DNA of 64,000 nt, from the IMG/VR virus record IMGVR_UViG_3300031784_000003, one strand, 5' to 3'. The translations under genes were made by a program, and so were the position numbers. This document shows, in pieces, positions 1-64,000 of the stretch. Origin of the DNA: a virus (Duplodnaviria > Caudoviricetes). Position 1 is the stretch's first letter. Every line of letters starts with the position of its first letter. The notes below the pieces were generated by a model. The model saw only the letters and a list, made by a program, of their open reading frames with translations, was not told the origin of the DNA and ran no database searches.

Positions 1-13
1 AATTTAAAAAATT

Positions 14-211
14 ATGAATAAATTACTTAAAGAAGCGTTGGATAATCAACGTAAAATTGATGAAACACTAAAGTTTCTCAAAGAGAATGAAGAACATCTT
101 ACTGAAGAACAGGAAGATAAACTTGACGAAATCAAATACAAGATGAAAGAAGAATTATTACCAGAAATTGAGAAGTTGGATAAAAACAATCCAAAGTTTT
201 ATAAAAATTGA
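14..211 (+). CDS. hypothetical protein, charged/coiled-coil, 65 aa
   Basis: ATG ORF co-directional with neighbours; K/E-rich helical pattern. Confidence 0.7.
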   Translation: MNKLLKEALDNQRKIDETLKFLKENEEHLTEEQEDKLDEIKYKMKEELLPEIEKLDKNNPKFYKN

Positions 212-223
212 ATATAACGTCCA

Positions 224-442
224 ATGATAAACAAACAAAATAATATGTCAGTATTAAAAGAAAATTTCGGTACCATTTATGATATCATACAGGAGTTAAA
301 GAATGTAGGTGTAGATGGTGAAACAATGGGATATATATTGGATCAAGTGGGAATGGAACATCAAATGTTAAGACAATTAATGTTAACACTACCCATAGAA
401 GAAATAGAGAATTTAATAGAAGAACGGAAAGAGTTAAAATAG
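224..442 (+). CDS. hypothetical protein, 72 aa
   Basis: ORF followed by an intrinsic terminator at 449-476. Confidence 0.7.
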   Translation: MINKQNNMSVLKENFGTIYDIIQELKNVGVDGETMGYILDQVGMEHQMLRQLMLTLPIEEIENLIEERKELK

Positions 443-448
443 TAATTG

Positions 449-476
449 AACCCTTACAGAAATGTAGGGGTTTTTT
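449..476 (+). terminator. intrinsic terminator
   Basis: AACCCTTACA-GAAA-TGTAGGGGTT stem (one G-U pair) followed by a T run. Confidence 0.8.
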
Positions 477-498
477 GTTTTATATAATATCAAAATGG

Positions 499-530
499 TT
501 TGACAATGTAGTATTAAATTATTATTTTTG
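499..530 (+). promoter_or_regulatory. Bacteroidota-type primary-sigma promoter
   Basis: TTTG (499-502), 20 nt spacer, TATTTTTG (523-530); matches -33 TTTG / -7 TAnnTTTG. Confidence 0.75.
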
Positions 531-553
531 TTCTTTATTTAAACAATGTGATT

Positions 554-718
554 ATGGGAGAAAATAAAAAAGGAAAAGGTTTATTTGGTTCTATTAAAGA
601 TAGAGTAAAAGAATATGATATAGAGGAAATTATTTATGTTTCTGGTTCTATCATTAGTTTAATCGGTATGGTATTCGTAATTTATGCCATACTTAGAGTA
701 ATATCAAAAATTATATAA
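554..718 (+). CDS. small membrane protein, 54 aa (not in ORF track)
   Basis: MGENKKGKGLFGS...IIYVSGSIISLIGMVFVIYAILRVISKII; one hydrophobic helix; directly behind the promoter. Confidence 0.65.
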   Translation: MGENKKGKGLFGSIKDRVKEYDIEEIIYVSGSIISLIGMVFVIYAILRVISKII

Positions 719-722
719 TATT

Positions 723-902
723 ATGAAACCTTACGGAAGAGAAAAGAATTTAAAAGGTGGTAAACCTTGGAAAGTAGATGTACATCCAAAAAAAGGATTT
801 GTTAACTGGTGGGAAAATATGGTTGACTATATAACAAGAAGTAGGATGAAACAGAAATGGAAAAAGGATATAGGTAGTGATTTATCAGATAATAATATAT
901 AA
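723..902 (+). CDS. small basic hypothetical phage protein, 59 aa (not in ORF track)
   Basis: MKPYGREKNLKGGKPWKVDVHPKKGFVNWWENM...; fits exactly between flanking ORFs. Confidence 0.7.
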   Translation: MKPYGREKNLKGGKPWKVDVHPKKGFVNWWENMVDYITRSRMKQKWKKDIGSDLSDNNI

Positions 903-910
903 CTTACCAT

Positions 911-1597
911 ATGGAAAAGAAAGTATGTTCAAAGTGTAAGGAAGAAAAAGAATTAACTGAGTTTAATAAAGGTAGATCAGAATGTAGACTATGTAGTAAA
1001 GAATACAAGAAAGAATACTATGAAAATAATAAAGATAAAATAAAAAAAGGTAAAAAAAAATATAGGGAAAATAATAAAGATAAAATAAAAGAATATGATA
1101 AAAAATACAGGGAAAATAATATAGATAAAATAAAAGAATATGATAAAGAATATAAACAGAACAATAAAGATAAAATAAAAGAATACGATAAAGAATATAG
1201 ACAGAACAATAAAGATAAAACAAAAGAATATAATAAAGAATATTGTAGAGTAAGGAGACAATCTGATCCACTTTATAAACTTACTACTAATATTAGAAAC
1301 TTATTAAAACAATCATTTAAACGTGATGGATATATTAAAAAATCTAAAACGTATAAGATATTAGGTTGTACATACGATGAATTTAAAACACAGATAGAAT
1401 CACAGTGGGAAGAATGGATGAGTTGGGATAACTATGGTAGGTATAACGGAGAAGAAAACTATGGATGGGATTTGGATCATATAATACCATTATCATCTGG
1501 TAAGTGTGAAGAAGATATCATTAAATTAAATCATTATACTAATATACAACCACTGTGTTCTTATAATAATAGATATATTAAAAAGGATAAAATATGA
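911..1597 (+). CDS. HNH-family endonuclease with N-terminal Zn ribbon and helical repeat linker
   Basis: CSKC...CRLC; C-terminal WDLDHIIPLSS...NHYTNIQPLC..NN HNH signature. Confidence 0.85.
   Translation: MEKKVCSKCKEEKELTEFNKGRSECRLCSKEYKKEYYENNKDKIKKGKKKYRENNKDKIKEYDKKYRENNIDKIKEYDKEYKQNNKDKIKEYDKEYRQNNKDKTKEYNKEYCRVRRQSDPLYKLTTNIRNLLKQSFKRDGYIKKSKTYKILGCTYDEFKTQIESQWEEWMSWDNYGRYNGEENYGWDLDHIIPLSSGKCEEDIIKLNHYTNIQPLCSYNNRYIKKDKI
998..1243 (+). repeat. 45-nt (15-aa) tandem repeat, about 5.5 copies, in-frame
   Basis: KEYDKEYRQNNKDKI-like units. Confidence 0.9.
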
Positions 1598-1764
1598 AAA
1601 GATTAAATGTAAGATTAATTAAATGGTTCTCTAATAAATTAGGGTTTAAAATTGTTATGATTAGAATGGGTAATGGTAGTATAGATATAGAAGGAGATAA
1701 AGAATTACTGAAGTATACAGATGTAGTAGGTTACTCATTTAAGAAAGATCCATTGAAGAGATAA
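1594..1764 (+). CDS. hypothetical protein, 56 aa (not in ORF track)
   Basis: ATGA overlap with the HNH stop; MKRLNVRLIKWFSNKLGFKIVMI... Confidence 0.65.
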   Translation: MKRLNVRLIKWFSNKLGFKIVMIRMGNGSIDIEGDKELLKYTDVVGYSFKKDPLKR

Positions 1765-2054
1765 TAACGAATTTAAGACCATCTGAGAGACTTTAATAGT
1801 GATGTGGTATACTACGATAAATTAAAATAGATCGTTTAATAGAGTGTACCAGAAACCCCCATAATTAGATTTAAAAACTGTACCTATATATAGAAATGTA
1901 TTTGCCTCATTAAAATTGAGTATTTTTTATAATCGATGTTTAAAGTGGTAAAAAGTGGGATATTGAATGATGTTTAAAGAGAAAGGGTTAAATAACATTG
2001 CGTAGCCCGCAAATTTTCCCTAAAATAAATTTTATTTTTTTTAAAATCTATACT

Positions 2055-2086
2055 CAAATATACGGAAAATAAGTGAAAAAATCAAC
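2055..2086 (-). promoter_or_regulatory. Bacteroidota-type promoter on the minus strand, no ORF downstream
   Basis: Minus strand reads GTTG, 20 nt, TATATTTG. Confidence 0.5.
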
Positions 2087-2225
2087 ATTTAGGTAAAAAA
2101 AGATATTAACAAAACTGTACCTTACCATTTTTTCCCACTTCGTATATTTAATAATATGGAAGATGAAATAGAAGTAGATAACTGGGAGTGTGGTGACAAC
2201 ATTACATTTTAGTAATGATCATTAA

Positions 2226-2233
2226 TATTTATA
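2226..2233 (+). promoter_or_regulatory. putative phage late promoter TATTTATA (representative)
   Basis: 3 nt before ATG 2237; same motif precedes more than 30 genes. Confidence 0.7.
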
Positions 2234-2236
2234 GTT

Positions 2237-2764
2237 ATGGAGAAATATTATTTAGATAAAGTTATAGGGTATCTAGTAGACGATACGGAAATAGATTATA
2301 GTAATAAATCAGTTAATCTACTTTTCCTTCAACCTCACATGTTATTATTTTTTTTCCCACATCCTTTACCATCACCTATTTTGGATTACTGTAAAAATGT
2401 CTATGGTTTAACTGATGATGAAACGAATTATGTGTTGAGAAAATATAAAGGGATCATCGTAGATAAAATAAATAGTGGTGGATCAATAAATGAATCTGTA
2501 GGGGATAAAGAAAAATACTTAGATAAGATATCACAGTATATATTAGATGATACAGAGATAGACTATGAACAAAAGTTAGTAACATATCCTTTTATACCTA
2601 ATACACCTTCCCAATGGGGTTTTATAGTTCCATTACATTACGTTCAATATGGATCACCATTTTTTAAAGAGTATTCTAAATATTGTAATGATATATATGG
2701 ATTATCATATGGGGAATCAGTATACGTATGGAATCATTATATAAATATTAGTGGATTGTATTAG
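2237..2764 (+). CDS. two-module polyprotein of the YLDKIV..DDT / YGLTD.E..YVW family
   Basis: Two paralogous modules joined by INESV (nt 2486). Confidence 0.85.
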   Translation: MEKYYLDKVIGYLVDDTEIDYSNKSVNLLFLQPHMLLFFFPHPLPSPILDYCKNVYGLTDDETNYVLRKYKGIIVDKINSGGSINESVGDKEKYLDKISQYILDDTEIDYEQKLVTYPFIPNTPSQWGFIVPLHYVQYGSPFFKEYSKYCNDIYGLSYGESVYVWNHYINISGLY

Positions 2765-3024
2765 GATATGTCGATTATTATTACTACCTTTATTATGTTG
2801 GTGGTGATACCGAAACAGGCGTACATATAGATATATAGTATGAAGAGATCATAGGTCGGTTGGTCGTAACTCTTCCGTTTATCTGAGTATAACGCAGGTT
2901 GGAGTCCACCCTCTTAGAGAAGAACTTGTTTCTCTGACCCGTCTCGGTTATGAACCACTGACAATATAAAATTACGGATCATTTCTGACATATCCTAATA
3001 TTTATTATTATAAAATTTAAAAAA

Positions 3025-3756
3025 ATGAAGGTAACCATTAAGGGTATTATTAAAGAGAATAGAGAGGATCTACTTATAGATAAAATCGTAGAGAGTTTAT
3101 TGAATGATACTGAATACAAAGTATACCATAGGTTTATGGGAGAGTATGTATGTGAGGTAAAGTTCCCAATGTTTAAGGGATTACCAAGAGTATATGATAG
3201 AGTAGATATTGTTGAGTTTATAAATATGTTTAAGGATCAAAAGGATAGTGAACTAACATCATTTAGATCATCTATAGATTGGAATAATTACCTTGAGAGT
3301 AATTATGGTATGTCAGGTGAACATAATGTGAGTAAGATCGGTATAAGATATTATAATACATTATTCACAAGAATATTAAAGGACTTTGATGATTACCATT
3401 ACGTTCCAGATTATGGTCCTGTTAATGAATCTGTAGATAAAAAGTTAGACGATACAATTAATAGAATAGTAGACTATATGATAGAGGATACTAAATGGGA
3501 TGTATATGAAGAATGGGAAGATGATTGGAGTTATGTGATGGTAACTTTACATTATCCTGGTGGAGAATACGAAAATTATAGAATAGAAGAGATGGAAAGA
3601 GATTGGGATAGGTTTAATTTGTATGAGGGAGACGTTCAATACGTAAAGGATCATTTTGGTATTAATCAAAAATGGATCATAGAAGAACTATATGATAGAT
3701 ACATAAAGAAACTACGTCCTATCATATATGAAGAAATGAAAAATTATGAACTATAA
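3025..3756 (+). CDS. two-module polyprotein (subtype B) with leader
   Basis: Leader MKVTIKGIIKE; IDKIVESLLNDTEY; linker VNESV (nt 3421); INRIVDYMIEDTKW. Confidence 0.8.
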   Translation: MKVTIKGIIKENREDLLIDKIVESLLNDTEYKVYHRFMGEYVCEVKFPMFKGLPRVYDRVDIVEFINMFKDQKDSELTSFRSSIDWNNYLESNYGMSGEHNVSKIGIRYYNTLFTRILKDFDDYHYVPDYGPVNESVDKKLDDTINRIVDYMIEDTKWDVYEEWEDDWSYVMVTLHYPGGEYENYRIEEMERDWDRFNLYEGDVQYVKDHFGINQKWIIEELYDRYIKKLRPIIYEEMKNYEL

Positions 3757-3817
3757 CTATTGACTTTTTAAAATAAAATGTATAATATTATATCATAGTT
3801 GTTTGATTTATTAGTGT

Positions 3818-4017
3818 AGGATCCTTTCCTCATCTCCTCCTCCACCCTAAAGGAGATGATAGTATAAAAGAATGACAGGTTCTTCTTTTATGTGAACAGA
3901 GGATCTTAACATGACAGTCTCCTCAGAGTTCATAGACTGAGTTGAGACAATTGTAAGGAGATAATATAATCATCGGATACTTTAAATAGTTTCACGAAAA
4001 AAATTATCTCCTTTTTT
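3818..4017 (+). ncRNA. candidate structured non-coding RNA
   Basis: ORF-free, with stems 3830-3838/3851-3859, 3864-3872/3883-3891, 3820-3825/3900-3905, 3917-3926/3937-3948 and 3955-3965/4003-4013 plus a T tail. Confidence 0.5.
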
Positions 4018-4028
4018 ATTTACCCTAA

Positions 4029-4060
4029 TTTGATTTTCTAATTTATTATTAGTATATTTG
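4029..4060 (+). promoter_or_regulatory. Bacteroidota-type promoter, no ORF downstream
   Basis: TTTG (4029-4032), 20 nt, TATATTTG (4053-4060). Confidence 0.75.
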
Positions 4061-4098
4061 TTTTATGAAATGATATAGTTACATACATATAATCCTAA

Positions 4099-4230
4099 TG
4101 GGGAGGGGGTATTACTTATACACAGTAAAAACCCCCCCTACTATACGGTAAGGGGGAGGGTCCCCCAGACACCCCCCATCGTATCCCCCCTTCCCTCTGG
4201 GGTAGTTTTTAGTTGTGGGGCGGAGGCGAT
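4099..4230. other. GC-rich island of G and C homopolymer runs
   Basis: GGGAGGGGGT...ACCCCCCCTA...AGGGGGAGGGTCCCCC...CCCCCC in an otherwise very AT-rich window. Confidence 0.7.
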
Positions 4231-4379
4231 GTTGTCCACGAATTTTCCAGGAAATTTTTAAGTTTAGGTTTGAACCTTTTTTTGTTTTATCTCTATAAAT
4301 GATGACACCATTTTTAAACATACCTCTGTAGTCAAATTTTTTTGGGAAATTTTTGTATTTATAATTAAACAATTATATT

Positions 4380-4706
4380 ATGGAGATAAATAGATTTAAA
4401 CAATTATTAGAATCAACAATGGGTAATATAAAACCATTGATTATGGAACAGACAGAAAAAATTGTTTCTTTAAAACAACTTAAAAAAATGGGGTATGATT
4501 ACCCAATGGGATCCGCTCCACCAAAAGGTGATTTAATAGATACTGAGATCAGTTCGGTTGGTAAAACAATTACTTCGGCATCTACGTCATTAATGACTTT
4601 AGTTAGACAAAAAAGTATACCATCAACAAATAATGATGGAATGATATTTAATAAAACCTTGGATAACGGTAATGTTGAGGTTAGGTGGGTGTTATTTAAA
4701 AAATAA
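4380..4706 (+). CDS. leader-bearing hypothetical (putative head cargo)
   Basis: MEINRFKQLLES...LIMEQ; TATTTATA at 4356-4363. Confidence 0.75.
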   Translation: MEINRFKQLLESTMGNIKPLIMEQTEKIVSLKQLKKMGYDYPMGSAPPKGDLIDTEISSVGKTITSASTSLMTLVRQKSIPSTNNDGMIFNKTLDNGNVEVRWVLFKK

Positions 4707-4719
4707 AATCTGTTATAGG

Positions 4720-4795
4720 TTTTTATTGTTCAATATTTAAGGTTGTTCAGTGACAATAAACACCCCTTATGGTTAAAAATTTTTCAGGAAATTTT
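4720..4795 (+). repeat. intergenic repeat A, copy 1
   Basis: TTTTTATTGTTCAATAT..TTGTTCAGTGACAATAAACACCC..CCTTATGGTTAAAAATTTTTCAGGAAATTTT; second copy at 5204-5296. Confidence 0.85.
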
Positions 4796-4846
4796 TAAAT
4801 TTATAATATATTTATAAATAAAATAAAAAAGATTTAAATTAATATT

Positions 4847-5158
4847 ATGAAAAAAACTATTAGACTAACAGAATCAGATTTGAAAAGAATCGTTAAACGT
4901 ATTATTAAAGAAGATGGAGAAGTGGAAGAGGGACAATCAGGTATTTCCATTACTGTACAAGATATATTTAGAGAGGTTACAGATATTCTTAACGACTTTG
5001 GTGGTTATGATGAATCTATGAGAGAAGAGGCAATGGATTTGTCTAAAGATATTATGGATAGATTACAACGATTTGATTTACTTGGGATATTGGCAAACTA
5101 TATTACTGAGAATTATGAGGAATCCATTTATGATATTCTTGGTGATGGAGCATATTAA
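4847..5158 (+). CDS. leader-bearing acidic hypothetical (putative head cargo)
   Basis: MKKTIRLTESDLKRIVKRIIKED; TATTTATA at 4809-4816. Confidence 0.8.
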   Translation: MKKTIRLTESDLKRIVKRIIKEDGEVEEGQSGISITVQDIFREVTDILNDFGGYDESMREEAMDLSKDIMDRLQRFDLLGILANYITENYEESIYDILGDGAY

Positions 5159-5182
5159 ATAATTTTTGAATTAAATTAAATT

Positions 5183-5208
5183 CCCACCCCATAAGGGTGG
5201 GTTTTTTT
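5183..5208 (+). terminator. intrinsic terminator
   Basis: CCCACCC-CATAA-GGGTGGG followed by T7. Confidence 0.85.
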
Positions 5209-5296
5209 ATTGTTCAATATATGGGTTTGTTCGGTGACAATAAACACCCATTTCTGGTGAACATTCCTTATGGTGAAAAATTTTCCAGGAAATTTT
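5204..5296 (+). repeat. intergenic repeat A, copy 2
   Basis: Same three blocks as 4720-4795 with a short insertion. Confidence 0.85.
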
Positions 5297-5330
5297 ACGT
5301 TTCCAAATATTAAGGTATTTATATTATGAT

Positions 5331-6485
5331 ATGGATAATAAAAAAATATACTTAGATAAAATTGTAAATTATATTGTTGATGATACTATAATAAATTATA
5401 ATACTGACATTATAATATTCCCATTTTCCATTATCGGACCTTTAGGTAGACCATTACCTTCATTTATATCTGACGGTTTAGATTTGATGTCTTTTTATTC
5501 ATTTTATAAATACTGTAAAGATACTTATGGGTTAACAGATGAAGAAACAGATTATGTATGGAATAGGTATAAGGTGATTATAAATAATAAAATTAAGGGT
5601 AACATTAATGAATCTGTAGATAGAAGATCTGTTTATTTGGATAAGATTGTAGATTTTCTTGTAGATGATACTAAAATGGATTATAATACACATAAAGTAT
5701 GGTATCCATTTATGAGTGATGATATAAACCCTTTTCCTTTTTCACCTAATACTATTTTTAATATAGAAGTATCTCCAGTATTTGTAGATTATCTTAATAC
5801 TATGTATGGTATCGATTGGTATGACTCAGACTATGTATGGAAAAAATATATGATTATTATGACGAATAAATATAAAAATGATATTATTAATGAATCGGTG
5901 GATAGAAAAAATGATTATTTGGATAAGATTGTGGAATTTCTTATAACGGATACAGATATAGAGTATGGTAAAAAGATGATAAGATATCCATTTCTCCCTT
6001 CTACTCTATTTTCAGTTTTCAGTTCTTTCCGTACCCCCTACGTCAAGGAAACTCCCTTTTCTAAATATATTAAAGATAATTATGGTTTAACAGATGGAGA
6101 GATAGACTATGTATGGGAAGAATATAAAAATATCATTTTAGATAAATTTAATAATATGGGATCAATTAACGAATCGGTAGATAGAAAACAAGATTATTTG
6201 GATAAGATTGTAGATTTTCTTGTGGAAGATACCGATATTGGTCTTGGTTGGTTTAGTCCTCCTTACTATTATCCTGGGAGTACGGCAGGTAGAACTAATT
6301 TTAGATCGGTTTATGAACACACATTTAATTTATCTAGTAATACTAATTATAGTGGGTTGGATACTCAGTTAATTTATTTTGATCATTACTGTAAGAACAA
6401 CTATGGACTTACTGGTCAGGAGAATAAAATTGTTTGGGAACGATATATGAAAAAATTAAAGGAGACTTATAAATGGGGGTTTTAA
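5331..6485 (+). CDS. four-module polyprotein
   Basis: INESVDR linkers at nt 5604, 5886, 6165, each followed by YLDKIV.FL..DT; TATTTATA at 5316-5323. Confidence 0.9.
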   Translation: MDNKKIYLDKIVNYIVDDTIINYNTDIIIFPFSIIGPLGRPLPSFISDGLDLMSFYSFYKYCKDTYGLTDEETDYVWNRYKVIINNKIKGNINESVDRRSVYLDKIVDFLVDDTKMDYNTHKVWYPFMSDDINPFPFSPNTIFNIEVSPVFVDYLNTMYGIDWYDSDYVWKKYMIIMTNKYKNDIINESVDRKNDYLDKIVEFLITDTDIEYGKKMIRYPFLPSTLFSVFSSFRTPYVKETPFSKYIKDNYGLTDGEIDYVWEEYKNIILDKFNNMGSINESVDRKQDYLDKIVDFLVEDTDIGLGWFSPPYYYPGSTAGRTNFRSVYEHTFNLSSNTNYSGLDTQLIYFDHYCKNNYGLTGQENKIVWERYMKKLKETYKWGF

Positions 6486-6489
6486 TCGG

Positions 6490-6526
6490 TTGTTCGACCG
6501 AACCGTTCCATCACCCCTACCCCTCT
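6490..6526 (+). repeat. intergenic repeat B, copy 1 (37 nt)
   Basis: TTGTTCGACCGAACCGTTCCATCACCCCTACCCCTCT; 35/37 identical to 8339-8375. Confidence 0.9.
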
Positions 6527-6557
6527 TTTTGGAACATTGTAATATTTATATGGTAGT

Positions 6558-7934
6558 ATGGATAAAAAAGAATATTTAGATAAGATTGTAAGTTTTATTG
6601 TTGATGACACAGTGGTGGATCAAGATAATAAAACTTGGTACCCACCATTTCCGAAGGCACATCTACATCCACCACATAAGATTTTTTATAATCTAATAAC
6701 TATGGCGGAAATGTTAAGTCCTATTTTTCTTATGGACAATATTTATGTACAAGCCTTCCGCACTTATTGTAGAGATACATATGGTATATCATTAGGAGAT
6801 AAAGAAATTAAAGATTTGTGGTTAAAATATCTTTACGCTTTAAGACCCAAAATTACAGGATTTACCATTAATGAATCTGTAGATTCTAGAAGATCCAATT
6901 ATTTAGATTTAATTTTAAACATTCTTTTAGAGGATAGTATTATAGAACGAATCAACAAAAGTTGGTATTTAACATCACCGTGGATTAAAAATGATAATAG
7001 AAATTATCCTAATCTTGGATTTTTCCATACTATATTACCTTATACCCTTAACTCCACCTCAGATCCCTTTGGAATATACTGTAGAGATAATTATGGTTTA
7101 ACTGATAAAGAGATATATGATATGTGGCGTATTTATCATGATGAGATGTGGAAAAGATATTATAAATTATCTTCAGGTAAATTGAATGAATCGGTGGATA
7201 GAAAAAATAAATATTTAGATAAAGTTGCAGATTTTCTTGTGGATGATACTAAACTAGATGATAAAGAAGAGGAATTAACATTATCTTTAGGATCTGCAGG
7301 ATTTAAAACAATATACTTTTCTGATTTTCTTTGGACCACTGCATATTTTCTTCATGACATACCTTCTTATTTTTCTGGATATTGTAAAAACACTTATGGT
7401 TTAACAGATGAAGAAATTAGATATGTGTGGAAAAAATATAGATATATTATAAGAGATAAAATACTTTCTATTATGAAAAATAAATATAGAAGTAACAATA
7501 TTAATGAATCGGTGGATAGAAAATCCGAATACTTAGATAAGATTGTAGACTTTATGTTAAATGATACAAGATATTCAGTATACACTAATAGATATTATGT
7601 CCATTCTAAAGTTGCTGCAGATATATGGTTTCCATCTGACTCTGATAATGGTTATACTTATACTAAAGATGAAATACATGAATGGACAAATGATTATGAG
7701 TGGTATTTTGATGGGGGAGATATAGAATATATTTGTGAGACATATAGTATTTGTGATAGAGATACCATACAGGAAATGTATAATAGATACATACAAAAAT
7801 TATCTACTATCATATATGATGAAATGTTAGAGGTAGAAAGACGTAATGATTCTATTAATGAATCTGTAGATAGAAAAGAAAAATTAATTAATAAGATTGT
7901 AAAATTTATTTTAGACGATATTAAAAATTCTTAA
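6558..7934 (+). CDS. polyprotein with four full modules and a truncated fifth
   Basis: Linkers at nt 6867, 7182, 7500, 7854; ends INESVDRKEKLINKIVKFILDDIKNS*; TATTTATA at 6543-6550. Confidence 0.9.
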   Translation: MDKKEYLDKIVSFIVDDTVVDQDNKTWYPPFPKAHLHPPHKIFYNLITMAEMLSPIFLMDNIYVQAFRTYCRDTYGISLGDKEIKDLWLKYLYALRPKITGFTINESVDSRRSNYLDLILNILLEDSIIERINKSWYLTSPWIKNDNRNYPNLGFFHTILPYTLNSTSDPFGIYCRDNYGLTDKEIYDMWRIYHDEMWKRYYKLSSGKLNESVDRKNKYLDKVADFLVDDTKLDDKEEELTLSLGSAGFKTIYFSDFLWTTAYFLHDIPSYFSGYCKNTYGLTDEEIRYVWKKYRYIIRDKILSIMKNKYRSNNINESVDRKSEYLDKIVDFMLNDTRYSVYTNRYYVHSKVAADIWFPSDSDNGYTYTKDEIHEWTNDYEWYFDGGDIEYICETYSICDRDTIQEMYNRYIQKLSTIIYDEMLEVERRNDSINESVDRKEKLINKIVKFILDDIKNS

Positions 7935-8310
7935 ATAAACCTTTTGGTAGTATATCTAAAAACGGTAATAAATAACTATCACTATACTTATCATTTAATT
8001 CCTTCAGTAAAAATTTTATAAAGTTTATTGGTAAGTCATTAATGTAAAAAAGATAGATATATTTAAAACCGTCAGGAATTAATCTAGAATCTTCATAATT
8101 AACATAATCACCATATTCATCGTAAGTAAATAACTCTATAACAATACGTTTAGTGTCGAATTGAATTTCTGATATTGATGCAACATCCCCTTCATTATGT
8201 AATTTTATCCCTAATTCATTAACTAAATCATAGGGAATTATATTACCCATATATTCAGTTTCCGTTAATTCGTATTCTTCTTTTAAAATTCTCCTAATAA
8301 TCCTTTTCAT
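7921..8310 (-). CDS. leader-bearing hypothetical on the opposite strand
   Basis: MKRIIRRILKEEY; TATTTATT on minus strand at 8315-8322; 3' end overlaps the polyprotein stop. Confidence 0.8.
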   Translation of the reverse strand: MKRIIRRILKEEYELTETEYMGNIIPYDLVNELGIKLHNEGDVASISEIQFDTKRIVIELFTYDEYGDYVNYEDSRLIPDGFKYIYLFYINDLPINFIKFLLKELNDKYSDSYLLPFLDILPKGLFKNF

Positions 8311-8338
8311 ATTAAATAAATATTCACCATTTAATCTT

Positions 8339-8375
8339 TTGTTCGACCGAACTGTTCCATCACCCCGACCCCTCT
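8339..8375 (+). repeat. intergenic repeat B, copy 2
   Basis: TTGTTCGACCGAACTGTTCCATCACCCCGACCCCTCT. Confidence 0.9.
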
Positions 8376-8412
8376 AGTTACAATTTTTATGTTTAATGTT
8401 ATATTTATTAGT

Positions 8413-8853
8413 ATGAAAATTATTATTACAGAAAATACTATGGTTAACCTCATTGAAAGAGTGTTAGATTTAGAATATCCAGACTTAACTGAATGTTATT
8501 ACGATTGGGCAAACTATAACTGTGGAATGGGAATATGTTGTGACCCATACGCAGTTGGATTTGTTTTACCTGAGGACGATTATGATCAATACTTATTTAA
8601 ACTTGTGGATGGTAGACACTATAGAGATATGGGTAATTACTCAAAAGAACTTAGTGAAGAACTTCCAGAAGTTTGTTACGAACAACCAAATATATTTGAC
8701 GATAAGTTTGATTATATATTAATTCATGAAGAGATGTTTGAATTATTAGATGATCATTTTAATAATCCTAAAAATTGGTGGAATCAATTATTGATTGTAT
8801 TAAATAAAAAATTTGGTATCAATGCTACTAAAATTGGTATTGGTGTTTTTTAA
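8413..8853 (+). CDS. leader-bearing acidic, Cys-containing hypothetical
   Basis: Start moved from 8389 to MKIIITENTMVNLIER; TATTTATT at 8402-8409. Confidence 0.75.
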   Translation: MKIIITENTMVNLIERVLDLEYPDLTECYYDWANYNCGMGICCDPYAVGFVLPEDDYDQYLFKLVDGRHYRDMGNYSKELSEELPEVCYEQPNIFDDKFDYILIHEEMFELLDDHFNNPKNWWNQLLIVLNKKFGINATKIGIGVF

Positions 8854-9011
8854 TCCCACTATTTAATGTCTACATATAATGATACTTTAGATAATTTTCT
8901 AAAAAGAAATGAAAGTAAATTAATTTACATCAAATCTGATTCATTAACAGAAAATAGTTTAAGGGCAATCGTTATCGATTAATAAAATAACAACAAGGTT
9001 TCAAAAATACT

Positions 9012-9040
9012 AACCTCATCAGAAATGGTGAGGTTTTTTT
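9012..9040 (+). terminator. intrinsic terminator
   Basis: AACCTCATC-AGAAAT-GGTGAGGTT followed by T run. Confidence 0.8.
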
Positions 9041-9064
9041 CATTTACATTAATATTTATATTAT

Positions 9065-9382
9065 ATGAAAATTAATGAATCAGTAGAATCTAATGGTAGG
9101 AGAAAAAATTATTTAGATAAAGTTTTAGAATTTATTTTATCTGATACACAAATAGACCCAAACCCTGTGTGGCCATCAAACTGGATAAATATTTATGTCC
9201 CTTTTACTAATTTAGTATATAGTAGAATTATGCATTTTGATAGGGAGGATTTCTTTGACTATTGTAGAGACACTTATGGATTAACTAAAGACGAATCATA
9301 TAGTGTGTGGGAAGATTATGTTGACAAAGTAAATCAAATACTAAGAAAAGATTGGGGTATAACTGATCCTGTATATCATTGA
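9065..9382 (+). CDS. single-module family protein
   Basis: MKINESVESNGRRKNYLDKVLEFILSDT...YCRDTYGLTKDESYSVWEDY; TATTTATA at 9053-9060. Confidence 0.85.
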   Translation: MKINESVESNGRRKNYLDKVLEFILSDTQIDPNPVWPSNWINIYVPFTNLVYSRIMHFDREDFFDYCRDTYGLTKDESYSVWEDYVDKVNQILRKDWGITDPVYH

Positions 9383-9419
9383 TTTATTAAAAATAATTTT
9401 TTACCTTTATAGGTATAAG

Positions 9420-9447
9420 ATCCCAATAATGTTGGGATTTTTGTTTT
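9420..9447 (+). terminator. intrinsic terminator
   Basis: ATCCCAA-TAATG-TTGGGAT followed by T-rich tail. Confidence 0.7.
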
Positions 9448-9472
9448 TATTGGATATTTATTATAAAATTAT

Positions 9473-10147
9473 ATGGATAATAGAAATATACAATATTTAG
9501 AAAAAGTTGCGGATTTTATTGTAGATGATAGTAATTTCTCATTTGATCATTTCCTTACACTCAAAACACCTTTTTATGGGTATTCTTGGGAACGTTTTTT
9601 GAGAAATCAAAAAACACCTATAATTTATTTTTTAGAATATATAGAAAATACATATGGGATATCTTCACGTAAAGAGGTTAAATATGTATGGGATAGTTAT
9701 GTAAGAAAAATAAAAGAAAAAAGATATAGTTTAAATAACCCAACGATTACAGAAAGTGTTGAGAATAGAGTTATGGGTAACCCTCACGATATTTTAAAGT
9801 TTGAGGGTGTTAGTGAGGAATTAAGGGAAAAATTGATAAGAATTGTTGAACGTACTGTTGATGGTATTTTAAAAAGTATTACATACGAACCGTTAGGAGA
9901 TAGAAACGATATGTATGTAATTAAAATAAATAGTTTTAAATTACCTTATGGTTTATATTTAGAAAATGATGGTAGTGAAGAATCATTTAGAAAATTTTGT
10001 ATTACATACTTAGATTATATTCTTAAAGAAATGGTGGATACATTTAAAGATTTTTGGAATGAAAATCCAATGTTAATTAGTAGTTTTGGGTTAGGATCAA
10101 CGGTATTATTACTTAATAAGATGGGAGAAATTTTTATAAATGAATGA
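9473..10147 (+). CDS. module fused through ITESV to an unrelated domain
   Basis: YLEKVADFIVDDS...YGISSRKEVKYVW; ITESVEN at nt 9746; second half is not module-like. Confidence 0.85.
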   Translation: MDNRNIQYLEKVADFIVDDSNFSFDHFLTLKTPFYGYSWERFLRNQKTPIIYFLEYIENTYGISSRKEVKYVWDSYVRKIKEKRYSLNNPTITESVENRVMGNPHDILKFEGVSEELREKLIRIVERTVDGILKSITYEPLGDRNDMYVIKINSFKLPYGLYLENDGSEESFRKFCITYLDYILKEMVDTFKDFWNENPMLISSFGLGSTVLLLNKMGEIFINE

Positions 10148-10430
10148 TAGAGTATTAAAATATTTAAATTATGTGATTAATGATTTAATTTCTAATACAG
10201 AAATTAAGAAAATTTCTCCATCTAGATACCCATATATGTCACTACCTTGGAATGATGCTTTATTATTATCAAATGATAAGGTAAAAAGAATATTACAATA
10301 TACAAACACACCATTAATTATAATGAGTTATCTTAATGACAGTTACGGTATGGAGTCGGAAGAACAAATGAGGTATGTATGGGATACATATAAAGATTTT
10401 TTAACGGATGTAATATATAATAAAAAATAG
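10140..10430 (+). CDS. single divergent module
   Basis: YLNYVINDLISNT...YLNDSYGMESEEQMRYVWDTY. Confidence 0.8.
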   Translation: MNDRVLKYLNYVINDLISNTEIKKISPSRYPYMSLPWNDALLLSNDKVKRILQYTNTPLIIMSYLNDSYGMESEEQMRYVWDTYKDFLTDVIYNKK

Positions 10431-10434
10431 TGAT

Positions 10435-11256
10435 ATGAATTTACAGGAAGAATTAAATAGGATGAGAGATATGATGCGTATTGTGTCTGAATCAAAAGAT
10501 GAGACACCAAATACTGCAAGTTTTAGGAATCTTAAAAAAACTATAGATGAATTAAAGAAAAAAAAGAAAGTTTTATTACTTTCTTGTTCTAATAGGTATC
10601 AGTTTGATCCCAAAAAACCTGACATCCCTAAATCTAGATTATTGGCATTATTCATAAAAGAAGAACTTGGAGATATTGCAGAATTTATGGATATTACTGA
10701 AATGAAAATATTACCTTGTGAGGCTAATGTATCTAGAGCGGAAGGCAATTCTTGTGGTTTATTAAAGGCAATGTTAAAAGATAAAACAAAAAATCCTTCT
10801 GGATTTCATAGATGTTGGGTTAATATAAACGAACCTTCTGATGAACTATGGAAGGTTAGTAAAGAATTGTTTGAATCGGATGCGGTATTATTCTTTTCAT
10901 CTATTAGATGGGGTCAAACAAATATGTATTATCAGAATTTGATGGAGAGATTAAACTGGATCGAAAATAGACACACTACATTAGGTGAATCAAATGTTGT
11001 AAAAAATATCGAAACAGGTTATATCTGTACTGGTCAGAATTGGAACGGTAGTAATGTTGTTGACACACAAAAAGAAGTTCATCGTTTTTATGGATTTAAA
11101 CCTAACGACTCATTATATTGGAATTGGCAATTCACCAAAGACGAAAATGATGAAACTCAAAAATCTTATAAGGCGTCTCATAAGAAATTTTTAGAGGACA
11201 CAGGAATCAAAGAGTCTTTTGTTGAAAAACTAAATACGGATATTAAAAAATCTTAA
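10435..11256 (+). CDS. flavodoxin-like / NAD(P)H-dependent FMN reductase (WrbA-like) with leader
   Basis: VLLLSCSNR, ILPC, LFESDAVLFFSSIRWG...LMERL flavodoxin-fold pattern; leader MNLQEELNRMRDMMRIVSES. Confidence 0.75.
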   Translation: MNLQEELNRMRDMMRIVSESKDETPNTASFRNLKKTIDELKKKKKVLLLSCSNRYQFDPKKPDIPKSRLLALFIKEELGDIAEFMDITEMKILPCEANVSRAEGNSCGLLKAMLKDKTKNPSGFHRCWVNINEPSDELWKVSKELFESDAVLFFSSIRWGQTNMYYQNLMERLNWIENRHTTLGESNVVKNIETGYICTGQNWNGSNVVDTQKEVHRFYGFKPNDSLYWNWQFTKDENDETQKSYKASHKKFLEDTGIKESFVEKLNTDIKKS

Positions 11257-11266
11257 TATAATTCTA

Positions 11267-11298
11267 TTTGGTTTTATAATTTTATTTATATAAATTTG
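11267..11298 (+). promoter_or_regulatory. Bacteroidota-type promoter
   Basis: TTTG (11267-11270), 20 nt, TAAATTTG (11291-11298). Confidence 0.75.
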
Positions 11299-11302
11299 TG
11301 TC

Positions 11303-11860
11303 ATGGACTCAAAACAATATATAAATAAAGTAATAAAATTACACGATTTTTCAATAAAATGTTACCTAAATTATCAATATTGGTGTTATGACTTTTTAAA
11401 TGACGGAGTAACAATCTTATCCAATGAGGATTCTTCGTTTTACACACCTAATGTTAAAACGATAAGTAAGAATAATTTTACGATTTCTATAATGGGTCAC
11501 ATATACGAACATTTCATTAACAATTTATGCGTCAAAAAAGAAGAATTCTGGTATCTATGGGATAAAATAATTTTAGATATGAATGAGGAAATTATTAGAT
11601 CAGTTATCAATTATAGAAATAAAGTAATTCTATCAAGTATGAAAAGTCAGGTAGACAGAGATATATTTGACAATAAAATTATTTTTTATTTACCGACATC
11701 AGAACAAATATATCACTTTTTTAATATGAATCCTGAAACCTACAAAAATTTATACTTTAATTATGTAGAATATAATCCTATTACTAAAAATAATACGGTA
11801 AAAGAAATAAGGTTACCAGTTCCACCATTTCCCCAGAAAAAATATGTGATTACAATATAA
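11303..11860 (+). CDS. hypothetical protein, 185 aa
   Basis: ORF behind the host-type promoter; no leader or INES site. Confidence 0.75.
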   Translation: MDSKQYINKVIKLHDFSIKCYLNYQYWCYDFLNDGVTILSNEDSSFYTPNVKTISKNNFTISIMGHIYEHFINNLCVKKEEFWYLWDKIILDMNEEIIRSVINYRNKVILSSMKSQVDRDIFDNKIIFYLPTSEQIYHFFNMNPETYKNLYFNYVEYNPITKNNTVKEIRLPVPPFPQKKYVITI

Positions 11861-11895
11861 AGGTAAAGTTTTATTTTTCCACAATATTTATTATT

Positions 11896-13068
11896 ATGAT
11901 GGAAAAAAATGCACTATATAAAAAGATTTCAAATATAATTCAAAAACCCTTTTTTATAGATTTAACTAATATGGGGTTTACAGATAAAAAAACTCAAGAA
12001 AAAATATTATCTATTTTTTTTGGTGAACCCGTTTATATTGGTTCATTAGGTGATGAGGTTTTGACGATGAAAGATGATTCACCAATATATTATGAAGATG
12101 AAGATGGATACTGGGAAATTTGGGTTTGGGATAATGATAATGTTGTATATAAAGAATACCCTAATGGAGATTATCTTAAAAAGGTATATTATGATAACGG
12201 TAATGTGCTCGAACATGTTGCATTAGAAAATGGAAAACTTTTTAAGTATAGATATGATCAAAATGGGAATCAAATATATTACGAAAATGATGGTTATTGG
12301 ATAGTTAGTGAATTTAATTCTAATAATAAATTAGTGTATAGAGAAAAATCAGATGGTGAAGTATACGATGTTAGACCGAAAAAAAATATCACAGAGTCGG
12401 TAGAAGATAAAAATTCGTACTATAAAAAAATAATCCCCTTATTGAAAAAACCTTATATGGCAGATTTTATTAATTTTAATATACCTAAAGAGGATTGGGA
12501 AGATATTTTCAGAATGATTTATGGGTGGCGTATTTCAGTACAAATGTCTGAAGGTTTCAATTTTGAAGGTAGGAAGGTAATTCCAGAGTATGTGCAAATA
12601 TATTTAGATGTTCCACACATCAATAAAAGGGTATTAATATATTTTGAAGATGCTGACGGTGACTGGGTAGAAAGAGATTTTGATGAAAATGGTAAACTAA
12701 TAGGGTATGAAGATAGGGATGGTAAACAAACCATCGTAGAATCAGTAGATAGGAGAAAAGAATTTTATAATTACATTATAAAAACAATGTTAGAAGATAC
12801 TGAATACGAAATATTAGATAAAAATTATGGGGGTAATTATGATGAAAAGGTTGTTGCAATACAATTCCCTATGTATCCTTGGGAAGAATATACTTATAAA
12901 CCTTGGGACATTCATAGTTTCTTAAATTTTGATAAATGGATGATAGGTGCGATAGATATCGATTATGTTGTAGATAATTTTGGTGTAGACGAAAAATTGG
13001 CGGAAATTATTTTTAAAAAATATATTAAAGAACTGTCAAGAGAAATATTAGAAAAAATGCCTTTTTAG
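11896..13068 (+). CDS. three-unit polyprotein: two YxED.DGxW beta-repeat units plus one subtype-B module
   Basis: Linkers ITESVEDK (12388) and IVESVDRR (12733); TATTTATT at 11885-11892. Confidence 0.85.
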   Translation: MMEKNALYKKISNIIQKPFFIDLTNMGFTDKKTQEKILSIFFGEPVYIGSLGDEVLTMKDDSPIYYEDEDGYWEIWVWDNDNVVYKEYPNGDYLKKVYYDNGNVLEHVALENGKLFKYRYDQNGNQIYYENDGYWIVSEFNSNNKLVYREKSDGEVYDVRPKKNITESVEDKNSYYKKIIPLLKKPYMADFINFNIPKEDWEDIFRMIYGWRISVQMSEGFNFEGRKVIPEYVQIYLDVPHINKRVLIYFEDADGDWVERDFDENGKLIGYEDRDGKQTIVESVDRRKEFYNYIIKTMLEDTEYEILDKNYGGNYDEKVVAIQFPMYPWEEYTYKPWDIHSFLNFDKWMIGAIDIDYVVDNFGVDEKLAEIIFKKYIKELSREILEKMPF

Positions 13069-13096
13069 CGTATTCAAATATATTTATTGTTGTAAT

Positions 13097-13702
13097 ATGA
13101 AAGAAATAATAAGAAAAATACTAAGAGAAGAATATAAAAAAATGTCATCATTACCTAAAAACATAATAATTTCTATATACGATGATATTAATATTACATT
13201 ATATGATTACGTAAATAGTAAAGTTTTGGGGTTCGTGGGGTTGTCTAAGAGTAAAGACGGTACATATTATTTTCCTTCGATTGCTGCAGAAAAGGGTTTA
13301 GGTCCAACTGTATTAGAAATCGCATTAATGTTTTGCCATCCTAATGGTTTGATGGTTTCTAGAGACGGAGATATTAGAGGAGATGCATTCAATGTATGGC
13401 AAAAAATGTATTATAGAGACGATGTTATTAAAGAAACATTACCATTAGAAGATAAAAAATTTAATTTTGCTATTATTAGTGGTGAAGAAGAAGAATATGA
13501 AAGTGTGTCTGATAAAATTGAGGAGTTAAACGAATATACTGATGATGGGTTTAAGGAGGCAATTTTAGTTTATAATACTAAAATGTCTATGACACCTACA
13601 AAAGATTACTATAGATTAATAAAAGACGGTATTTTATTGGATCACCATCAGATATTTATAGATGGTAGAGATTTCTTCACATTAAAATATAATTATGAAT
13701 AA
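13097..13702 (+). CDS. leader-bearing protein, possible GNAT-fold
   Basis: MKEIIRKILREE; SIAAEKGLGPTVLEIAL...GDAFNVWQKM resembles the acetyltransferase motif A region. Confidence 0.5.
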   Translation: MKEIIRKILREEYKKMSSLPKNIIISIYDDINITLYDYVNSKVLGFVGLSKSKDGTYYFPSIAAEKGLGPTVLEIALMFCHPNGLMVSRDGDIRGDAFNVWQKMYYRDDVIKETLPLEDKKFNFAIISGEEEEYESVSDKIEELNEYTDDGFKEAILVYNTKMSMTPTKDYYRLIKDGILLDHHQIFIDGRDFFTLKYNYE

Positions 13703-13712
13703 ATAAAGTATT

Positions 13713-13820
13713 ATGCCGAAATCAAAAAAATATAAAAGAAATAAAAATAACCTAAAAGAAAGGTTAGAACTGATAAAAAATAATGTGAGATTACTTAAAG
13801 GGTATAGTAAAGAGAATTAA
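13713..13820 (+). CDS. tiny basic peptide (MPKSK...), 35 aa
   Basis: MPKSKKYKRNKNNLKERLELIKNN; N-terminus like that of 21844..22020. Confidence 0.5.
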   Translation: MPKSKKYKRNKNNLKERLELIKNNVRLLKGYSKEN

Positions 13821-13823
13821 CTA

Positions 13824-14213
13824 TTACCATTTAGATAAAATATTAGTTAATAAACTTTTGTGATCCACTATTTTATTTTCTTCCGCAATAATATATTGTG
13901 ATATAGATTTTATAACCCAAAAGTATTCAGACATTAAAGTTATTTTATTATCACTGTTTGTGGGTATATCATTATGTAATGTAAAATTTTCTGTGTTAAC
14001 ATAATATTTTTTCCTATCCTGTAGATATGATTCTAACATAATTGTATTATCGTCTAATTTAGAAATGTTCTGTATTGAAAATACTTTTTTATTCATAGAT
14101 ATATACTCATTCTCTAAACTATTGAAGTCGTAAGTGGTATTTATTTTATTACCATATTTTTTCTCCAACATTTTATGATGCATTTCCCAATTAATTATAC
14201 ATTTATTTTCCAT
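13824..14213 (-). CDS. hypothetical protein, 129 aa
   Basis: ATG ORF filling the gap. Confidence 0.7.
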   Translation of the reverse strand: MENKCIINWEMHHKMLEKKYGNKINTTYDFNSLENEYISMNKKVFSIQNISKLDDNTIMLESYLQDRKKYYVNTENFTLHNDIPTNSDNKITLMSEYFWVIKSISQYIIAEENKIVDHKSLLTNILSKW

Positions 14214-14287
14214 ATTTTAATAATATAGTAATTATTTACAAAAGTAAAATATTTATAATAAAAAGATATTATTTATAATAAAGATAA

Positions 14288-14362
14288 AACGGATTAGGAC
14301 CGTTGTTGTCTACGGACAAAATAAACCCATCAGGTTCGCTACCAAGATGGGTTTTTATTTTT
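14288..14362 (+). ncRNA. candidate small RNA with three hairpins
   Basis: AACGG/CCGTT; TTGTC-TACG-GACAA (C(UACG)G tetraloop); AAACCCATC/GATGGGTTT then T tail; two TATTTATA motifs at 14250 and 14270. Confidence 0.55.
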
Positions 14363-14642
14363 ACGATAATTTAATATCTTTTATATCCTCAACCCTAATG
14401 TTTTTTAGATTAAGTGTACCGTTTGAAATTTTACTAAAATACCCTATACTTTGATAATAAGTTAACATATAATAAAGAAATTCGGGAATAAGTATATCAG
14501 TTCTAACAACTTTAATACCAATGTTTTCTGAATTAAATACTTTGGTAGGTGTGCCGACAGTATCTACACTACCTTTTCGTTGTAACCAAAAATCGGCATC
14601 ACCGAAATTAGTCGATATTGTGCAAACATCACTTAACCTCAT
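14361..14642 (-). CDS. small protein resembling a single type I R-M specificity (HsdS) TRD fragment
   Basis: MRLSDVCTI...ILIPEFLYYMLTYY...GTLNLKNIRVEDIKDIKL recalls the HsdS pattern L.D...I / ..P.YLYY.L / GS...NI....IK.I. Confidence 0.45.
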   Translation of the reverse strand: MRLSDVCTISTNFGDADFWLQRKGSVDTVGTPTKVFNSENIGIKVVRTDILIPEFLYYMLTYYQSIGYFSKISNGTLNLKNIRVEDIKDIKLS

Positions 14643-14800
14643 CTCACAGATATTTCAACCCATTCGTCATCGATATAATCCTCATGTATGGTTACGAATG
14701 ATAACCATTTAACTTTACCTCTTACAAATCTAGGGATAAATAAGAATTTAGTTACTTTTCTGTCTGTACCTTTTAGGTTTCTAATTACTGAACAATTCAT
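14639..14800 (-). CDS. hypothetical protein, 53 aa
   Basis: Start moved to MNCSVIRNLKG, behind the minus-strand promoter at 14822-14852. Confidence 0.65.
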   Translation of the reverse strand: MNCSVIRNLKGTDRKVTKFLFIPRFVRGKVKWLSFVTIHEDYIDDEWVEISVR

Positions 14801-14821
14801 AGTCGTCTGATTTTGATATAA

Positions 14822-14852
14822 CAAATATATATAATATTTTTGAATTGGCAAA
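14822..14852 (-). promoter_or_regulatory. Bacteroidota-type promoter
   Basis: Minus strand TTTG, 19 nt, TATATTTG. Confidence 0.7.
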
Positions 14853-14884
14853 ATTTTTAAAACGATTATTAATATTTATTTTAT

Positions 14885-15400
14885 ATGAGTGATTATACAA
14901 ATAAAATAATTAATTTTTTTTCAAAAAAACATAATTCTCTAAGAAGAAGGAAAGAGTTATCAGATTATGCAATGAGTGAAAAAGAATATTTAAATGATTT
15001 TTTAAAATATGAAGTATCATTTTTAAAAAAATTAAAAATACGAGATTTCCATACTGCAGATTACGATGGTACTGGATCTTACGATTTTCATTTCAGTGTA
15101 GAATCCGTTGATGTCTCTGTAGGTTCAGGATATTATGAAGATTCTTTATATGAAGAGACAGTTAAAATAAATATTAATATTACTCCTGGTGGTACTGTAG
15201 ATGTCTATAACGAATATGCTGATATTGTTGAAACATTAGAAATAACAGATTCATTAATTTCTAATCATGAATATGGTTGGGAAATAAGTAATGAAGTAAT
15301 AGATGTAATTAATAAGGTAATAACCTCAAACCTACCTGATTTAGTCACCAATACTCGTTTATTTGATATAGTAGAGTTTATTATTATTTTTCCAGATTAA
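14885..15400 (+). CDS. acidic hypothetical, late promoter
   Basis: TATTTATT at 14873-14880. Confidence 0.75.
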   Translation: MSDYTNKIINFFSKKHNSLRRRKELSDYAMSEKEYLNDFLKYEVSFLKKLKIRDFHTADYDGTGSYDFHFSVESVDVSVGSGYYEDSLYEETVKININITPGGTVDVYNEYADIVETLEITDSLISNHEYGWEISNEVIDVINKVITSNLPDLVTNTRLFDIVEFIIIFPD

Positions 15401-15439
15401 TGTTTTTTAAAAAAATTAATATTTATAAATAAAAATAGT

Positions 15440-15724
15440 ATGGGTAGATTATTAAAAATGAAAAGAATGGTTATTGCTGAGGCAAATAAAAGGATATTAA
15501 ACGAATCTATAATAGATATTGATAATGTACTCCATATTATGAAATTTAAATTTGGGTGGGGAGATTTGAATACTATGAGAGTTGAACAATTCGAAGACTG
15601 GATTGGAGATGTCAAAGATGAAATGACAGACGAAGAGTATGCTAACCTATTTAACGACTGGTTAGAAACTGAATCATTCGGTGACGATTACAATCAAAAT
15701 GATGAAGAAGACATATATTATTAA
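15440..15724 (+). CDS. leader-bearing acidic hypothetical
   Basis: ...VIAEANKRILNES; TATTTATA at 15420-15427. Confidence 0.75.
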   Translation: MGRLLKMKRMVIAEANKRILNESIIDIDNVLHIMKFKFGWGDLNTMRVEQFEDWIGDVKDEMTDEEYANLFNDWLETESFGDDYNQNDEEDIYY

Positions 15725-15726
15725 AA

Positions 15727-16494
15727 ATGAAAAAAAGAGTAATAAAATTAACTGAAAACCAATTAAATAATATAGTTAAATCTGTTTTAAATGAAGGATA
15801 TGTAAATCTAGTTGGTCCAAGTGACGATATTTGTGAAATTGTATGTAAAAGAAAAGTTGCAGCAAAAGGATCTACAGGTGATATAGTTAAAATGATACAA
15901 CACCTTTTATCGGTAAACAAGTATAATCCTAAATATAGTGGTGGGGGTATGACAGGTGACTGGTGTTATACTGACTGGAGAAGATGTGATGGTATTTTTA
16001 AAGGTCATACTGAAGACGCAGTGAAAGAACTTCAAGCAGCATTAGGTGAGAAATATGGTTTAGTTGTTGACGGAATAGTGGGGTATAGAACTTGGTACGC
16101 AATGTGTACAACTTTACAATTTACTAAATCATTATCTAAAAATAAATTTTGTGTAGATTGTCAATGTAAACAAAAAAGAGACGATGGTAAAGATTCTGAT
16201 TTAATATTTGATCCAATACAACCTATTAGAGATGTGGATTGTGATGTTTTAAAAGATTGTGTTGCCAAATATTTATATACAACAACCCCTAATTTAGATG
16301 AGTTTCAGAAATGTGCTCAAATTAAAAGTGTGGGTGATGGAAAAGTATTTTCGTGTTCACTTTGTAAATCATCTTTCCCAACAGGATATGTTGATAAAAT
16401 GCCGAAATCAGTTGTAGGTTCTGAAAAACAAATGACTGATTTATTAGGTGATTGGTGTCTTAAAAAATGTGATGGATATAAAAAAGCGTATTAA
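15727..16494 (+). CDS. peptidoglycan-binding-domain protein, Cys-rich, with leader
   Basis: KGSTGDIVKMIQHLL...GIFKGHTEDAVKELQ...LVVDGIVGYRTW PG_binding_1 pattern; leader MKKRVIKLTENQL..VLNEG. Confidence 0.8.
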   Translation: MKKRVIKLTENQLNNIVKSVLNEGYVNLVGPSDDICEIVCKRKVAAKGSTGDIVKMIQHLLSVNKYNPKYSGGGMTGDWCYTDWRRCDGIFKGHTEDAVKELQAALGEKYGLVVDGIVGYRTWYAMCTTLQFTKSLSKNKFCVDCQCKQKRDDGKDSDLIFDPIQPIRDVDCDVLKDCVAKYLYTTTPNLDEFQKCAQIKSVGDGKVFSCSLCKSSFPTGYVDKMPKSVVGSEKQMTDLLGDWCLKKCDGYKKAY

Positions 16495-16495
16495 T

Positions 16496-16735
16496 ATGAA
16501 AAAAATTATTATAACTGAAAACCAATTAAAAAAAATAATTAACGAATCATTTTATAACCCAAATAAGTTATATAGTAAACAATTTGTTGAAAATGTAACT
16601 ATGAAGGCACCTAGAGACATTAAAAATATAGTTAAAAGTTTAGAAGTTGTAGGATGTGTGGACGGAGCAGGTAATTTAAGTCAATGTGTTAAAATACCAG
16701 AAGTTCTATTTATTTATATTAGTGGTAGGTATTAA
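16496..16735 (+). CDS. leader-bearing hypothetical, 79 aa
   Basis: Start moved to MKKIIITENQLKKIINES. Confidence 0.8.
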   Translation: MKKIIITENQLKKIINESFYNPNKLYSKQFVENVTMKAPRDIKNIVKSLEVVGCVDGAGNLSQCVKIPEVLFIYISGRY

Positions 16736-16736
16736 G

Positions 16737-16931
16737 TTATTTACCACATAACCCTTTTTTATTACCAACACACTGAAATTCAGGAAAACTGTCCCATAAT
16801 TTAACCGATTTATTTTTAATTATCATATGGCAGTTGTGGGGTTTATCCCATTTTTTTGAGTGATTAACAATTTTATCGTTATTATTATTTCTAACCACCC
16901 AAGGGCATTCTCTACATTCTTTATTTTTCAT
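16737..16931 (-). CDS. small Cys/His protein
   Basis: MKNKECRECPW...HNCHM...QCVG; possible metal binding. Confidence 0.6.
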   Translation of the reverse strand: MKNKECRECPWVVRNNNNDKIVNHSKKWDKPHNCHMIIKNKSVKLWDSFPEFQCVGNKKGLCGK

Positions 16932-17027
16932 AAATTTAATTAATATTTTAACATACAAATATGATAAAAATTACCGATTAAAAAAAATTTTTCTATTTAA
17001 TAATATATTTATAATAAAAAATGAGTT

Positions 17028-17429
17028 ATGAAAATCAAAAAAAATGGTAATATTATAGAACTTTCCGATTCAGAATTAAAAAGAATTGTGGAAAATAGTG
17101 GTAATGTAGATGAGGGGATAAAATCTACATTTAAAGGTATCGGTGGTATGTTTAAAGGGACAGGATATAGTTATACTAAATATGCTTACGAATTAACTGC
17201 ATCTTTGAAGGACATTAATGAAGAATTAGAAGAAACTATAATACAGTTAGAAAAAATATTAGATAAATCGAATAGATCTAGTATGACAAACCAATCATAT
17301 GAAAGATTATCCAAACACATTGCGGAGGCATTAGAAGGATACCAAATGGTTATAGAAACTAACGAAATTATAATTGAGGATTTGGATAACTCTGTTACAT
17401 CAGAAAGAGATACTGAAAGACCTAGATAA
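17028..17429 (+). CDS. leader-bearing coiled-coil hypothetical
   Basis: IELSDSELKRIVENS; TATTTATA at 17006-17013. Confidence 0.75.
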   Translation: MKIKKNGNIIELSDSELKRIVENSGNVDEGIKSTFKGIGGMFKGTGYSYTKYAYELTASLKDINEELEETIIQLEKILDKSNRSSMTNQSYERLSKHIAEALEGYQMVIETNEIIIEDLDNSVTSERDTERPR

Positions 17430-17702
17430 TTAATCGATTATTTCATAATAAAAATATAAATCATTACCGTCAACACCTACATAAAGTTGGCGGTATTTTT
17501 TTTTAGATAATTCTTCTTTTCTAGAAAGATCCCCTTCTTTAAATCTAATAATTTTATTAGTAACTCCTTTAATTTTATCCCATTTTATTCTAGTGTCATT
17601 AGACACATTGGTAATAATAGACTTTTTTCCCTCTACAGTATTTTCTCTTTTTTTAATTGTATCGGTTTTAATAGTATCGGTTTTAACTTTTTTTCTTTCC
17701 AT
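17430..17702 (-). CDS. hypothetical basic protein
   Basis: ORF behind TATATTTG on the minus strand (17707-17714). Confidence 0.65.
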   Translation of the reverse strand: MERKKVKTDTIKTDTIKKRENTVEGKKSIITNVSNDTRIKWDKIKGVTNKIIRFKEGDLSRKEELSKKKYRQLYVGVDGNDLYFYYEIID

Positions 17703-17761
17703 CACACAAATATATATAATATTTATTATAATTTAAGTATATTTATAATTAAAATCAATAA

Positions 17762-18334
17762 ATGACGGTAATTAAAAAAATATTAAAGGAATTTGCCCAA
17801 CAAAATATTGTAGATAGAATTTATGATATGATTAAAGATGAGTTTTCTTTAAAAGATGGGAAAGTGACTACAAGTTTAATAGATTTAGAGGGGAATCCTA
17901 TAGTGCCTGATTCAAGAAGTGGGTTAAATATTCAGTTAAAAAAAAATAGTATATTTGCAGAAAGAGTTATAGATTTTATATCACATTCTTTTGGGGTATC
18001 TAATAGTGATGGTGAAAAAGTATATAATTTAATATCGTTCAATCTAAAAAAAGATAATTTTGTAGATAATTTACCACATATTTTATTTGAGGATTTTTTT
18101 GAACATAGTAATAATGTTTTTACTATCGATATGAGTTTATATGACGATAGAATTCAAAAGAGATTAGATGTTAGGAAGATAGATGATTTTTTAGAGTTAG
18201 TAACTTGGAATGGTTTATATGATTATGATGCTCACGATAATATTAGGTTAAATTTTGAGGATTATTTAACTGATGAGGATTATTTATATATACAAGAAGA
18301 ATTATTAGATTTAATAGAGTATAATAAGTTATGA
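17762..18334 (+). CDS. leader-bearing hypothetical
   Basis: MTVIKKILKEF; TATTTATA at 17740-17747. Confidence 0.75.
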   Translation: MTVIKKILKEFAQQNIVDRIYDMIKDEFSLKDGKVTTSLIDLEGNPIVPDSRSGLNIQLKKNSIFAERVIDFISHSFGVSNSDGEKVYNLISFNLKKDNFVDNLPHILFEDFFEHSNNVFTIDMSLYDDRIQKRLDVRKIDDFLELVTWNGLYDYDAHDNIRLNFEDYLTDEDYLYIQEELLDLIEYNKL

Positions 18335-19275
18335 TAAAAAGTGTGATTAAAAAAATATTGTTGGAGTTTCAAGGAGACTCAAATGAAGATGAAGATGATG
18401 TAGATGCATATGGGGATTTATTTCCTGAAAATACATATCAAAAGTTATTTAAAATAATTGATTCTGATCCAGAAAAATTTATGTCAACAACATTAAAAGA
18501 TTTATCTTTAGGGTCAATAGATAAAGAATTTAATATTATATATAAATATTTAACTGAGTATAAAGAAAGAACCCCTTATTATATACCTGTAGTATTTAGT
18601 GCGAGAGAAATTTCAGAATTTTTTAGGGATGGGGATTATGGTATGCAAACAATAGTTAAAGATTTATTAGTTGGGGATTATGATTATGGTATAGATTACG
18701 AATGTTTTGATGTAGATGATTGGTTGATAGACAGAATAGATAGTGAAAATATGAATAAACTGAAAAAACTTTATTTAACGGACTTGGATACGGAAGAAAG
18801 TGAAGAAGATTTTAAAGAGTTTATTGAAAGTGAATTTGATAGTGATATTGGTTGTGCTGCAGGAGACGCACAACATAGTGCAGATATTGATTATTTACAT
18901 TCTGAAATAAAAGACGAGATAAACGATTATTTGAGTAGGTTTAACGGTAAATTAACAAATAAAATAGGGAATGATGATAGAATAAATAGTGAGTTAGAAT
19001 ATGTTGGTGAGATAGAATTTGGAGAATTGTCAGATAACCCTTATTTCTTTGAGGTTACATATGAGGAACTTGAATCATCTTATCCTAATATTATTGATAT
19101 TTTTTGGAAAATTATTGAGTTAGAACGTGATTATGGTGGGAGGGGTGATGAATTTTTACCTGAAGAACAAATAAGAATAAATGAAGATAAACATTTTAGA
19201 TACGGTGGTGCTGGAGATATTGATTGGGGGTACTTCAACGAAATTCTAAGTGATAAGTTATCTATGTATAACTAA
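18331..19275 (+). CDS. leader-bearing highly acidic protein
   Basis: MIKSVIKKILLEF; D/E-rich; loosely similar to 40018..41034. Confidence 0.75.
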   Translation: MIKSVIKKILLEFQGDSNEDEDDVDAYGDLFPENTYQKLFKIIDSDPEKFMSTTLKDLSLGSIDKEFNIIYKYLTEYKERTPYYIPVVFSAREISEFFRDGDYGMQTIVKDLLVGDYDYGIDYECFDVDDWLIDRIDSENMNKLKKLYLTDLDTEESEEDFKEFIESEFDSDIGCAAGDAQHSADIDYLHSEIKDEINDYLSRFNGKLTNKIGNDDRINSELEYVGEIEFGELSDNPYFFEVTYEELESSYPNIIDIFWKIIELERDYGGRGDEFLPEEQIRINEDKHFRYGGAGDIDWGYFNEILSDKLSMYN

Positions 19276-19287
19276 TATTAAAAAAAT

Positions 19288-19929
19288 ATGAGAACAAAAG
19301 ATAAAGTAATTAACATTAAAAAAGTAAACCTATTAATGGAAATGAGAGATAGGTTATTAAATGAGTCACCACCTTGGCATTCCGAAATGGAGGGACCAGT
19401 AATTGCTTCTAAAGCTCAACATGGTTATTTAGAGGGAGATTCTCCAGAATTAGTCGGTAAAGAGGTATGGTTTCATACTAATAGACACAATATAAAATAT
19501 AATAAAAATGGTGCTTTTGGAGTATATGGTAGAAATAGACGTGGTAGAAAAAATCAAAAGGATGGTATTATAGGTTATACTAATGATATATTATTAGGTG
19601 GTAAGATTAATTTTGATATTAGTCCTGGTTATCATGAAATTATGAGAACTACAAAAGATGCGGGCGAAATGTCTAAGAGAGAACAGGTAGTTGGTGTGGG
19701 TGGTGTTGTACAAGAGTTACCTGAAGATCCAATAACATTAAAAGGTATATCAGAAGAAATTAAATATAACCCATTTATTTCTGATTATTTTTTCACTGCT
19801 GATGGACAAAATAAAGTATTAGGTGCGGAATTTGTTTATGCAGAATATCGTCCAGATGGTAGTTATTCACTACACGCAATAAACCCTATTTTAGAACCAT
19901 TTAAAATGGGTGAATATAACCCAATATAA
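19288..19929 (+). CDS. leader-bearing hypothetical phage protein
   Basis: ...RDRLLNES; VWFHTN...KYNPF pattern. Confidence 0.7.
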   Translation: MRTKDKVINIKKVNLLMEMRDRLLNESPPWHSEMEGPVIASKAQHGYLEGDSPELVGKEVWFHTNRHNIKYNKNGAFGVYGRNRRGRKNQKDGIIGYTNDILLGGKINFDISPGYHEIMRTTKDAGEMSKREQVVGVGGVVQELPEDPITLKGISEEIKYNPFISDYFFTADGQNKVLGAEFVYAEYRPDGSYSLHAINPILEPFKMGEYNPI

Positions 19930-19930
19930 T

Positions 19931-20395
19931 ATGAAAAGAAAATCGTATATTGATAAAGTATTAAATTTTTTAAATAATGACTATAATAGAGAGACTTACC
20001 CTAAGTCTAATTTTGATCTTTTTGATGGTATAGAAAAATTTGTGAGATTTCTGATTAAGAATGACATAATATCAAATTATGGTATAGAGGAAGGTAGTGA
20101 AGAGTACGTATATTTAATAGAATCTTGGATTAGAAAAAATTATGGTAATGGTGATGAAGCATTATTTGGCGATACTGTAGTACTTAAAGAAATGCCAGAT
20201 GATCCAAACCCTATAGAAACAGGGACTAAAGGTAAAATTATCGATATAAATACAGTTCTTACTTTTGGTGAAGATCATTTAATTGTTCATTGGGAAAACG
20301 GAAGAAAGATAAACTTATTAAGGGGATTTGATAAATACGATGTCATCCAAAATATAGGTAATAAATTTTTAAATTTAACAATTAAAGGTTATTAA
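19931..20395 (+). CDS. protein with C-terminal DUF4314-like domain
   Basis: VVLKEMPDDPNPIETGTKGKI...IVHWENGRKINLL; N-terminus YIDKVLNFL echoes the module. Confidence 0.6.
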   Translation: MKRKSYIDKVLNFLNNDYNRETYPKSNFDLFDGIEKFVRFLIKNDIISNYGIEEGSEEYVYLIESWIRKNYGNGDEALFGDTVVLKEMPDDPNPIETGTKGKIIDINTVLTFGEDHLIVHWENGRKINLLRGFDKYDVIQNIGNKFLNLTIKGY

Positions 20396-20396
20396 C

Positions 20397-21392
20397 ATGA
20401 AAAGACTGATACAATATATATTAAAAGAAGAAGTGAGAAACCAAAATGTAAAAAAGTTTTTAGACTATGTAGTTAATAATTTTTTAGATAGTTTAGTTTT
20501 AAAAACTGACCTTAGTGAAAGATCTTTTGAATCTATTAGTGAAATGTTAGATTTAGGTATATTAAATGATGAATATGATCAATTAATAAATAATCCTGAA
20601 CTGTTCGGGGCATACGGATGGGTTCATGTATATGATGAGGAAGAAGATGAAGATTATTTTTATCATAGAGAAAATGGAGATGATCCAGAAAATTATATTA
20701 GTGTAGGTGAGTGGCATTTAGAAGTAGGGTACGATTGGTTAGATGATATGGTTAACACAGGTGATTTAGGATGGGATGAAGAAAGAGAAGTTTGGTTTTT
20801 AACTCATCCAGACATATTAGTTAAAACCGAAGATAATAGATTTTCTTTCCCTTTATGGTGGAATCCGTTTAATAGAAAATACGATGCACCTTACATAAAC
20901 AACCCTAATAATAGAACTTACTTAATGAGATTTATACAAAGTTACGGTGTTGATGGTAGTAATAATATGTATGATATTATGGACATTATTTGGGAATCTA
21001 TTCCAGATAAAGTAGATAGTTTACTTAGGGAGAAAAATTTGATAAGTGAAGGTATAATTGACAATTTTATTGATTTTGGTAAAAACTATTTATCATTACC
21101 AGATAACTTTAAAATAGTATTAACTGACAACGGTAGTGATATAGATACATTAGGTAATTATAATATCGAAGATAAGACAATAAAAATTTTAACTAAAAAT
21201 AGGGCGGTTCCTGATATAATTAGATCAATTGCGCATGAAATGGTACATCATCAACAAAATGATAGAGGGGATTTAAAAGGTAGTCCAGAAGAGGGAGAAA
21301 CAGGATCTCCTTGGGAAGATGAGGCGAACGCAAAGGCAGGGAAATTAGTTAGAGATTTTGGTGAAGAAAATCCTGAGATTTATGATCTATAA
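20397..21392 (+). CDS. leader-bearing two-domain protein with C-terminal HExxH metallopeptidase-like domain
   Basis: MKRLIQYILKEE; internal LISEG; SIAHEMVHHQQ...WEDEANA. Confidence 0.7.
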   Translation: MKRLIQYILKEEVRNQNVKKFLDYVVNNFLDSLVLKTDLSERSFESISEMLDLGILNDEYDQLINNPELFGAYGWVHVYDEEEDEDYFYHRENGDDPENYISVGEWHLEVGYDWLDDMVNTGDLGWDEEREVWFLTHPDILVKTEDNRFSFPLWWNPFNRKYDAPYINNPNNRTYLMRFIQSYGVDGSNNMYDIMDIIWESIPDKVDSLLREKNLISEGIIDNFIDFGKNYLSLPDNFKIVLTDNGSDIDTLGNYNIEDKTIKILTKNRAVPDIIRSIAHEMVHHQQNDRGDLKGSPEEGETGSPWEDEANAKAGKLVRDFGEENPEIYDL

Positions 21393-21781
21393 ATTTTATT
21401 ACCTATAGTAATATTATTTGATTGACAAAACCCATCATTTACTTCTAAATTACCGTTAGAGACAGTAGACGGAGTAATAATTGTTTCATCGTTAGGTAAT
21501 GCCCTTACAATGTCTACAATTACATCATCATCAATGAATATCATCTCAATAGGGAATTTAACATTTTTCATCCAAAACCCACTACCAATATAATCATAAA
21601 AAACACCACAGTTTTTACATAAACTATCCCTATACATTAAACCTGTTGATTTTTCTTCATCGGTTTTAGGTATCTCACAATTAACTGTAATGATATCACC
21701 CAATTTATTTTCTATTTTAATAGTTTTTCTATTTGGGAAAGGTACTTGAACGTCCTCTAATATTAAATCTAATAATTTCAT
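21380..21781 (-). CDS. DUF192 family protein with leader
   Basis: EEKSTGLMYR...FWMKNVKFPIEMIFID...LEVNDG; MKLLDLILED; TATTTATT at 21785-21792 (minus). Confidence 0.85.
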   Translation of the reverse strand: MKLLDLILEDVQVPFPNRKTIKIENKLGDIITVNCEIPKTDEEKSTGLMYRDSLCKNCGVFYDYIGSGFWMKNVKFPIEMIFIDDDVIVDIVRALPNDETIITPSTVSNGNLEVNDGFCQSNNITIGNKIYRS

Positions 21782-21843
21782 ACTAATAAATATTTGACAT
21801 TTAATTAAATTATTTCTATCATTAGTAATAAAAAAATAAAATT

Positions 21844-22020
21844 ATGCCAAAAAGTAAACACAGAAAAAACCAAAAAGAAAAATCTAGGGCTAGAACTAGA
21901 AGAATTAAATCTGAACAAAATTACGCACAAAAGAAATTTAACGAGTATTTTGCTCAGGAAATTGATAAATTGAAGAATAGAGATTTGGAAATTGTTGAAA
22001 CAGAAAAAACCGATGCATAG
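21844..22020 (+). CDS. small basic protein (MPKSK...), 58 aa
   Basis: MPKSKHRKNQKEKSRARTRRIK... Confidence 0.65.
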   Translation: MPKSKHRKNQKEKSRARTRRIKSEQNYAQKKFNEYFAQEIDKLKNRDLEIVETEKTDA

Positions 22021-22029
22021 TCATCGGTT

Positions 22030-22524
22030 TTAATTTTTAGGGTATAAATAAACTTTTCCGTGTTCAGTGAAATACGAAATTTTTTCTTTTTTATCGTATA
22101 TCACTTCTTTAAATTCACCATTAGATAAGTTAACTGAGATAAGAACTTTTTCTTTCTTAGAATTGATTTTAACACGTACCTCATCCCTTTTTCTTTTGAT
22201 TCTTTTAATGTCATAAAAATGTTTACTACCATAAACATCATAAACTGAAACTGTCTTCTCTTCGAGATTAAAGAAGTAGTATAATTTTTCGTGATTATTA
22301 CTAATGTCCTCTCTCCAAAAAACTTTCATTTTTCTAAAATCTACTTTATATGGGCAAGTATCTGTATCAGAATTTCTGAAAGATATTGCAAACCCTTCTT
22401 TTTTGGCTTCGGAAATATCAATTTTTTTATCCTTTAATTGCCAATCCATTTTACGATAGTTATTTTGAGCATTTAATGAAGAATAAACTAACCCAACAAT
22501 AATTAAAACAAAAATATTTTTCAT
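22030..22524 (-). CDS. secreted protein with Sec signal peptide
   Basis: MKNIFVLIIVGLVYSSLNA|QNN; TATATTTG at 22545-22552 (minus). Confidence 0.75.
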   Translation of the reverse strand: MKNIFVLIIVGLVYSSLNAQNNYRKMDWQLKDKKIDISEAKKEGFAISFRNSDTDTCPYKVDFRKMKVFWREDISNNHEKLYYFFNLEEKTVSVYDVYGSKHFYDIKRIKRKRDEVRVKINSKKEKVLISVNLSNGEFKEVIYDKKEKISYFTEHGKVYLYPKN

Positions 22525-22614
22525 AACCATTTAATTTATTAATACAAATATAAATAAAAAAATTTATTATTTGACTTTTTTAATAAAAAAATATATTTAT
22601 TTATAAAAAATATT

Positions 22615-23124
22615 ATGAAAATAATAATTAGAGAAAGTCAATTAAAAAGACTAATGAATGAAATAGGTGGATATGATACCACTGATTTAATGGCACATCA
22701 TGGTGGAGACATTCAATCAACATTGTTAGCATTGTTTAATCAAACGGCATCATATATATCGGATCTATTAGTAGGTATTAAAAGTGGTGAGATGGATAAA
22801 GAAAATTACTTAGCATTCGCCCATAATATGTCAAAAAAAATAGGTAATGATTTAAGTATAATGGACTCATATATTGGAGAAATTTACATTGATGATGATT
22901 TTAAAAAACATGTGATAAAATATAGAAACGCTTTACAAAAGTTTCTAAATACATTAAGATTATTATACGATGAAGGTTCAGGTTTAGGTATAGAGATGTC
23001 TAAAAATGAAATCTACAGTATACTGATGAATGAGGTTGATAAACTTAGCTCTGTTATGGAGCCGTTAGCAGCATTATTCTATCAAGTTCATGGTAGATTT
23101 AGAAAAAGATTGGGTCTGGACTAA
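22615..23124 (+). CDS. leader-bearing helical hypothetical
   Basis: MKIIIRESQLKRLMNEI; TATTTATT at 22594-22601. Confidence 0.8.
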   Translation: MKIIIRESQLKRLMNEIGGYDTTDLMAHHGGDIQSTLLALFNQTASYISDLLVGIKSGEMDKENYLAFAHNMSKKIGNDLSIMDSYIGEIYIDDDFKKHVIKYRNALQKFLNTLRLLYDEGSGLGIEMSKNEIYSILMNEVDKLSSVMEPLAALFYQVHGRFRKRLGLD

Positions 23125-23153
23125 TAATAATAAAGTTTTAAAAAAATAAAAAA

Positions 23154-23348
23154 ATGAATAACGAACAAAAAGCACAAATGTACCATTCTCTGTTATTGGC
23201 ACACGATAAAGTAGATGGGCAAATAGCGGATATTAAATCAGAGGCTGCTGGAATGGAATTGAATAAGGAACAAAAAGATAAATTATCGTTATTAGAAATG
23301 CAAAAATCGGATTTAGTCGAAAAGGCAAAAAAACTTTTTAATGTATAA
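23154..23348 (+). CDS. small coiled-coil protein
   Basis: Heptad-like helix, in operon. Confidence 0.7.
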   Translation: MNNEQKAQMYHSLLLAHDKVDGQIADIKSEAAGMELNKEQKDKLSLLEMQKSDLVEKAKKLFNV

Positions 23349-24126
23349 GACAAAAAAGAATATTAAATTAATACTTAAAGAAGAAGAAAAAAGATTTCTT
23401 CACGATAGAGGTGCTAATGCAATTTTAAAACTAAGATATGGGATTATCTATGACTATGTTTTAGATCAGTACGGGTCAGAGTGGATGGAAAAAAATAAAT
23501 GGCCTGGAAGTTTTGATTATTATATTAATAAAATAAAAAATGATTTTTCTGATCAAGAAAGTACAATAGAACTGGCTAGAATTTGTAACCCACAAGATAA
23601 CCCATTAGTAGAAGGTATAGGTGTGGAATATTGTCTTAGAATTGTTTCTAATTATATATTAAATTATGGGGTAGAAGATAAAGTCCATTATGATGTAATT
23701 CAGGTGGACTCTTTTGGTCAATTCTTAGAAGATAATTTTTTTAATTGTGGAGATCAATTTTTTGAGTTCGTTTGGGATAATGTTCTTAGTGATAAACGAA
23801 ATCGATGGGGAGAATCTATGAAGGAAAAAATGTGGGAAGAAATTTTACCTGAAGTAGAAGAAAAAATGGAAGAAGAGGATGAAGATGAAGATGATATTGT
23901 CGGATTTGAGTCTTTAGATAACGAAAAAATGTATTTTTTAAGTTATTGGCATTATCCATTACAAAGTTTGGGGTGGACAAATCAAACTTTATGTGACTGG
24001 TATGTAGATACTATAGGTAAATTTACTTTATACGATATTTTAACTAAGGAAAAACTGTCAGATTTCGCAAAAATTATTGCAACAGGAGACTCTTACTACA
24101 TATTCAAAAAAAAATTATTTTATTAA
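23341..24126 (+). CDS. leader-bearing acidic hypothetical
   Basis: NIKLILKEEE; overlaps the upstream stop. Confidence 0.75.
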   Translation: MYKTKKNIKLILKEEEKRFLHDRGANAILKLRYGIIYDYVLDQYGSEWMEKNKWPGSFDYYINKIKNDFSDQESTIELARICNPQDNPLVEGIGVEYCLRIVSNYILNYGVEDKVHYDVIQVDSFGQFLEDNFFNCGDQFFEFVWDNVLSDKRNRWGESMKEKMWEEILPEVEEKMEEEDEDEDDIVGFESLDNEKMYFLSYWHYPLQSLGWTNQTLCDWYVDTIGKFTLYDILTKEKLSDFAKIIATGDSYYIFKKKLFY

Positions 24127-24522
24127 TCTTTTTATTCTACGTAAAGACTTTAAAGAGTCACTAGTTATTGTAGATCCCTTCTTAATATTCTCCTCAAAAT
24201 GAATAAATCGTAGATTTTTGATGTTTCCTATCTTTTCTGGTGCGATTTTTTCCTTAAATCCCATAGAAATTGGGTAAATATGGTCCAAATGGTAGTTTCT
24301 CCATCCTCTTTTATCAAAATTTTCCAAAATATATAGTGGTTGACTCTCAGTTACCTCCCAAACCATCGCATAATACAATTTTTTATTAATATCTGTTATA
24401 TTTTTGATTTTTTGTTTGATTTTAGGGTATTTTTTACAAATTTTTTTAATTTCTTTCTTAATTTCTTCCGAAATAGTGTCTTTTTTTAAAATTTTTTTAC
24501 TATTTTTGACAGGTTTTTTCAT
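24115..24522 (-). CDS. HNH-like endonuclease
   Basis: YHLDHIYPIS...IGNIKNLRFI..EENIKKG. Confidence 0.75.
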   Translation of the reverse strand: MKKPVKNSKKILKKDTISEEIKKEIKKICKKYPKIKQKIKNITDINKKLYYAMVWEVTESQPLYILENFDKRGWRNYHLDHIYPISMGFKEKIAPEKIGNIKNLRFIHFEENIKKGSTITSDSLKSLRRIKRLIK

Positions 24523-24564
24523 AAAAGATAGTTTATTTCTATATTTATTTAATAAATAGTTAAA

Positions 24565-25380
24565 ATGCGTATAATAGTAACCGAATCACAATTTAAAAGA
24601 GTTTTATTGACTGAAACCAAAACAACTGTTGTACCTGATGATAAATTGGGTAGGGCTAAGAGTTTAGTTAATAAATTAATGAGTAGAGGGTTTAATTTAG
24701 AAGAGTCTTCTGCTATGGTAGGTAACATGTGGATAGAATCTGGTTTTGACCCTACCGCTAAAAGTGGTAATGGTGCAATCGGATTAATGCAATGGTTAAC
24801 TGAAACTAGAAAACGAGCTTTATTAAATTTTGCATTACATTTAGGTACCACTTGGACTGATGAAGAAATGCAATTAGATTTTGTAAAAGTAGAATTACAG
24901 GATGGGTATGAATTATCCGATGGTAAGATTATTGGTAGGGGTGGCGACTATGAAGTAGGTCAATTTAACTCCGCTATGGAAGGTGATACCATACGTAAGA
25001 AGGCAGAAAATTTCGCTAAACAGGTAGAAAGATGCGGTGGTTGTGATGGGACAATTAATAATCGTAAAGAATCTGCAAAAAAAATATATGATTATATTAA
25101 GGGAACTTATAAACCGAAAGAAACTAAAAAATCTAAACCATCATCTTTTGTAGTATGCCCTAAACTTGATGGTGATGGGTATGTAAATGTAAGAGAAAAG
25201 GCGGATAGAGATAGTGAAAGAATTGCTAAAATAATTTCACCAGATAAGGTGGGTATAGTTTCCGAAGAAATAACCGATTCAGATGGTAATAAATGGTATA
25301 AAGTTACGTTAGATAAAAAAGTGGGTAACTATACAGTTGGTTGGGTTAGATCTGATGTGGTAGTAAATTGTTCAAAATAA
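24565..25380 (+). CDS. phage tail-type lysozyme plus SH3b cell-wall-binding domain, with leader
   Basis: SAMVGNMWIESGFDP...GAIGLMQW; C-terminal VNVRE...WYKV...GWVRSD; MRIIVTESQFKRVLLTE. Confidence 0.85.
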   Translation: MRIIVTESQFKRVLLTETKTTVVPDDKLGRAKSLVNKLMSRGFNLEESSAMVGNMWIESGFDPTAKSGNGAIGLMQWLTETRKRALLNFALHLGTTWTDEEMQLDFVKVELQDGYELSDGKIIGRGGDYEVGQFNSAMEGDTIRKKAENFAKQVERCGGCDGTINNRKESAKKIYDYIKGTYKPKETKKSKPSSFVVCPKLDGDGYVNVREKADRDSERIAKIISPDKVGIVSEEITDSDGNKWYKVTLDKKVGNYTVGWVRSDVVVNCSK

Positions 25381-25431
25381 TAAATGTAATTTTTTAAAAT
25401 TTTATAATATTTATAAATAAATAATTTTTTT

Positions 25432-27069
25432 ATGAAAATAATAATTAAAGAAAGTCAGTTTAGAGTTCTATTAAGAGAAGATAGAGTTCAATTCTTAAAG
25501 ACACAAAATGTAATTGACCCTAAAATATTAGATAAATCGGTAGAGGGTGAGGATGAAAAGGATGGTAAAAGAACTCCTGGTGGTATGGATCCTAATAAAC
25601 CTATTATAGAACCTATTGAGGATCATAATGGAGTAGATATCGCATATATTATAAAAAATAAAAAAGGGAAACAATCTATAAAATTAAGTGAACAAATTTT
25701 TAACGATATTGTAGATGCTGATCCATCACCAAATAAACAGTACGTTCAATGGATGATTCAAGTTTTTATGAGACATATTAATGAAGGAGATATTGAACAA
25801 GCGATTAGATTTTTATCTGAAGATTTACCTGAGGCGAATGAGTTCTTAACTGTGTTCGATTCAGTTAAAAATAAAAAAGTATTTAAACGATCCGCACCTA
25901 ATAGACCTAACGCACCTCAAGATGTGACAAATATTAATCAATATAATGATTTGGCACACCTATACTCAATAGTTAGTCCATTTATAGGGGCAGATGATGA
26001 TGGTGATGATGATGAGAATGAAAGTAAGTTATGGAAAAAGTTAAAGAAGTATGTGGACTTAGGTGAGGCAAAACTCGTATATAGAGATGGTGACGTTTTA
26101 ATATATATGCCAAAAACTATCGAATCTAGTTGTGACCCATTAGGACCTTTAGCCTCTTGGTGTACTAGAAGGGAAGGTAATAGTTATTTTGATTCATATA
26201 GAAGAAATCACCCAAAACCTGATGGTAGTTTATCTGATTACTATGTGATAATGCCAAAAAAACTATTTGATGGGGATGATGAGGGTGGTATGTATCCATT
26301 ACAAATCCATTTTGAGTCTAATCAAATACATGATAAATCTAACGCATCTATTGAACCAGGAAGAGGTAACGGTAAATTAAATGAAGTATTAAGTAGATTT
26401 CCTAAATTAAGAGACTTCTTCAAAAAAGAATTAGGTAATTTAGTTGAGATGGATGTTAGAAAGGGTACTGGATTAATGGATAGTCATTATATTAAGTATT
26501 TAAATATGTTTGGTGGTAAGGTCGAAGATCACGTATCTAGTGAAGCATTCAGTGAAGGTGTTGCAAACATTAAAAAGATGGCTTCTCAGACAACAGGACC
26601 ATTACAGAGTAATAAATACTTACAATGGTTAATGCAAAATACAGAGGGTGTTGTGATTACTGATTATTTAGATACTGAAAATACTAAAGCTTTAGATTTT
26701 TCTAATATGGCAATAAGAGAAATACCTGATTTATCTAACTTTAGACAATTAGAGAGAATTACTGCTAATAATTGTGGGTTAGTAGCATTACCTCCGATAA
26801 ATCATTTACCTATCGATAGTAAATTAAATGTAATTATTGCGAAAGATAATAATATTACTGAAGCACCATTATCAGGTTATGAGAAATTAAAAGATTTATT
26901 CTTATTAAATTTGGCAAATAACCCTATTAGAGAGTTCAATAAAGATGTCGCAATAGAGATGTTTGGTAACGGTTTAGTTATGTTAACTATAGATGAGAAA
27001 AATTTAAGTGAGAGAAGTGCTGAAGATTTTAAAGAATTTATAGAAAAAACTAAAGACGGTTTACTTTAA
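25432..27069 (+). CDS. leader-bearing protein with WCT-motif domain and C-terminal leucine-rich repeats
   Basis: MKIIIKESQFRVLLRED; DPSPNKQYVQW...ASWCT; LDFSNMAIREIPDLSNFRQLERITANNCGL...LNLANNPI. Confidence 0.75.
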   Translation: MKIIIKESQFRVLLREDRVQFLKTQNVIDPKILDKSVEGEDEKDGKRTPGGMDPNKPIIEPIEDHNGVDIAYIIKNKKGKQSIKLSEQIFNDIVDADPSPNKQYVQWMIQVFMRHINEGDIEQAIRFLSEDLPEANEFLTVFDSVKNKKVFKRSAPNRPNAPQDVTNINQYNDLAHLYSIVSPFIGADDDGDDDENESKLWKKLKKYVDLGEAKLVYRDGDVLIYMPKTIESSCDPLGPLASWCTRREGNSYFDSYRRNHPKPDGSLSDYYVIMPKKLFDGDDEGGMYPLQIHFESNQIHDKSNASIEPGRGNGKLNEVLSRFPKLRDFFKKELGNLVEMDVRKGTGLMDSHYIKYLNMFGGKVEDHVSSEAFSEGVANIKKMASQTTGPLQSNKYLQWLMQNTEGVVITDYLDTENTKALDFSNMAIREIPDLSNFRQLERITANNCGLVALPPINHLPIDSKLNVIIAKDNNITEAPLSGYEKLKDLFLLNLANNPIREFNKDVAIEMFGNGLVMLTIDEKNLSERSAEDFKEFIEKTKDGLL

Positions 27070-27103
27070 TATAAAAAATAAATAACATATAAATAAAAAT
27101 TTA

Positions 27104-27253
27104 ATGAAAATGAAAAAGGGTAAAAAAACTATTAGATTAACTGAATCGGAAATGGTAGGACTTATTGAGACTATTGTTAATGAAGTTAAAAGAGAGAAAA
27201 GAGAACAAATTGCTGAATCTAGAAATCCTAAAAAAAGAAGGTATTTAAGATAA
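27104..27253 (+). CDS. 49-aa leader-rich peptide with basic tail (not in ORF track)
   Basis: MKMKKGKKTIRLTESEMVGLIETIVNEVKREKREQIAESRNPKKRRYLR. Confidence 0.75.
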   Translation: MKMKKGKKTIRLTESEMVGLIETIVNEVKREKREQIAESRNPKKRRYLR

Positions 27254-27270
27254 CAGATTGAATAGATTAA

Positions 27271-27302
27271 AAAAAATGGTGGTTAATTAACCACCATTTT
27301 TT
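27271..27302. terminator. bidirectional terminator, perfect 32-bp palindrome
   Basis: AAAAAATGGTGGTTAATTAACCACCATTTTTT between convergent genes. Confidence 0.85.
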
Positions 27303-27338
27303 GTATTATTAATAATCTACTAAAGTGAAAACCTTTAT

Positions 27339-29819
27339 TTAATAAACTTTCACTACTATCTCATCTTTAGGTTTAGAATAACTTACTTTAATTGTTTGTC
27401 CTTCGTTTACTCTACCACTTAATATTTCTTCTGAAACAGGATCCTCAATATACTTCTGTATTGCTCTATTTAAAGGTCTAGCACCATATTCTTCATCATA
27501 CCCCTGTTCGATTAAATAATCTTTTGCAGTTTTATTAATTTGTAAAGTATAACCGATCTCTAATACTCTTTCTTCTAACTTAGAAATTTCTAAATCTACT
27601 ATTTTACCAATTTGTTCTTTTGATAGTGATTTAAAAATTATTACGTCATCTAATCTATTTAAGAATTCTGGTGGAAATTGTTTTTTAAGTTCGTCAATTA
27701 ACAAACCATCTTTAACAGATTCTTCTTTTTCAAGTTTAGATTTTGTACCAAAACCAACACCTGTACCAAAATCTTGTAATTTTTTAACCCCAACGTTGGA
27801 TGTCATAATTACCATACAGTTTTTGAAGTTTACTTTTCTACCTGAACTATCTGTTAATTGTCCGTCATCTAATAATTGTAAAAGTGTATTATATATTTCT
27901 TTATTCGCCTTTTCAATCTCATCAAACAATACTATTGAGTAAGGTCTTCTTCTAACCTTCTCTGTTAACTGACCACCATCTTCGTGTCCAACATATCCTG
28001 GAGGGGATCCGATAAGTCTAGAGATAGAATGTTTTTCTTGAAATTCTGACATATCTAATCTTATTAAAGAATCTTCATCACCAAACATATACTCCGCCAA
28101 TTTTTTTGCAATATGTGTTTTACCAACACCTGTCGGACCTAAAAACATAAAAGAACCAATAGGTTTTTTAGGGTTTCGTATACCAACTCTATTTCTTCTT
28201 AACGATTTCGCAATTTTTTCTAAGGCATTATCCTGACCAATTATTTGTTTATTTAATTCAATTTCCATCTCCAACATTCTCTTACCTTGATCACCACTTA
28301 AACGTCTTAACGGAATACCTGTCATAATTGAAACTACTTCATTAACATCTTCAGGATTAATTGTTTTACGTTCTTTATCTATAGTTTCTAACCATTTTTC
28401 TTTCTCAACCTCTAATTTTTCATTAATTACTCTCTCTTCATCTCTAAGTTTCGCAGCCTCCTCATATTTTTGTTTTTTAACTACATTACTTTTTCTTTCT
28501 TTAATTTCATTAATTTTTTCTTCTAATGAACTTATACTTTTAGGTGCTTTAGCGTTCACTTGTGTTCTAGATCCAACCTCATCTAAGATATCGATTGCTT
28601 TATCAGGAAATTCTCTATCCGTAATATACCTATCCGCCATTTTAACACACTGCTCAATGGTTTCCTGTGGGTAAAATACTTTATGATAATTTTCATATGA
28701 GAATTTTATTTTGTTCAATATTTTAATAGTGTCCTCTACTGAAGGTGGGTTGATTAAAACTTGTTGGAATCTTCTTGCCAATGCCCCATCCTTTTCGATA
28801 TTTTCTCTAAATTCATCTAAAGTGGTTGCACCTATAACTTGAATGTCTCCTCTAGCCATTGCTGGTTTAAGTACGTTAGCTGCATCAATAGAACCAGACG
28901 CATTACCCGCACCTACAATCGTATGTAATTCATCGATAAATAAAATTACATTATCTACATTCATTAATTCGTCAACAATACCTTTTATCCTTTCCTCAAA
29001 TTGACCTCTATATTTTGTTCCTGCAACTAATGAAGTTATATCCAAAGATATAATTCTCTTATCTAATAACGTTCTTGGTGCATCACCATGAAATATTTTC
29101 AGTGCCAACCCTTCTATAATAGTAGTTTTACCCACACCAGGATCACCAATTAAAACAGGATTATTTTTTTTCTTTCTCGCCAATATTTGTGCAACTCTTT
29201 GGATGGATTCATCCCTACCAATTACTGGATCAATTTTACCTTCAGATGCCCTTTTTGTTACATCAATAGAAAAATTATCTAGTATTGGTGTCTCATTACT
29301 TTTATTGGTTTTTTTATTAGTTTTTTTATTTTCTTTAAAAAAATTGTCGTCTTCACTGTCTATTGGGTCAATACTATTTTGTATTAAATTTTTTTCCATA
29401 TGTTTTTTAATTGTATTATAATTTATTTTCATACCTTTAAGGATACTACCAACATTATTCTTAATTTTTAATGCTGAGAGTAGGATATGTTGAGTGTCTA
29501 AGAAATCATCTTTTAATGTATTACATTCTTTTTCCGCATTTTTCAAAATATTTTCAGTTGTATCATCTAATGGTATTTCTTTTAGACTAATATATTTTTC
29601 TTCTTTTTTTTCTTTTAATAAAGACAACTCAATTTTCTTATGTAAATTGTCTACATCAATACCAACACCACTTAATATTTTTATTGCGTTGTTATTATAA
29701 TCATTTATTAATGATATTACTATATGTTCAATTCTAATCTCATTATCGCCATACATTTTGGCTTGTTTAATTGACATAGTAATTATTTTTTTAACCTTTG
29801 GTAAGACTTTCTTCATCAT
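27339..29819 (-). CDS. clpC: ClpC/ClpA-family AAA+ chaperone subunit
   Basis: Clp N domain, Walker A GDPGVGKT and [23 protein letters not shown]-like [13 protein letters not shown]; start moved from 29834 because TATTTATA (minus) overlaps the longer start. Confidence 0.95.
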
Positions 29820-29821
29820 AA

Positions 29822-29853
29822 TTTGTTTTTTCATATAAATATCGTTATCTTTG
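29822..29853 (+). promoter_or_regulatory. Bacteroidota-type promoter
   Basis: TTTG (29822-29825), 20 nt, TATCTTTG (29846-29853). Confidence 0.75.
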
Positions 29854-29875
29854 TTTCAAATTTAATAAATATAAA

Positions 29876-30799
29876 ATGGAAAGTCAATACAAATTGTTTT
29901 TAGGTGATACTAAAATTGTCTTACAAGAAATGTTAGATAGGGGTGAAAAGGTAGATATGATTTTTACTTCCCCACCCTACTTCTCAATGAGAAAAAATTA
30001 TAGTGGAAATGATGATGGAGAGATAGGATCAATACATGTTGACGATTACGCTAATTGGTTTTTAGAATTTACTGATTTATTCTTAAAAATACTTAAACCT
30101 AATGGAAGTTTTTTCTTAAATATAAATGAAAAAATAGAAAATGGTGTGGTTCACCCTGTTATTGATGAGTTAAAGTATAAAATGAGAAAACAGGGGTGGT
30201 TTTTAGTGGCTAAACCTTATATATGGTTTAAAAAACAATCAATACCCACAAATTGTAAATATAGGGCAATAGATAGATACGAATATGTATTCCATTTTTC
30301 AAATTCTAATAAACCTAAATTTAACGCAGATAATTGTAGGACTGAACATTCTGAAGTAACTAAACGTAGGTTTAAAAAACCTGTTACCACAATAAATTCT
30401 AGAGATGGGGTTTATGATTCACAATTAAAAGAATTAAATGAAAAAGGTTCATTACCTCACAATGTAGTAATTGCCGCAGCAGAATCTAACCCTAGTGTTT
30501 TACACCCAGCCCCCTTTACTGTTGAATTAGCGGATTGGTTTGTTAAGATAGGTAGTGATGAAGGTGACATTGTGTTAGATCCTTTCGCAGGTTCTTCTAC
30601 TACAGGTGTTGCAGCATTAAAAAATAATAGAAAATTTTTAGGTGTCGATTTAGTAGAATTCAATATAGATTTCGGTACAAAAAGAATGGAACATTTCTTA
30701 AAGACTGGAGAAACTTATATCCCTAAAAATTTACTAGAAGAAAATGAAATAGATGTCAATTATTATAAGATAAAAGGTAAACACATTAATAACCCATGA
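29876..30799 (+). CDS. beta-class amino-DNA methyltransferase (probably N4-cytosine)
   Basis: DMIFTSPPY motif IV precedes LDPFAGSSTT motif I; HPAPF. Confidence 0.9.
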   Translation: MESQYKLFLGDTKIVLQEMLDRGEKVDMIFTSPPYFSMRKNYSGNDDGEIGSIHVDDYANWFLEFTDLFLKILKPNGSFFLNINEKIENGVVHPVIDELKYKMRKQGWFLVAKPYIWFKKQSIPTNCKYRAIDRYEYVFHFSNSNKPKFNADNCRTEHSEVTKRRFKKPVTTINSRDGVYDSQLKELNEKGSLPHNVVIAAAESNPSVLHPAPFTVELADWFVKIGSDEGDIVLDPFAGSSTTGVAALKNNRKFLGVDLVEFNIDFGTKRMEHFLKTGETYIPKNLLEENEIDVNYYKIKGKHINNP

Positions 30800-30879
30800 C
30801 AAAATGACATATTTTTTGTGTTGGCATATATTTTGAATAATTGTGGTATAATAACAATAAAATAAAAATTAATAAATTT

Positions 30880-31329
30880 ATGAGTAAAGATTTTTTAAAT
30901 TTGGTAAAAGAATTTGAAGGTTTGTTTGATAATGAATTTTACATACCTTATAATTTAAATGTAAAAAGAAGTAATAATAATGTTTTAGGGTTTAATTCTA
31001 ATCACCCCTCTTCAAATATTTATGAGGATGAATGGGTATATAGGTATGAAATTATAACACCAGGAATAACTAAAGAAAATCTAACAATAGATATTAATGG
31101 TGATACATTAGTTTTCAGTGCAGAAAGAACCTTTGAAAAGACAGATAAAGGTGAATATATTAGTAAAGAATATCATTACAATAAATTCCATAGGACTTTT
31201 GAAATACCTACTAATGTAGTTTCAGATGAAATCTACGCTAAGGTTGAGAATGGTATTACTACAGTATTTTTACCAAAAGAAAAACCATCTAAAACTAAAT
31301 CTTATAAAAGAAAAGTTAATATAGAATAA
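30880..31329 (+). CDS. Hsp20 / alpha-crystallin small heat-shock protein
   Basis: PGITKENLTIDI...FHRTFEIPTNV...AKVENGITTVFLPK. Confidence 0.9.
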   Translation: MSKDFLNLVKEFEGLFDNEFYIPYNLNVKRSNNNVLGFNSNHPSSNIYEDEWVYRYEIITPGITKENLTIDINGDTLVFSAERTFEKTDKGEYISKEYHYNKFHRTFEIPTNVVSDEIYAKVENGITTVFLPKEKPSKTKSYKRKVNIE

Positions 31330-31350
31330 AAAATATATGTATTTATTTTT

Positions 31351-31384
31351 ATCCACAACTTTACTAGTTGTGGATTTTTTTTTA
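31351..31384 (+). terminator. intrinsic terminator
   Basis: ATCCACAACT-TTACT-AGTTGTGGAT followed by T run. Confidence 0.85.
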
Positions 31385-31426
31385 TTATTATTTTCATAAA
31401 TAATAATAAATTCTTAAATTTGTGAT

Positions 31427-31651
31427 ATGATAACATCGGCACCAAAATTTAGTAAAATAATTTTATTACTAAAAGACAAAGAAGGTAAACCTTCAGATAA
31501 AATAGAATATTTAGATTCTGCAATTATAATAACAGGTAATTTTGTTATTATTACAGAGGAACAATCCTCTAATTTAAACGATCCCACAACTATAGATGGG
31601 AAAATATATGAAATGAAAGAAATACATTCTTATAGATTATTTAAAAATTAA
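31427..31651 (+). CDS. hypothetical protein, 74 aa
   Basis: Behind TAAATTTG (31415-31422). Confidence 0.7.
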   Translation: MITSAPKFSKIILLLKDKEGKPSDKIEYLDSAIIITGNFVIITEEQSSNLNDPTTIDGKIYEMKEIHSYRLFKN

Positions 31652-31655
31652 AATT

Positions 31656-31952
31656 ATGGTAATATTAAAACACGAAGAAAACGATTCAATAGAGTGCCTT
31701 TATGACTCATCAAATGTGTTGGGGTCAAAATATGTAAAAAAAGATAAAAAACTGGCAGTTATTTTTAAATCTGGTACACAATACATATATTCTAATGTAA
31801 CTAATGAAGATTACAAAAAATTTGAGACGAGTGAAAGTCAGGGTAAACTACTTAATACGGTAATTAAAAAATATACTTTTGATAAATCTAAAGATATTAT
31901 AGACGTTACCCCTATTTTAGAACAAATAAATAATATTAAAAATAATCTATGA
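31656..31952 (+). CDS. KTSC-domain protein
   Basis: DSSNVLGSKY...LAVIFKSG..YIYSNV..EDY..F..SESQGK. Confidence 0.8.
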   Translation: MVILKHEENDSIECLYDSSNVLGSKYVKKDKKLAVIFKSGTQYIYSNVTNEDYKKFETSESQGKLLNTVIKKYTFDKSKDIIDVTPILEQINNIKNNL

Positions 31953-33169
31953 ACCAATTAGATAAACAATACACAGATCTACTTCAAACCATATTAGAAT
32001 ATGGGGTTGAGAAGAAAGATAGAACAGGAACTGGAACTAAATCCATTTTTGGTTATACAATCCGTCATAATATGAAAGATGGGTTTCCATTGTTAACTAC
32101 TAAGAAGATGCCGTTCAGACTTATCGCAACAGAACTAATATGGTTCTTACGTGGTGATACAAACATTAAATTCCTTGTAGATAATGATTGTCATATTTGG
32201 GATGGTGATGCGTATAAAAGATATTGGGATGCTCACCCTGATGCTGAGAAGACATTTCAGTATGAAGGAAGTACTATTGAAACCAGAAGAATGAATAAGG
32301 AAGAATTCATCAACAAAATCAAAACAGATGATGAGTTTGCTAAGAAGTGGGGTGAATTAGGTCCCGTGTATGGTAAGCAATGGAGAGATTGGGAAGTAGA
32401 GAAACATGTTATTCATCCTGATAGAACTGTTTTAGCATCTAAAAAAATAGACCAAATCGCAAACCTAATCCATGACCTTAAAACAAATCCAGATAGTAGA
32501 CGATTGATGGTTAATGCGTGGAATGTTGGTGAATTGGACAAAATGACTTTACCACCTTGTCATTATGGATTTCAAGTTTATACAAGAGAGTTGAGTTTAG
32601 ATGAGAGAATGGATTTGATGGTTAAAAAGCATAAAATGATATTAGAAGGTGGTGATGATAGTTTACCAACCAGAGCAATATCTTTAATGTGGAATCAACG
32701 TTCAGTAGATACATTCTTAGGTTTACCATTCAATATTGCATCATATGGTTTACTACTTGAGATTATCGCAAAGTCAGTTAATATGGTTCCAGATGAATTA
32801 ATTGGTAACTTAGGTGATACCCATTTATACTCAAATCATATTGAACAGGCAAAAGAACAGATTGGTAGAGGATTAGATAGAATTGAGAGGATAAACTATG
32901 GAGTCGATATTTTAGGTTATGAATCATTATTAGATTACGGTCATTCACAAAATGAAGATGAATTAATAACAAAGTTATGTGATGAATGGGGTGTACCAAC
33001 CCGAACAAGAGAACCATATCCATTACCAACATTAGTATTCAATAAAACTGATAAATTCTTTGGAGAATTAAGTGATGACTTATCATTATTAGATCATTTA
33101 GATATATCAGATTTTGTGGTAGAAAATTATAAATCACACCCAACGATTAAAGCACCATTAAGTAATTAA
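31949..33169 (+). CDS. thyA: thymidylate synthase with insertions
   Basis: DRTGTGT, GELGPVYGKQWR, LPPCH, QRSVDTFLGLPFNIASY, GDTHLYSNH. Confidence 0.97.
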   Translation: MNQLDKQYTDLLQTILEYGVEKKDRTGTGTKSIFGYTIRHNMKDGFPLLTTKKMPFRLIATELIWFLRGDTNIKFLVDNDCHIWDGDAYKRYWDAHPDAEKTFQYEGSTIETRRMNKEEFINKIKTDDEFAKKWGELGPVYGKQWRDWEVEKHVIHPDRTVLASKKIDQIANLIHDLKTNPDSRRLMVNAWNVGELDKMTLPPCHYGFQVYTRELSLDERMDLMVKKHKMILEGGDDSLPTRAISLMWNQRSVDTFLGLPFNIASYGLLLEIIAKSVNMVPDELIGNLGDTHLYSNHIEQAKEQIGRGLDRIERINYGVDILGYESLLDYGHSQNEDELITKLCDEWGVPTRTREPYPLPTLVFNKTDKFFGELSDDLSLLDHLDISDFVVENYKSHPTIKAPLSN

Positions 33170-33175
33170 TAAGTT

Positions 33176-33376
33176 ATGAATTTTTTGAAATTTGTGTTAT
33201 TGTGGGTTAGTCAAAATTTATCTATACCATTTTGGATGGTGGGTCATGTACATTTAACATTAAATATCTATGAAGACATATATGAAATAATGGCATCTAT
33301 TGGTATGAATATAGTTGTTGCTATAGGTTTTTGGGTTAGTTGGTCAGATTATAAAAAGGAAATTAAAAATAAATAA
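33176..33376 (+). CDS. small membrane protein
   Basis: Two hydrophobic segments. Confidence 0.7.
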   Translation: MNFLKFVLLWVSQNLSIPFWMVGHVHLTLNIYEDIYEIMASIGMNIVVAIGFWVSWSDYKKEIKNK

Positions 33377-33379
33377 AAT

Positions 33380-33571
33380 ATGAGAACAAGTTATCAGATT
33401 AAAAAGATTATGAACATGAATGGGAAAACATTTCATGTTATTTTATTAAACCCTCATTCTGAGGTGTTTGAAACTGATTATATCGAAGAAGTTACAAAAC
33501 TATGTGAATTATTAAATACCAACTCCGATAGTGGATGGAGGTATGAAATTATTACGATAAATAATAAATAG
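33380..33571 (+). CDS. hypothetical protein, 63 aa
   Basis: In-operon ORF. Confidence 0.7.
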   Translation: MRTSYQIKKIMNMNGKTFHVILLNPHSEVFETDYIEEVTKLCELLNTNSDSGWRYEIITINNK

Positions 33572-33620
33572 AAACGGGCGTTTCAGTAATAACAAATAAA
33601 TAAATAAAAAATTAAAGATT

Positions 33621-33989
33621 ATGGAAACAATTTCATTCGCTTTAGGTGTTGCATCTGTATTAATTGTGCTATTAAGTGCAGTTACTATATGGAATATGCT
33701 TAAGGTTAAAAAATTAACTAAAGAAAAAGAAAATCTACATAATTTAATTAATATTGTGGAACAAAACTTATATAAAAAAATAGATGATGTTGAACGTCAT
33801 ATTCATGAAACTTTTAGAGAAGTACATAGTATGACAGATAGGTATACAACTGATTTATATCGCGCTATAGAAATATCTTCCGATGATGGTAAAAAATATA
33901 CTGACTCACGCATAGATAAACTGATAGACGCTTACTTTTCCCATTATAAGGAAATAGGGAGTAAATCAAAACAAATAATTAAAGGATAA
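33621..33989 (+). CDS. N-terminal TM helix plus coiled-coil protein
   Basis: FALGVASVLIVLLSAVTIW then heptads. Confidence 0.75.
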   Translation: METISFALGVASVLIVLLSAVTIWNMLKVKKLTKEKENLHNLINIVEQNLYKKIDDVERHIHETFREVHSMTDRYTTDLYRAIEISSDDGKKYTDSRIDKLIDAYFSHYKEIGSKSKQIIKG

Positions 33990-34058
33990 TAAGAATTCGC
34001 CCGTTTCTTATTTTTAAGATATTTATCCATATAGAATATATTTATTAATAAAAAAAAT

Positions 34059-34856
34059 ATGGATATTAAAAAAATTACTGAACAAGAAGTCAACGACTTA
34101 ATAAGTAAAGAAAAAATCGACTTATCTTCTTTTGAGGTTAGAAGTACTTTAAATCCTAAAATATTCGATGTAGATCAACATATGCATGAAGAAATACGTA
34201 GAAGATTACTTATGATAGCAGATGACTTTTTTGAGACTTTAAAGGTTGAGTGGGTAGACATACAAGATATTATATTAACAGGTAGTTTGGCAAATTATAA
34301 TTGGTCTAAATTTTCTGATGTAGATTTACACATTTTAATTGATTTTGAGGATGTGGATGAAAATATAGAATTAGTTAAAGAATATTTTACATCTAAAAAA
34401 AATTTATGGAATGAAAATCATGATATAACAATTAAAAATTATGACGTAGAACTATACGTTCAAGAAACTAAAGAACCTCACGTATCTAGTGGGGTTTATT
34501 CTGTTTTATGGGATGGATGGGTTATAAAACCTGACGCAACCAAAAAAGAAATAGATTCAAAAAAAGTAGAACAAAAAGTAAATTCAATAGTAGATACCAT
34601 AGAAGAAATTTATTATATGTATAAATCTGGTGAATACGATAAAACTATTAGAATGGTAAAAAATCTAAAAGATAAAATCAAAAAAATGAGACAAACAGGT
34701 TTAGATAGAGAAGGTGAATACTCTTATGAAAATATATCATTTAAAGTTTTACGTAGAACAATGTATTTAGATAAATTAAGTGATATAGAAACTAAGGCAT
34801 ATGATAAATCATTAACTTTAGATGAGTCTATTAATAATAATAAATTTAAAATATAA
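34059..34856 (+). CDS. Pol-beta-superfamily nucleotidyltransferase
   Basis: IILTGSLANYNWSKFSDVDLHIL (GS-x10-DxD) and VELYV; TATTTATT at 34039-34046. Confidence 0.85.
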   Translation: MDIKKITEQEVNDLISKEKIDLSSFEVRSTLNPKIFDVDQHMHEEIRRRLLMIADDFFETLKVEWVDIQDIILTGSLANYNWSKFSDVDLHILIDFEDVDENIELVKEYFTSKKNLWNENHDITIKNYDVELYVQETKEPHVSSGVYSVLWDGWVIKPDATKKEIDSKKVEQKVNSIVDTIEEIYYMYKSGEYDKTIRMVKNLKDKIKKMRQTGLDREGEYSYENISFKVLRRTMYLDKLSDIETKAYDKSLTLDESINNNKFKI

Positions 34857-34898
34857 TTTTTTTTAATAAAAACGTAATATTTATTTATAAATAATAAT

Positions 34899-35219
34899 AT
34901 GGGAACAACTTATTTAACAGGTACGTATTCTGTAATCCATACAAACACTACTGCAAATTTTGATAACTATGTATATAGTGCGGTGTATTTTAATACCACT
35001 GGTTCTTACACAATAAATGGTGTGTCAGTATCAGGTGTGGCAGGTAGTACATTAGATGGCATTATTAATGGTGCTACAACTACTTTAAATTCAGGGTTTT
35101 TACTTTTAGGTAATTTAAAAGCACAAGGTGTTATACCTACAGGATTAATAACTGCGACTGGTGGAACAGAACAATACCAATTTGTAAACATAAAAACAGG
35201 TTTACCGACTAACGGATAA
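34899..35219 (+). CDS. Thr/Gly-rich small protein, probably virion-associated
   Basis: Composition; TATTTATT at 34878-34885. Confidence 0.6.
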   Translation: MGTTYLTGTYSVIHTNTTANFDNYVYSAVYFNTTGSYTINGVSVSGVAGSTLDGIINGATTTLNSGFLLLGNLKAQGVIPTGLITATGGTEQYQFVNIKTGLPTNG

Positions 35220-35237
35220 AAATTAAATAGAAAATAT

Positions 35238-37100
35238 ATGAAAAATTATGTAAATCCTAAAACATTAAAAGGTCAAGATAAATTAAATAGAATGCTAGAT
35301 CTTATGGGTAAAATGAATACTTTAAACGAAAGTAAATCATTTTCTGAATTAGAACTAATCAAAAGAGGTCCTAATGGTATAGTATATGGTATAATTAGAG
35401 AAAATCACGATTACTTCATTAAGACATCAGAAAAAAAATCAGGAAAGTTCTTAGCTGAAGATTTTAATTATATTGGAGGACTTCAAAATAAATTTGATGA
35501 AAGATACCACTCTTATTCGGAAGCCTTGAAACGTTTAAATATCAAATTCGATATGTTAAATGAATCTTACGGTATTAAAAATAATACAAACATTTTTGAA
35601 TCTGATGGTAGAGCAGTTGCTGGAGGTGCAGGATTTGGATTTGTATTAGAGAAAGAAGAAGAGATTATTTCTGATGAAGAAAAAAAAGTATTAAAGGTTG
35701 ACGCACCTAAACCTAAATCTAGTGAATCACCTGATGCGGGTCAAGCACCTGTAGAGGATGAAGTATCCGATGAACCAGATGTTGATATGGGTGGAGATAT
35801 TGCAGATATGGATTTTGGTGATGAGGAATCAGATACAGAAGAATCGGATGTGGAAGAAGACGGAGATGACACAACTAAAAAAATACAAAAAATGACTGGT
35901 AAAATCGGTCAGATGTTAAGAGATAAAGAAGAAGTTGATCCTGAATTAGAAAAATATGTAATAAATTCTATTATTTCAGCATTACATTTAGATGAAATGG
36001 ATGAAAGTGATAAAGAAGATATTATTGCAAAAATAGAAGGTGATGAAGAAGAAGGTGATGAAGAACCTGTTGGTGATACTGAAGAACCTGTTGGTGATGA
36101 TAGTTCGGAAGAACCTGTTGGTGATACTGAAGAACCTGTTGGTGATACTGGTTCAGAAGAACTTTCGGAAGAAGTTTCTAAATCAGAAAAACCATTAGAG
36201 ATTACACCTGATATGATAGCGATGTTATTAAAAGATGGTAAATGTGAATGTTCTGGACATAAATTAGTATATAAAGAAAAAGGTACTAAAAAAGATACTA
36301 ATGAAAGTAGAGTATTTAGTAAAAAAAGATTAATGGAATCTTTTTTAATAAATGAAACTAAAAAATCACTTAAAAAAGTTTTAAGAGAAGAAAGAAGTAT
36401 ATGTGAAGATTGTATGGGATTTGGTTGTCCTAGTTGTGCAAATGATTTAGGAAACGATCCATTTATGATGGATGAAGAAAAGTTTACAGACGGTAGAAAA
36501 AAAATAGATAGAGCAAAACCTTATGGTAAAATTACACGTGCTGATTTTGAGGCTTTAAGGAGAGATAAAAAAAATGAAGGTAGAAGAGATAGAAGAAGAA
36601 GTTTGATAGATGAGGATGAAATGTCTATGATGGACGCAGTACAAACAGGACAAGGTTACTTACCTACAGGTGATTTAGATAGAGATTTTGATGGTATTCC
36701 TAATAGACTAGATATGGATAACAATTCGGATGGTAGATTAGATTATTCTAATAATAATGGTAGATACGGTAACAAAAGAGATAACGATGATTTTATAGAA
36801 TTAGATATTGACTTTTTAAGAAATAATTCTCCAGTTAAACAACCAGGAATCGGTACTCCAGTTACTAAACCACCTAGAGAAAAGAAACCTTGGGAAACTA
36901 TTAAAAGACCGCAAGTTGATCCTAGACCTAAGGCTAACTCACCAGTTAAAGAACCTGGAATTGATAAACCAATCACTAAACCACCTAGAGAAAAAAACCC
37001 TTGGGAAACTATTAAAAGACCAAAAGTTGATCCAAGACCTAAGGCGTTAGATGATGACAATAATAAACCTTCATTTAGAAGGAGAGGAATGTTTAGATAA
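35238..37100 (+). CDS. acidic low-complexity protein, putative prohead core / internal protein
   Basis: Many [ILM]-x-E-S sites (TLNES, MLNES, IFES, LMES); internal repeats; upstream of the terminase. Confidence 0.6.
   Translation: MKNYVNPKTLKGQDKLNRMLDLMGKMNTLNESKSFSELELIKRGPNGIVYGIIRENHDYFIKTSEKKSGKFLAEDFNYIGGLQNKFDERYHSYSEALKRLNIKFDMLNESYGIKNNTNIFESDGRAVAGGAGFGFVLEKEEEIISDEEKKVLKVDAPKPKSSESPDAGQAPVEDEVSDEPDVDMGGDIADMDFGDEESDTEESDVEEDGDDTTKKIQKMTGKIGQMLRDKEEVDPELEKYVINSIISALHLDEMDESDKEDIIAKIEGDEEEGDEEPVGDTEEPVGDDSSEEPVGDTEEPVGDTGSEELSEEVSKSEKPLEITPDMIAMLLKDGKCECSGHKLVYKEKGTKKDTNESRVFSKKRLMESFLINETKKSLKKVLREERSICEDCMGFGCPSCANDLGNDPFMMDEEKFTDGRKKIDRAKPYGKITRADFEALRRDKKNEGRRDRRRSLIDEDEMSMMDAVQTGQGYLPTGDLDRDFDGIPNRLDMDNNSDGRLDYSNNNGRYGNKRDNDDFIELDIDFLRNNSPVKQPGIGTPVTKPPREKKPWETIKRPQVDPRPKANSPVKEPGIDKPITKPPREKNPWETIKRPKVDPRPKALDDDNNKPSFRRRGMFR
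36060..36149 (+). repeat. 21-nt EEPVGDT tandem repeat x4
   Basis: GAAGAACCTGTTGGTGATACT units. Confidence 0.9.
36825..37046 (+). repeat. 111-nt (37-aa) Pro/Lys-rich tandem duplication
   Basis: NSPVK.PGI..P.TKPPREK.PWETIKRP.VDPRPKA x2. Confidence 0.9.
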
Positions 37101-37498
37101 TGAATTTAGTATATATAAATAAAATTGGGCAAAACTGGAAAGGGAACTATATTTATGAGTTCCTTTTTTCAGATACGTTAGAGGATATTGATGGTGATGG
37201 TTGGGATTCATACCCTTCATCAGGAAATCCTGAACCACCTGAAAATAAATTTATAAAAAAATCTGGTTCATTGACTACAACACTTAAATTAGATTTGGTT
37301 CAAGAATCTGATTCTTTCGCAATGTGGGATGCCGTAGATGGTATAATCGCATTAGGGTGGGAAAATATGGAAGGTTATGACGAATACCCTGAAAAAAGAT
37401 TATTTTTCACATTTGGTGAAAAAATTAATTCAGTAGAAGACAAACTATATGAAAAAGATTTAGTCATAAAATATGAAAAAGAAATAATAAACATATAA
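37100..37498 (+). CDS. hypothetical protein, 132 aa
   Basis: Overlaps the upstream stop. Confidence 0.75.
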   Translation: MNLVYINKIGQNWKGNYIYEFLFSDTLEDIDGDGWDSYPSSGNPEPPENKFIKKSGSLTTTLKLDLVQESDSFAMWDAVDGIIALGWENMEGYDEYPEKRLFFTFGEKINSVEDKLYEKDLVIKYEKEIINI

Positions 37499-37508
37499 AT
37501 TATTTGTT

Positions 37509-37790
37509 ATGAAAAATAAAATTAGACTTTACGAATCTGAAATTAAAAGAGCAGTTAGACGTAAATTAATGGAAAGATACATTGATGAAGTAGAACAAAT
37601 GACAGTTTATGATCAAGACGAATTTAATAGTTCTTTTAATAAATTAGAAAAAGGTTCTTATGGAGTAAAAGATGATCAAGGTAAGATACGTTCTGTAACA
37701 GTGAATGAAGATGATGAGGACTTAGATGATTCACGAATGGTAGGTAGAAATAGAAAAGGGATTAAACCTTTTAAAGGTAAAAGAAAATGA
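37509..37790 (+). CDS. leader-bearing small protein with basic tail
   Basis: MKNKIRLYESEIKRAVRRKLMER. Confidence 0.75.
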   Translation: MKNKIRLYESEIKRAVRRKLMERYIDEVEQMTVYDQDEFNSSFNKLEKGSYGVKDDQGKIRSVTVNEDDEDLDDSRMVGRNRKGIKPFKGKRK

Positions 37791-38506
37791 AAAAAATAGA
37801 TATATTAAACGAAGTATTCACTGAAAAACAAAGACGATGGGCTTGTTATCAAATGAATGCACCTAAATCGGAAAGAGAATTATCTAAAACTAAGGCTACT
37901 GAAATGTGTAAAGACGTTAAACATTCTAAAAAAAAGGATGAAAATGTTAAACCAAAGATGAAAAAAAAAGATTTAGTTGAGTATATTAATAAAAAAATGA
38001 TTAATATTGTAAAAGAAAATTCTGGTGAGATTTTTATAGTTACTGAAATACCTGCATTAGAAAAAAAAGAAATATTTAGATTTTTTGAACAATTAAGACA
38101 AAGTGGTGTTATCAACATGTTCGGTTCATCCCCAATATTAAATTGGACTAAGGAAGACTTACATAGATGGTTATATGGTATGGGTAAAGATGTTGAATCT
38201 TTAGAATCTGAAATAGAAGAATTAGAATATGAAATAGAAGAATTAGAATATGATAATGAAGAAGGTGAAAATGATATTGAGATGTTACAATCTGAATTAA
38301 AAAACATTAGACATTTATTAGAAACCATTAACTATTTATTAGAAAATAAAAATAAAATTAGAGATATTTTAATAAGGGCAGCTTTAACTAGATTAGAAAA
38401 TAGAGGTGATAAAGACCCTGAAATAACAAAAGTTCAAAGAGTTTTTGAACAGTTGTCAAAAGAATGTTTTAAAATGTGGACAACGGCATTATACGGAAAT
38501 AGATAA
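37787..38506 (+). CDS. leader-bearing hypothetical
   Basis: MKKIDILNEVFTEKQRRWAC; 21-nt exact duplication at 38210-38251. Confidence 0.75.
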   Translation: MKKIDILNEVFTEKQRRWACYQMNAPKSERELSKTKATEMCKDVKHSKKKDENVKPKMKKKDLVEYINKKMINIVKENSGEIFIVTEIPALEKKEIFRFFEQLRQSGVINMFGSSPILNWTKEDLHRWLYGMGKDVESLESEIEELEYEIEELEYDNEEGENDIEMLQSELKNIRHLLETINYLLENKNKIRDILIRAALTRLENRGDKDPEITKVQRVFEQLSKECFKMWTTALYGNR

Positions 38507-38520
38507 AATAAATATATACT

Positions 38521-39945
38521 ATGAGAAGAAGAAACATAATTAGTGAAGTTACTAAAAGAGTACTTTCCGAAAAAGTTAGAATTAGAAGAATAACTGAAGC
38601 AATAGAATATGATCCTGAACATCCAGAAAGAATGAATCCTGGGTTAGAAGGTAAACTTAGAAGTGGTGAACATATTTTCGGTAAAAGTAAATCGTTACCT
38701 GTTGGATCCGACATTCAAAATTATTCTGAAAAATTAGCTGGACAAAGGTTTAAAGAAATAATCAACAAAGTTAAAAGATATCATGGTGTTAGAAATATTA
38801 CACCAAATATGATGCAAATGATGTTTCAAATAATGGGTGAAATAAGTCAAATAGAAACTAGACATAAAGAGGCGTTAGAAAGATTAGCAGTCGATATAGT
38901 ATCAGAAGAATTTGATTTACCTGAACAAATGTTAGAGGCTACTTTAAGTCCTCCAGGATCACCATTAAGTCATAAAGAAGATGATGAAGAAGAAGATGGT
39001 GATGACACTGAATCACCCCAACCTAATATTCCTAAACAACCTAAAAGTGCTAAAAGGATGGAAGAATTGGAGTTAGAAGTAGATAAAAGGAGAGTAATAA
39101 ATGCATTAATGCAGGGGGCAGCTAAAAAAGGACACTATATATTTCATATGGTAGCAGATGAATTAGACGCAATTGATCCAAGATTAATGGGATTATATGG
39201 TAAATTAATGTCATTAGCAGATTTCCAATATTGGGTAATTCCTGATACTATGATGACTGGACAAGTTGGTGGTGTAGAGAAGATAGACTGGAGAAAGGCT
39301 GAGAAACCTAAAAATAAAGATGAAGAAGAAGATATGGAAGATGCCAACATAGAAGAAGGTGATGAAATACCAGTAGTTGTTGCAAAAGCTTGGATATTCC
39401 CTCTTTTAGTTCATGAATTAATTAAAGGAGCTTTAGAGTTGGCAGCAATCAATTGGGCAGATGGTCATTTAGATTTTGATGAACATAAAGAAGTTATCGA
39501 AAAGGCTGATACGGATGAAGGTGAAATATGGGGAATGAGATTAGGTCCTGGTATGTGGGAAAAATTCTTAGATTGTATTGGTACAGAGAATTATGATATA
39601 AAACAATGGTTATTTAAAGAATTAAGTAAATTACCAGCAAAACAATTTCATGATTTTATGAAAGAAATTTTAAGTGGAAGTCAAAAATGTGGTGAGGTAG
39701 TAGATACATTAAAAAAATTACATCAAAAAAGTAGTGGTGATAGTTTATCAGATATGTTTGACGATACAGGTTATGATGATATGGGTGACATATTAGATAA
39801 CTTAGGTAATGAAACTGAAACTGAAGAATCTGATGAGGACGTTGACTATTCTAAAATGTCTAAAAGAGAAATAGAAACTTTAATTAATCAAGCGTTAGAT
39901 GCAGGTGATTTTGATTTAGTGGAAAAATTACATAAATATATGTAA
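38521..39945 (+). CDS. leader-bearing hypothetical, 474 aa
   Basis: MRRRNIISEVTKRVLSEK...ITEA. Confidence 0.8.
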   Translation: MRRRNIISEVTKRVLSEKVRIRRITEAIEYDPEHPERMNPGLEGKLRSGEHIFGKSKSLPVGSDIQNYSEKLAGQRFKEIINKVKRYHGVRNITPNMMQMMFQIMGEISQIETRHKEALERLAVDIVSEEFDLPEQMLEATLSPPGSPLSHKEDDEEEDGDDTESPQPNIPKQPKSAKRMEELELEVDKRRVINALMQGAAKKGHYIFHMVADELDAIDPRLMGLYGKLMSLADFQYWVIPDTMMTGQVGGVEKIDWRKAEKPKNKDEEEDMEDANIEEGDEIPVVVAKAWIFPLLVHELIKGALELAAINWADGHLDFDEHKEVIEKADTDEGEIWGMRLGPGMWEKFLDCIGTENYDIKQWLFKELSKLPAKQFHDFMKEILSGSQKCGEVVDTLKKLHQKSSGDSLSDMFDDTGYDDMGDILDNLGNETETEESDEDVDYSKMSKREIETLINQALDAGDFDLVEKLHKYM

Positions 39946-39963
39946 AATTTTAATAAAAAAGTT

Positions 39964-39995
39964 AATCCCATATTAATAATATGGGATTTTTTTTT
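39964..39995 (+). terminator. intrinsic terminator
   Basis: AATCCCATATT-AAT-AATATGGGATT followed by T run. Confidence 0.85.
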
Positions 39996-40017
39996 ATCTA
40001 ATAATATTTATTACTAT

Positions 40018-41034
40018 ATGAGAAATATTATAAAAAAAATATTAAGAGAAAGTACTGAAACACCTAAAAGAGTTTTTAGGTATATAGATAGTATTGTAGA
40101 ACATTTTGAATGGGACATAGATTCAATAATGGAAGATTTGGAACAAAATTTAAATCTGTCAAAGGTTGACGCATATACTTTGTTATTTGAATATTATATC
40201 AGTAAGGGTGATGACCCAACAAAAGACATTGATTTTCAGGATATAACTTACTATGTATATACAGAAGATTTACTTAAAATATTAAATAATAGTGGTTGGT
40301 TAGATAAATATCTAAAAAATAAAGACTCATTTCCAAGAGATTTTAGAGACATTGAGGAGATTGGTGATGGTGAAAGATTTATTCTTAAACTTGATGATTG
40401 GGAGGAGTTTAAATGTTTATTTGATGATGATAATTTGGCGCAAAGAGTTTTAAATTCTGATTGGGCAGAACTATATGGTTGGTTTGATGTTGATTTCTCA
40501 GATGATATTGTAGATATATTAAATAAAGACACAATAAAACATATTCAAGAATATGTAAAAGAAAAAGGTTTAATAGGTAAGGAACTAGAAAATAGTGATG
40601 GTGAGGTGTTAACAGAAGAAATGGTTAATGATGAGGGTATTTTACTAGAACTGATAGGTGAAGATGAATTATTTTATGATTTAAAAGATCTTTTAGAAGA
40701 TGCATATAGAGTCTCATACGATTCTGCTGCCGAAGATGAAATTTTTAAAATATTAGAAGGTCATATAACTTCTTTTTTTGGTAACAAACCTGAATGGGTA
40801 GATGGAAACAAATTACATATAGATGTTACTACAATTTTTTACGACTTTTTAGTTAGGTATTTAACCAATAAGGGTGAAATGCCTAGTTTTTCACAAAGTT
40901 ACTTCTTGGATGTAATTTGTGAAACTTTAGAAGAAGAAGACGGAAAATTAATTACGCCCGATATGGGTTACTTTTATCCTGATAGTGATTTAGTTGCAGA
41001 ACATTTAAGTGACTACATAAAATCTAATATATGA
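40018..41034 (+). CDS. leader-bearing acidic protein
   Basis: MRNIIKKILRES; TATTTATT at 40005-40012. Confidence 0.8.
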   Translation: MRNIIKKILRESTETPKRVFRYIDSIVEHFEWDIDSIMEDLEQNLNLSKVDAYTLLFEYYISKGDDPTKDIDFQDITYYVYTEDLLKILNNSGWLDKYLKNKDSFPRDFRDIEEIGDGERFILKLDDWEEFKCLFDDDNLAQRVLNSDWAELYGWFDVDFSDDIVDILNKDTIKHIQEYVKEKGLIGKELENSDGEVLTEEMVNDEGILLELIGEDELFYDLKDLLEDAYRVSYDSAAEDEIFKILEGHITSFFGNKPEWVDGNKLHIDVTTIFYDFLVRYLTNKGEMPSFSQSYFLDVICETLEEEDGKLITPDMGYFYPDSDLVAEHLSDYIKSNI

Positions 41035-41165
41035 AAATAATTATAACCGAAAATCAATATAAAAGATTATTATCTGAAGAATAAATAGGGACAGGTAACA
41101 ATGTTACATACACATTTGGTCCAAACTACGATGAATGGGAAAATGGTAATCTGATTGCTTTTTAA
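41031..41165 (+). pseudogene. leader-only ORF (17 aa) with in-frame remnant after TAA
   Basis: MKIIITENQYKRLLSEE*IGTGNNVTYTFGPNYDEWENGNLIAF*. Confidence 0.5.
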
Positions 41166-41175
41166 TCTATAACCA

Positions 41176-41183
41176 TATTTATA
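41176..41183 (+). promoter_or_regulatory. putative late promoter TATTTATA of the terminase gene
   Basis: 11 nt before ATG 41195. Confidence 0.7.
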
Positions 41184-41194
41184 AATAAAATGTT

Positions 41195-42988
41195 ATGGAA
41201 AGAGCGGAACAATTAAAAGTATATGCTCGTAGTTTAGGTGACCCAATTTATGCAATAGAAACTTTTTTAAAAACATTCGATTTAACTCAAAGTGGCAACG
41301 TTCCATTTAAATTATTTTATAAACAAAAAGAAATAATTAAATCGTATGAAAAGTATAATCGTAATTTGGTAACTAAACCTCGACAGGCAGGTGTATCCAC
41401 TACCACTGCCGCATATATCGCAGTTAAAACTGCATTTGGTGATCCAGATAACCCACATAAAGTATTGATATTAGCCAACAAACAAACATTGGCACAAGAA
41501 TTCCTTAAAAAAGTTAAAGACTTTTTAGATCAAATACCTTATTGGGTGTGGGGATTAGATGAAGATACAGATTATTTAGAAATAAATTCAAAAGGACATT
41601 TAAAGTTAAAATCAAATGGTTGTGAAATTAGAGCACTTGCAACTTCTAAAGATGCGTTAAGGGGTTTTACTCCGACATTTTTAGTTATGGACGAGGCGGC
41701 GTTTATCGATAATGGTTCTGAAGTTTTTGGTGCGGCGTTGGCTTCATTAGGTACGGGTGGTAAAATATCCCTTATATCTACACCAAACGGTATGGATCCA
41801 TTGTATTATAAAACATATGATGGTGCTAAGAAAAAAGACAATAATTTCAATATAGTTGAGATGAAATGGTATCAAGATGTTAGATATAATAGAAACTTAT
41901 ATTGGAAAAGAGGTGAAGAAGAAACTATTAAATGTAATACTTTAGATAGAACTAAATTGAGGTGGGAATATATGGATAAAATATATGAAACTGATGAATC
42001 TACTATAGAGTATTATGAAATAATGATTAAAGATGGTTGGAAACCATTATCCCCTTGGTATGAAGAAATGGCGGCAGATATGGGGGATGCTAAAAAAATC
42101 GCACAAGAACTTGATGTTTCATTTATTGGTTCAGGGGGTAACGTAGTAGATGATGAATATATCTCATATCACGAAGAAAATTATGTTAAAGATCCTGAAT
42201 TTTCTGCAGAAGTGGAAAAATCTATGTGGATATGGAAAAAACCAGAAGTTGGTCACAAATATATTATGGGTGTCGATGTAAGTAGAGGTGATGGTAAAGA
42301 TAGTTCTACAATAGTAATTTTAGATTTTGAAAATTTAGAACAGGTGGCAGAATTCCAACATAAATTACCTCCCGATATGTTAGCAGAAATAGTCTATAAG
42401 TATGGTAATATGTATAATGCTTACACTATAGTAGATATAACTGGTGGTATGGGTGTTGCAACAGTTTTAAAGTTGTTGGAGATGGATTACAAACATTTAC
42501 ATTATGATGATCCAAAAAGTAGGAAACTTAGTGAAAAATATGCCAAAATGAAATATAAGGAAGGTGAAAAAGTTCCTGGTTTTAATGTAGGTAATACTAG
42601 ATTACAAATGGTTTCTGAATTAGAAGAACATATTAGAGAAAATAAAACTTTAATTAGATCACAAAGAATGATATCGGAGTTAAGAACTTTTGTATATAAA
42701 AATGGTAGACCCGATCATATGGAAGGTTATCATGACGATATTATTATGGCTTTCGCTATGTGTATTTTTGTGGTACAAACATCATTCAAAAAATTAGAAC
42801 AAGTTGAAAAACAAACAAAGGCTATGTTAGAGAGTTGGGTTAATATTTCTAATGATAATCCCTCAAAACCATTAATGGATAATACTTATGTTAACCCTTT
42901 TTATAGTAACACACCAACATATCACCCAAAACAAAATAATGAGACAAATGATAATGGTGAATATAACTGGTTATTCGGTATTAAATAA
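41195..42988 (+). CDS. terminase large subunit (T4 gp17-like)
   Basis: KPRQAGVST Walker A, LVMDEAAF Walker B, ISTPNG, nuclease GVDVSRGDGKDSS and HDDIIMA. Confidence 0.95.
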   Translation: MERAEQLKVYARSLGDPIYAIETFLKTFDLTQSGNVPFKLFYKQKEIIKSYEKYNRNLVTKPRQAGVSTTTAAYIAVKTAFGDPDNPHKVLILANKQTLAQEFLKKVKDFLDQIPYWVWGLDEDTDYLEINSKGHLKLKSNGCEIRALATSKDALRGFTPTFLVMDEAAFIDNGSEVFGAALASLGTGGKISLISTPNGMDPLYYKTYDGAKKKDNNFNIVEMKWYQDVRYNRNLYWKRGEEETIKCNTLDRTKLRWEYMDKIYETDESTIEYYEIMIKDGWKPLSPWYEEMAADMGDAKKIAQELDVSFIGSGGNVVDDEYISYHEENYVKDPEFSAEVEKSMWIWKKPEVGHKYIMGVDVSRGDGKDSSTIVILDFENLEQVAEFQHKLPPDMLAEIVYKYGNMYNAYTIVDITGGMGVATVLKLLEMDYKHLHYDDPKSRKLSEKYAKMKYKEGEKVPGFNVGNTRLQMVSELEEHIRENKTLIRSQRMISELRTFVYKNGRPDHMEGYHDDIIMAFAMCIFVVQTSFKKLEQVEKQTKAMLESWVNISNDNPSKPLMDNTYVNPFYSNTPTYHPKQNNETNDNGEYNWLFGIK

Positions 42989-43037
42989 CATTTAATTTTT
43001 TAAGATATTTATTATAATAGTAATAAAATAAAATATA

Positions 43038-44966
43038 ATGGCAAAAAAGACAATATTCCAGCAATTGACAGATTTATTCGGTCCAGAAGTGAAAAGGGAA
43101 CAAAATAAATCTAGATATTCAATTAACGATAAAGAGTTATTACGAACCAAATCAAAGGAAGAATACGAATTTGAGAAATTAAAAAAACAACAAGACGCCT
43201 ACCTTTCAAATATGTGGCAAAAGGTTGATAATGAAATTTACCAGCATTCGATTTATTATGAAACAACTAGATTAGCGTCGTACGCAGATTTTGAGGGTAT
43301 GGAATTTTTTCCAGAAATTTCTGCAGCATTAGATATTATGATGGAAGAATCTACTACTTTAAATTCAGAAAATAAAATGATTACTATTTTTTCCGAAAGT
43401 AAAAGGGTTAGAAGGATATTAGAGGATTTATTTTTTAATCGATTAGATATACACACATCATTACCTATGTGGACAAGAAATACATGTAAATATGGTGATA
43501 ATTTTTTATTCCTAAATATTGATAGTGAAGATGGAATTTTAGGTGTTAAACAACTACCTAATATTGAAATATCTAGAAAAGAAAATGAAGGATTTGGTGA
43601 AAACTCTATGAACTCTGATACGGATAAGTATAATCCTGTAAAATTTATTTGGGGACAAAGGGATATAGAATTTAATGCGTGGCAAGTTGCACATTTTAGA
43701 CTTTTGGGGGATGATAGAAGATTACCTTACGGCACATCAATGTTAGAAAAGGCTAGAAGGATATGGAAACAATTACTATTATCAGAAGACGCAATGTTAA
43801 TATATAGAGTAACAAGGGCACCTGAAAGAAGGATATTTAAAATCTATGTCGGTAACATTGATGAACAAGATGTTCCTGCATATGTAAACAAAATCGCAAA
43901 TAATTTTAAAAGAAGTCCTGTTATTGATCAAAAAACTGGACAAATAGATTCTAGATATAATCAAATGGCACAGGATCAGGATTATTTTATACCTGTAAGG
44001 GATCCTAACGCACCTAGTCCAATAGATACACTACCTGGAGCAACTAATTTATCTGAAATTGCAGATATACAATATTTACAAAAAAAGTTATTCACATCAC
44101 TTAGGGTACCTAAACCTTTTTTAGGTTTTGAGGAGGCAAATGGTGAAGGTAAAAATTTAGCGTTACAAGATATTAGATTTGCTAGAACAATTAATAGGAT
44201 ACAACAATCAATGTTGCAAGAATTAAATAAAATTGCTATCATACATTTATATATTTTAGGTTTAGAGGATGAATTAGAGAATTTTACCCTTACACTTAAC
44301 AACCCATCAACACAGGCAGAAATGCTTAAAGTAGAACAAACACAATTAAAAGTTACTTTATATAAAGACGCAGTTGCAGATGCGGGTAACGGTTTTGGTG
44401 CAATGTCAATGACTAGAGCTAAAAAAGAAATTTTAGGTATGTCAGAAGAAGAAATTAGAAATGATTTAGAACAACAAAGATTAGAAAAGGCGGCAGCTGC
44501 GGAAATGGAACAAACGGCTGAAGTTATTAAAAAGACAGGTATCTTCGATAGAGTAGATAGATTATATGGTGATTTTGACGCATTAGTGTCAGGTGCTGGA
44601 GAAGCTGAAGCGGGTGGTGACACTGGAGGTGGTGACACTGGTGGTTTAGGTTCAGACACTGGTGGTTTAGGCGGTGGTGACACTGGTGGTTTAGGCGGTG
44701 GTGCAGAATCTGGTGGTGCAGAATCTGGTGGTGCCGCACCAACAGAAGAGTCTACTAATAAAAAAGATAATCTATTATTAGAAACTAAAAAAAGAAATTA
44801 CGAAGAAAAAGTTAAAAGATATCAGGGTATATATTTGAAAAGATTGACTGAAAGTTTAGAAAAAAATGAGAACAATTATAATTTAGAATCATTTGAAAAA
44901 AGTGCTGATACCCTTAATTCTAAAATCAATGAGATTACAAATCAAATTGACAATATGATTAATTAA
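43038..44966 (+). CDS. portal protein (T4 gp20-like)
   Basis: EDAMLIYRVTRAPERRIFKIYVGN, QDYFIPVR, IDTLPG, YLQKKLF..LRVP. Confidence 0.95.
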   Translation: MAKKTIFQQLTDLFGPEVKREQNKSRYSINDKELLRTKSKEEYEFEKLKKQQDAYLSNMWQKVDNEIYQHSIYYETTRLASYADFEGMEFFPEISAALDIMMEESTTLNSENKMITIFSESKRVRRILEDLFFNRLDIHTSLPMWTRNTCKYGDNFLFLNIDSEDGILGVKQLPNIEISRKENEGFGENSMNSDTDKYNPVKFIWGQRDIEFNAWQVAHFRLLGDDRRLPYGTSMLEKARRIWKQLLLSEDAMLIYRVTRAPERRIFKIYVGNIDEQDVPAYVNKIANNFKRSPVIDQKTGQIDSRYNQMAQDQDYFIPVRDPNAPSPIDTLPGATNLSEIADIQYLQKKLFTSLRVPKPFLGFEEANGEGKNLALQDIRFARTINRIQQSMLQELNKIAIIHLYILGLEDELENFTLTLNNPSTQAEMLKVEQTQLKVTLYKDAVADAGNGFGAMSMTRAKKEILGMSEEEIRNDLEQQRLEKAAAAEMEQTAEVIKKTGIFDRVDRLYGDFDALVSGAGEAEAGGDTGGGDTGGLGSDTGGLGGGDTGGLGGGAESGGAESGGAAPTEESTNKKDNLLLETKKRNYEEKVKRYQGIYLKRLTESLEKNENNYNLESFEKSADTLNSKINEITNQIDNMIN

Positions 44967-45005
44967 TTTTTTTACATTTAATCTATATTTATTAATAAAA
45001 ATACT

Positions 45006-45767
45006 ATGGAAAATTTTGGGAATATAAAAGACACATTTAAAAAAATAATTTTAGAATCTGTGATCAAAAAAGATGAGGACGGCAAAAAATTATTTACTTC
45101 ATTTATAAAAAATTTAAAAGAGAATAAAACACTTAAAAACCAATTCTTAATATATAAAAATTTAGAGAGTAGAAAATTTGAGGATAGACTAGAGGCTAAA
45201 GAATATATACAAGAAAATATTAAATTACTTAAAGAATTAAATAGTGAAGATATTGAGAAAGGTAACTCAAAATTAATTAATCTTTTAAAAGGTAAAAAAA
45301 TAGTAAAAGAAAATGATTCTTTTTATAAAGATATCACATATCTAAGTAGAGTTACTAAAACACCTTCAAACATAGATAAAATAAATGAATCTATGAATAA
45401 TTTAGTTAATCATATGTTAACTAAAGTTGATGAGGTTAGTAAAACAGATAATGTCGCAATTTCACCAACAATTTTAACTAATTTGATGGTTAATAAATTT
45501 AATGAAAAATATAGTGAAATTAGTGAGTCAGATAAAAAGTTAATTAAATCTTTCTTAAACGATGATAAAGAAAAAACTTTTAATAGTTTAATTAGAGAAT
45601 GTATTGATTCTGTAGATAAAAAATTAAATGAAAGTAGTGATTTTGAAATCAAAGATAAACTTTTAAAAGTAAAAGATAAATTATTAAATACAAAATTCGA
45701 TAAAGATAATTTCTTAAATGATATAATTAAATTTAATAATCTTAAAGAAACAATAAATAACGAATAA
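45006..45767 (+). CDS. helical head-module protein, unknown function
   Basis: Between portal and protease; IILES, INES, LNES sites; TATTTATT at 44986-44993. Confidence 0.7.
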   Translation: MENFGNIKDTFKKIILESVIKKDEDGKKLFTSFIKNLKENKTLKNQFLIYKNLESRKFEDRLEAKEYIQENIKLLKELNSEDIEKGNSKLINLLKGKKIVKENDSFYKDITYLSRVTKTPSNIDKINESMNNLVNHMLTKVDEVSKTDNVAISPTILTNLMVNKFNEKYSEISESDKKLIKSFLNDDKEKTFNSLIRECIDSVDKKLNESSDFEIKDKLLKVKDKLLNTKFDKDNFLNDIIKFNNLKETINNE

Positions 45768-45770
45768 ATT

Positions 45771-45796
45771 AACCCTCTTAGTGAGGGTTTTTTTTT
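45771..45796 (+). terminator. intrinsic terminator
   Basis: AACCCTC-TTAGT-GAGGGTT followed by T run. Confidence 0.8.
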
Positions 45797-45873
45797 AACA
45801 TAATTTGACAATTTAATTTTTTTTTAGTATACTTTTACCAAATTTAAATAACAAAATATGATTAGAAAGATTA

Positions 45874-46311
45874 ATGAAATTAGGAAAAGAGATAAAATTA
45901 GATTTATTAGAAAATTATAAAACTAAAATAGGGACAGTTAACAACAAAGAATCAAAAAGTTTATATTTAAACTTTACCGCTTGGGGGGAAATATTAGAAG
46001 ATAATAAAGAACAAAATTATGACACTTTTTTAAGTGGTGTCAGAAAAAAAATAAAACAAAACTTAAACAACAATCTCGATAAAAATTTATTCTTTAATGA
46101 TAGGTATATCGTAGATTTAGATATGAGAACTTCAGGATTCAACATAAATAAAAGGAGTTTTATGTCGTGTGAAATCACACTATTCCAGAAAAAGAATCTA
46201 CCTATCAATCAAACAATAATACTTGAAAATTCAAAAAACATTATTTATGATGTAATAAATAATTGTTTTGAAGGTAATAACGTTTTTAAATTTCATAAGT
46301 CTAAAAAATAA
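45874..46311 (+). CDS. hypothetical protein, 145 aa
   Basis: Leaderless ORF inserted in the head module. Confidence 0.75.
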   Translation: MKLGKEIKLDLLENYKTKIGTVNNKESKSLYLNFTAWGEILEDNKEQNYDTFLSGVRKKIKQNLNNNLDKNLFFNDRYIVDLDMRTSGFNINKRSFMSCEITLFQKKNLPINQTIILENSKNIIYDVINNCFEGNNVFKFHKSKK

Positions 46312-46357
46312 TCTTTTTACTATAATGATATATTTATATTAAAACTATATCATTATT

Positions 46358-47047
46358 ATGGAAATTTTAAAAAAAAACGATATCAAAAAAAAAGGTATCC
46401 TCATCGAATATGATGCAGGATACATTTCTCCAAAAGATAATAGACATTTTGTAAACGAAGTAAATAAATTAACTCAAGGTCAACCTATAATAGAAGAACC
46501 TTTAGTTGTTTACGCAGTTATGCAAAAATATGGGGTAGAAAATAGAAATGAAAGAGTTTACCCTGAAGCCATTTTACGAAGAGAGGCAGAAAATTATTTA
46601 AAATTAATCAAAGAAAAAAGAGCGTTAGGTGAGGCGGATCATCCAGAATCATCTATAGTTGCGATAAGTAGGATTTCTCACAATGTAGTTGATTTGTGGT
46701 GGGAAGGTAATGTCCTTATGGGTAAATTAGAAATAATTATGTCACCAGGATTTGTCAATCAAGGTATTATTTCTTGTGAGGGTGATAAAGTTGCAAATTA
46801 TATTAGAAAAGGTTTAAAGATTGGTGTTTCTTCCAGAGGTGTTGGGTCATTAGAAAAAGAAAATGGTAGAAATGTTGTACAAGACGATTTTGAATTAATT
46901 TGTTGGGATATCGTTACATCACCATCAACTCCGGGATCTTGGATATATAGTGAAGAACCTTCTAAAGAACAACAAATGTCTGAGTCTACTAATAAGAAAA
47001 ATTCTGATGATTTGAAAAATGGGTTAACTAATTTTTTAATGGATTAA
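46358..47047 (+). CDS. prohead maturation protease (T4 gp21-like)
   Basis: NRNERVYP, ALGEADHP, GVSSRGVGSL, WDIVTSPS. Confidence 0.93.
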   Translation: MEILKKNDIKKKGILIEYDAGYISPKDNRHFVNEVNKLTQGQPIIEEPLVVYAVMQKYGVENRNERVYPEAILRREAENYLKLIKEKRALGEADHPESSIVAISRISHNVVDLWWEGNVLMGKLEIIMSPGFVNQGIISCEGDKVANYIRKGLKIGVSSRGVGSLEKENGRNVVQDDFELICWDIVTSPSTPGSWIYSEEPSKEQQMSESTNKKNSDDLKNGLTNFLMD

Positions 47048-47146
47048 TAAAAAAAATTAAACTTTTTAAAAAACTAGCATATTTATAATTAAATGCAAAA
47101 TTTTGCATACATAATAATTTAATAATAAAAAATTAAAAAAAGAAAA

Positions 47147-48454
47147 ATGGCTGAAAAAAAGAAATCTATCATCGAAGAGGCTTTGCTAGAAGCTAAGTCC
47201 TTAGAGGATGCCTTAAAAGCCAACACGAAAGAAATGCTTTCGGCACACTTGTCGAAAGAAATTGAGAGTATCGTTGAGTCGTCTTTAAAAGAAGAAGATG
47301 AAGAATTAGATGACGATGCTAATTTAAAAGGATCCGAAGATGAGAATGAGGTTGAGTTAGATCTTGACGATGAAGAAAGTACCGAAGAACCAGAAGAAGA
47401 GTTAGATCTTGATTCTTTAGAAAATTCAGAAGAACCAGTTGATTTAGATTTAGATGTTGATTTAGATTTAGATGCTAATGAGGAAGATGAAGATGAGGAA
47501 GAAGAAGATTTTAATCTTAATTTAGGTTTAGAACCTGGTGACGATGAGGAAGTGTTAGACTTAACAGGTGCTTCAGACGAAGAGGTTATCCATGTGTTTA
47601 AAAACAAATTAGGGGATAACGATGAAGTTGAGGTGGTTAAAGATCCAAGTGGTGGTATTCATTTAACAGATAACGAAACAGGAGTAGAGTATTACATTAA
47701 GGAATCTATGGGAGATAGATTTGGTTTTGAGGAAGAAGATGAAGAAGAAGAAAAAGAGTATTGCTCTGAATGTGGGTCAGGATCAATGTATGAAAATGAT
47801 GAAACAATTTATGAAATTCATTTAGACGAAGATTCTCCAATGTATGAAATGTTTAAGGATAAAACCGAAGAAAACTATGATGCAATGGGTGAAGGGGCTT
47901 ACATTGATGAGGAAGATACACTTGATGAGGACAGATTGCAAAGACACAGAAGAAGTGGTGGAAAACAAAGATATCACGGAGCTAGATTTGCAGCAAGAGA
48001 ATCTAAAAATGTTCGTAAACCTTTAATCACTAAAAAACCAAACACAGACACAGTTTCCGAGTCAAAAATAATTAAAGAATATAGAGAGCTTAAAGCTAAA
48101 AATGAAGAATATAAAAAGGCTCTTAATATATTCAAAGACAAACTTAATGAAGTTGCTTTATTTAATACCAACTTAGCGTATGTTAATAGATTGTTCACAG
48201 AACATTCTACAACAAAGAATGAAAAGATGGATATTTTAAAAAGATTTGATAATGCAGAAACTATTAAAGAATCTAAAAATATTTATAAAACGATAAAAAC
48301 TGAGTTGGATAATAAAAAACCAATTAATGAGTCTGTTCAAAATAAAGTTAATAAAACAGTAAAATCTTATAATACTAATAATTTGAACGAATCAACTGCA
48401 TATGTTGATCCACAAATTACGGCTATTAAAGATTTGATGAGAAGAATCTCATAA
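47147..48454 (+). CDS. prohead scaffold/core protein (gp22-like)
   Basis: Very acidic plus coiled coil, between protease and capsid; PINESV (48323) and NLNEST (48383). Confidence 0.8.
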   Translation: MAEKKKSIIEEALLEAKSLEDALKANTKEMLSAHLSKEIESIVESSLKEEDEELDDDANLKGSEDENEVELDLDDEESTEEPEEELDLDSLENSEEPVDLDLDVDLDLDANEEDEDEEEEDFNLNLGLEPGDDEEVLDLTGASDEEVIHVFKNKLGDNDEVEVVKDPSGGIHLTDNETGVEYYIKESMGDRFGFEEEDEEEEKEYCSECGSGSMYENDETIYEIHLDEDSPMYEMFKDKTEENYDAMGEGAYIDEEDTLDEDRLQRHRRSGGKQRYHGARFAARESKNVRKPLITKKPNTDTVSESKIIKEYRELKAKNEEYKKALNIFKDKLNEVALFNTNLAYVNRLFTEHSTTKNEKMDILKRFDNAETIKESKNIYKTIKTELDNKKPINESVQNKVNKTVKSYNTNNLNESTAYVDPQITAIKDLMRRIS

Positions 48455-48492
48455 TAAATAATAATAAAATAACAAAACAAAAAAAATAAAAA

Positions 48493-50232
48493 ATGGGACA
48501 TTTGTTAAATTCTGGTGAAGTCGGTAATATTGGACTTGAGCACCTAAAGCAAATTAGATCTAAAACTATTACTAAATGGAATTCATTAGGATTCTTAGAT
48601 GGTTTAAAAGGTCATATTAAAGAGAACATCGCACAGTTGTATGAAAACCAAGCGTCTGCTCTATTGAACGAATCAACTGATGCTGGTTCTTCTGGATCAT
48701 TCGAAACAGTTGTTTTCCCAATTGTAAGAAGAGTATTCTCTAAATTATTGGCTAACGACATCGTATCGGTACAAGCGATGAACATGCCAATCGGTAAATT
48801 ATTCTATTTCGTACCTAAAACATCTAACGGTTCATTTGACTTAAATGGTAATGCAACTAACGGTTCTTTACCTGAATGTGTTGTATCTGGATGTGGTGTT
48901 ACGGTAACTGAATTTAGAGCAAAAAATCTTTACGATTTATTTTACAATGATGGATTATTTGACGCATCTAAAGGTAAAAAAACAGTTTATAATGGTGGTT
49001 TAAGACCAGTAGTTTTAAATTCTGATGGTGAAAAAGTTACTACTGCATTTGCTAGTCAACCAAAAGCGGCTGATGGTTCATTTAGAAACCTTAAAGCGGC
49101 TATCACTGGTTTTTCTTCAACAAACGCTGGTAGATTAACTGGACCAGACGGAAATGAGATGGATACTGAATCTTTCTTAGCGTCATTAACACTTACTTCT
49201 GATAACGCAATCTTAGATAAAGATGGTAAAACTATCATTAGTGCTGGTGGTGTAGTTCCTTTCAGATTAGTAAGTCAAAAATATGGTAGAGGTATCGTAG
49301 ATTACACTAACATTTGTAGTCCTGATGGAGAACTTTTGGTAGAGTTAGATTTAACTCACCCAGCATGTATCGATTGTGGTTCTTCTAACTTTGATGGTTA
49401 TATTGGAGCTGCTAGTGGTACATCATTTACAGGTTTATCTGTATCTTGGTCTAGATATGAAACATTAGAATTCGCTACAGAAATGGGTGAAGTATCTTTT
49501 GAATTAGATGAGGTAGTTGTATCGGTTACTGAAAGAAAACTAAGAGCTACTTGGTCTCCTGAATTAGCACAAGACGTTAGTGCATTCCATAACATTGATG
49601 CTGAGGCTGAACTTACGGCTTTATTGTCTGAGCAGGTTGCTGCTGAGATCGATAGAGAGATCTTAAGAGATTTAAGAAAAGGAGCGGCTTGGCAATTGAG
49701 ATGGGATTACAACGGATGGAAAAGAGCTAATAACGGTGGTGGTTTCAACGCATACACTCAAAAAGAGTGGAATCAAACGTTGATTACTAAAGTTAACCAA
49801 ATCTCTGCTCAAATCCATAAATCAACTTTGAGAGGTGGAGCAAACTTTATCGTTGTTTCTTCTGAAGTATCAGCAATTTTCGATGATTTAGAATACTTCC
49901 ACGTATCAAACGCTTCTCCAGAGCAAGATCAATACAATATGGGTATTGAGAAAATTGGTTCATTAGGTGGTAGATATACTGTGTATAGAGATCCATACGC
50001 ACCAGCTAACTCAATAATCATTGGACATAAAGGTAAGTCATTGTTAGATACAGGGTACATTTACGCACCTTACGTACCTCTTCAATTGACTCCAACATTA
50101 CAAAATCCATTCAACTTCGCACCTACTAAGGGTATCATGACGAGATACGCTAAGAAAATGGTGAACAACAGATTCTACGGAACTGTTACTGTTGACGGAG
50201 TTGTAACTTTTGATTTAAATGAATTAAGATAA
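48493..50232 (+). CDS. major capsid protein (T4 gp23-like)
   Basis: VQAMNMPIGKLFY, RKLRATWSPELAQD, EIDREI, YAPYVPL, GIMTRY. Confidence 0.96.
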   Translation: MGHLLNSGEVGNIGLEHLKQIRSKTITKWNSLGFLDGLKGHIKENIAQLYENQASALLNESTDAGSSGSFETVVFPIVRRVFSKLLANDIVSVQAMNMPIGKLFYFVPKTSNGSFDLNGNATNGSLPECVVSGCGVTVTEFRAKNLYDLFYNDGLFDASKGKKTVYNGGLRPVVLNSDGEKVTTAFASQPKAADGSFRNLKAAITGFSSTNAGRLTGPDGNEMDTESFLASLTLTSDNAILDKDGKTIISAGGVVPFRLVSQKYGRGIVDYTNICSPDGELLVELDLTHPACIDCGSSNFDGYIGAASGTSFTGLSVSWSRYETLEFATEMGEVSFELDEVVVSVTERKLRATWSPELAQDVSAFHNIDAEAELTALLSEQVAAEIDREILRDLRKGAAWQLRWDYNGWKRANNGGGFNAYTQKEWNQTLITKVNQISAQIHKSTLRGGANFIVVSSEVSAIFDDLEYFHVSNASPEQDQYNMGIEKIGSLGGRYTVYRDPYAPANSIIIGHKGKSLLDTGYIYAPYVPLQLTPTLQNPFNFAPTKGIMTRYAKKMVNNRFYGTVTVDGVVTFDLNELR

Positions 50233-50258
50233 TCTTAATTTAAAATAAAGGTAAAAAG

Positions 50259-50290
50259 GGGTAGAAATTTTCTACCCTTTTTTATTTTTT
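50259..50290 (+). terminator. intrinsic terminator after the capsid gene
   Basis: GGGTAGAA-ATT-TTCTACCC followed by T run. Confidence 0.85.
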
Positions 50291-50317
50291 ATAATATTTA
50301 TTATTATATTTGTATCT

Positions 50318-51154
50318 ATGAGAATTAAAAAGAAATACGTATTGTTAGAATCTAGGTTAATAGATGTCACATCAGAATTTACTCCACAAGAAAAAAGAAT
50401 TTTAGAAATGTTATATAAAAAATATGGTGTAAGTACATCAGATTTTAATATGTGGAATGTTGCAATAGAATTAATAGAGGACTTTAATTTAGACTACGAA
50501 ACTGCATATTCTTTAGCGAGAACATTTAGTTGGTCCGCTAGAGAACTATTTTCAGAATTCCAACCAATACGTAAAACTATGCCAGTTTATAAATTATTTT
50601 TTGAGAATATTTCTAATTTAATTGAAAGTTATTCCAAAAATAATGAAAATAATTTTACTGTTAGATTAAAATTTAACGGTGATGTTGGTACAGAATCATT
50701 AGAAAATAGAGAGGTGTCATTAAATTCAGGTTATAGGGGTTTCTATATGTATATACCTCTAGAACAATATATAGAAACAGAATATAGGAGATATTACGTC
50801 ACAGGTGAAGATCATGACTTCAGAACTTTATCTGTATCAATAAATTTTAACCCAATAGATTTAAACGGTGAAATACGTGAATTAAGTTATTTTAGTTCAG
50901 ATGAGAGTGAAGATGTAAATACAGAAGAATTTATGGTATCTGTAAAGTATAGAGACATCACCCAATCTATATATGATGATTCAAGTCAAACAAAATTAAT
51001 GTCATTTAAAGTACCTTACCCTAAACCTTTAACTAAAGAAAATATTTTAAATACATTCGATTCAATTATAAAAGATGTTTTAGAATATATGTCTAATACA
51101 ACATTTGATTTACCTGAAGGGGCAAAACCAATAGATATAAATGATTTAATGTAA
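50318..51154 (+). CDS. leader-bearing hypothetical
   Basis: MRIKKKYVLLES; TATTTATT at 50295 and TATATTTG at 50305. Confidence 0.75.
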   Translation: MRIKKKYVLLESRLIDVTSEFTPQEKRILEMLYKKYGVSTSDFNMWNVAIELIEDFNLDYETAYSLARTFSWSARELFSEFQPIRKTMPVYKLFFENISNLIESYSKNNENNFTVRLKFNGDVGTESLENREVSLNSGYRGFYMYIPLEQYIETEYRRYYVTGEDHDFRTLSVSINFNPIDLNGEIRELSYFSSDESEDVNTEEFMVSVKYRDITQSIYDDSSQTKLMSFKVPYPKPLTKENILNTFDSIIKDVLEYMSNTTFDLPEGAKPIDINDLM

Positions 51155-52552
51155 GTTATCTACCTGACTCACAATATTAAATTTAAGTGTGTTTGTATAT
51201 GTTTTAACTAACTGATTAGATGTTAATTTAATATCTATAAAATATTCGTTAGGTATCATCCAAGAAGTGTCTAATATAAAATAATTTTTTAAATAAGCTC
51301 TATTTACATCTGTCCAATCAATTACATTAACTTGTGTTGGACCTTCCTTAACCCATAATCTGTATTGTAAACCATCAATAACACTTGTCTCATTAACAGT
51401 GTATGGTATTCTAGCGTTTACGAATACTTTTCTTTTATCACCTCTTTTAATTTTTTCATCCCTCATTATACCACTTAAATTTACTAGATATTCTATCGGT
51501 AGTGATTCATTATCACCAAATCTATAATACTCAGTATCATCCTTAACCTCAAACTCTAACGTAACATTAGGTCTAGAAATGTTATTTACTAATATGTTAG
51601 ACCAAGTATCCGTAAAAAGTCCACATTGGGTATTTTGTATAGGTACAGAAAATTCTACATAATACACACCTTTATCTGATTGTTTTACAGTATTACCACT
51701 AAACGATTGGATCGTAGTCCCATTAGAGTCTTTAACTACTACGTTAGGTTTATTATCTAAATTTGTGGGTTCTCCACCTAAATTAGTATAGAAGTATAAT
51801 CTATTATTCTTACCCTTATAAAAGTTTTTTCTATCGTCTTTTATTGTATTGTTACAAATAGTTTCAACGAATGGTTCATAATATGTTTGAGTGTGCTTAG
51901 TAAAAAACCCAACATATTGTGAAGGTACAACTTCTTTAATCTCCAAATCTCTTTCAAATGCTAAACCATAACCATAATTAGTAGACGCACCAGTTATTAA
52001 GTTATTAATTTCATTGGTAATATCCATTTCAATATTTTCATTACCTTTGTCAAAATGTTGTGTGGTGACAGTAATTGCCGAAGGAGAACCAGAATAAACA
52101 CCTGGTTGTGACCAAGTATTTGTAGTAGTAGCATTTAACCAATTACTTGCGGATTGTACAAAAGTTATATCTCCACCATAATCAGCATATCTTATTTGTT
52201 GGTAATCATATCCACAACCCTCATCCCAAAATTGATTCACTCTAAATAATACCAAATCAAATGATGATGTTCTTTGTTTACCATCTAAAAGTTTTTGTGC
52301 TTGTAAATCTCTATCAAAAAATGAAGTGTTTGTCATTTTTAATGTGTGGGTAACACCTGATAAATCACCTAATTCACCATTATTATATTTTTCTTGTAAA
52401 TCAGATACGTCAAAATATAATAAATGTCTAGTGTAGTCAGGTTGAGTTTCTTTACCACCATAATATAATTGTGCAATAGGATTTCTTCCTGTATTAATTT
52501 GAGTACCAAAAATAATTGTATTATTTTTATCTATATAAGTTCTGTATACCAT
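51146..52552 (-). CDS. probable virion structural protein (beta-rich, Ig-like C-terminus)
   Basis: Adjacent to the spike gene; late motif at 52560-52571 (minus); function not assigned. Confidence 0.55.
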   Translation of the reverse strand: MVYRTYIDKNNTIIFGTQINTGRNPIAQLYYGGKETQPDYTRHLLYFDVSDLQEKYNNGELGDLSGVTHTLKMTNTSFFDRDLQAQKLLDGKQRTSSFDLVLFRVNQFWDEGCGYDYQQIRYADYGGDITFVQSASNWLNATTTNTWSQPGVYSGSPSAITVTTQHFDKGNENIEMDITNEINNLITGASTNYGYGLAFERDLEIKEVVPSQYVGFFTKHTQTYYEPFVETICNNTIKDDRKNFYKGKNNRLYFYTNLGGEPTNLDNKPNVVVKDSNGTTIQSFSGNTVKQSDKGVYYVEFSVPIQNTQCGLFTDTWSNILVNNISRPNVTLEFEVKDDTEYYRFGDNESLPIEYLVNLSGIMRDEKIKRGDKRKVFVNARIPYTVNETSVIDGLQYRLWVKEGPTQVNVIDWTDVNRAYLKNYFILDTSWMIPNEYFIDIKLTSNQLVKTYTNTLKFNIVSQVDNLH

Positions 52553-52573
52553 CTCTTTTTATAAATAAATATC

Positions 52574-53878
52574 TTAATTACTATTAATATTCTTATTTAA
52601 AATCTTATTTAAATCAAAACTTAATACATTTGTTGTTACAGTACTTGGATCAGCACTTAATCCGTGATATGGGTGAACATGTAACTCTACATATTTTTTA
52701 ACTAACTGTAAAAATTCTACTAAAATGTCCCCATAAACTAATGGGTGTGCTTCATTATTTATTTTTTGTTGTTCAACATCACTAATTAATTGTTTAGGAT
52801 CAGTTAAATTAAAAGTATGTTCACCATCATGACTAATAAAATTAATTTTATTTGCCACTACATTTATGACACTAGTTTTATCACTTTTATTTTTTTCTAT
52901 TTTTACCTCTTTTATTTTTTTCTTAACCTCAATTGGGGTAGACGTAAAATTAGCAATACCGTTATTACCTTTATAGATGTCTATAATATCATTAGATTTA
53001 GATTTTATTCTCCATCTTTCACCTTTATTTACATCAATAAATGTTTTAGATGCCTCTAAGGCAGAATCCCTAGACGTTGGTCCGATGAATGAATTGGTAT
53101 TACTGAAAGTAATTATTTCTGATCCAGTTTTAGCATCATTTATGACAATACTAACTTCTGTTTTAGCAATATCACTTTTTCTATATGCGTCAGGTGTTAA
53201 ATCACTGGATAATATAATACCAGAATTTGTTATAGTATTTAAAGTTACTGTAATAATTTTATCAGGTTGTTGTTCAACAAATGTAACTATTTCTTTGTCT
53301 ACTAAATTTCTCTTTAATTCTTCACCTCCAAATTTTAATTGAATATATCCTAAAGTCTTATCATTAAATTTATTTTCTGAACCTTCTATTACTTTTCCTG
53401 CCCTTAACCAAATCTGTCTATCTTTTTGTATGATATCCGTATTATATCTACCTTGCAATATAACATCTTCCTCTTCACCATATGCACCTATTTCTAAGTT
53501 AGGATCTTTTAATTTTGTATATCCATCAGGTAATATAGAAAGTGCAGAATTATACGGTTCTCCAACTAATTTAGTCGGTTGGGTAATTAATGGACCAATC
53601 CAAAACCTCTTATTTTTAAATGCTGCCGTTGGAGATGAATCATTATGTTCATATTGAAACACAAAAACACATTCACCCGCCTTAGGTAAAGTCACTAAAT
53701 ATTTTGGTAATAATGGTACACAATCTATTAAGTTTTTATCACTTTCGGTATCGTCAACTCCTGTAATCCTAACTTTAATTCTACCAGATTTGGTAGTATC
53801 TACATTAGATATCACCTCACCAACCCTTAATATTGGAACTACATTAGTATTGGTACTATCAGTATAATAATTATTCAT
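52574..53878 (-). CDS. baseplate hub/spike protein (gp5/VgrG-like OB fold)
   Basis: GEVISNVDTTKSGRIKVRI...LPKAGECVFV; C-terminal HVHPYHG HxH tip motif. Confidence 0.8.
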   Translation of the reverse strand: MNNYYTDSTNTNVVPILRVGEVISNVDTTKSGRIKVRITGVDDTESDKNLIDCVPLLPKYLVTLPKAGECVFVFQYEHNDSSPTAAFKNKRFWIGPLITQPTKLVGEPYNSALSILPDGYTKLKDPNLEIGAYGEEEDVILQGRYNTDIIQKDRQIWLRAGKVIEGSENKFNDKTLGYIQLKFGGEELKRNLVDKEIVTFVEQQPDKIITVTLNTITNSGIILSSDLTPDAYRKSDIAKTEVSIVINDAKTGSEIITFSNTNSFIGPTSRDSALEASKTFIDVNKGERWRIKSKSNDIIDIYKGNNGIANFTSTPIEVKKKIKEVKIEKNKSDKTSVINVVANKINFISHDGEHTFNLTDPKQLISDVEQQKINNEAHPLVYGDILVEFLQLVKKYVELHVHPYHGLSADPSTVTTNVLSFDLNKILNKNINSN

Positions 53879-54069
53879 TAGTCTTCTCCTTTATATCTTT
53901 TTACTAAAATTTTATTACCGTAATAGTAATCTTTTTCCACTGATTCTAATTTTTCAGATAATTTAATTATCCTATCTTTTAGTGCCGTTTGTTCGTGTAA
54001 TAATTCCTCTAACTTCATCTTTATTGATGAATTACTCATATTACTCCAATCAATTATTTTATTTTCCAT
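53878..54069 (-). CDS. small coiled-coil protein
   Basis: In-operon ORF, start at MENK. Confidence 0.65.
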   Translation of the reverse strand: MENKIIDWSNMSNSSIKMKLEELLHEQTALKDRIIKLSEKLESVEKDYYYGNKILVKRYKGED

Positions 54070-54070
54070 A

Positions 54071-54520
54071 TTACCTAGCAATTCCTTCTACTTTAACTGC
54101 TTGTGTGGTTGCACCCTGTACCACTATTGGTCCACCAGCATTACCACCAGTTGCGGTTACTGCAACACCCGGAGGGAAAGCTGCCTCAACCTTCATTTTA
54201 GTATGTATCGCATCAACAATTTCCTCAACACGAATAACTTCCATTTTTAAATCTATATTCTCAGCACCACTAGGTAATGGTGTAATATTAATACCGATTT
54301 CTTTTTTTCTTTCAATAATTCTAGACGCGATATCAATTGCACTTAACCCTTCCCTAAATTTCACACCGATTAAAATTTCTTCCTTAGTAATAGGTGGCAA
54401 TCTTTTTGGTGTTTTAAATGCCTTTTTTAATAATAACGCAATAGTTACTAAAGCACCTGCAATCCCAATATTTTTATAAATGTCACCTTTATTACTATTA
54501 CAACCTTCACTTCCTGCCAT
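54071..54520 (-). CDS. probable baseplate-associated protein
   Basis: C-terminal GVAVTATGGNAGGPIVVQG; operon context. Confidence 0.55.
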   Translation of the reverse strand: MAGSEGCNSNKGDIYKNIGIAGALVTIALLLKKAFKTPKRLPPITKEEILIGVKFREGLSAIDIASRIIERKKEIGINITPLPSGAENIDLKMEVIRVEEIVDAIHTKMKVEAAFPPGVAVTATGGNAGGPIVVQGATTQAVKVEGIAR

Positions 54521-54522
54521 AA

Positions 54523-56229
54523 TTAATCACAAAATCTTCCTTTGTTATTAAATAAATTTAAATTACTCAACGAATCTAAATTAACTTTATCTGTAAATCC
54601 TCTAGCCTTATCTACCACATTTTCCGCTTTACCAAATAAACCTTCAACTGCATTTATGGTGTCATTTACAAAAGGTGGTAATAAACTTCTTTTTGTTTTT
54701 AAATAATTTAAATTAATTTCTTTAATTTTTTTTCTTATTGCACATAATACAATTTCTTTTAGTGCCTTTAATATCATTGGTAATAAAAATTCATAAATAA
54801 TTTTTCTTAGTAAATCACCAATAATCGCAGCAATAATACATTCAAATTCTTTAAGTAATTCTTTTACCCTAACTTTTTTAACAGGTTGTTTATTAACTAA
54901 AAAATAAAACATATTTAGCATCAACAAATTTTTAGGTGATAAAACTATTTTTGTTAATGCCACTTGCAATGCACTAATAAAATTTGCCAAAAATTCTCCA
55001 TTCGCACTATTTTTATCTAAATTTTTTACACCTTCTGATGTTTCTTTAAATAAAGAATCTATTGATCTATTATAAACTTGTATTTTTTCTTGTAAGGTAG
55101 ATGACGATTTTATTGAGTCATCAATTTTTTTTAAAGTCTCAAAAGAAACACTACTCACTTGTTTCCCACAACATTTTTTAAATTGTTTAACACCAGATTT
55201 TTTTTGTTTAACCAACTCTTTTATATTAACAATTTGAGCTGGTGTAAAAGTATAGAAACTTTCATCAAATTCTACATCTGGATTGTCGATACCTTTATCT
55301 ATGTAATCTTCTATCGCCTTTTCAGTTTCAACTACTTTATTAAGACATTCATCAGGTAAACTAACTTTATTAGTTAATGTACCATAAATCAAATCAATTA
55401 CATTAGGAACTACTTTATCAGGATTAAATAATGGATTTTGACTATTAAAATAATCTACTAAAAATGTGATTAATGTTTTATTTTGGTATGTTTTATTAAC
55501 TATTCTAATATTGAATACTCTAGGTCTTGCCTCTATGTTTTGGTAATCGGTAGTACCATCCGTCTCGACAAAAGAAGTCGGACTGTTTTCAAAATATCTT
55601 AGTTCCACAATCTCTTTACCAGAAATCGGATCTTTCCATACTAATGGGTTACCATTATTTTGAATTACATTCCACAAAAAAACATTTATATCGTCTAATT
55701 GTGTTCCATCGTAAAATAATTTACCAGCATTAGAATTAGGATCGACAGAAAATAAACAAGTTAAATCTAGCTTATTAATTTCAATATTAATACCAATTCC
55801 TGGTGTACCAGTATTAGGTATAGGATTACCATTCCCATCATAAACAATTGTTGATGGGTCTGTTACGAATAACCAGTTCGGTATTTGTGGATCGACTTTA
55901 CATGCGTAGCAACATTTAATTAAATCTATCATAGTAATAGATAGATCTTCAGATAATGGACGCAATTGTTCAACTAACCAGTTTATTAATTGCATCCTCA
56001 TTTCATCTATATTTATACCTGAAATTGTTGCCAATATATCATTTAATAAATCAACAACTCTTTGACTAAAATTTAGGTCAGGTATTTCTGGTATTGCAAT
56101 AGGTAAAGATAAATTTGGTAAGTTATTACAGATAGTTTGGTTAAGTGATATTAATTCCATTATCTGTCTTTTAACTCCCCCAATAAAATCTTTAGGTTCA
56201 CAAACAACATTTTTTAATTTAACGCTCAT
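54523..56229 (-). CDS. hypothetical protein, 568 aa, probably structural
   Basis: Long ORF in the late minus-strand operon. Confidence 0.65.
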   Translation of the reverse strand: MSVKLKNVVCEPKDFIGGVKRQIMELISLNQTICNNLPNLSLPIAIPEIPDLNFSQRVVDLLNDILATISGINIDEMRMQLINWLVEQLRPLSEDLSITMIDLIKCCYACKVDPQIPNWLFVTDPSTIVYDGNGNPIPNTGTPGIGINIEINKLDLTCLFSVDPNSNAGKLFYDGTQLDDINVFLWNVIQNNGNPLVWKDPISGKEIVELRYFENSPTSFVETDGTTDYQNIEARPRVFNIRIVNKTYQNKTLITFLVDYFNSQNPLFNPDKVVPNVIDLIYGTLTNKVSLPDECLNKVVETEKAIEDYIDKGIDNPDVEFDESFYTFTPAQIVNIKELVKQKKSGVKQFKKCCGKQVSSVSFETLKKIDDSIKSSSTLQEKIQVYNRSIDSLFKETSEGVKNLDKNSANGEFLANFISALQVALTKIVLSPKNLLMLNMFYFLVNKQPVKKVRVKELLKEFECIIAAIIGDLLRKIIYEFLLPMILKALKEIVLCAIRKKIKEINLNYLKTKRSLLPPFVNDTINAVEGLFGKAENVVDKARGFTDKVNLDSLSNLNLFNNKGRFCD

Positions 56230-56230
56230 A

Positions 56231-56614
56231 TTAATCTACATCATATTCAGTATTCTTATTGTTCGCTTTCTCTTTAAATAGTTCCCTAAGAATATTTTTA
56301 TCTTCTTCAGTAATACCGTTCCCACTCACATTAGTTTCATCCCCATCAGTTTTATTACCTAATATTTGGGACTGTAGTTTTGCTAAAGCAATCTTTTTAT
56401 CAATAGTAGTTTCTAAAATTTTGAGTGTTTCATTATTGACTTTACCTATTTGATACTCATCATTTACATCTTCTATATTGACTCTCACTTTTCTCTCATT
56501 CATTTCCCTACGAGCACTATTCATAATTGTAGTACAATCGTTGTAAATTTCCTGCATTAACTCTTGTAAACTATTCTTATCTAAATTGATTTTAGTTTTT
56601 TTCGGTCTACTCAT
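56231..56614 (-). CDS. hypothetical helical protein
   Basis: TATTTATA on minus strand at 56629-56636. Confidence 0.7.
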   Translation of the reverse strand: MSRPKKTKINLDKNSLQELMQEIYNDCTTIMNSARREMNERKVRVNIEDVNDEYQIGKVNNETLKILETTIDKKIALAKLQSQILGNKTDGDETNVSGNGITEEDKNILRELFKEKANNKNTEYDVD

Positions 56615-56651
56615 ATTAATTCTTTTACTATAAATATCTTATAATAAAATT

Positions 56652-57386
56652 TTATAAGGAATCATCGTCTATTTTATCGTTTTTCATAAAAATATATATT
56701 TTTTTAAATCTTCTCATACCAATTCTTATGTCTTTTGTCGATAAATCAGATATTTCCCTAATGTAAGATAAAATTAAATTTTTATTATATTTGTTACCAC
56801 TCTCTACTTGTTCAAATATAGTTTCCCAATTATCTAAAATAGTTGTTAACGCTGAACCAACTTTAAGTTCTATTTCAGATAATTTATTATACTTCATTTC
56901 ACCTTTAATGCTGGCAGAAATTTCATTAATAAAATCATCTAATTTAATTTTATCATCATCGATAGTGTAAGTTAAATCTTCCATCGTTTCTACTGTTTTA
57001 TAAACATCTTCATAAGAAACATCCGATTTTAATTTTTTATCATCTTTTATTAATTGTCCTAAAAGATAATGCTTACATATCGTACCAAAATAAGAATACG
57101 CCTTTTTATTCTTATCAGGTTTAAAATTATGCATTTTTGTAATTAAAAAAGATAGAGTATCAGAATGTACATCCTCATACTCATATTCTTTTCTATATAA
57201 CTTATAACGCCTTATGATGGATTCCACCATCTTATCTACTGGGCCTTTTAGATATTCATTGTAAATTTTATTTCTTTCACTATACGATTCACTTGTTAAA
57301 AATTTAACTACTGCTTCTTCCTGTTCAGGACCAAAATATAAATTATTTGTTCTCTTCCGACCTCTTTTCTTAGGTTCTTCTGACAT
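56652..57386 (-). CDS. phage RNA polymerase sigma factor-like protein (gp55-like)
   Basis: EDVHSDTLSFLITKMHNFKPDKNKKAYSYFGTICKHYL resembles sigma region 2 (F.P.K...F.YF..I). Confidence 0.7.
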   Translation of the reverse strand: MSEEPKKRGRKRTNNLYFGPEQEEAVVKFLTSESYSERNKIYNEYLKGPVDKMVESIIRRYKLYRKEYEYEDVHSDTLSFLITKMHNFKPDKNKKAYSYFGTICKHYLLGQLIKDDKKLKSDVSYEDVYKTVETMEDLTYTIDDDKIKLDDFINEISASIKGEMKYNKLSEIELKVGSALTTILDNWETIFEQVESGNKYNKNLILSYIREISDLSTKDIRIGMRRFKKIYIFMKNDKIDDDSL

Positions 57387-57394
57387 AAAATAAT

Positions 57395-58171
57395 TTATAC
57401 TTCATATGTTATTTCTCTATCTTCAGTAAAAAAATATTCTTTTTTGGCTTTGTTAACCCAAAATTTACTTTCTAAAACATCAATACTATTTTTATATTCC
57501 ACAAAAAGAGATCCTTCTCTATTGTTAGTGTGTTTATATCCTAATCTAGGGATTACCATAACTGGAACTGAAAAATATGTCATTCTTAATAAGAATTCAT
57601 ATGTGAAAGTTAATTTTACGTTATTTTTTAACCCACCATATTCTTCATAAACTTCTTTTTTGACTACCATACCATCAAAATTAAAGTTCTGAACTCTTTG
57701 TAAAACATTATTATCTAAAAAACCACTTTCTTCAGTAAAATCTTTTGCCCACACACTTTCGTTAGTAAAAGAAATAAATCTACCGTTTTCATCAGTTTCA
57801 TAAATTATTGGTAAAAACACACCAACTTCAGAATAATGTTTAATATATTCTTTAGCACTCTTAATCCAAATAGGTGAAATCTCATCGTCATATTCTACAA
57901 ACGTAAAATAGTCTGATGTAGACTGTTTAACCCCATAATTGACTTGCGATTGAAATCCATAGTCCTTAGTTTCATTTTTTACAATTTTTACTAAATCTTT
58001 AATATCACCAAAATCATAATTGTTTAAATAATCATCAAGATCAGTATCTTCTGATACTACAAATAAAACTTCATTCGGTTTTTCTTTTTGATTTTTGATA
58101 CTTAAAATACATGAATCTAAATATGTTTTTTCTAATTTATGTACTGGTACTATTACTGAAATACTACTCAT
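57395..58171 (-). CDS. glycosyltransferase, GT-A (GT2-like)
   Basis: ISVIVPVH..YLDSCILSIKNQ, DYFTFVEYDD. Confidence 0.85.
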   Translation of the reverse strand: MSSISVIVPVHKLEKTYLDSCILSIKNQKEKPNEVLFVVSEDTDLDDYLNNYDFGDIKDLVKIVKNETKDYGFQSQVNYGVKQSTSDYFTFVEYDDEISPIWIKSAKEYIKHYSEVGVFLPIIYETDENGRFISFTNESVWAKDFTEESGFLDNNVLQRVQNFNFDGMVVKKEVYEEYGGLKNNVKLTFTYEFLLRMTYFSVPVMVIPRLGYKHTNNREGSLFVEYKNSIDVLESKFWVNKAKKEYFFTEDREITYEV

Positions 58172-58215
58172 ATTTTTATATTTTTTTATTTTGTTATTAT
58201 TTAATTTTCTATTTT

Positions 58216-59334
58216 TTATATAGTAGTTTGTTCTTTTACTTCAAATTGTTGAAGAGAACTTTCTAATTCAACTAACCTACGTTTAAATATTTTATCGTAA
58301 ACTTCTGTTACGGCATTATTAGATTCTTCTTCACTATATTTATTTACCCATTCACTCATACCTGTCATAATATTTTGTGGTAATGCGTCTTCTAAGAATA
58401 ATCCAACCATAGTTGCAATAATGTCAGGAATTGAGTTTAAATTTGCAGTCCAAATACCATTATCATTTAAATTAAGATTACCATTTTCATCTACGTTACC
58501 CATCCATTCTGGTACCATTCTAGGTATCTTACCGATTACTGGTGTGTTTACTTTCATAGATTCTAATGGGAATGTACCAAAACTTGATAATTCATCTACC
58601 CATACACTTAAAAATGATTTTGATAGTTCATTTGCAAATGTCTTTCTAGGTAATCCAGACAAATCTCTAAATGTTACAAATCTATAATGTGGGTATTTCT
58701 GATAGAAAATTTTAACTATTTTTAATAACTCTCTCTTATCTCTAGCCACCATAGATACTGTAGGGATTTTAGGTTTCTTCTCATCTTCAAAGTAAGAAGG
58801 GATACCGATAGGAATGATATCAGTTGTCAAACCTCTAAATAATGTGTTAACATAATTACTTAAATTTTGATTCGTAGTGATTACATCTCTAATTCCGAAT
58901 TGTTCCCAACCTTCACCAATCTCCATCATTTCAAAAATATACTCATACGATTGTAAAAATACTATTCTCTTACATGGGAAATTTACAGTCTGTTTCATAA
59001 TACTAGCAAATGCTTCAGGAATAACTACAAAATCTGATGCACTTACCTGTAATTTTTGAGACTCGATAGAGACGTGAGGTAAATTAGCGTATTCTTCACC
59101 TAACCATTCAGCAATACCAATACCGTGTTCATCTTCTCTTAATTTATAGTCATTTTTATCATGTAAAATTTGTGCGTTATAACCTAACTCTCTCAACTTT
59201 TTTACATGTTCGTAGATTGTGGCAACACCTGCCGTTGGGTTACCCTTTGTGTCGATAGTAAAAAAATAAATACCAAAATCCTTGTTATTAATTTTTTCAA
59301 TAGATTCTTTGATTTTTTCTAATTGTTCACTCAT
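58216..59334 (-). CDS. glycosyltransferase, GT-B (GT4-like)
   Basis: GVATIYEHVKKL.ELGY; ELSSFGTFPLESMKVNTPVIG (E-x7-E region). Confidence 0.8.
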   Translation of the reverse strand: MSEQLEKIKESIEKINNKDFGIYFFTIDTKGNPTAGVATIYEHVKKLRELGYNAQILHDKNDYKLREDEHGIGIAEWLGEEYANLPHVSIESQKLQVSASDFVVIPEAFASIMKQTVNFPCKRIVFLQSYEYIFEMMEIGEGWEQFGIRDVITTNQNLSNYVNTLFRGLTTDIIPIGIPSYFEDEKKPKIPTVSMVARDKRELLKIVKIFYQKYPHYRFVTFRDLSGLPRKTFANELSKSFLSVWVDELSSFGTFPLESMKVNTPVIGKIPRMVPEWMGNVDENGNLNLNDNGIWTANLNSIPDIIATMVGLFLEDALPQNIMTGMSEWVNKYSEEESNNAVTEVYDKIFKRRLVELESSLQQFEVKEQTTI

Positions 59335-59355
59335 ACTTATTTATTTATTTTATTA

Positions 59356-59679
59356 TTATAATTCTTTTATAATACCTTTCATTAGTAAAGTATTATAAGC
59401 AATTTTAAATGGGATAGAAGTTTTATTTAACGCCACTGATCCCATTTTATCATCAATTTCTTCATTATGGTTTAATATTGTCGCAATCATTTCTCTAAAC
59501 ATCTCATATTTAGTGATGTCTATTTGTATTGTAGATTCATCTATTTCCTCTATACCAGTTGCGTCTAATAAAGTATCCTGATTTATTTTAGATTCTATTT
59601 TTACTACATCAGATAATCTATCGATATCAAAGTATAGTTCTTTTCCTCCAATTTGTAGAAGTAAATTATCGTTTTCCAT
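59356..59679 (-). CDS. hypothetical protein, 107 aa
   Basis: In-operon ORF. Confidence 0.7.
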   Translation of the reverse strand: MENDNLLLQIGGKELYFDIDRLSDVVKIESKINQDTLLDATGIEEIDESTIQIDITKYEMFREMIATILNHNEEIDDKMGSVALNKTSIPFKIAYNTLLMKGIIKEL

Positions 59680-59726
59680 ATTTATTTTTTTTACTAATTT
59701 ATTGATTTTTTTTAGATAAGTAAATA

Positions 59727-60338
59727 TTAAAGGTCTTCAAATTCTATTGTTTGTGTACCCAATATTTTTTCTAATAATTTTTTATCATCAACGATCTCTT
59801 TTAAATCAATAACAGTATAATCAGATTGACAATCCTTATTATAATGATTTATAATTTTTATCGATACTTTACCACTAGGTTTACTTTCTAATACCTCTGG
59901 ATCTGCAGTTACCATTACGTCAACAAAATCCCACTTTTTAGAATTATCTCTAACAAAAATAATATTATTAATTTTTGCAGATAATTTAGACAAGAAAAAA
60001 AGTGTTGCAGGTTTACTATTATTTAATTCTTTACTAATTAGAATGGGGGTGTGACCCATATCCTCAATTAAATTGTGTAGTTGGTTTAGGTGTTCGACAG
60101 AATTTAATTTTGTCTCACCCGCGTGCCCAAATATTTCTAAAGAAGAATCTACATATAAGAATTTATTTAATTCTTCTGTTCCACCAGTAAAAACAAAATG
60201 TTCTAACAAATTTAAGGAACTGATGTCTCTTTCTGGCGTTTCCTCGTCTTCGGAGGGATGATATCTATCATAAACCGACTCAAATTTAGTGATAAAATCT
60301 CTAATTACTCCATTAATACCTATCCCTATTTTCATCAC
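59727..60338 (-). CDS. HAD-like / 5'(3')-nucleotidase-like protein with degenerate active site
   Basis: KIGIGINGVIRDF matches the IGIDIDGVLRDF pattern but lacks both Asp. Confidence 0.6.
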   Translation of the reverse strand: MMKIGIGINGVIRDFITKFESVYDRYHPSEDEETPERDISSLNLLEHFVFTGGTEELNKFLYVDSSLEIFGHAGETKLNSVEHLNQLHNLIEDMGHTPILISKELNNSKPATLFFLSKLSAKINNIIFVRDNSKKWDFVDVMVTADPEVLESKPSGKVSIKIINHYNKDCQSDYTVIDLKEIVDDKKLLEKILGTQTIEFEDL

Positions 60339-60480
60339 TTTCTACTTTATAAATTGTTAGTAACTGTTCGGGACTTAATTTTTTTTTAAATGAAAAAAAT
60401 TCTATTGCAGATTCTAAACTTTCTTGGTTAGTTATGGTAATAACTTCCCCTTTTTTTGTTTTTAAAATATATTTACTCAT
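60313..60480 (-). CDS. hypothetical protein, 55 aa (not in ORF track)
   Basis: MSKYILKTKKGEVI...; fills the gap between PhoH and the HAD-like gene. Confidence 0.6.
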   Translation of the reverse strand: MSKYILKTKKGEVITITNQESLESAIEFFSFKKKLSPEQLLTIYKVESDENRDRY

Positions 60481-60485
60481 TATAA

Positions 60486-61238
60486 TTAATTTTCTAATTC
60501 CTCAAAAATATCCTCAATCAATTTTATTATTGGGTTTCTAACCACGTCTTCAGGATTTCTTAATTCTACACAACCAAAACTTGGTTTGTCTTTAAATTTC
60601 TCTAAAACAACTTCTAAGGAACTATCTTTTTTATTCCTCAAATCCTTTTGTTTTACATCTCCCATAATAACCATTTTAGAATTATCACCAATCCTTGTCA
60701 TAAGAGTTCTGATATTTTCTAATGTAATGTTTTGTGCCTCATCTATTAATATTATTGAATTGTCTATAGTCCTACCTCTAGCAAATGCGATAGGGACAAT
60801 CTCTATCACCCCTAACTCTATTAATTTTTCCATCCTACTTTTACCGATAAGTTTTCTGATATTATCTGTAAAAGATTCCATAATCGGAGCCATTTTTTCT
60901 TTTAAATCACCAGGTAAATGTCCGATCTCTTCATTTTTTAATGGGGTTATAGATTTTACTAAAACTATTCTTTTGTATTTTTCCTCCATCGTAACCAATC
61001 TTATTGCTTCTGCGCATGATAAGAATGTTTTACCAGAACCAGGTAAACCACTACAAATAGTTATTTCGTTATTTTTTATAGACTCCACCAATTTTTTTTG
61101 ATTCTCAGTCTTACATTTAACATTAATAGTAATAGTTTTAAACACTTTCTCTTCCTCAACATTGTTTCGGTTTAGAAATGCCTCCATTTCCAAAATTTCT
61201 TCTTCGGAAAGTTGTTTGTTTTTTCTTCTTCTTGTCAT
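60486..61238 (-). CDS. phoH: PhoH-family ATPase
   Basis: GLPGSGKT, RGRT, IDEAQN, TRIG.NSK.VI.GD..Q.DL. Confidence 0.92.
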   Translation of the reverse strand: MTRRRKNKQLSEEEILEMEAFLNRNNVEEEKVFKTITINVKCKTENQKKLVESIKNNEITICSGLPGSGKTFLSCAEAIRLVTMEEKYKRIVLVKSITPLKNEEIGHLPGDLKEKMAPIMESFTDNIRKLIGKSRMEKLIELGVIEIVPIAFARGRTIDNSIILIDEAQNITLENIRTLMTRIGDNSKMVIMGDVKQKDLRNKKDSSLEVVLEKFKDKPSFGCVELRNPEDVVRNPIIKLIEDIFEELEN

Positions 61239-61274
61239 ATTATAATTTTACTATTATTTTCTAAAAATTAAAGT

Positions 61275-62189
61275 TTATTTTCTAATATTAGAATAATTTA
61301 ATTCAAACCATTCAATAGTATCTTTCAACCCCTCATAAAGTGGGGTAAATTTAAAATTAGGTAAATATTTTTTTATTTTACTATTGTCTGATGGTTTTCT
61401 AAACTGACCATCGGGTTTAGTTTTATCGAAAATTACCTTACCATTAAAATTCATCAATTCAACTACCATATCAACTAATTCTTTAATAGATATTTCCTCA
61501 GATGTAGATAAGATTATAGGTTCATCTTCATTATAATTTTCTAAAACCCATTCAGTTAATTCTGCAACATCTTTACTATTAATAAATTCTCTTAAAGGTT
61601 TACCTGATCCCCATATAGTAAAATCAGTTTTATATTCTCTAGCAATATAACATTTATGTATTAGTGAGGGTATTACATGCCCATTTTCTATATTGTAATT
61701 ATCGTTAATACCATATATATTTGTAGGAATAACAGATTTATAATTTAACCCATATTGTTCTCTATACGATCTTATTTGAATGTCTGCCATTCTTTTTGCG
61801 TATGCATAAGGGTAATTTGAAAAGTGGGGTTCTCCTAAATGAATTTTATTTTCAGTTAGTGGGTAGTCTACATCGTTAGGGAATATACATGTTGATAAAA
61901 ATGATACTAAATTTTTAACACCAAACATTCTAGCAGATTCTATTATATTAGTATTCATCATAATATTATCGTAGAAAAATTCTCCTTTATATTTCATATT
62001 TCCCCCAACACCACCAACTTTACCTGCACAATGTATAATACCGTCAAAATTATTATTTCCGATTAGTGTGTTGACTTCTGAAGTAATTCTAATGTCAACA
62101 TCTTTAGACGTTGGTTTAAAGTATTTATCCCCTTTAAATTCTGACCCAACTAAACCACTACCTCCAGTGACTAAAATTTTTTTATTCAT
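61275..62189 (-). CDS. fcl: GDP-L-fucose synthase
   Basis: TGGSGLVG, HCAGKVGG, LSTCIFP, YAYAK, PTNIYG, WGSGKPLREF. Confidence 0.93.
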   Translation of the reverse strand: MNKKILVTGGSGLVGSEFKGDKYFKPTSKDVDIRITSEVNTLIGNNNFDGIIHCAGKVGGVGGNMKYKGEFFYDNIMMNTNIIESARMFGVKNLVSFLSTCIFPNDVDYPLTENKIHLGEPHFSNYPYAYAKRMADIQIRSYREQYGLNYKSVIPTNIYGINDNYNIENGHVIPSLIHKCYIAREYKTDFTIWGSGKPLREFINSKDVAELTEWVLENYNEDEPIILSTSEEISIKELVDMVVELMNFNGKVIFDKTKPDGQFRKPSDNSKIKKYLPNFKFTPLYEGLKDTIEWFELNYSNIRK

Positions 62190-63183
62190 TTATATATTCT
62201 TTTTCAACACTATAATATTCCAACCAATAATTTATCATATCATCTAACATTGTTTTAAAGGTGTATTTTGGTTTCCACCCTAATTCTAACCTTATTTTAG
62301 ATGAATCTCCTTTTAAATCATGTAACTCTTCAGGTCTAAAATGTTTATCATCTATAACTACATATTTTTTAAAGTCTAAATCTAATTTATTAAATGTATA
62401 TTCACATAAATCTTTAACAGAATATGAGACACCTGTTGAACACACATAATCGTCTGGTTTATCTGATTGTAACATTAACCACATTGCCTCAACATAGTCT
62501 TTTGCGTGACCCCAATCCCTAGTTGCATCAAGATTACCTAAATGTAAATTTTTTTGTAACCCTAATTTAATTCTAACTGCAGCCTTAACAACTTTATTGG
62601 TAACAAAATTTGTACCTCTACGAGGTGACTCATGATTAAACAAAATACCGTTCCATATTTTCATATCATATGAATTTCTATAGTTTCTACATATGTTATA
62701 TGAGAACACTTTTGCGCACCCATATGGTGAAACAGGGTTCATAGGTGTAGTTTCTCTCTGATAACCATCTACATCTATTGAATTACCAAACATTTCAGAT
62801 GATGATGCCTGATATATTTTAGAGTGTGGTGAAACCATTCTAACCGATTCCAATAGATTTAATGTCCCTAAACCTGTTGCGTTAGCAGTATAGATAGGTT
62901 GATCGAAAGAAATTCTCACGTGTGATTGTGCAGCTAAGTTATAAATTTCATCTGGTTGCACTTTTTGTAATACACTTATTAACGAAGCCATATCAGTTAA
63001 ATCCGCATATTCTAATTTAATTTTATCTGTCGACCTTAAATGTTCAATTCTTGTAGATTGTGTTTCCGAAACAGAATTTCTTTTTATTGTTCCCCATACC
63101 TCATATCCTTTTTCTAATAAAAATTCCGCTAAATATGAACCGTCTTGTCCGTTAATACCTGTAATTAATGCTTTTTTTTTCAT
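62182..63183 (-). CDS. gmd: GDP-mannose 4,6-dehydratase
   Basis: ITGINGQDGSYLAE, NLAAQSHV, QASSSEMFG, PYGCAK, ILFNHESPRRG, RDWGHAKDYV. Confidence 0.97.
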   Translation of the reverse strand: MKKKALITGINGQDGSYLAEFLLEKGYEVWGTIKRNSVSETQSTRIEHLRSTDKIKLEYADLTDMASLISVLQKVQPDEIYNLAAQSHVRISFDQPIYTANATGLGTLNLLESVRMVSPHSKIYQASSSEMFGNSIDVDGYQRETTPMNPVSPYGCAKVFSYNICRNYRNSYDMKIWNGILFNHESPRRGTNFVTNKVVKAAVRIKLGLQKNLHLGNLDATRDWGHAKDYVEAMWLMLQSDKPDDYVCSTGVSYSVKDLCEYTFNKLDLDFKKYVVIDDKHFRPEELHDLKGDSSKIRLELGWKPKYTFKTMLDDMINYWLEYYSVEKEYINE

Positions 63184-63230
63184 ATAATTTTATTTTTAAT
63201 AATATATACGAATTTAATTTATAGTAAATA

Positions 63231-64000
63231 TTATTTTATAATCTTCAATAAAAATTCTTCTAATAAATTAATACCTAAATCATCAATATTTTTTATTATA
63301 GGTTGTCGTAACATTTCATTTAATAAAAAATTATTGGAGTCGATTTCTTTTATTGCCTCAATAAACAAATCGTCATCATTATAATTATGATAATTTAGAA
63401 ATGAATTTTTATTAAAAACCTCATCTATTTTTTCATTACCATAATATATCGGTACAGTATTAGACAAAAACGACTCAATAATTTTTTCATCAATTAATCC
63501 TTCAATATTATATGTCTGATGTTCCTTATAAAAATGATTTTGCATTGCAAAAGAAAACTTAAAATTTTTTATAGAATTTATTTTATGTAGTGATCCGTAA
63601 GGTATAGGGAATGTTTCTTTAGTATCTACAGTTTGATATTCATTTAATTTGTTAAAAATAACATTTCTTTTGTGGGGTGTATTATTAGTATGTAAAAAAA
63701 TACAAAATTTATCTTTTTTATTTATTTCTCTATATTTAGTTAAATAATCAAAAGAGGGTATTATTTTAGTTACATTTATATGATGATATAACCATATGAG
63801 GAAAACAGGCATATAAAAATTTTTATCGATATTAGATTTATATGAGGAAATCATATAATCACAATCACTTATAGATAAAAAATTTCTTTCATTACGTGGG
63901 TATATTTCTAAATTATTATAATGACCTGGCTCACTATTTACATATATTTTTAAACAGTTTTTATAATGTATGTGTGGGTTATCCATCCCTAAAGAATAGA
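63231..64000 (-). CDS. alpha-1,3/1,4-fucosyltransferase (GT10-like); frame is open to the window edge, so the true start may lie upstream
   Basis: FKFSFAMQN...IDEKIIESFLSNTVPIYYG...FNKNSFLN; in-frame Y-S-L-G precedes ATG 63986. Confidence 0.75.
   Translation of the reverse strand, partial: YSLGMDNPHIHYKNCLKIYVNSEPGHYNNLEIYPRNERNFLSISDCDYMISSYKSNIDKNFYMPVFLIWLYHHINVTKIIPSFDYLTKYREINKKDKFCIFLHTNNTPHKRNVIFNKLNEYQTVDTKETFPIPYGSLHKINSIKNFKFSFAMQNHFYKEHQTYNIEGLIDEKIIESFLSNTVPIYYGNEKIDEVFNKNSFLNYHNYNDDDLFIEAIKEIDSNNFLLNEMLRQPIIKNIDDLGINLLEEFLLKIIK

Follow-up and report, generated by a model that had tools for sequence, protein, structure and literature searches.

Why do many otherwise unrelated proteins encoded on one stretch of DNA from a freshwater jumbo phage begin with the same short basic peptide? 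In the stretch analysed here (the window, 64,000 nucleotides), about 25 proteins were originally predicted to carry such a leader, which was taken for a packaging tag like the capsid-targeting sequence of phage T4. The 16 N-termini quoted in that prediction are all present where they were placed, and about 16 proteins in the window have a firm leader. About 10 further N-termini are leader-like but only loosely similar, including those at 21781 (minus strand), 50318 and 3025, and two type A leaders, at 17028 and 27104, had been missed. The firm leaders fall into two classes, which are both statistically supported. Type A stands at the start of 10 genes, with the consensus MKKvIRLTESDLvRIVKRVInE. 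Type B stands at the start of 6 genes (MKxIIRKILKE) and corresponds to the helix half of type A.

Table 1. Leader genes, head genes and the unfoldase gene of the window. Arrows mark candidate cut sites.
Coordinates	Strand	Feature	Evidence and details
4847..5158	+	type A leader MKKTIRLTESDLKRIVKRIIKE↓D (leader 4847-4912); 103 aa	HMM E=1.3e-15
8413..8853	+	type A leader MKIIITENTMVNLIERVLDLE	regex at Met+2; HMM E=0.0016
15727..16494	+	type A leader MKKRVIKLTENQLNNIVKSVLNE↓G; PG_binding_1 cargo	HMM E=3.8e-11; Pfam PF01471 at residues 51-126
16496..16735	+	type A leader MKKIIITENQLKKIINE↓S; 79 aa	HMM E=4.1e-07; regex
17028..17429	+	type A leader variant …NIIELSDSELKRIVE↓NS	HMM E=8.7e-04
22615..23124	+	type A leader MKIIIRESQLKRLMNE↓I	regex; HMM E=0.002; database relatives P0028, P0049
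24565..25380	+	type A leader MRIIVTESQFKRVLLTE↓T; tail-lysozyme + SH3 cargo	Pfam PF18013 at 30-177, SH3_3 at 206-265
25432..27069	+	type A leader MKIIIKESQFRVLLRE↓D; 545-aa leucine-rich-repeat-like cargo	regex; weak LRR_4 match; nearest Atlas clusters are viral LRR proteins, score 0.96-0.97
27104..27253	+	type A leader …KKTIRLTESEMVGLIETIVNE↓V; 49-aa basic mini-protein	HMM E=7.7e-12; database relatives P0058, P0102, P0107
37509..37790	+	type A leader MKNKIRLYESEIKRAVRRKLME↓R; within structural block	HMM E=1.4e-10; relatives P0014, P0040
7921..8310	-	type B leader MKRIIRRILKE↓E	type A HMM positions 12-23, E=0.0022
13097..13702	+	type B leader MKEIIRKILRE↓E	regex at N-terminus
17762..18334	+	type B leader MTVIKKILKE↓F	regex
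18331..19275	+	type B leader MIKSVIKKILLE↓F; very acidic cargo, net charge -47	regex
20397..21392	+	type B leader MKRLIQYILKE↓E; metallopeptidase-like cargo with HEMVH motif	regex; HExxH at residue 280; Atlas lead to IrrE/M78-like clusters, score 0.93
40018..41034	+	type B leader MRNIIKKILRE↓S; directly upstream of large terminase	regex
27339..29834	-	ClpC/ClpB-like AAA+ unfoldase, 831 aa	Clp_N, two AAA+ modules, ClpB_D2-small domain
43038..44966	+	T4 gp20-type portal	PF07230, 4.9e-79
45006..46311	+	two small genes (45006, 45874) at the place of T4 prohead-core genes 67, 68	gene order
46358..47047	+	S77 (T4 gp21-type) prohead protease	PF03420, 2.6e-24; phrog_207
47147..48454	+	acidic scaffold candidate	three position-conserved [IL]-x-E↓S sites in the C-terminal part
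48493..50232	+	gp23-type major capsid protein	PF07068

The type A leader is basic and about 22 residues long. It consists of a short strand (KvIRLT) followed by a strongly amphipathic helix (ESDLvRIVKRVInE), with a hydrophobic moment of 0.83 that is matched by 0.45% of shuffles. A leader HMM was built from database proteins only and then run on the window proteins. The window leaders gave E values from 1e-15 to 0.03, and the best value for reversed window proteins, used as the control, was 0.11. When all six frames were scanned, the 8 matches to the type A regex all lay 2-9 residues past the ATG of a called plus-strand gene, and 6 of the 7 matches to the type B regex were at N-termini. Among 107 database proteins, each column from M1 to E22 has an information content of 2-3.9 bits, against 0.95 at P1' and 0.2-0.4 after that. 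The leader contains two candidate cut sites. The first is LTE↓S in 96 of these 107 proteins, and the second is [IVL]-[NKS]-E, directly after which conservation falls. The residue after E22 is varied (S, Q, N, D, E, R or G, in the window also F, I and V). Since [ILV]-x-E starts at 2.7% of positions, its occurrence within 25 residues is near chance when taken alone. More telling are the invariant positions and the fall in conservation past the second Glu.

The domains behind the leaders had been described as unrelated, and BLASTP among 25 cargo parts gave no match at E<0.01. Most of the cargo is acidic, with net charges of -3 to -47. The leader of the lysozyme at 24565 is kept in 22 orthologues, down to 45% identity, and L14 and E17 are invariant. 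It is the best-conserved segment of the 23-sequence alignment despite its low pLDDT. In the AlphaFold2 model, pLDDT rises from about 47 over residues 1-20 to 89-95 just after, and the fold begins at about residue 21-25. With the lysozyme domain starting at residue 30, the model places the leader outside the folded cargo domain. The protein at 4847 also has an orthologue with a retained leader, in the relative G025 (51% identity).

The head genes of the window are arranged as portal, core, core, protease, scaffold and capsid, the order of T4 genes 20-67-68-21-22-23; only position and composition identify the core and scaffold genes. The first small core gene (45006) begins with …KKIILE↓S and contains KINE↓S and KLNE↓S; the corresponding place in its G025 counterpart (q134290) reads NILIE↓S. 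The capsid propeptide has the sites I42-K-E44↓N and L57-L-N-E60↓S. Five relatives share both sites ([IL]KE↓N and L[IL][NY]E↓[SA]), which coincide in position with the cut region of T4 gp23. In the alignment to mature T4 gp23*, mature residue 1 corresponds to query residue 45. Ser is 2.1-fold enriched after [LIVM]-x-E. The leader thus ends like the phage's own capsid and scaffold [IL]-x-E sites, as had been proposed, and the likeness is a sequence match only. The varied residue after E22 seems a poorer fit to the E↓S preference of the scaffold sites, which counts against a propeptide.

An upstream motif, ATATTTAT, precedes 10 of the 16 leader genes and 19 of 70 other genes (p=0.016). It is also found ahead of the terminase, portal, protease and scaffold genes, and it is the top upstream 8-mer in G025 too. 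The motif lies 39, 23, 13 and 17 nt upstream of the genes at 4847, 17028, 8310 (minus strand) and 13097, respectively. It is 12 nt upstream of the gene at 8413, and the start of this gene was fixed at 8413 for that reason. With this common promoter motif, leader genes and head genes may be expressed together late. The stretch was looked for in RNA runs and found in none. Genes behind host-type promoters (TAnnTTTG) were claimed to lack the leader. None of the 12 such genes carries it, a result that is not significant alone (p=0.11).

The leader is not confined to the window. Among 1.84 billion proteins, its profile hit 468 protein clusters (50% identity), mostly at residue 1. Of the best 150 database matches, about 130 begin there, and 50 of 150 database proteins contain internal copies. 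The complete relatives (n=8) are freshwater jumbo phages of 257-412 kb. Five of them have 8-24 type A copies each, and four of these five also have 3-14 type B copies, with none in G015. An S77 prohead protease is present in 8/8 complete relatives; this co-occurrence is not independent evidence, because all leader-bearing genomes are related. Divergent N-terminal leader copies together with S77 were also found in the 484-kb phage LR756508.1. By tblastn against 50,697 GenBank records, no cultured phage was found to carry the leader, T4-like phages included. The protease and capsid types also occur in Flavobacterium phage immuto, which has no such leader; the head system therefore does not require it, a point against the propeptide reading. 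The structural block is syntenic with G025, and the 2-27 kb region is almost without orthologues there. By this comparison, the cargo is replaced fast between relatives.

We consider the leader to be rather likely a capsid-targeting propeptide of the T4 internal-protein type, which would be cut off and would load variable cargo into the capsid. Most likely, a known T4 principle is used here on a much larger scale. The course of docking, cleavage, packaging and ejection that we infer is as follows. Portal, S77 protease, acidic scaffold and the two small core proteins would make up the T4-like core on which the head is built. The late genes would make many unrelated proteins, each with the basic module of about 22 residues or, in some cases, with the helix only (type B). 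The module would dock its protein into the assembling core, and the protease would then cut the [ILV]-x-E sites of the leader, after E9 (LTE↓S) and/or E22 (v-I-n-E↓x). The freed cargo would remain in the head and enter the host along with the DNA. Peptidoglycan-binding and lysozyme domains, small basic peptides, the leucine-rich-repeat protein and the metallopeptidase-like protein are among the predicted cargo. Some of the very acidic proteins may have another role, as auxiliary components of the core that are cut to pieces and not kept. Everything that a T4-like tag predicts at the level of the sequence was found, and the reading as a whole gains partial support. By analogy, the acidic cargo seems to speak against it, as T4 internal proteins are basic. 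Lysozyme with SH3 and PG_binding_1 are typical endolysin architectures too, and an endolysin would need no packaging. The cargo architectures at 24565 and 15727 would fit endolysins as well, which also counts against packaging.

Instead of being cut off, the leader could be a retained docking helix, that is, an uncut and permanent handle by which varied proteins are tethered to a shared partner, for example the scaffold or core, the inner wall of the capsid, the portal or another phage assembly. The conserved Glu residues would then be structural, as a helix cap or in salt bridges. An amphipathic strand and helix with low confidence when modelled alone is what is expected for a peptide folded by its partner. 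The residue after E22 is varied, and the internal copies in a third of the 150 database proteins indicate that the module works away from the N-terminus too. In a neighbouring repeat family (2237-13068), moreover, the conserved helix YLDKIVxxIVDDT comes after an INE↓S junction and not before it. We nevertheless regard a retained helix as unlikely, because conservation stops exactly at an [IVL]-x-E like that of the phage's own head proteins, LTE↓S is nearly invariant, and the same layout is cut in T4 (PMC9026906). The leader could also be a tag for the phage ClpC/ClpB-like AAA+ unfoldase or for the host Clp machinery, serving unfolding, timed degradation or hand-over. The unfoldase gene sits between the cargo region and the head block, and it is conserved in G025 (59% identity), where it adjoins the structural block of that phage. 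A short N-terminal peptide that is basic and hydrophobic is a typical signal for Clp recognition. However, no specific evidence ties the leader to the unfoldase, the G025 orthologue is without the first ~165 residues, including the Clp_N domain, and the protease-motif match is left unexplained. A Clp tag is improbable on these grounds.

Two further explanations were weighed. The leader might be a shuffling junction at the DNA level (a homology patch for cassette swapping), or it might reflect shared ancestry or recent duplicates, in either case with a peptide that has no function. This would agree with the quick cargo turnover between relatives, with the recurrence of some non-preferred codons (CTA, ACC, CGA/CGT) in G025 leaders, and with contigs from other lakes that break or match briefly at leaders or promoters, although the last signal is noisy. 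We give this very little credence. Codons differ at the same leader positions (Ser TCA or AGT; Leu TTA/CTA/CTT/TTG; Arg AGA/CGA/CGT/AGG), and silent positions are free whereas the residues stay the same, in comparisons within a genome as well as between genomes; selection is therefore on the peptide and not on the DNA. Since the motif is held in the 468 clusters and in the distant lysozyme orthologues while silent positions vary, this selection is purifying, and the leader codons appear to have a dN/dS well below 1. The other explanation is a compositional or translational artefact of AT-rich codons and the MKK start favoured in Bacteroidetes. The window has 28% G+C, its commonest residues are K, I, E, L and N, and the near-chance frequency of [ILV]-x-E points the same way. 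An artefact is nonetheless extremely improbable, being largely refuted by the 22 leader columns of 2-4 bits each and by the reversed-sequence control (best E=0.11 versus 1e-15 for real leaders). Within the window, moreover, neither early nor tail genes have the motif, nor does the gene with the highest expression, that of the capsid protein.

The N-terminal capsid-targeting sequences of T4 internal proteins have 10-19 residues and are cut off by gp21, and the set of internal proteins varies among T4-type phages (PMC9026906). Like the targeting sequences of IPI, IPII, IPIII and Alt, the leader is a short N-terminal peptide that is common to unrelated late proteins and ends in hydrophobic-x-Glu. 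The S77 protease, the gene order from portal through core, protease and scaffold to capsid, and a cargo set that differs between related phages are T4-like as well. In contrast, the sequence of the leader resembles MKTYQEFIAE of T4 only in MK and in the closing hydrophobic-x-E, which makes the leader an analogue or a very distant relative rather than a member by sequence. It is also longer (about 22 residues; type B has 11), strongly basic and amphipathic, with two candidate cut sites, and it recurs inside multi-module proteins. The 64 kb analysed here contain at least 16 bearers, and complete relatives have 8-24 type A copies each, versus four bearers in T4. The cargo is mostly acidic instead of basic.

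Head and ejection protein propeptides are also known from phiKZ-like giant phages (SPN3US gp245, phiKZ gp175; PMC10052503). These are jumbo phages too, with a T4 gp21-related protease and many head proteins cut at x-x-Glu with Ser preferred at P1' (PMC10052503). Their proteases cut after A/S/G-x-E, whereas the sites here have I/L/V at P3, and their propeptides are mostly long (111-254 residues) (PMC10052503). They have no common short leader across unrelated proteins, and ~80% of SPN3US head proteins are uncut (PMC10052503). Encapsulin cargo-loading peptides resemble the leader as short portable peptides for diverse cargo of an HK97-fold shell. Unlike the proposed propeptide, they mostly sit at the C-terminus, attach to the shell protein itself and are left uncleaved, and encapsulins have no portal, scaffold or DNA.

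If the capsid-targeting tag functions like that of T4, sequence alone would tell which proteins of widespread uncultured lake phages are packaged and injected, and the hypervariable cargo genes would be the first to consider for roles in host takeover and anti-defence in Bacteroidetes. Tentatively, the principle may be general in this freshwater Bacteroidetes jumbo-phage lineage. Any protein with the bipartite 22-residue tag at its start or between its modules might then be loaded, cut free and delivered, and each genome would have 20-40 fast-evolving cargo proteins, among them cell-wall enzymes, LRR binders and a metallopeptidase. The capsid would thus serve for protein delivery, at a scale that has not been described among T4-type phages. 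In a bolder variant, the neighbouring ClpC-like unfoldase would read the leader and feed cargo into the prohead. Given a cultured member, the leader would be a candidate protein-packaging tag for Bacteroidetes phages. Because no Pfam family covers the leader and no mention of the motif was found in the literature, its profile would annotate hundreds of hypothetical proteins. The phage itself was found in samples of at least 14 studies.

All 16 N-termini quoted in the original prediction are present in the window where it had placed them. Ten proteins carry the full leader of about 22 residues (type A), of the form M-K-(K)-I-I-[ITRK]-[LI]-T-E-[SN]-[QD]-[LF]-K-R-[LIV]..[ILV]-x-E; eight are at 4847, 8413, 15727, 16496, 22615, 24565, 25432 and 37509, and a further two, at 17028 and 27104, had not been picked up before. 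Six proteins carry a shorter form (type B), M-K-x-I-I-[RK]-[RK]-I-L-[KR]-E, at 8310 (minus strand), 13097, 17762, 18331, 20397 and 40018. In six-frame translations, the type A pattern gave 8 matches, each 2-9 residues past the ATG of a called gene, and the type B pattern gave 7, six of them N-terminal. The type B leaders align to positions 12-23 of the type A HMM, indicating that type B corresponds to the type A helix half and begins directly at Met. An HMM built from database proteins alone recovers the type A leaders of the window with E-values of 1e-15 to 0.03, and the best match in the reversed-protein control has E=0.11. The leader had been assigned to about 25 proteins. It is firm for 16 proteins, but not for about ten loose N-termini (3025, 4380, 10435, 15440, 19288, 21781 on the minus strand, 23341, 38521, 45006 and 50318), which carry the loose hydrophobic-x-E(S) pattern alone; it is near chance because 2.7% of all positions begin [LIVM]-x-E. 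The downstream domains are unrelated, as proposed, since the cargos (the remainder of each protein) of all 25 candidates have no mutual BLASTP similarity at E<0.01.

Searching 1.84 billion cluster representatives with a profile built from all ten type A leaders (cut-off E<=0.001) gave 468 matching proteins. The match begins at residue 1 in about 130 of the best 150 of these 468, with protein lengths of 30 to 751 residues. The leader consensus reads MKKvIRLTESDLvRIVKRVInE. In 107 of the matched proteins, each column from M1 to E22 carries 2-3.9 bits of information, the next one 0.95, and those further on 0.2-0.4. The first Glu (E9) is invariant and is followed by Ser in 96 of the 107 proteins; the second (E22) is found in 86/107, after [IVL]-[NKS], and the Glu-to-Glu spacing is 13 in 116 of 193 motif copies. 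Two to four leader copies are present in 50 of the best 150 proteins, and the internal copies often come after ...E-S-(K/R)n, as if leader-cargo units were strung together. Pfam cargo domains among 149 matches include LysM (3), PG_binding_1, WG_beta_rep, MORN, GNAT and others, and the majority have no domain. One match, P0002 (6935 aa, 7 matching stretches), was rejected as a repetitive false positive of weak partial matches. Two others are encoded on contigs of just 2-4 kb, too short for context.

Scanning IMG/VR with a DNA pattern brought up at least 120 leader stretches. Among the matches listed, S77, the gp21-type prohead protease, is present in 24 of 35 leader-bearing contigs >60 kb and in 8/8 of those at least 90% complete, and type A leaders number 8-24 in each of five complete relatives. 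Four of these five relatives also have 3-14 type B leaders, and the fifth (G015) has none. The more distant LR756508.1, with S77 present, gave five weak matches, all from Met1 (e.g. MRLTESKLKKLV...LTE). The leader was not found in Flavobacterium phage immuto, where S77 is present, and tblastn of the leader against 50,697 GenBank phage records gave one chance-level match only and no record with the leader.

The protein at 24565 contains a tail-lysozyme domain (residues 30-177) and an SH3_3 domain (206-265) by Pfam. All 22 orthologues, the most distant at 45% identity, retain its leader, and L14 and E17 do not vary among them. In an AlphaFold2 model from the orthologue alignment, residues 1-20, of which 7-14 form a short helix, have a pLDDT of about 47, and the values are 89-95 beginning at about residue 21, which places the leader outside the fold. 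The best-conserved segment outside the modelled fold is what is expected of a docking or cleavage peptide. The leader helix is strongly amphipathic: only 0.45% of shuffles reach its hydrophobic moment of 0.83. Among the other cargos, that of 20397-21392 contains HEMVH (residue 280) and its Atlas neighbours are of the IrrE/M78/SprT type, and that of 25432-27069 groups with viral leucine-rich-repeat proteins.

Gene calls with Pfam and phrog searches revealed a T4-type head module in the window, whose gene order equals that of T4 genes 20-67-68-21-22-23. The G+C content is 28% along the whole 64 kb. The nearest GenBank capsid proteins are those of the 484-kb uncultured phage LR756508.1 (43% identity) and immuto (41%), and those of the five complete IMG/VR relatives (257-412 kb) are 65-67% identical to that of the window. 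One of these relatives, G025 (304 kb, 31% G+C), is syntenic over the structural block (34-64 kb) and has a bS21-like ribosomal protein gene on the opposite strand within its head module, a placement which is the mark of the bS21 jumbo phages described from freshwater Bacteroidetes (PMC9723584). Since the window has no bS21-like gene between portal and protease, its phage appears to resemble the bS21-less outgroup of that study. Metagenomes in which the window sequence occurs come from lakes, reservoirs and drinking water and represent at least 14 studies. The capsid protein has 579 aa and probably carries a lineage-specific insertion domain, because about 200 residues (roughly 110-320) separate the two segments that align to T4 gp23. 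The thymidylate synthase (31949-33169, 406 aa) matches Pfam in two stretches over residues 6-308 and, by this alignment, appears to be unusually long, having both an insertion and an extension at the C-terminus.

Head-module genes of the window and the bS21-like gene of the relative G025
Feature	Coordinates	Strand	Remarks
Large terminase	41195-42988		
gp20-type portal	43038-44966		PF07230
Two small genes	45006 and 45874		between portal and protease genes
S77 gp21-type prohead protease	46358-47047		PF03420, 2.6e-24
Scaffold candidate, very acidic	47147-48454		
gp23-type major capsid protein	48493-50232		PF07068
bS21-like gene, 61 aa (MLIVRVNKNGDIEKALKELKSKV...)	G025:C1 about 135000-135190	-	between portal and protease

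Alignment to mature T4 gp23* (456 residues) pairs residue 69 of the capsid protein with mature residue 25, so the T4-equivalent cut lies before N45, directly after I42-K43-E44. Two capsid propeptide sites, [IL]-K-E|N at 42-44 and L-[IL]-[NY]-E|[SA]-T at 57-60 (the bar marks the presumed cut), are kept in all five relatives. Three [IL]-x-E|S sites at the C-terminus of the scaffold are conserved in position, their P2 residue differing among genomes, and the gene in the gp67 position starts ...KKIILE|S in the window and ...NILIE|S in G025. In this clade, the S77 protease very probably cleaves behind [IL]-x-E and prefers Ser at the next position, as the conservation of these sites indicates. Cutting after [IL]-x-E is likewise the T4 rule, and the Ser preference resembles that reported for SPN3US (PMC10052503). 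We relied on position-conserved sites because part of the NES excess in the window (24 observed versus 7.4 expected) comes from the INESVD repeat family at 2237-9382, and no genome-wide enrichment of NES was observed in G025 (40 versus 35 expected). The leader was correctly predicted to match the capsid/scaffold cleavage motif, as it offers two [ILV]-x-E sites by sequence match. LTE|S is a very good fit to the consensus of the head-protein sites, and [IVL]-[NKS]-E|x is the point where conservation stops.

The best reading of the leader, which we hold with somewhat better than even confidence, is a T4-style capsid-targeting propeptide. The leader would dock the protein and be cut by the protease, and the cargo would be packaged in the head and ejected. 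In T4, N-terminal sequences of 10-19 residues target internal proteins to the core and are removed by gp21, and T4-related phages differ in their internal-protein sets (PMC9026906). Every point that can be tested in sequence agrees with this reading. Against it, various residues follow E22, the two cargos directed at peptidoglycan may be endolysins instead, and the association of the leader with S77 is confounded by common descent. The cargo is also mostly acidic, so some leader proteins may be auxiliary core proteins and not injected effectors. A docking helix that is retained on the protein is a rather unlikely alternative, and it is quite improbable that the leader serves as a tag recognised by the neighbouring ClpC/ClpB-like ATPase (27339-29834). 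The silent sites in leader codons vary (Ser TCA or AGT, Leu TTA/CTA/TTG, Ile ATT/ATA), which shows that conservation acts on the peptide; a leader DNA fixed at silent sites as a shuffling junction was therefore rejected, and a DNA shuffling junction is very improbable. Least probable of all is a composition or translation effect, which is contradicted by the information content of the leader in the 107 proteins and by the HMM result against the reversed-protein control. The principle of short capsid-targeting leaders is already known from T4. What is specific here is that a defined bipartite leader of 22 residues, which also exists in a truncated form, ends at a sharp boundary, is borne by many proteins per genome and extends over at least 468 protein clusters in a freshwater Bacteroidetes jumbo-phage lineage; no Pfam family covers it, and a full-text literature search for leader motif strings found no relevant paper mentioning it.

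In the leaders of G025 (L130-L144), otherwise rare codons recur at fixed positions: Leu7 is CTA in 6/15 (7% genome-wide), Thr8 is ACC in 6/14 (13%) and Arg18 is CGA/CGT in 8/13 (17%), which could reflect shared ancestry or an mRNA constraint. Reads aligned to the window showed numerous short joints and loose ends, located at leaders and promoters and with sides <30 nt. Most likely they arose by cross-matching between paralogous leaders and promoter repeats of related phages, and they were not taken as evidence of recombination.

The terminase, portal, 45006 and protease genes and two structural genes on the minus strand have the motif ATATTTAT 12-40 nt upstream, and the scaffold gene has it 68 nt upstream. 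The motif precedes about 29 window genes altogether, including 10/16 leader genes versus 19/70 others (Fisher p=0.016). The leader genes 15727, 16496, 18331 and 20397 lack it and are downstream of a ATATTTAT-preceded gene on the same strand, and 27104 and 37509 have the variant CATATAAAT upstream. In G025, ATATTTAT is the top upstream 8-mer, ahead of 72/411 genes, and more than half of all its genomic occurrences are within 50 nt of a gene start. This clade-wide upstream motif is probably a phage late or middle promoter element. The Bacteroidetes-type (host-type) TAnnTTTG and ATATTTAT precede different gene sets. Genes behind host-type promoters had been said to lack the leader; 0/12 TAnnTTTG genes carry a firm one, a difference that is not significant (p=0.11). 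The cargo region (2-27 kb) has almost no orthologues in G025, indicating that the cargo turns over and the leader is kept.

The minus-strand gene at 27339-29834, with both ATATTTAT and TAnnTTTG upstream, encodes an 831-aa double AAA+ protein of the ClpC/ClpB-like type that contains Clp_N, ClpB_D2-small and a UVR motif. Its G025 orthologue is 59% identical, adjoins the structural block and is missing the first ~165 residues. In the middle of the cargo region, 22030-22530 (minus strand, host-type promoter) encodes a 166-aa protein with a Bacteroidetes-type signal peptide (MVMKNIFVLIIVGLVYSSLNAQ), by which it is predicted to be a secreted or outer-membrane protein from the infected cell. The 620-aa product of 35238-37100 is a candidate core or ejection protein and is partly conserved in G025 (q126280). 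TLNE|S and MLNE|S sites are close to its N-terminus, and it further contains a long acidic tract in which PVGDTEE is repeated, a Cys-rich patch, a type B-like KKVLREE|R in its interior and, at the C-terminus, two repeats of SPVKxPGIxxPxTKPPREKxPWETIKRPxVDPRPKA. At 2237-13068, a paralogous family (genes 2237, 3025, 5331, 6558, 9065, 9473, 10140 and 11896) consists of ~95-residue modules, each beginning YLDKIVxxIVDDT. In its multi-module proteins, (I/L)NES-VD-RR stands in front of each module, which puts a protease-type site before the conserved helix.

Follow-up and report, generated by a model that had tools for sequence, protein, structure and literature searches.

Does a 623-nt gap between two genes of an uncultured virus hold a functional RNA gene and, if it does, how might that RNA act? 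The gap lies between ORF 3025-3756 (+) and ORF 4380-4706 (+) of IMG/VR record IMGVR_UViG_3300031784_000003; the whole stretch of DNA analysed, 64 kb (64,000 nt) long, is referred to here as the window. An earlier note on this DNA had proposed a multi-stem phage RNA with mutually exclusive pairings, preceded by promoter boxes. To our knowledge, only a few of the small RNAs encoded by phages are understood, and hardly any of these belong to uncultured T4-like phages, which abound in natural waters.

The window is AT-rich (G+C content 26-33%) and encodes T4-type terminase, portal and Gp23-type capsid proteins. The portal shares at most 41% identity with those of cultured phages, the nearest being Microcystis phage Mel-JY01 and the next Flavobacterium phages; many close relatives are found in IMG/VR, with portal identities of 80-93%. 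One IMG/VR relative is a record of 253,879 bp rated 78% complete, so the genome is probably about 325 kb in size. The source is an uncultured, giant T4-like phage, probably a jumbo phage.

A Shine-Dalgarno-like core lies upstream of two of 63 phage genes, which is below the 6% background; this absence suggests a host without Shine-Dalgarno-led initiation. The start regions of the genes are A-rich. The motif ATATTTAT(T/A) is repeated at about -30 to -10 of many window genes and is probably the late-promoter box of the phage.

Gene boundaries and fold of RNA1

The interval 3795-4018 (+) is very probably a real, strand-specific gene for a structured small RNA, termed RNA1, of an uncultured, probably jumbo, T4-like phage lineage. 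Its features are as follows.

3760-3765, +: -35 box TTGACT; TTGAC stands at the same spacing in homologues found by TTGAC-free anchors
3783-3790, +: -10 / -7 box TAATATTA, 17 nt past the -35 box
3795-4018, +: predicted type I transcript of about 224 nt, its start placed by promoter geometry and its end by the terminator
3795-3806, +: 5' tail AUAGUUGUUUGA, invariant in 46 distinct type I sequences and common to types II and III
3814-3827, +: P1, 5' strand; the P1 helix contains GGATCC/AGGATC and closes a three-way junction; partner 3898-3912
3898-3912, +: P1, 3' strand; partner 3814-3827
3830-3838, +: P2, 5' strand (pyrimidine arm); partner 3851-3859
3839-3850, +: P2 apical loop CCUCCACCCUAA; family consensus CC(U/A)CCCCACCC
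3851-3859, +: P2, 3' strand (purine arm) AGGAGAUGA; partner 3830-3838
3863-3892, +: P3 hairpin (3863-3875 / 3881-3892)
3917-3948, +: P4 hairpin (3917-3929 / 3934-3948)
3955-4018, +: P5, intrinsic terminator with an 11-bp stem (3955-3965 / 4003-4013)

The TTGACT and TATAAT boxes proposed previously are both present, 15 nt apart. The second of these is displaced by comparison: relatives conserve TAATAT(T) at 3783-3789, giving a 17-nt spacer, and show TAATATTG, TATTATTG or TATATTTG at the -10 position, while TATAAT at 3781-3786 is not conserved.

With -61.1 kcal/mol (z = -3.70), the minimum free energy fold of 3790-4020 (+) was equalled by none of 200 dinucleotide shuffles. It contains all five stems and the three-way junction described in the earlier note. 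About 80% of nucleotides are in helices. The interior of P5 holds a second hairpin (3973-3981 / 3988-3997), and its U tract occupies 4012-4018. In the window sequence only, an alternative fold pairs the tail with 3943-3954.

The repeats that had drawn attention to this region (ATCTCCT, AGGAGAT and TGACAG, each twice) are all in the sequence: ATCTCCT at 3832 and 4006, AAGGAGAT at 3850 and 3955, and ATGACAG at 3872 and 3911. The repeated heptamers are explained by the similar make-up of two hairpins that each have a purine arm and a pyrimidine arm; the TGACAG repeat is confined to the clade of the window. Since just two of 63 phage genes have a Shine-Dalgarno motif, the AAGGAG strings in RNA1 are read as stem arms and not as ribosome-binding sites. 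No conserved reading frame was found in RNA1, and a coding function was rejected: the ORFs inside it have 3-7 codons and are not conserved.

Homologues and covariation

Relatives were reached via the portal protein and a whole-record search, and then via conserved DNA anchors. The whole-record search gave a syntenic counterpart in two of five related IMG/VR contigs. In the first alignment the promoter, tail, P2 loop and terminator were conserved; the stems between them had diverged, with compensatory changes. Three anchors (two 17-mers, one from the tail and one, invariant, from the neighbouring gene RNA2, plus a relaxed promoter-plus-tail pattern) together added eight more viral homologues. 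In JGI and other metagenomes, the promoter-plus-tail pattern gave at least 120 matches, with TARA Oceans scaffolds among the matches listed. The family extends to well over a hundred metagenomic phage contigs (IMG/VR plus JGI/TARA). At least 132 instances, of which at least 109 are distinct, were extracted, all with the promoter and with AUAGUUGUUUGA as the first 12 transcribed bases. The metagenome pattern required the tail, so its invariance across body types is partly by construction; the tail is also invariant in homologues found via the RNA2 anchor.

Three body types are carried on this one promoter and tail. Type I, to which the window belongs, accounts for at least 69 instances, with at least 46 distinct full-length sequences that fall into four clades. 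Its overall architecture is shared by type II, which scores 50-69 bits over its full length with covariance model R1 (described below); type III scores about 25 bits and is more distant. Two loci (L149 and L179) have a type II and a type I gene together, 1.6-1.9 kb apart. L219 has two type I genes in convergent orientation, which excludes both as leaders of downstream genes. The genes downstream of RNA1 differ among loci.

Folded separately, the four type I clades give the same layout (tail, P1-P2-P3 junction, P4, terminator) with different stem sequences. R1 was built from 28 marine clade C sequences only, and it recovered the other clades including the window, where it matches 3793-4015 with 47.3 bits (E about 4e-11). 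The covariation alignment consists of 54 distinct sequences fitted to R1, a procedure that favours pairing; this bias is offset by the fact that a structure taken from one clade is satisfied by other clades with different bases. In this alignment, 94.7% of cells form standard pairs, compared with 81.4% in shuffles and 47-58% when partners are slid by 1-3 columns. Changes on both sides are seen in 50 of 59 pairs (27 when shuffled and 15-24 when slid), and the covariation score is 0.379 against 0.05-0.10 with slid partners. None of 500 shuffles reached the observed covariation values. The covariation among homologues by which the earlier note had proposed to judge its RNA is therefore strong; together with the separate promoter and terminator, it bears out the view of this region as a phage non-coding RNA. 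GU and UG cells number 389 and AC and CA cells 47, which identifies the plus strand as the RNA.

P1 (helices 2 and 3) has double changes in 8/8 pairs, with 97.4% of cells paired in helix 2 and 92.0% in helix 3. P2 (helices 4 and 5) reads CAUCUCCU/AGGAGAUG in the window and UUCCUUCC/GGAAGGAA in L096. Double changes affect 9/9 pairs of P3 (helices 6 and 7; 99.5% and 97.5% of cells paired, respectively) and 13/13 pairs of P4 (helices 8 and 9). In P5 (helix 10), 98% of cells are paired and eight pairs have double changes; between clades, GGAGAU/AUCUCC becomes GGGAUA/UAUCCC. The small helix 1 at the 5' end is the sole poorly supported helix. When all clades were put in one plain MAFFT alignment, RNAalifold recovered the terminator and nothing else. 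The cause is misalignment of the middle region, a problem solved by the per-clade folds and the covariance model.

Across the 46 distinct sequences of type I, three elements do not vary: the tail AUAGUUGUUUGAU, the P2 loop CC(U/A)CC-CCACCC and the core of the terminator stem. The C and A positions of the loop are invariant or nearly so (n = 46), and the stem below it covaries. Averaged across the family, the probability of being unpaired is 0.77 in the tail and 0.79 in the loop; both are therefore conserved, accessible candidate seed regions.

The family matched no described RNA. At the gathering threshold, Rfam 15 gave no match in the whole window, in agreement with the earlier impression that the RNA belongs to no recognisable family, and none in 11 representative loci covering types I-III and RNA2. 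At E values up to 10, the region 3600-4500 gave weak matches (14-21 bits; E 0.24-9.8), far below gathering scores. BLAST of the region and its marine homologues against 50,697 cultured-phage records, T4 included, gave no match. A search for homologues by an exact 22-mer from P1/P2 was also empty. No IMG/VR relatives were found for the flanking proteins (ORFs 3025-3756 and 4380-4706), and a literature search for the tail sequence returned nothing relevant. Phage small RNAs are a known kind; this family appears to be new with respect to Rfam 15 and cultured phages. A comparative analysis of IMG/VR intergenic regions is reported to have yielded more than 10,000 candidate structured RNA motifs (PMC10690425). 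RNA1 was found by the same approach, and the family could have an unnamed entry among those motifs.

Two apparent extensions of the family were rejected. Leader-like variants in G002 are chance matches or the reverse complement of gene starts, and R1 has no match there. An unrelated viral contig encodes a permuted tmRNA of alphaproteobacterial type at L114:7958-8282 (+) (RF04321, 101 bits), and the first 12 bases of this tmRNA equal the tail. The motif there belongs to a tmRNA helix and the match is at the chance level of the scan; it is probably a chance match and not a case of a generic 5' module.

The neighbouring RNA2 gene and leads to the host

A second conserved RNA gene, RNA2, lies in the same gap.

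4030-4058, +: conserved RNA2 promoter TTGATT-17-TATATT
about 4065-4290 (within 4030-4290), +: RNA2, about 225 nt, with its own promoter and a terminator-like end
4095-4215, +: RNA2 core of about 130 nt, with G5-7 and C5-7 runs in a genome of 28% G+C
4243-4254, +: dyad TTTTCCAGGAAA at the 3' end of RNA2, conserved in all clades
about 4268-4285, +: small terminator-like hairpin AGGTTTGAACC and T run

RNA2 is present on more than 70 distinct contigs; it directly follows type I and type III RNAs, and the type II RNA in L131. It is better conserved than RNA1, with CCCCCCTTCCCTCTGGG and GATGTTGTCCA..AATTTTCCAGGAAATTTT nearly invariant; taken with the separate promoter and terminator, this conservation indicates an RNA gene. 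Modelling suggests a fold in which a G5/C5 hairpin is combined with a long-range CCCCCCUU/AGGGGGGG helix enclosing CCC-UCU-GGG, and crossing inverted repeats suggest a pseudoknot. A minus-strand ORF over RNA2 (4112-4372) was rejected as a protein, as it aligns only with gaps; apart from L097 and L118, the loci compared have no minus-strand ORF over RNA2.

In the marine contig L131, a tRNA-Glu gene (anticodon UUC; 6008-6080, +) is located between the RNA2 promoter and the RNA2 core. From its position, RNA2 may be co-transcribed and processed with the tRNA in that contig.

Several leads point to a Bacteroidota host. The phage promoters fit the sigma70 consensus and also the Bacteroidota TTTG / TAnnTTTG pattern; Shine-Dalgarno motifs are not used; the portal resembles those of Flavobacterium phages; and the look-alikes of a phage-encoded ClpC protein (nearest atlas clusters) are mostly from Bacteroidota. 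This protein, a full-length ClpC/ClpB-type double-AAA+ unfoldase of 831 aa at 27339-29834 (-) with Clp_N, UVR motif and D2-small domains, is unusual phage cargo.

The sole match in genome collections is a phage contig within a Prochlorococcus single-cell assembly, and it counts against a Bacteroidota host. The contig (QCKH01000009.1, 63,985 bp, locus L238) was deposited in Prochlorococcus AG-409-L21, is the same contig as IMG/VR locus L110, belongs to the same phage lineage and carries a type III RNA with RNA2. It could derive from an infected cell, from a cell with an attached virus or from co-sorting.

Possible modes of action

RNA1 may well be a trans-acting small RNA whose loop and tail recognise a partner, a tentative reading which is favoured over that of a protein decoy. 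Host RNA polymerase would transcribe it from the sigma70-type promoter, and the intrinsic terminator would end the transcript. The three-way junction (P1-P3), P4 and the terminator P5 form a freely covarying scaffold. On it, the 5' tail AUAGUUGUUUGA and the 11-12-nt C-rich P2 loop CC(U/A)CCCCACCC are displayed, both of them invariant and for the most part unpaired. During infection, RNA1 would act in trans, with tail and loop recognising the partner. The likeliest partner would be a host RNA, with a G-rich or A/C-rich stretch to which RNA1 base-pairs, and the paralogous body types on one 5' tail could confer different specificities.

Within the phage itself there is little sign of a target. 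The complement of the loop or tail is not enriched in the window, nor is that of the tail in five related records. Among 80 ORF start regions, the best partner of the tail is that of ORF 4380 (14 consecutive pairs, -11.5 kcal/mol), a duplex equalled by 4.7% of shuffled tails (p about 0.05). A site of this type within 1.5 kb is found in none of 130 other distinct loci, and the match is treated as a coincidence of lineage or, at most, a local adaptation. The sequence TTAAACAATTAT occurs twice, at 4364-4376 and 4395-4407 (+), on either side of the ORF 4380 ATG; both copies are complementary to the tail (with G-U pairs) and are unique to the phage of the window among 131 loci.

RNA1 could instead bind a protein, as a decoy, a sponge or a subunit of a ribonucleoprotein, with loop and tail as recognition sites on a rigid scaffold. 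This is unlikely but credible. The partner might be a host RNA-binding or ribosome-associated factor or a phage protein, and RNA1 might act with RNA2. A scaffold with about 80% of its nucleotides helical and fixed sequence only in loop and tail would suit such a role, as would the lack of a base-pairing target in the phage sequences and the constant presence of an equally conserved structured RNA2 next to RNA1; the diversified body types fit an arms-race decoy. However, the analysis identified no candidate protein, nor does any lie consistently beside RNA1, and RNA1 does not have the repeated short binding motifs of CsrB-type sponges, its GGA-containing strings lying within stems. A narrower proposal concerns the tail only. 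The boxA element is the loading site for NusB/NusE in rrn operons, lambda nut sites and CRISPR leaders. Like boxA, the tail of RNA1 is short and U-rich and is found close to the 5' end of a transcript that is not translated; unlike boxA, it stands at +1 and not some tens of nucleotides downstream. If the tail loaded NusB/NusE, the untranslated RNA would escape Rho and fold correctly, and the loop or body would carry the function; this is compatible with either trans action or protein binding, and is rather improbable. It would account for the position of the tail at the very start of untranslated structured transcripts with several unrelated body types. The sequence GUUGUUUGAUA fits 9 of 11 positions of GYTCTTTAANA, the gamma-proteobacterial consensus (PMC5725501), from which the boxA of the host may differ; the rrn leader of the linked Prochlorococcus single-cell assembly has CACUCUUUGAAC, a similar form with 7 of 12 matching. 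Against it, there are two consensus mismatches (C to G and A to G), the likeness was noticed post hoc, RNA2 does not have the motif, the apparent extra case in the L114 tmRNA is probably a chance match, and a 224-nt RNA with a strong intrinsic terminator hardly needs anti-termination.

The order of promoter, junction domain and terminator is also that of a riboswitch or attenuator. The junction would then serve as the sensor of a ligand or factor, and read-through into RNA2 and ORF 4380 would depend on the terminator. The heptamers ATCTCCT and AGGAGAT, twice each, would provide the exchangeable pairings, as would, in the window alone, pairing of the tail with the ORF 4380 start region or with 3943-3954. 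Comparison makes such a cis-acting leader very unlikely, and with it the mutually exclusive pairings and conformational switch put forward in the earlier note. In nearly all 54 members, the best pairing of the terminator 5' arm with upstream sequence does not exceed in length what shuffling of that sequence gives (typical p 0.3-0.7; window p 0.69), and the tail-ORF 4380 match is not conserved. Furthermore, the terminator is followed by a separate conserved promoter and RNA2, the L219 copies are convergent, downstream genes vary, and it is a hairpin loop and the tail that hold the invariant bases; the junction has no conserved nucleotides resembling a ligand pocket. A DNA-level element (an origin, packaging or recombination site) or a chance structure in an AT-rich spacer might be proposed from the unusual length of the 623-nt gap and its many inverted repeats. 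This is hardly tenable: it is effectively refuted by covariation (50 of 59 pairs compensatory), and the pairing is strand-specific (389 G-U against 47 A-C cells) and the promoter and terminator signals are conserved.

For RNA1 as a trans-acting small RNA, the closest known systems are S. aureus RNAIII and RsaE and B. subtilis RoxS, trans-acting RNAs in which C-rich loops pair with G-rich sites. RNA1 resembles these in being a stand-alone gene with its own promoter and intrinsic terminator and in having a conserved, exposed C-rich hairpin loop on a variable scaffold; it has no sequence or Rfam relationship to them. Its conserved single-stranded 5' end is reminiscent of seed-bearing small RNAs, but its length of about 224 nt and its three-way junction set RNA1 apart from typical RNAs of that kind, which are much smaller and less structured. 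Since the phage genes have no Shine-Dalgarno motif, RNA1 can probably not use the ribosome-binding site, which is the classical G-rich target. If this lack reflects the hosts, the C-rich loop cannot act as in the classical Gram-positive small RNAs, and the partner would be new.

Phage T4 carries the genes for its stable RNAs, C and D (species 1 and 2), in its tRNA region, and no function is known for either. Like RNA1, they are small, structured, non-coding RNAs of a T4-type phage, and a tRNA is found in the module in both cases, since a tRNA-Glu stands between the type II RNA and RNA2 in L131. In contrast to RNA1, which has its own promoter and terminator, RNAs C and D are shorter and are processed from a tRNA precursor, and there is no detectable similarity.

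Comparative support for the RNA1 family is very strong, and its gene boundaries are clean. The family is modular, combining an invariant 5' tail, several bodies and a fixed RNA gene as partner, and this design suggests that its role in infection is conserved. RNA1 offers a defined experimental target of about 224 nt with two obvious sites for mutation, the loop and the tail, and its model could be added to RNA family databases by annotators.

A more speculative proposal, and a doubtful one, is that RNA1 and RNA2 are two halves of one phage RNA device, with types I-III as interchangeable heads, which reprograms host expression or disarms defence. Such a device might take the form of an RNA-RNA complex or a ribonucleoprotein, and might act in hosts without Shine-Dalgarno-led initiation; in one version, the exposed CCUCC-containing loop might imitate the 16S anti-Shine-Dalgarno tail. 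If true, phages would possess takeover machinery of a new kind, built from RNA.

The dyad at the 3' end of RNA2 also occurs elsewhere in the window. Two exact copies of TTTTCCAGGAAA and one near-exact copy lie at 4243-4254, 5281-5292 and 4780-4791, compared with 1.2 expected; the dyad may be a protein-binding site or part of a class of phage promoters.
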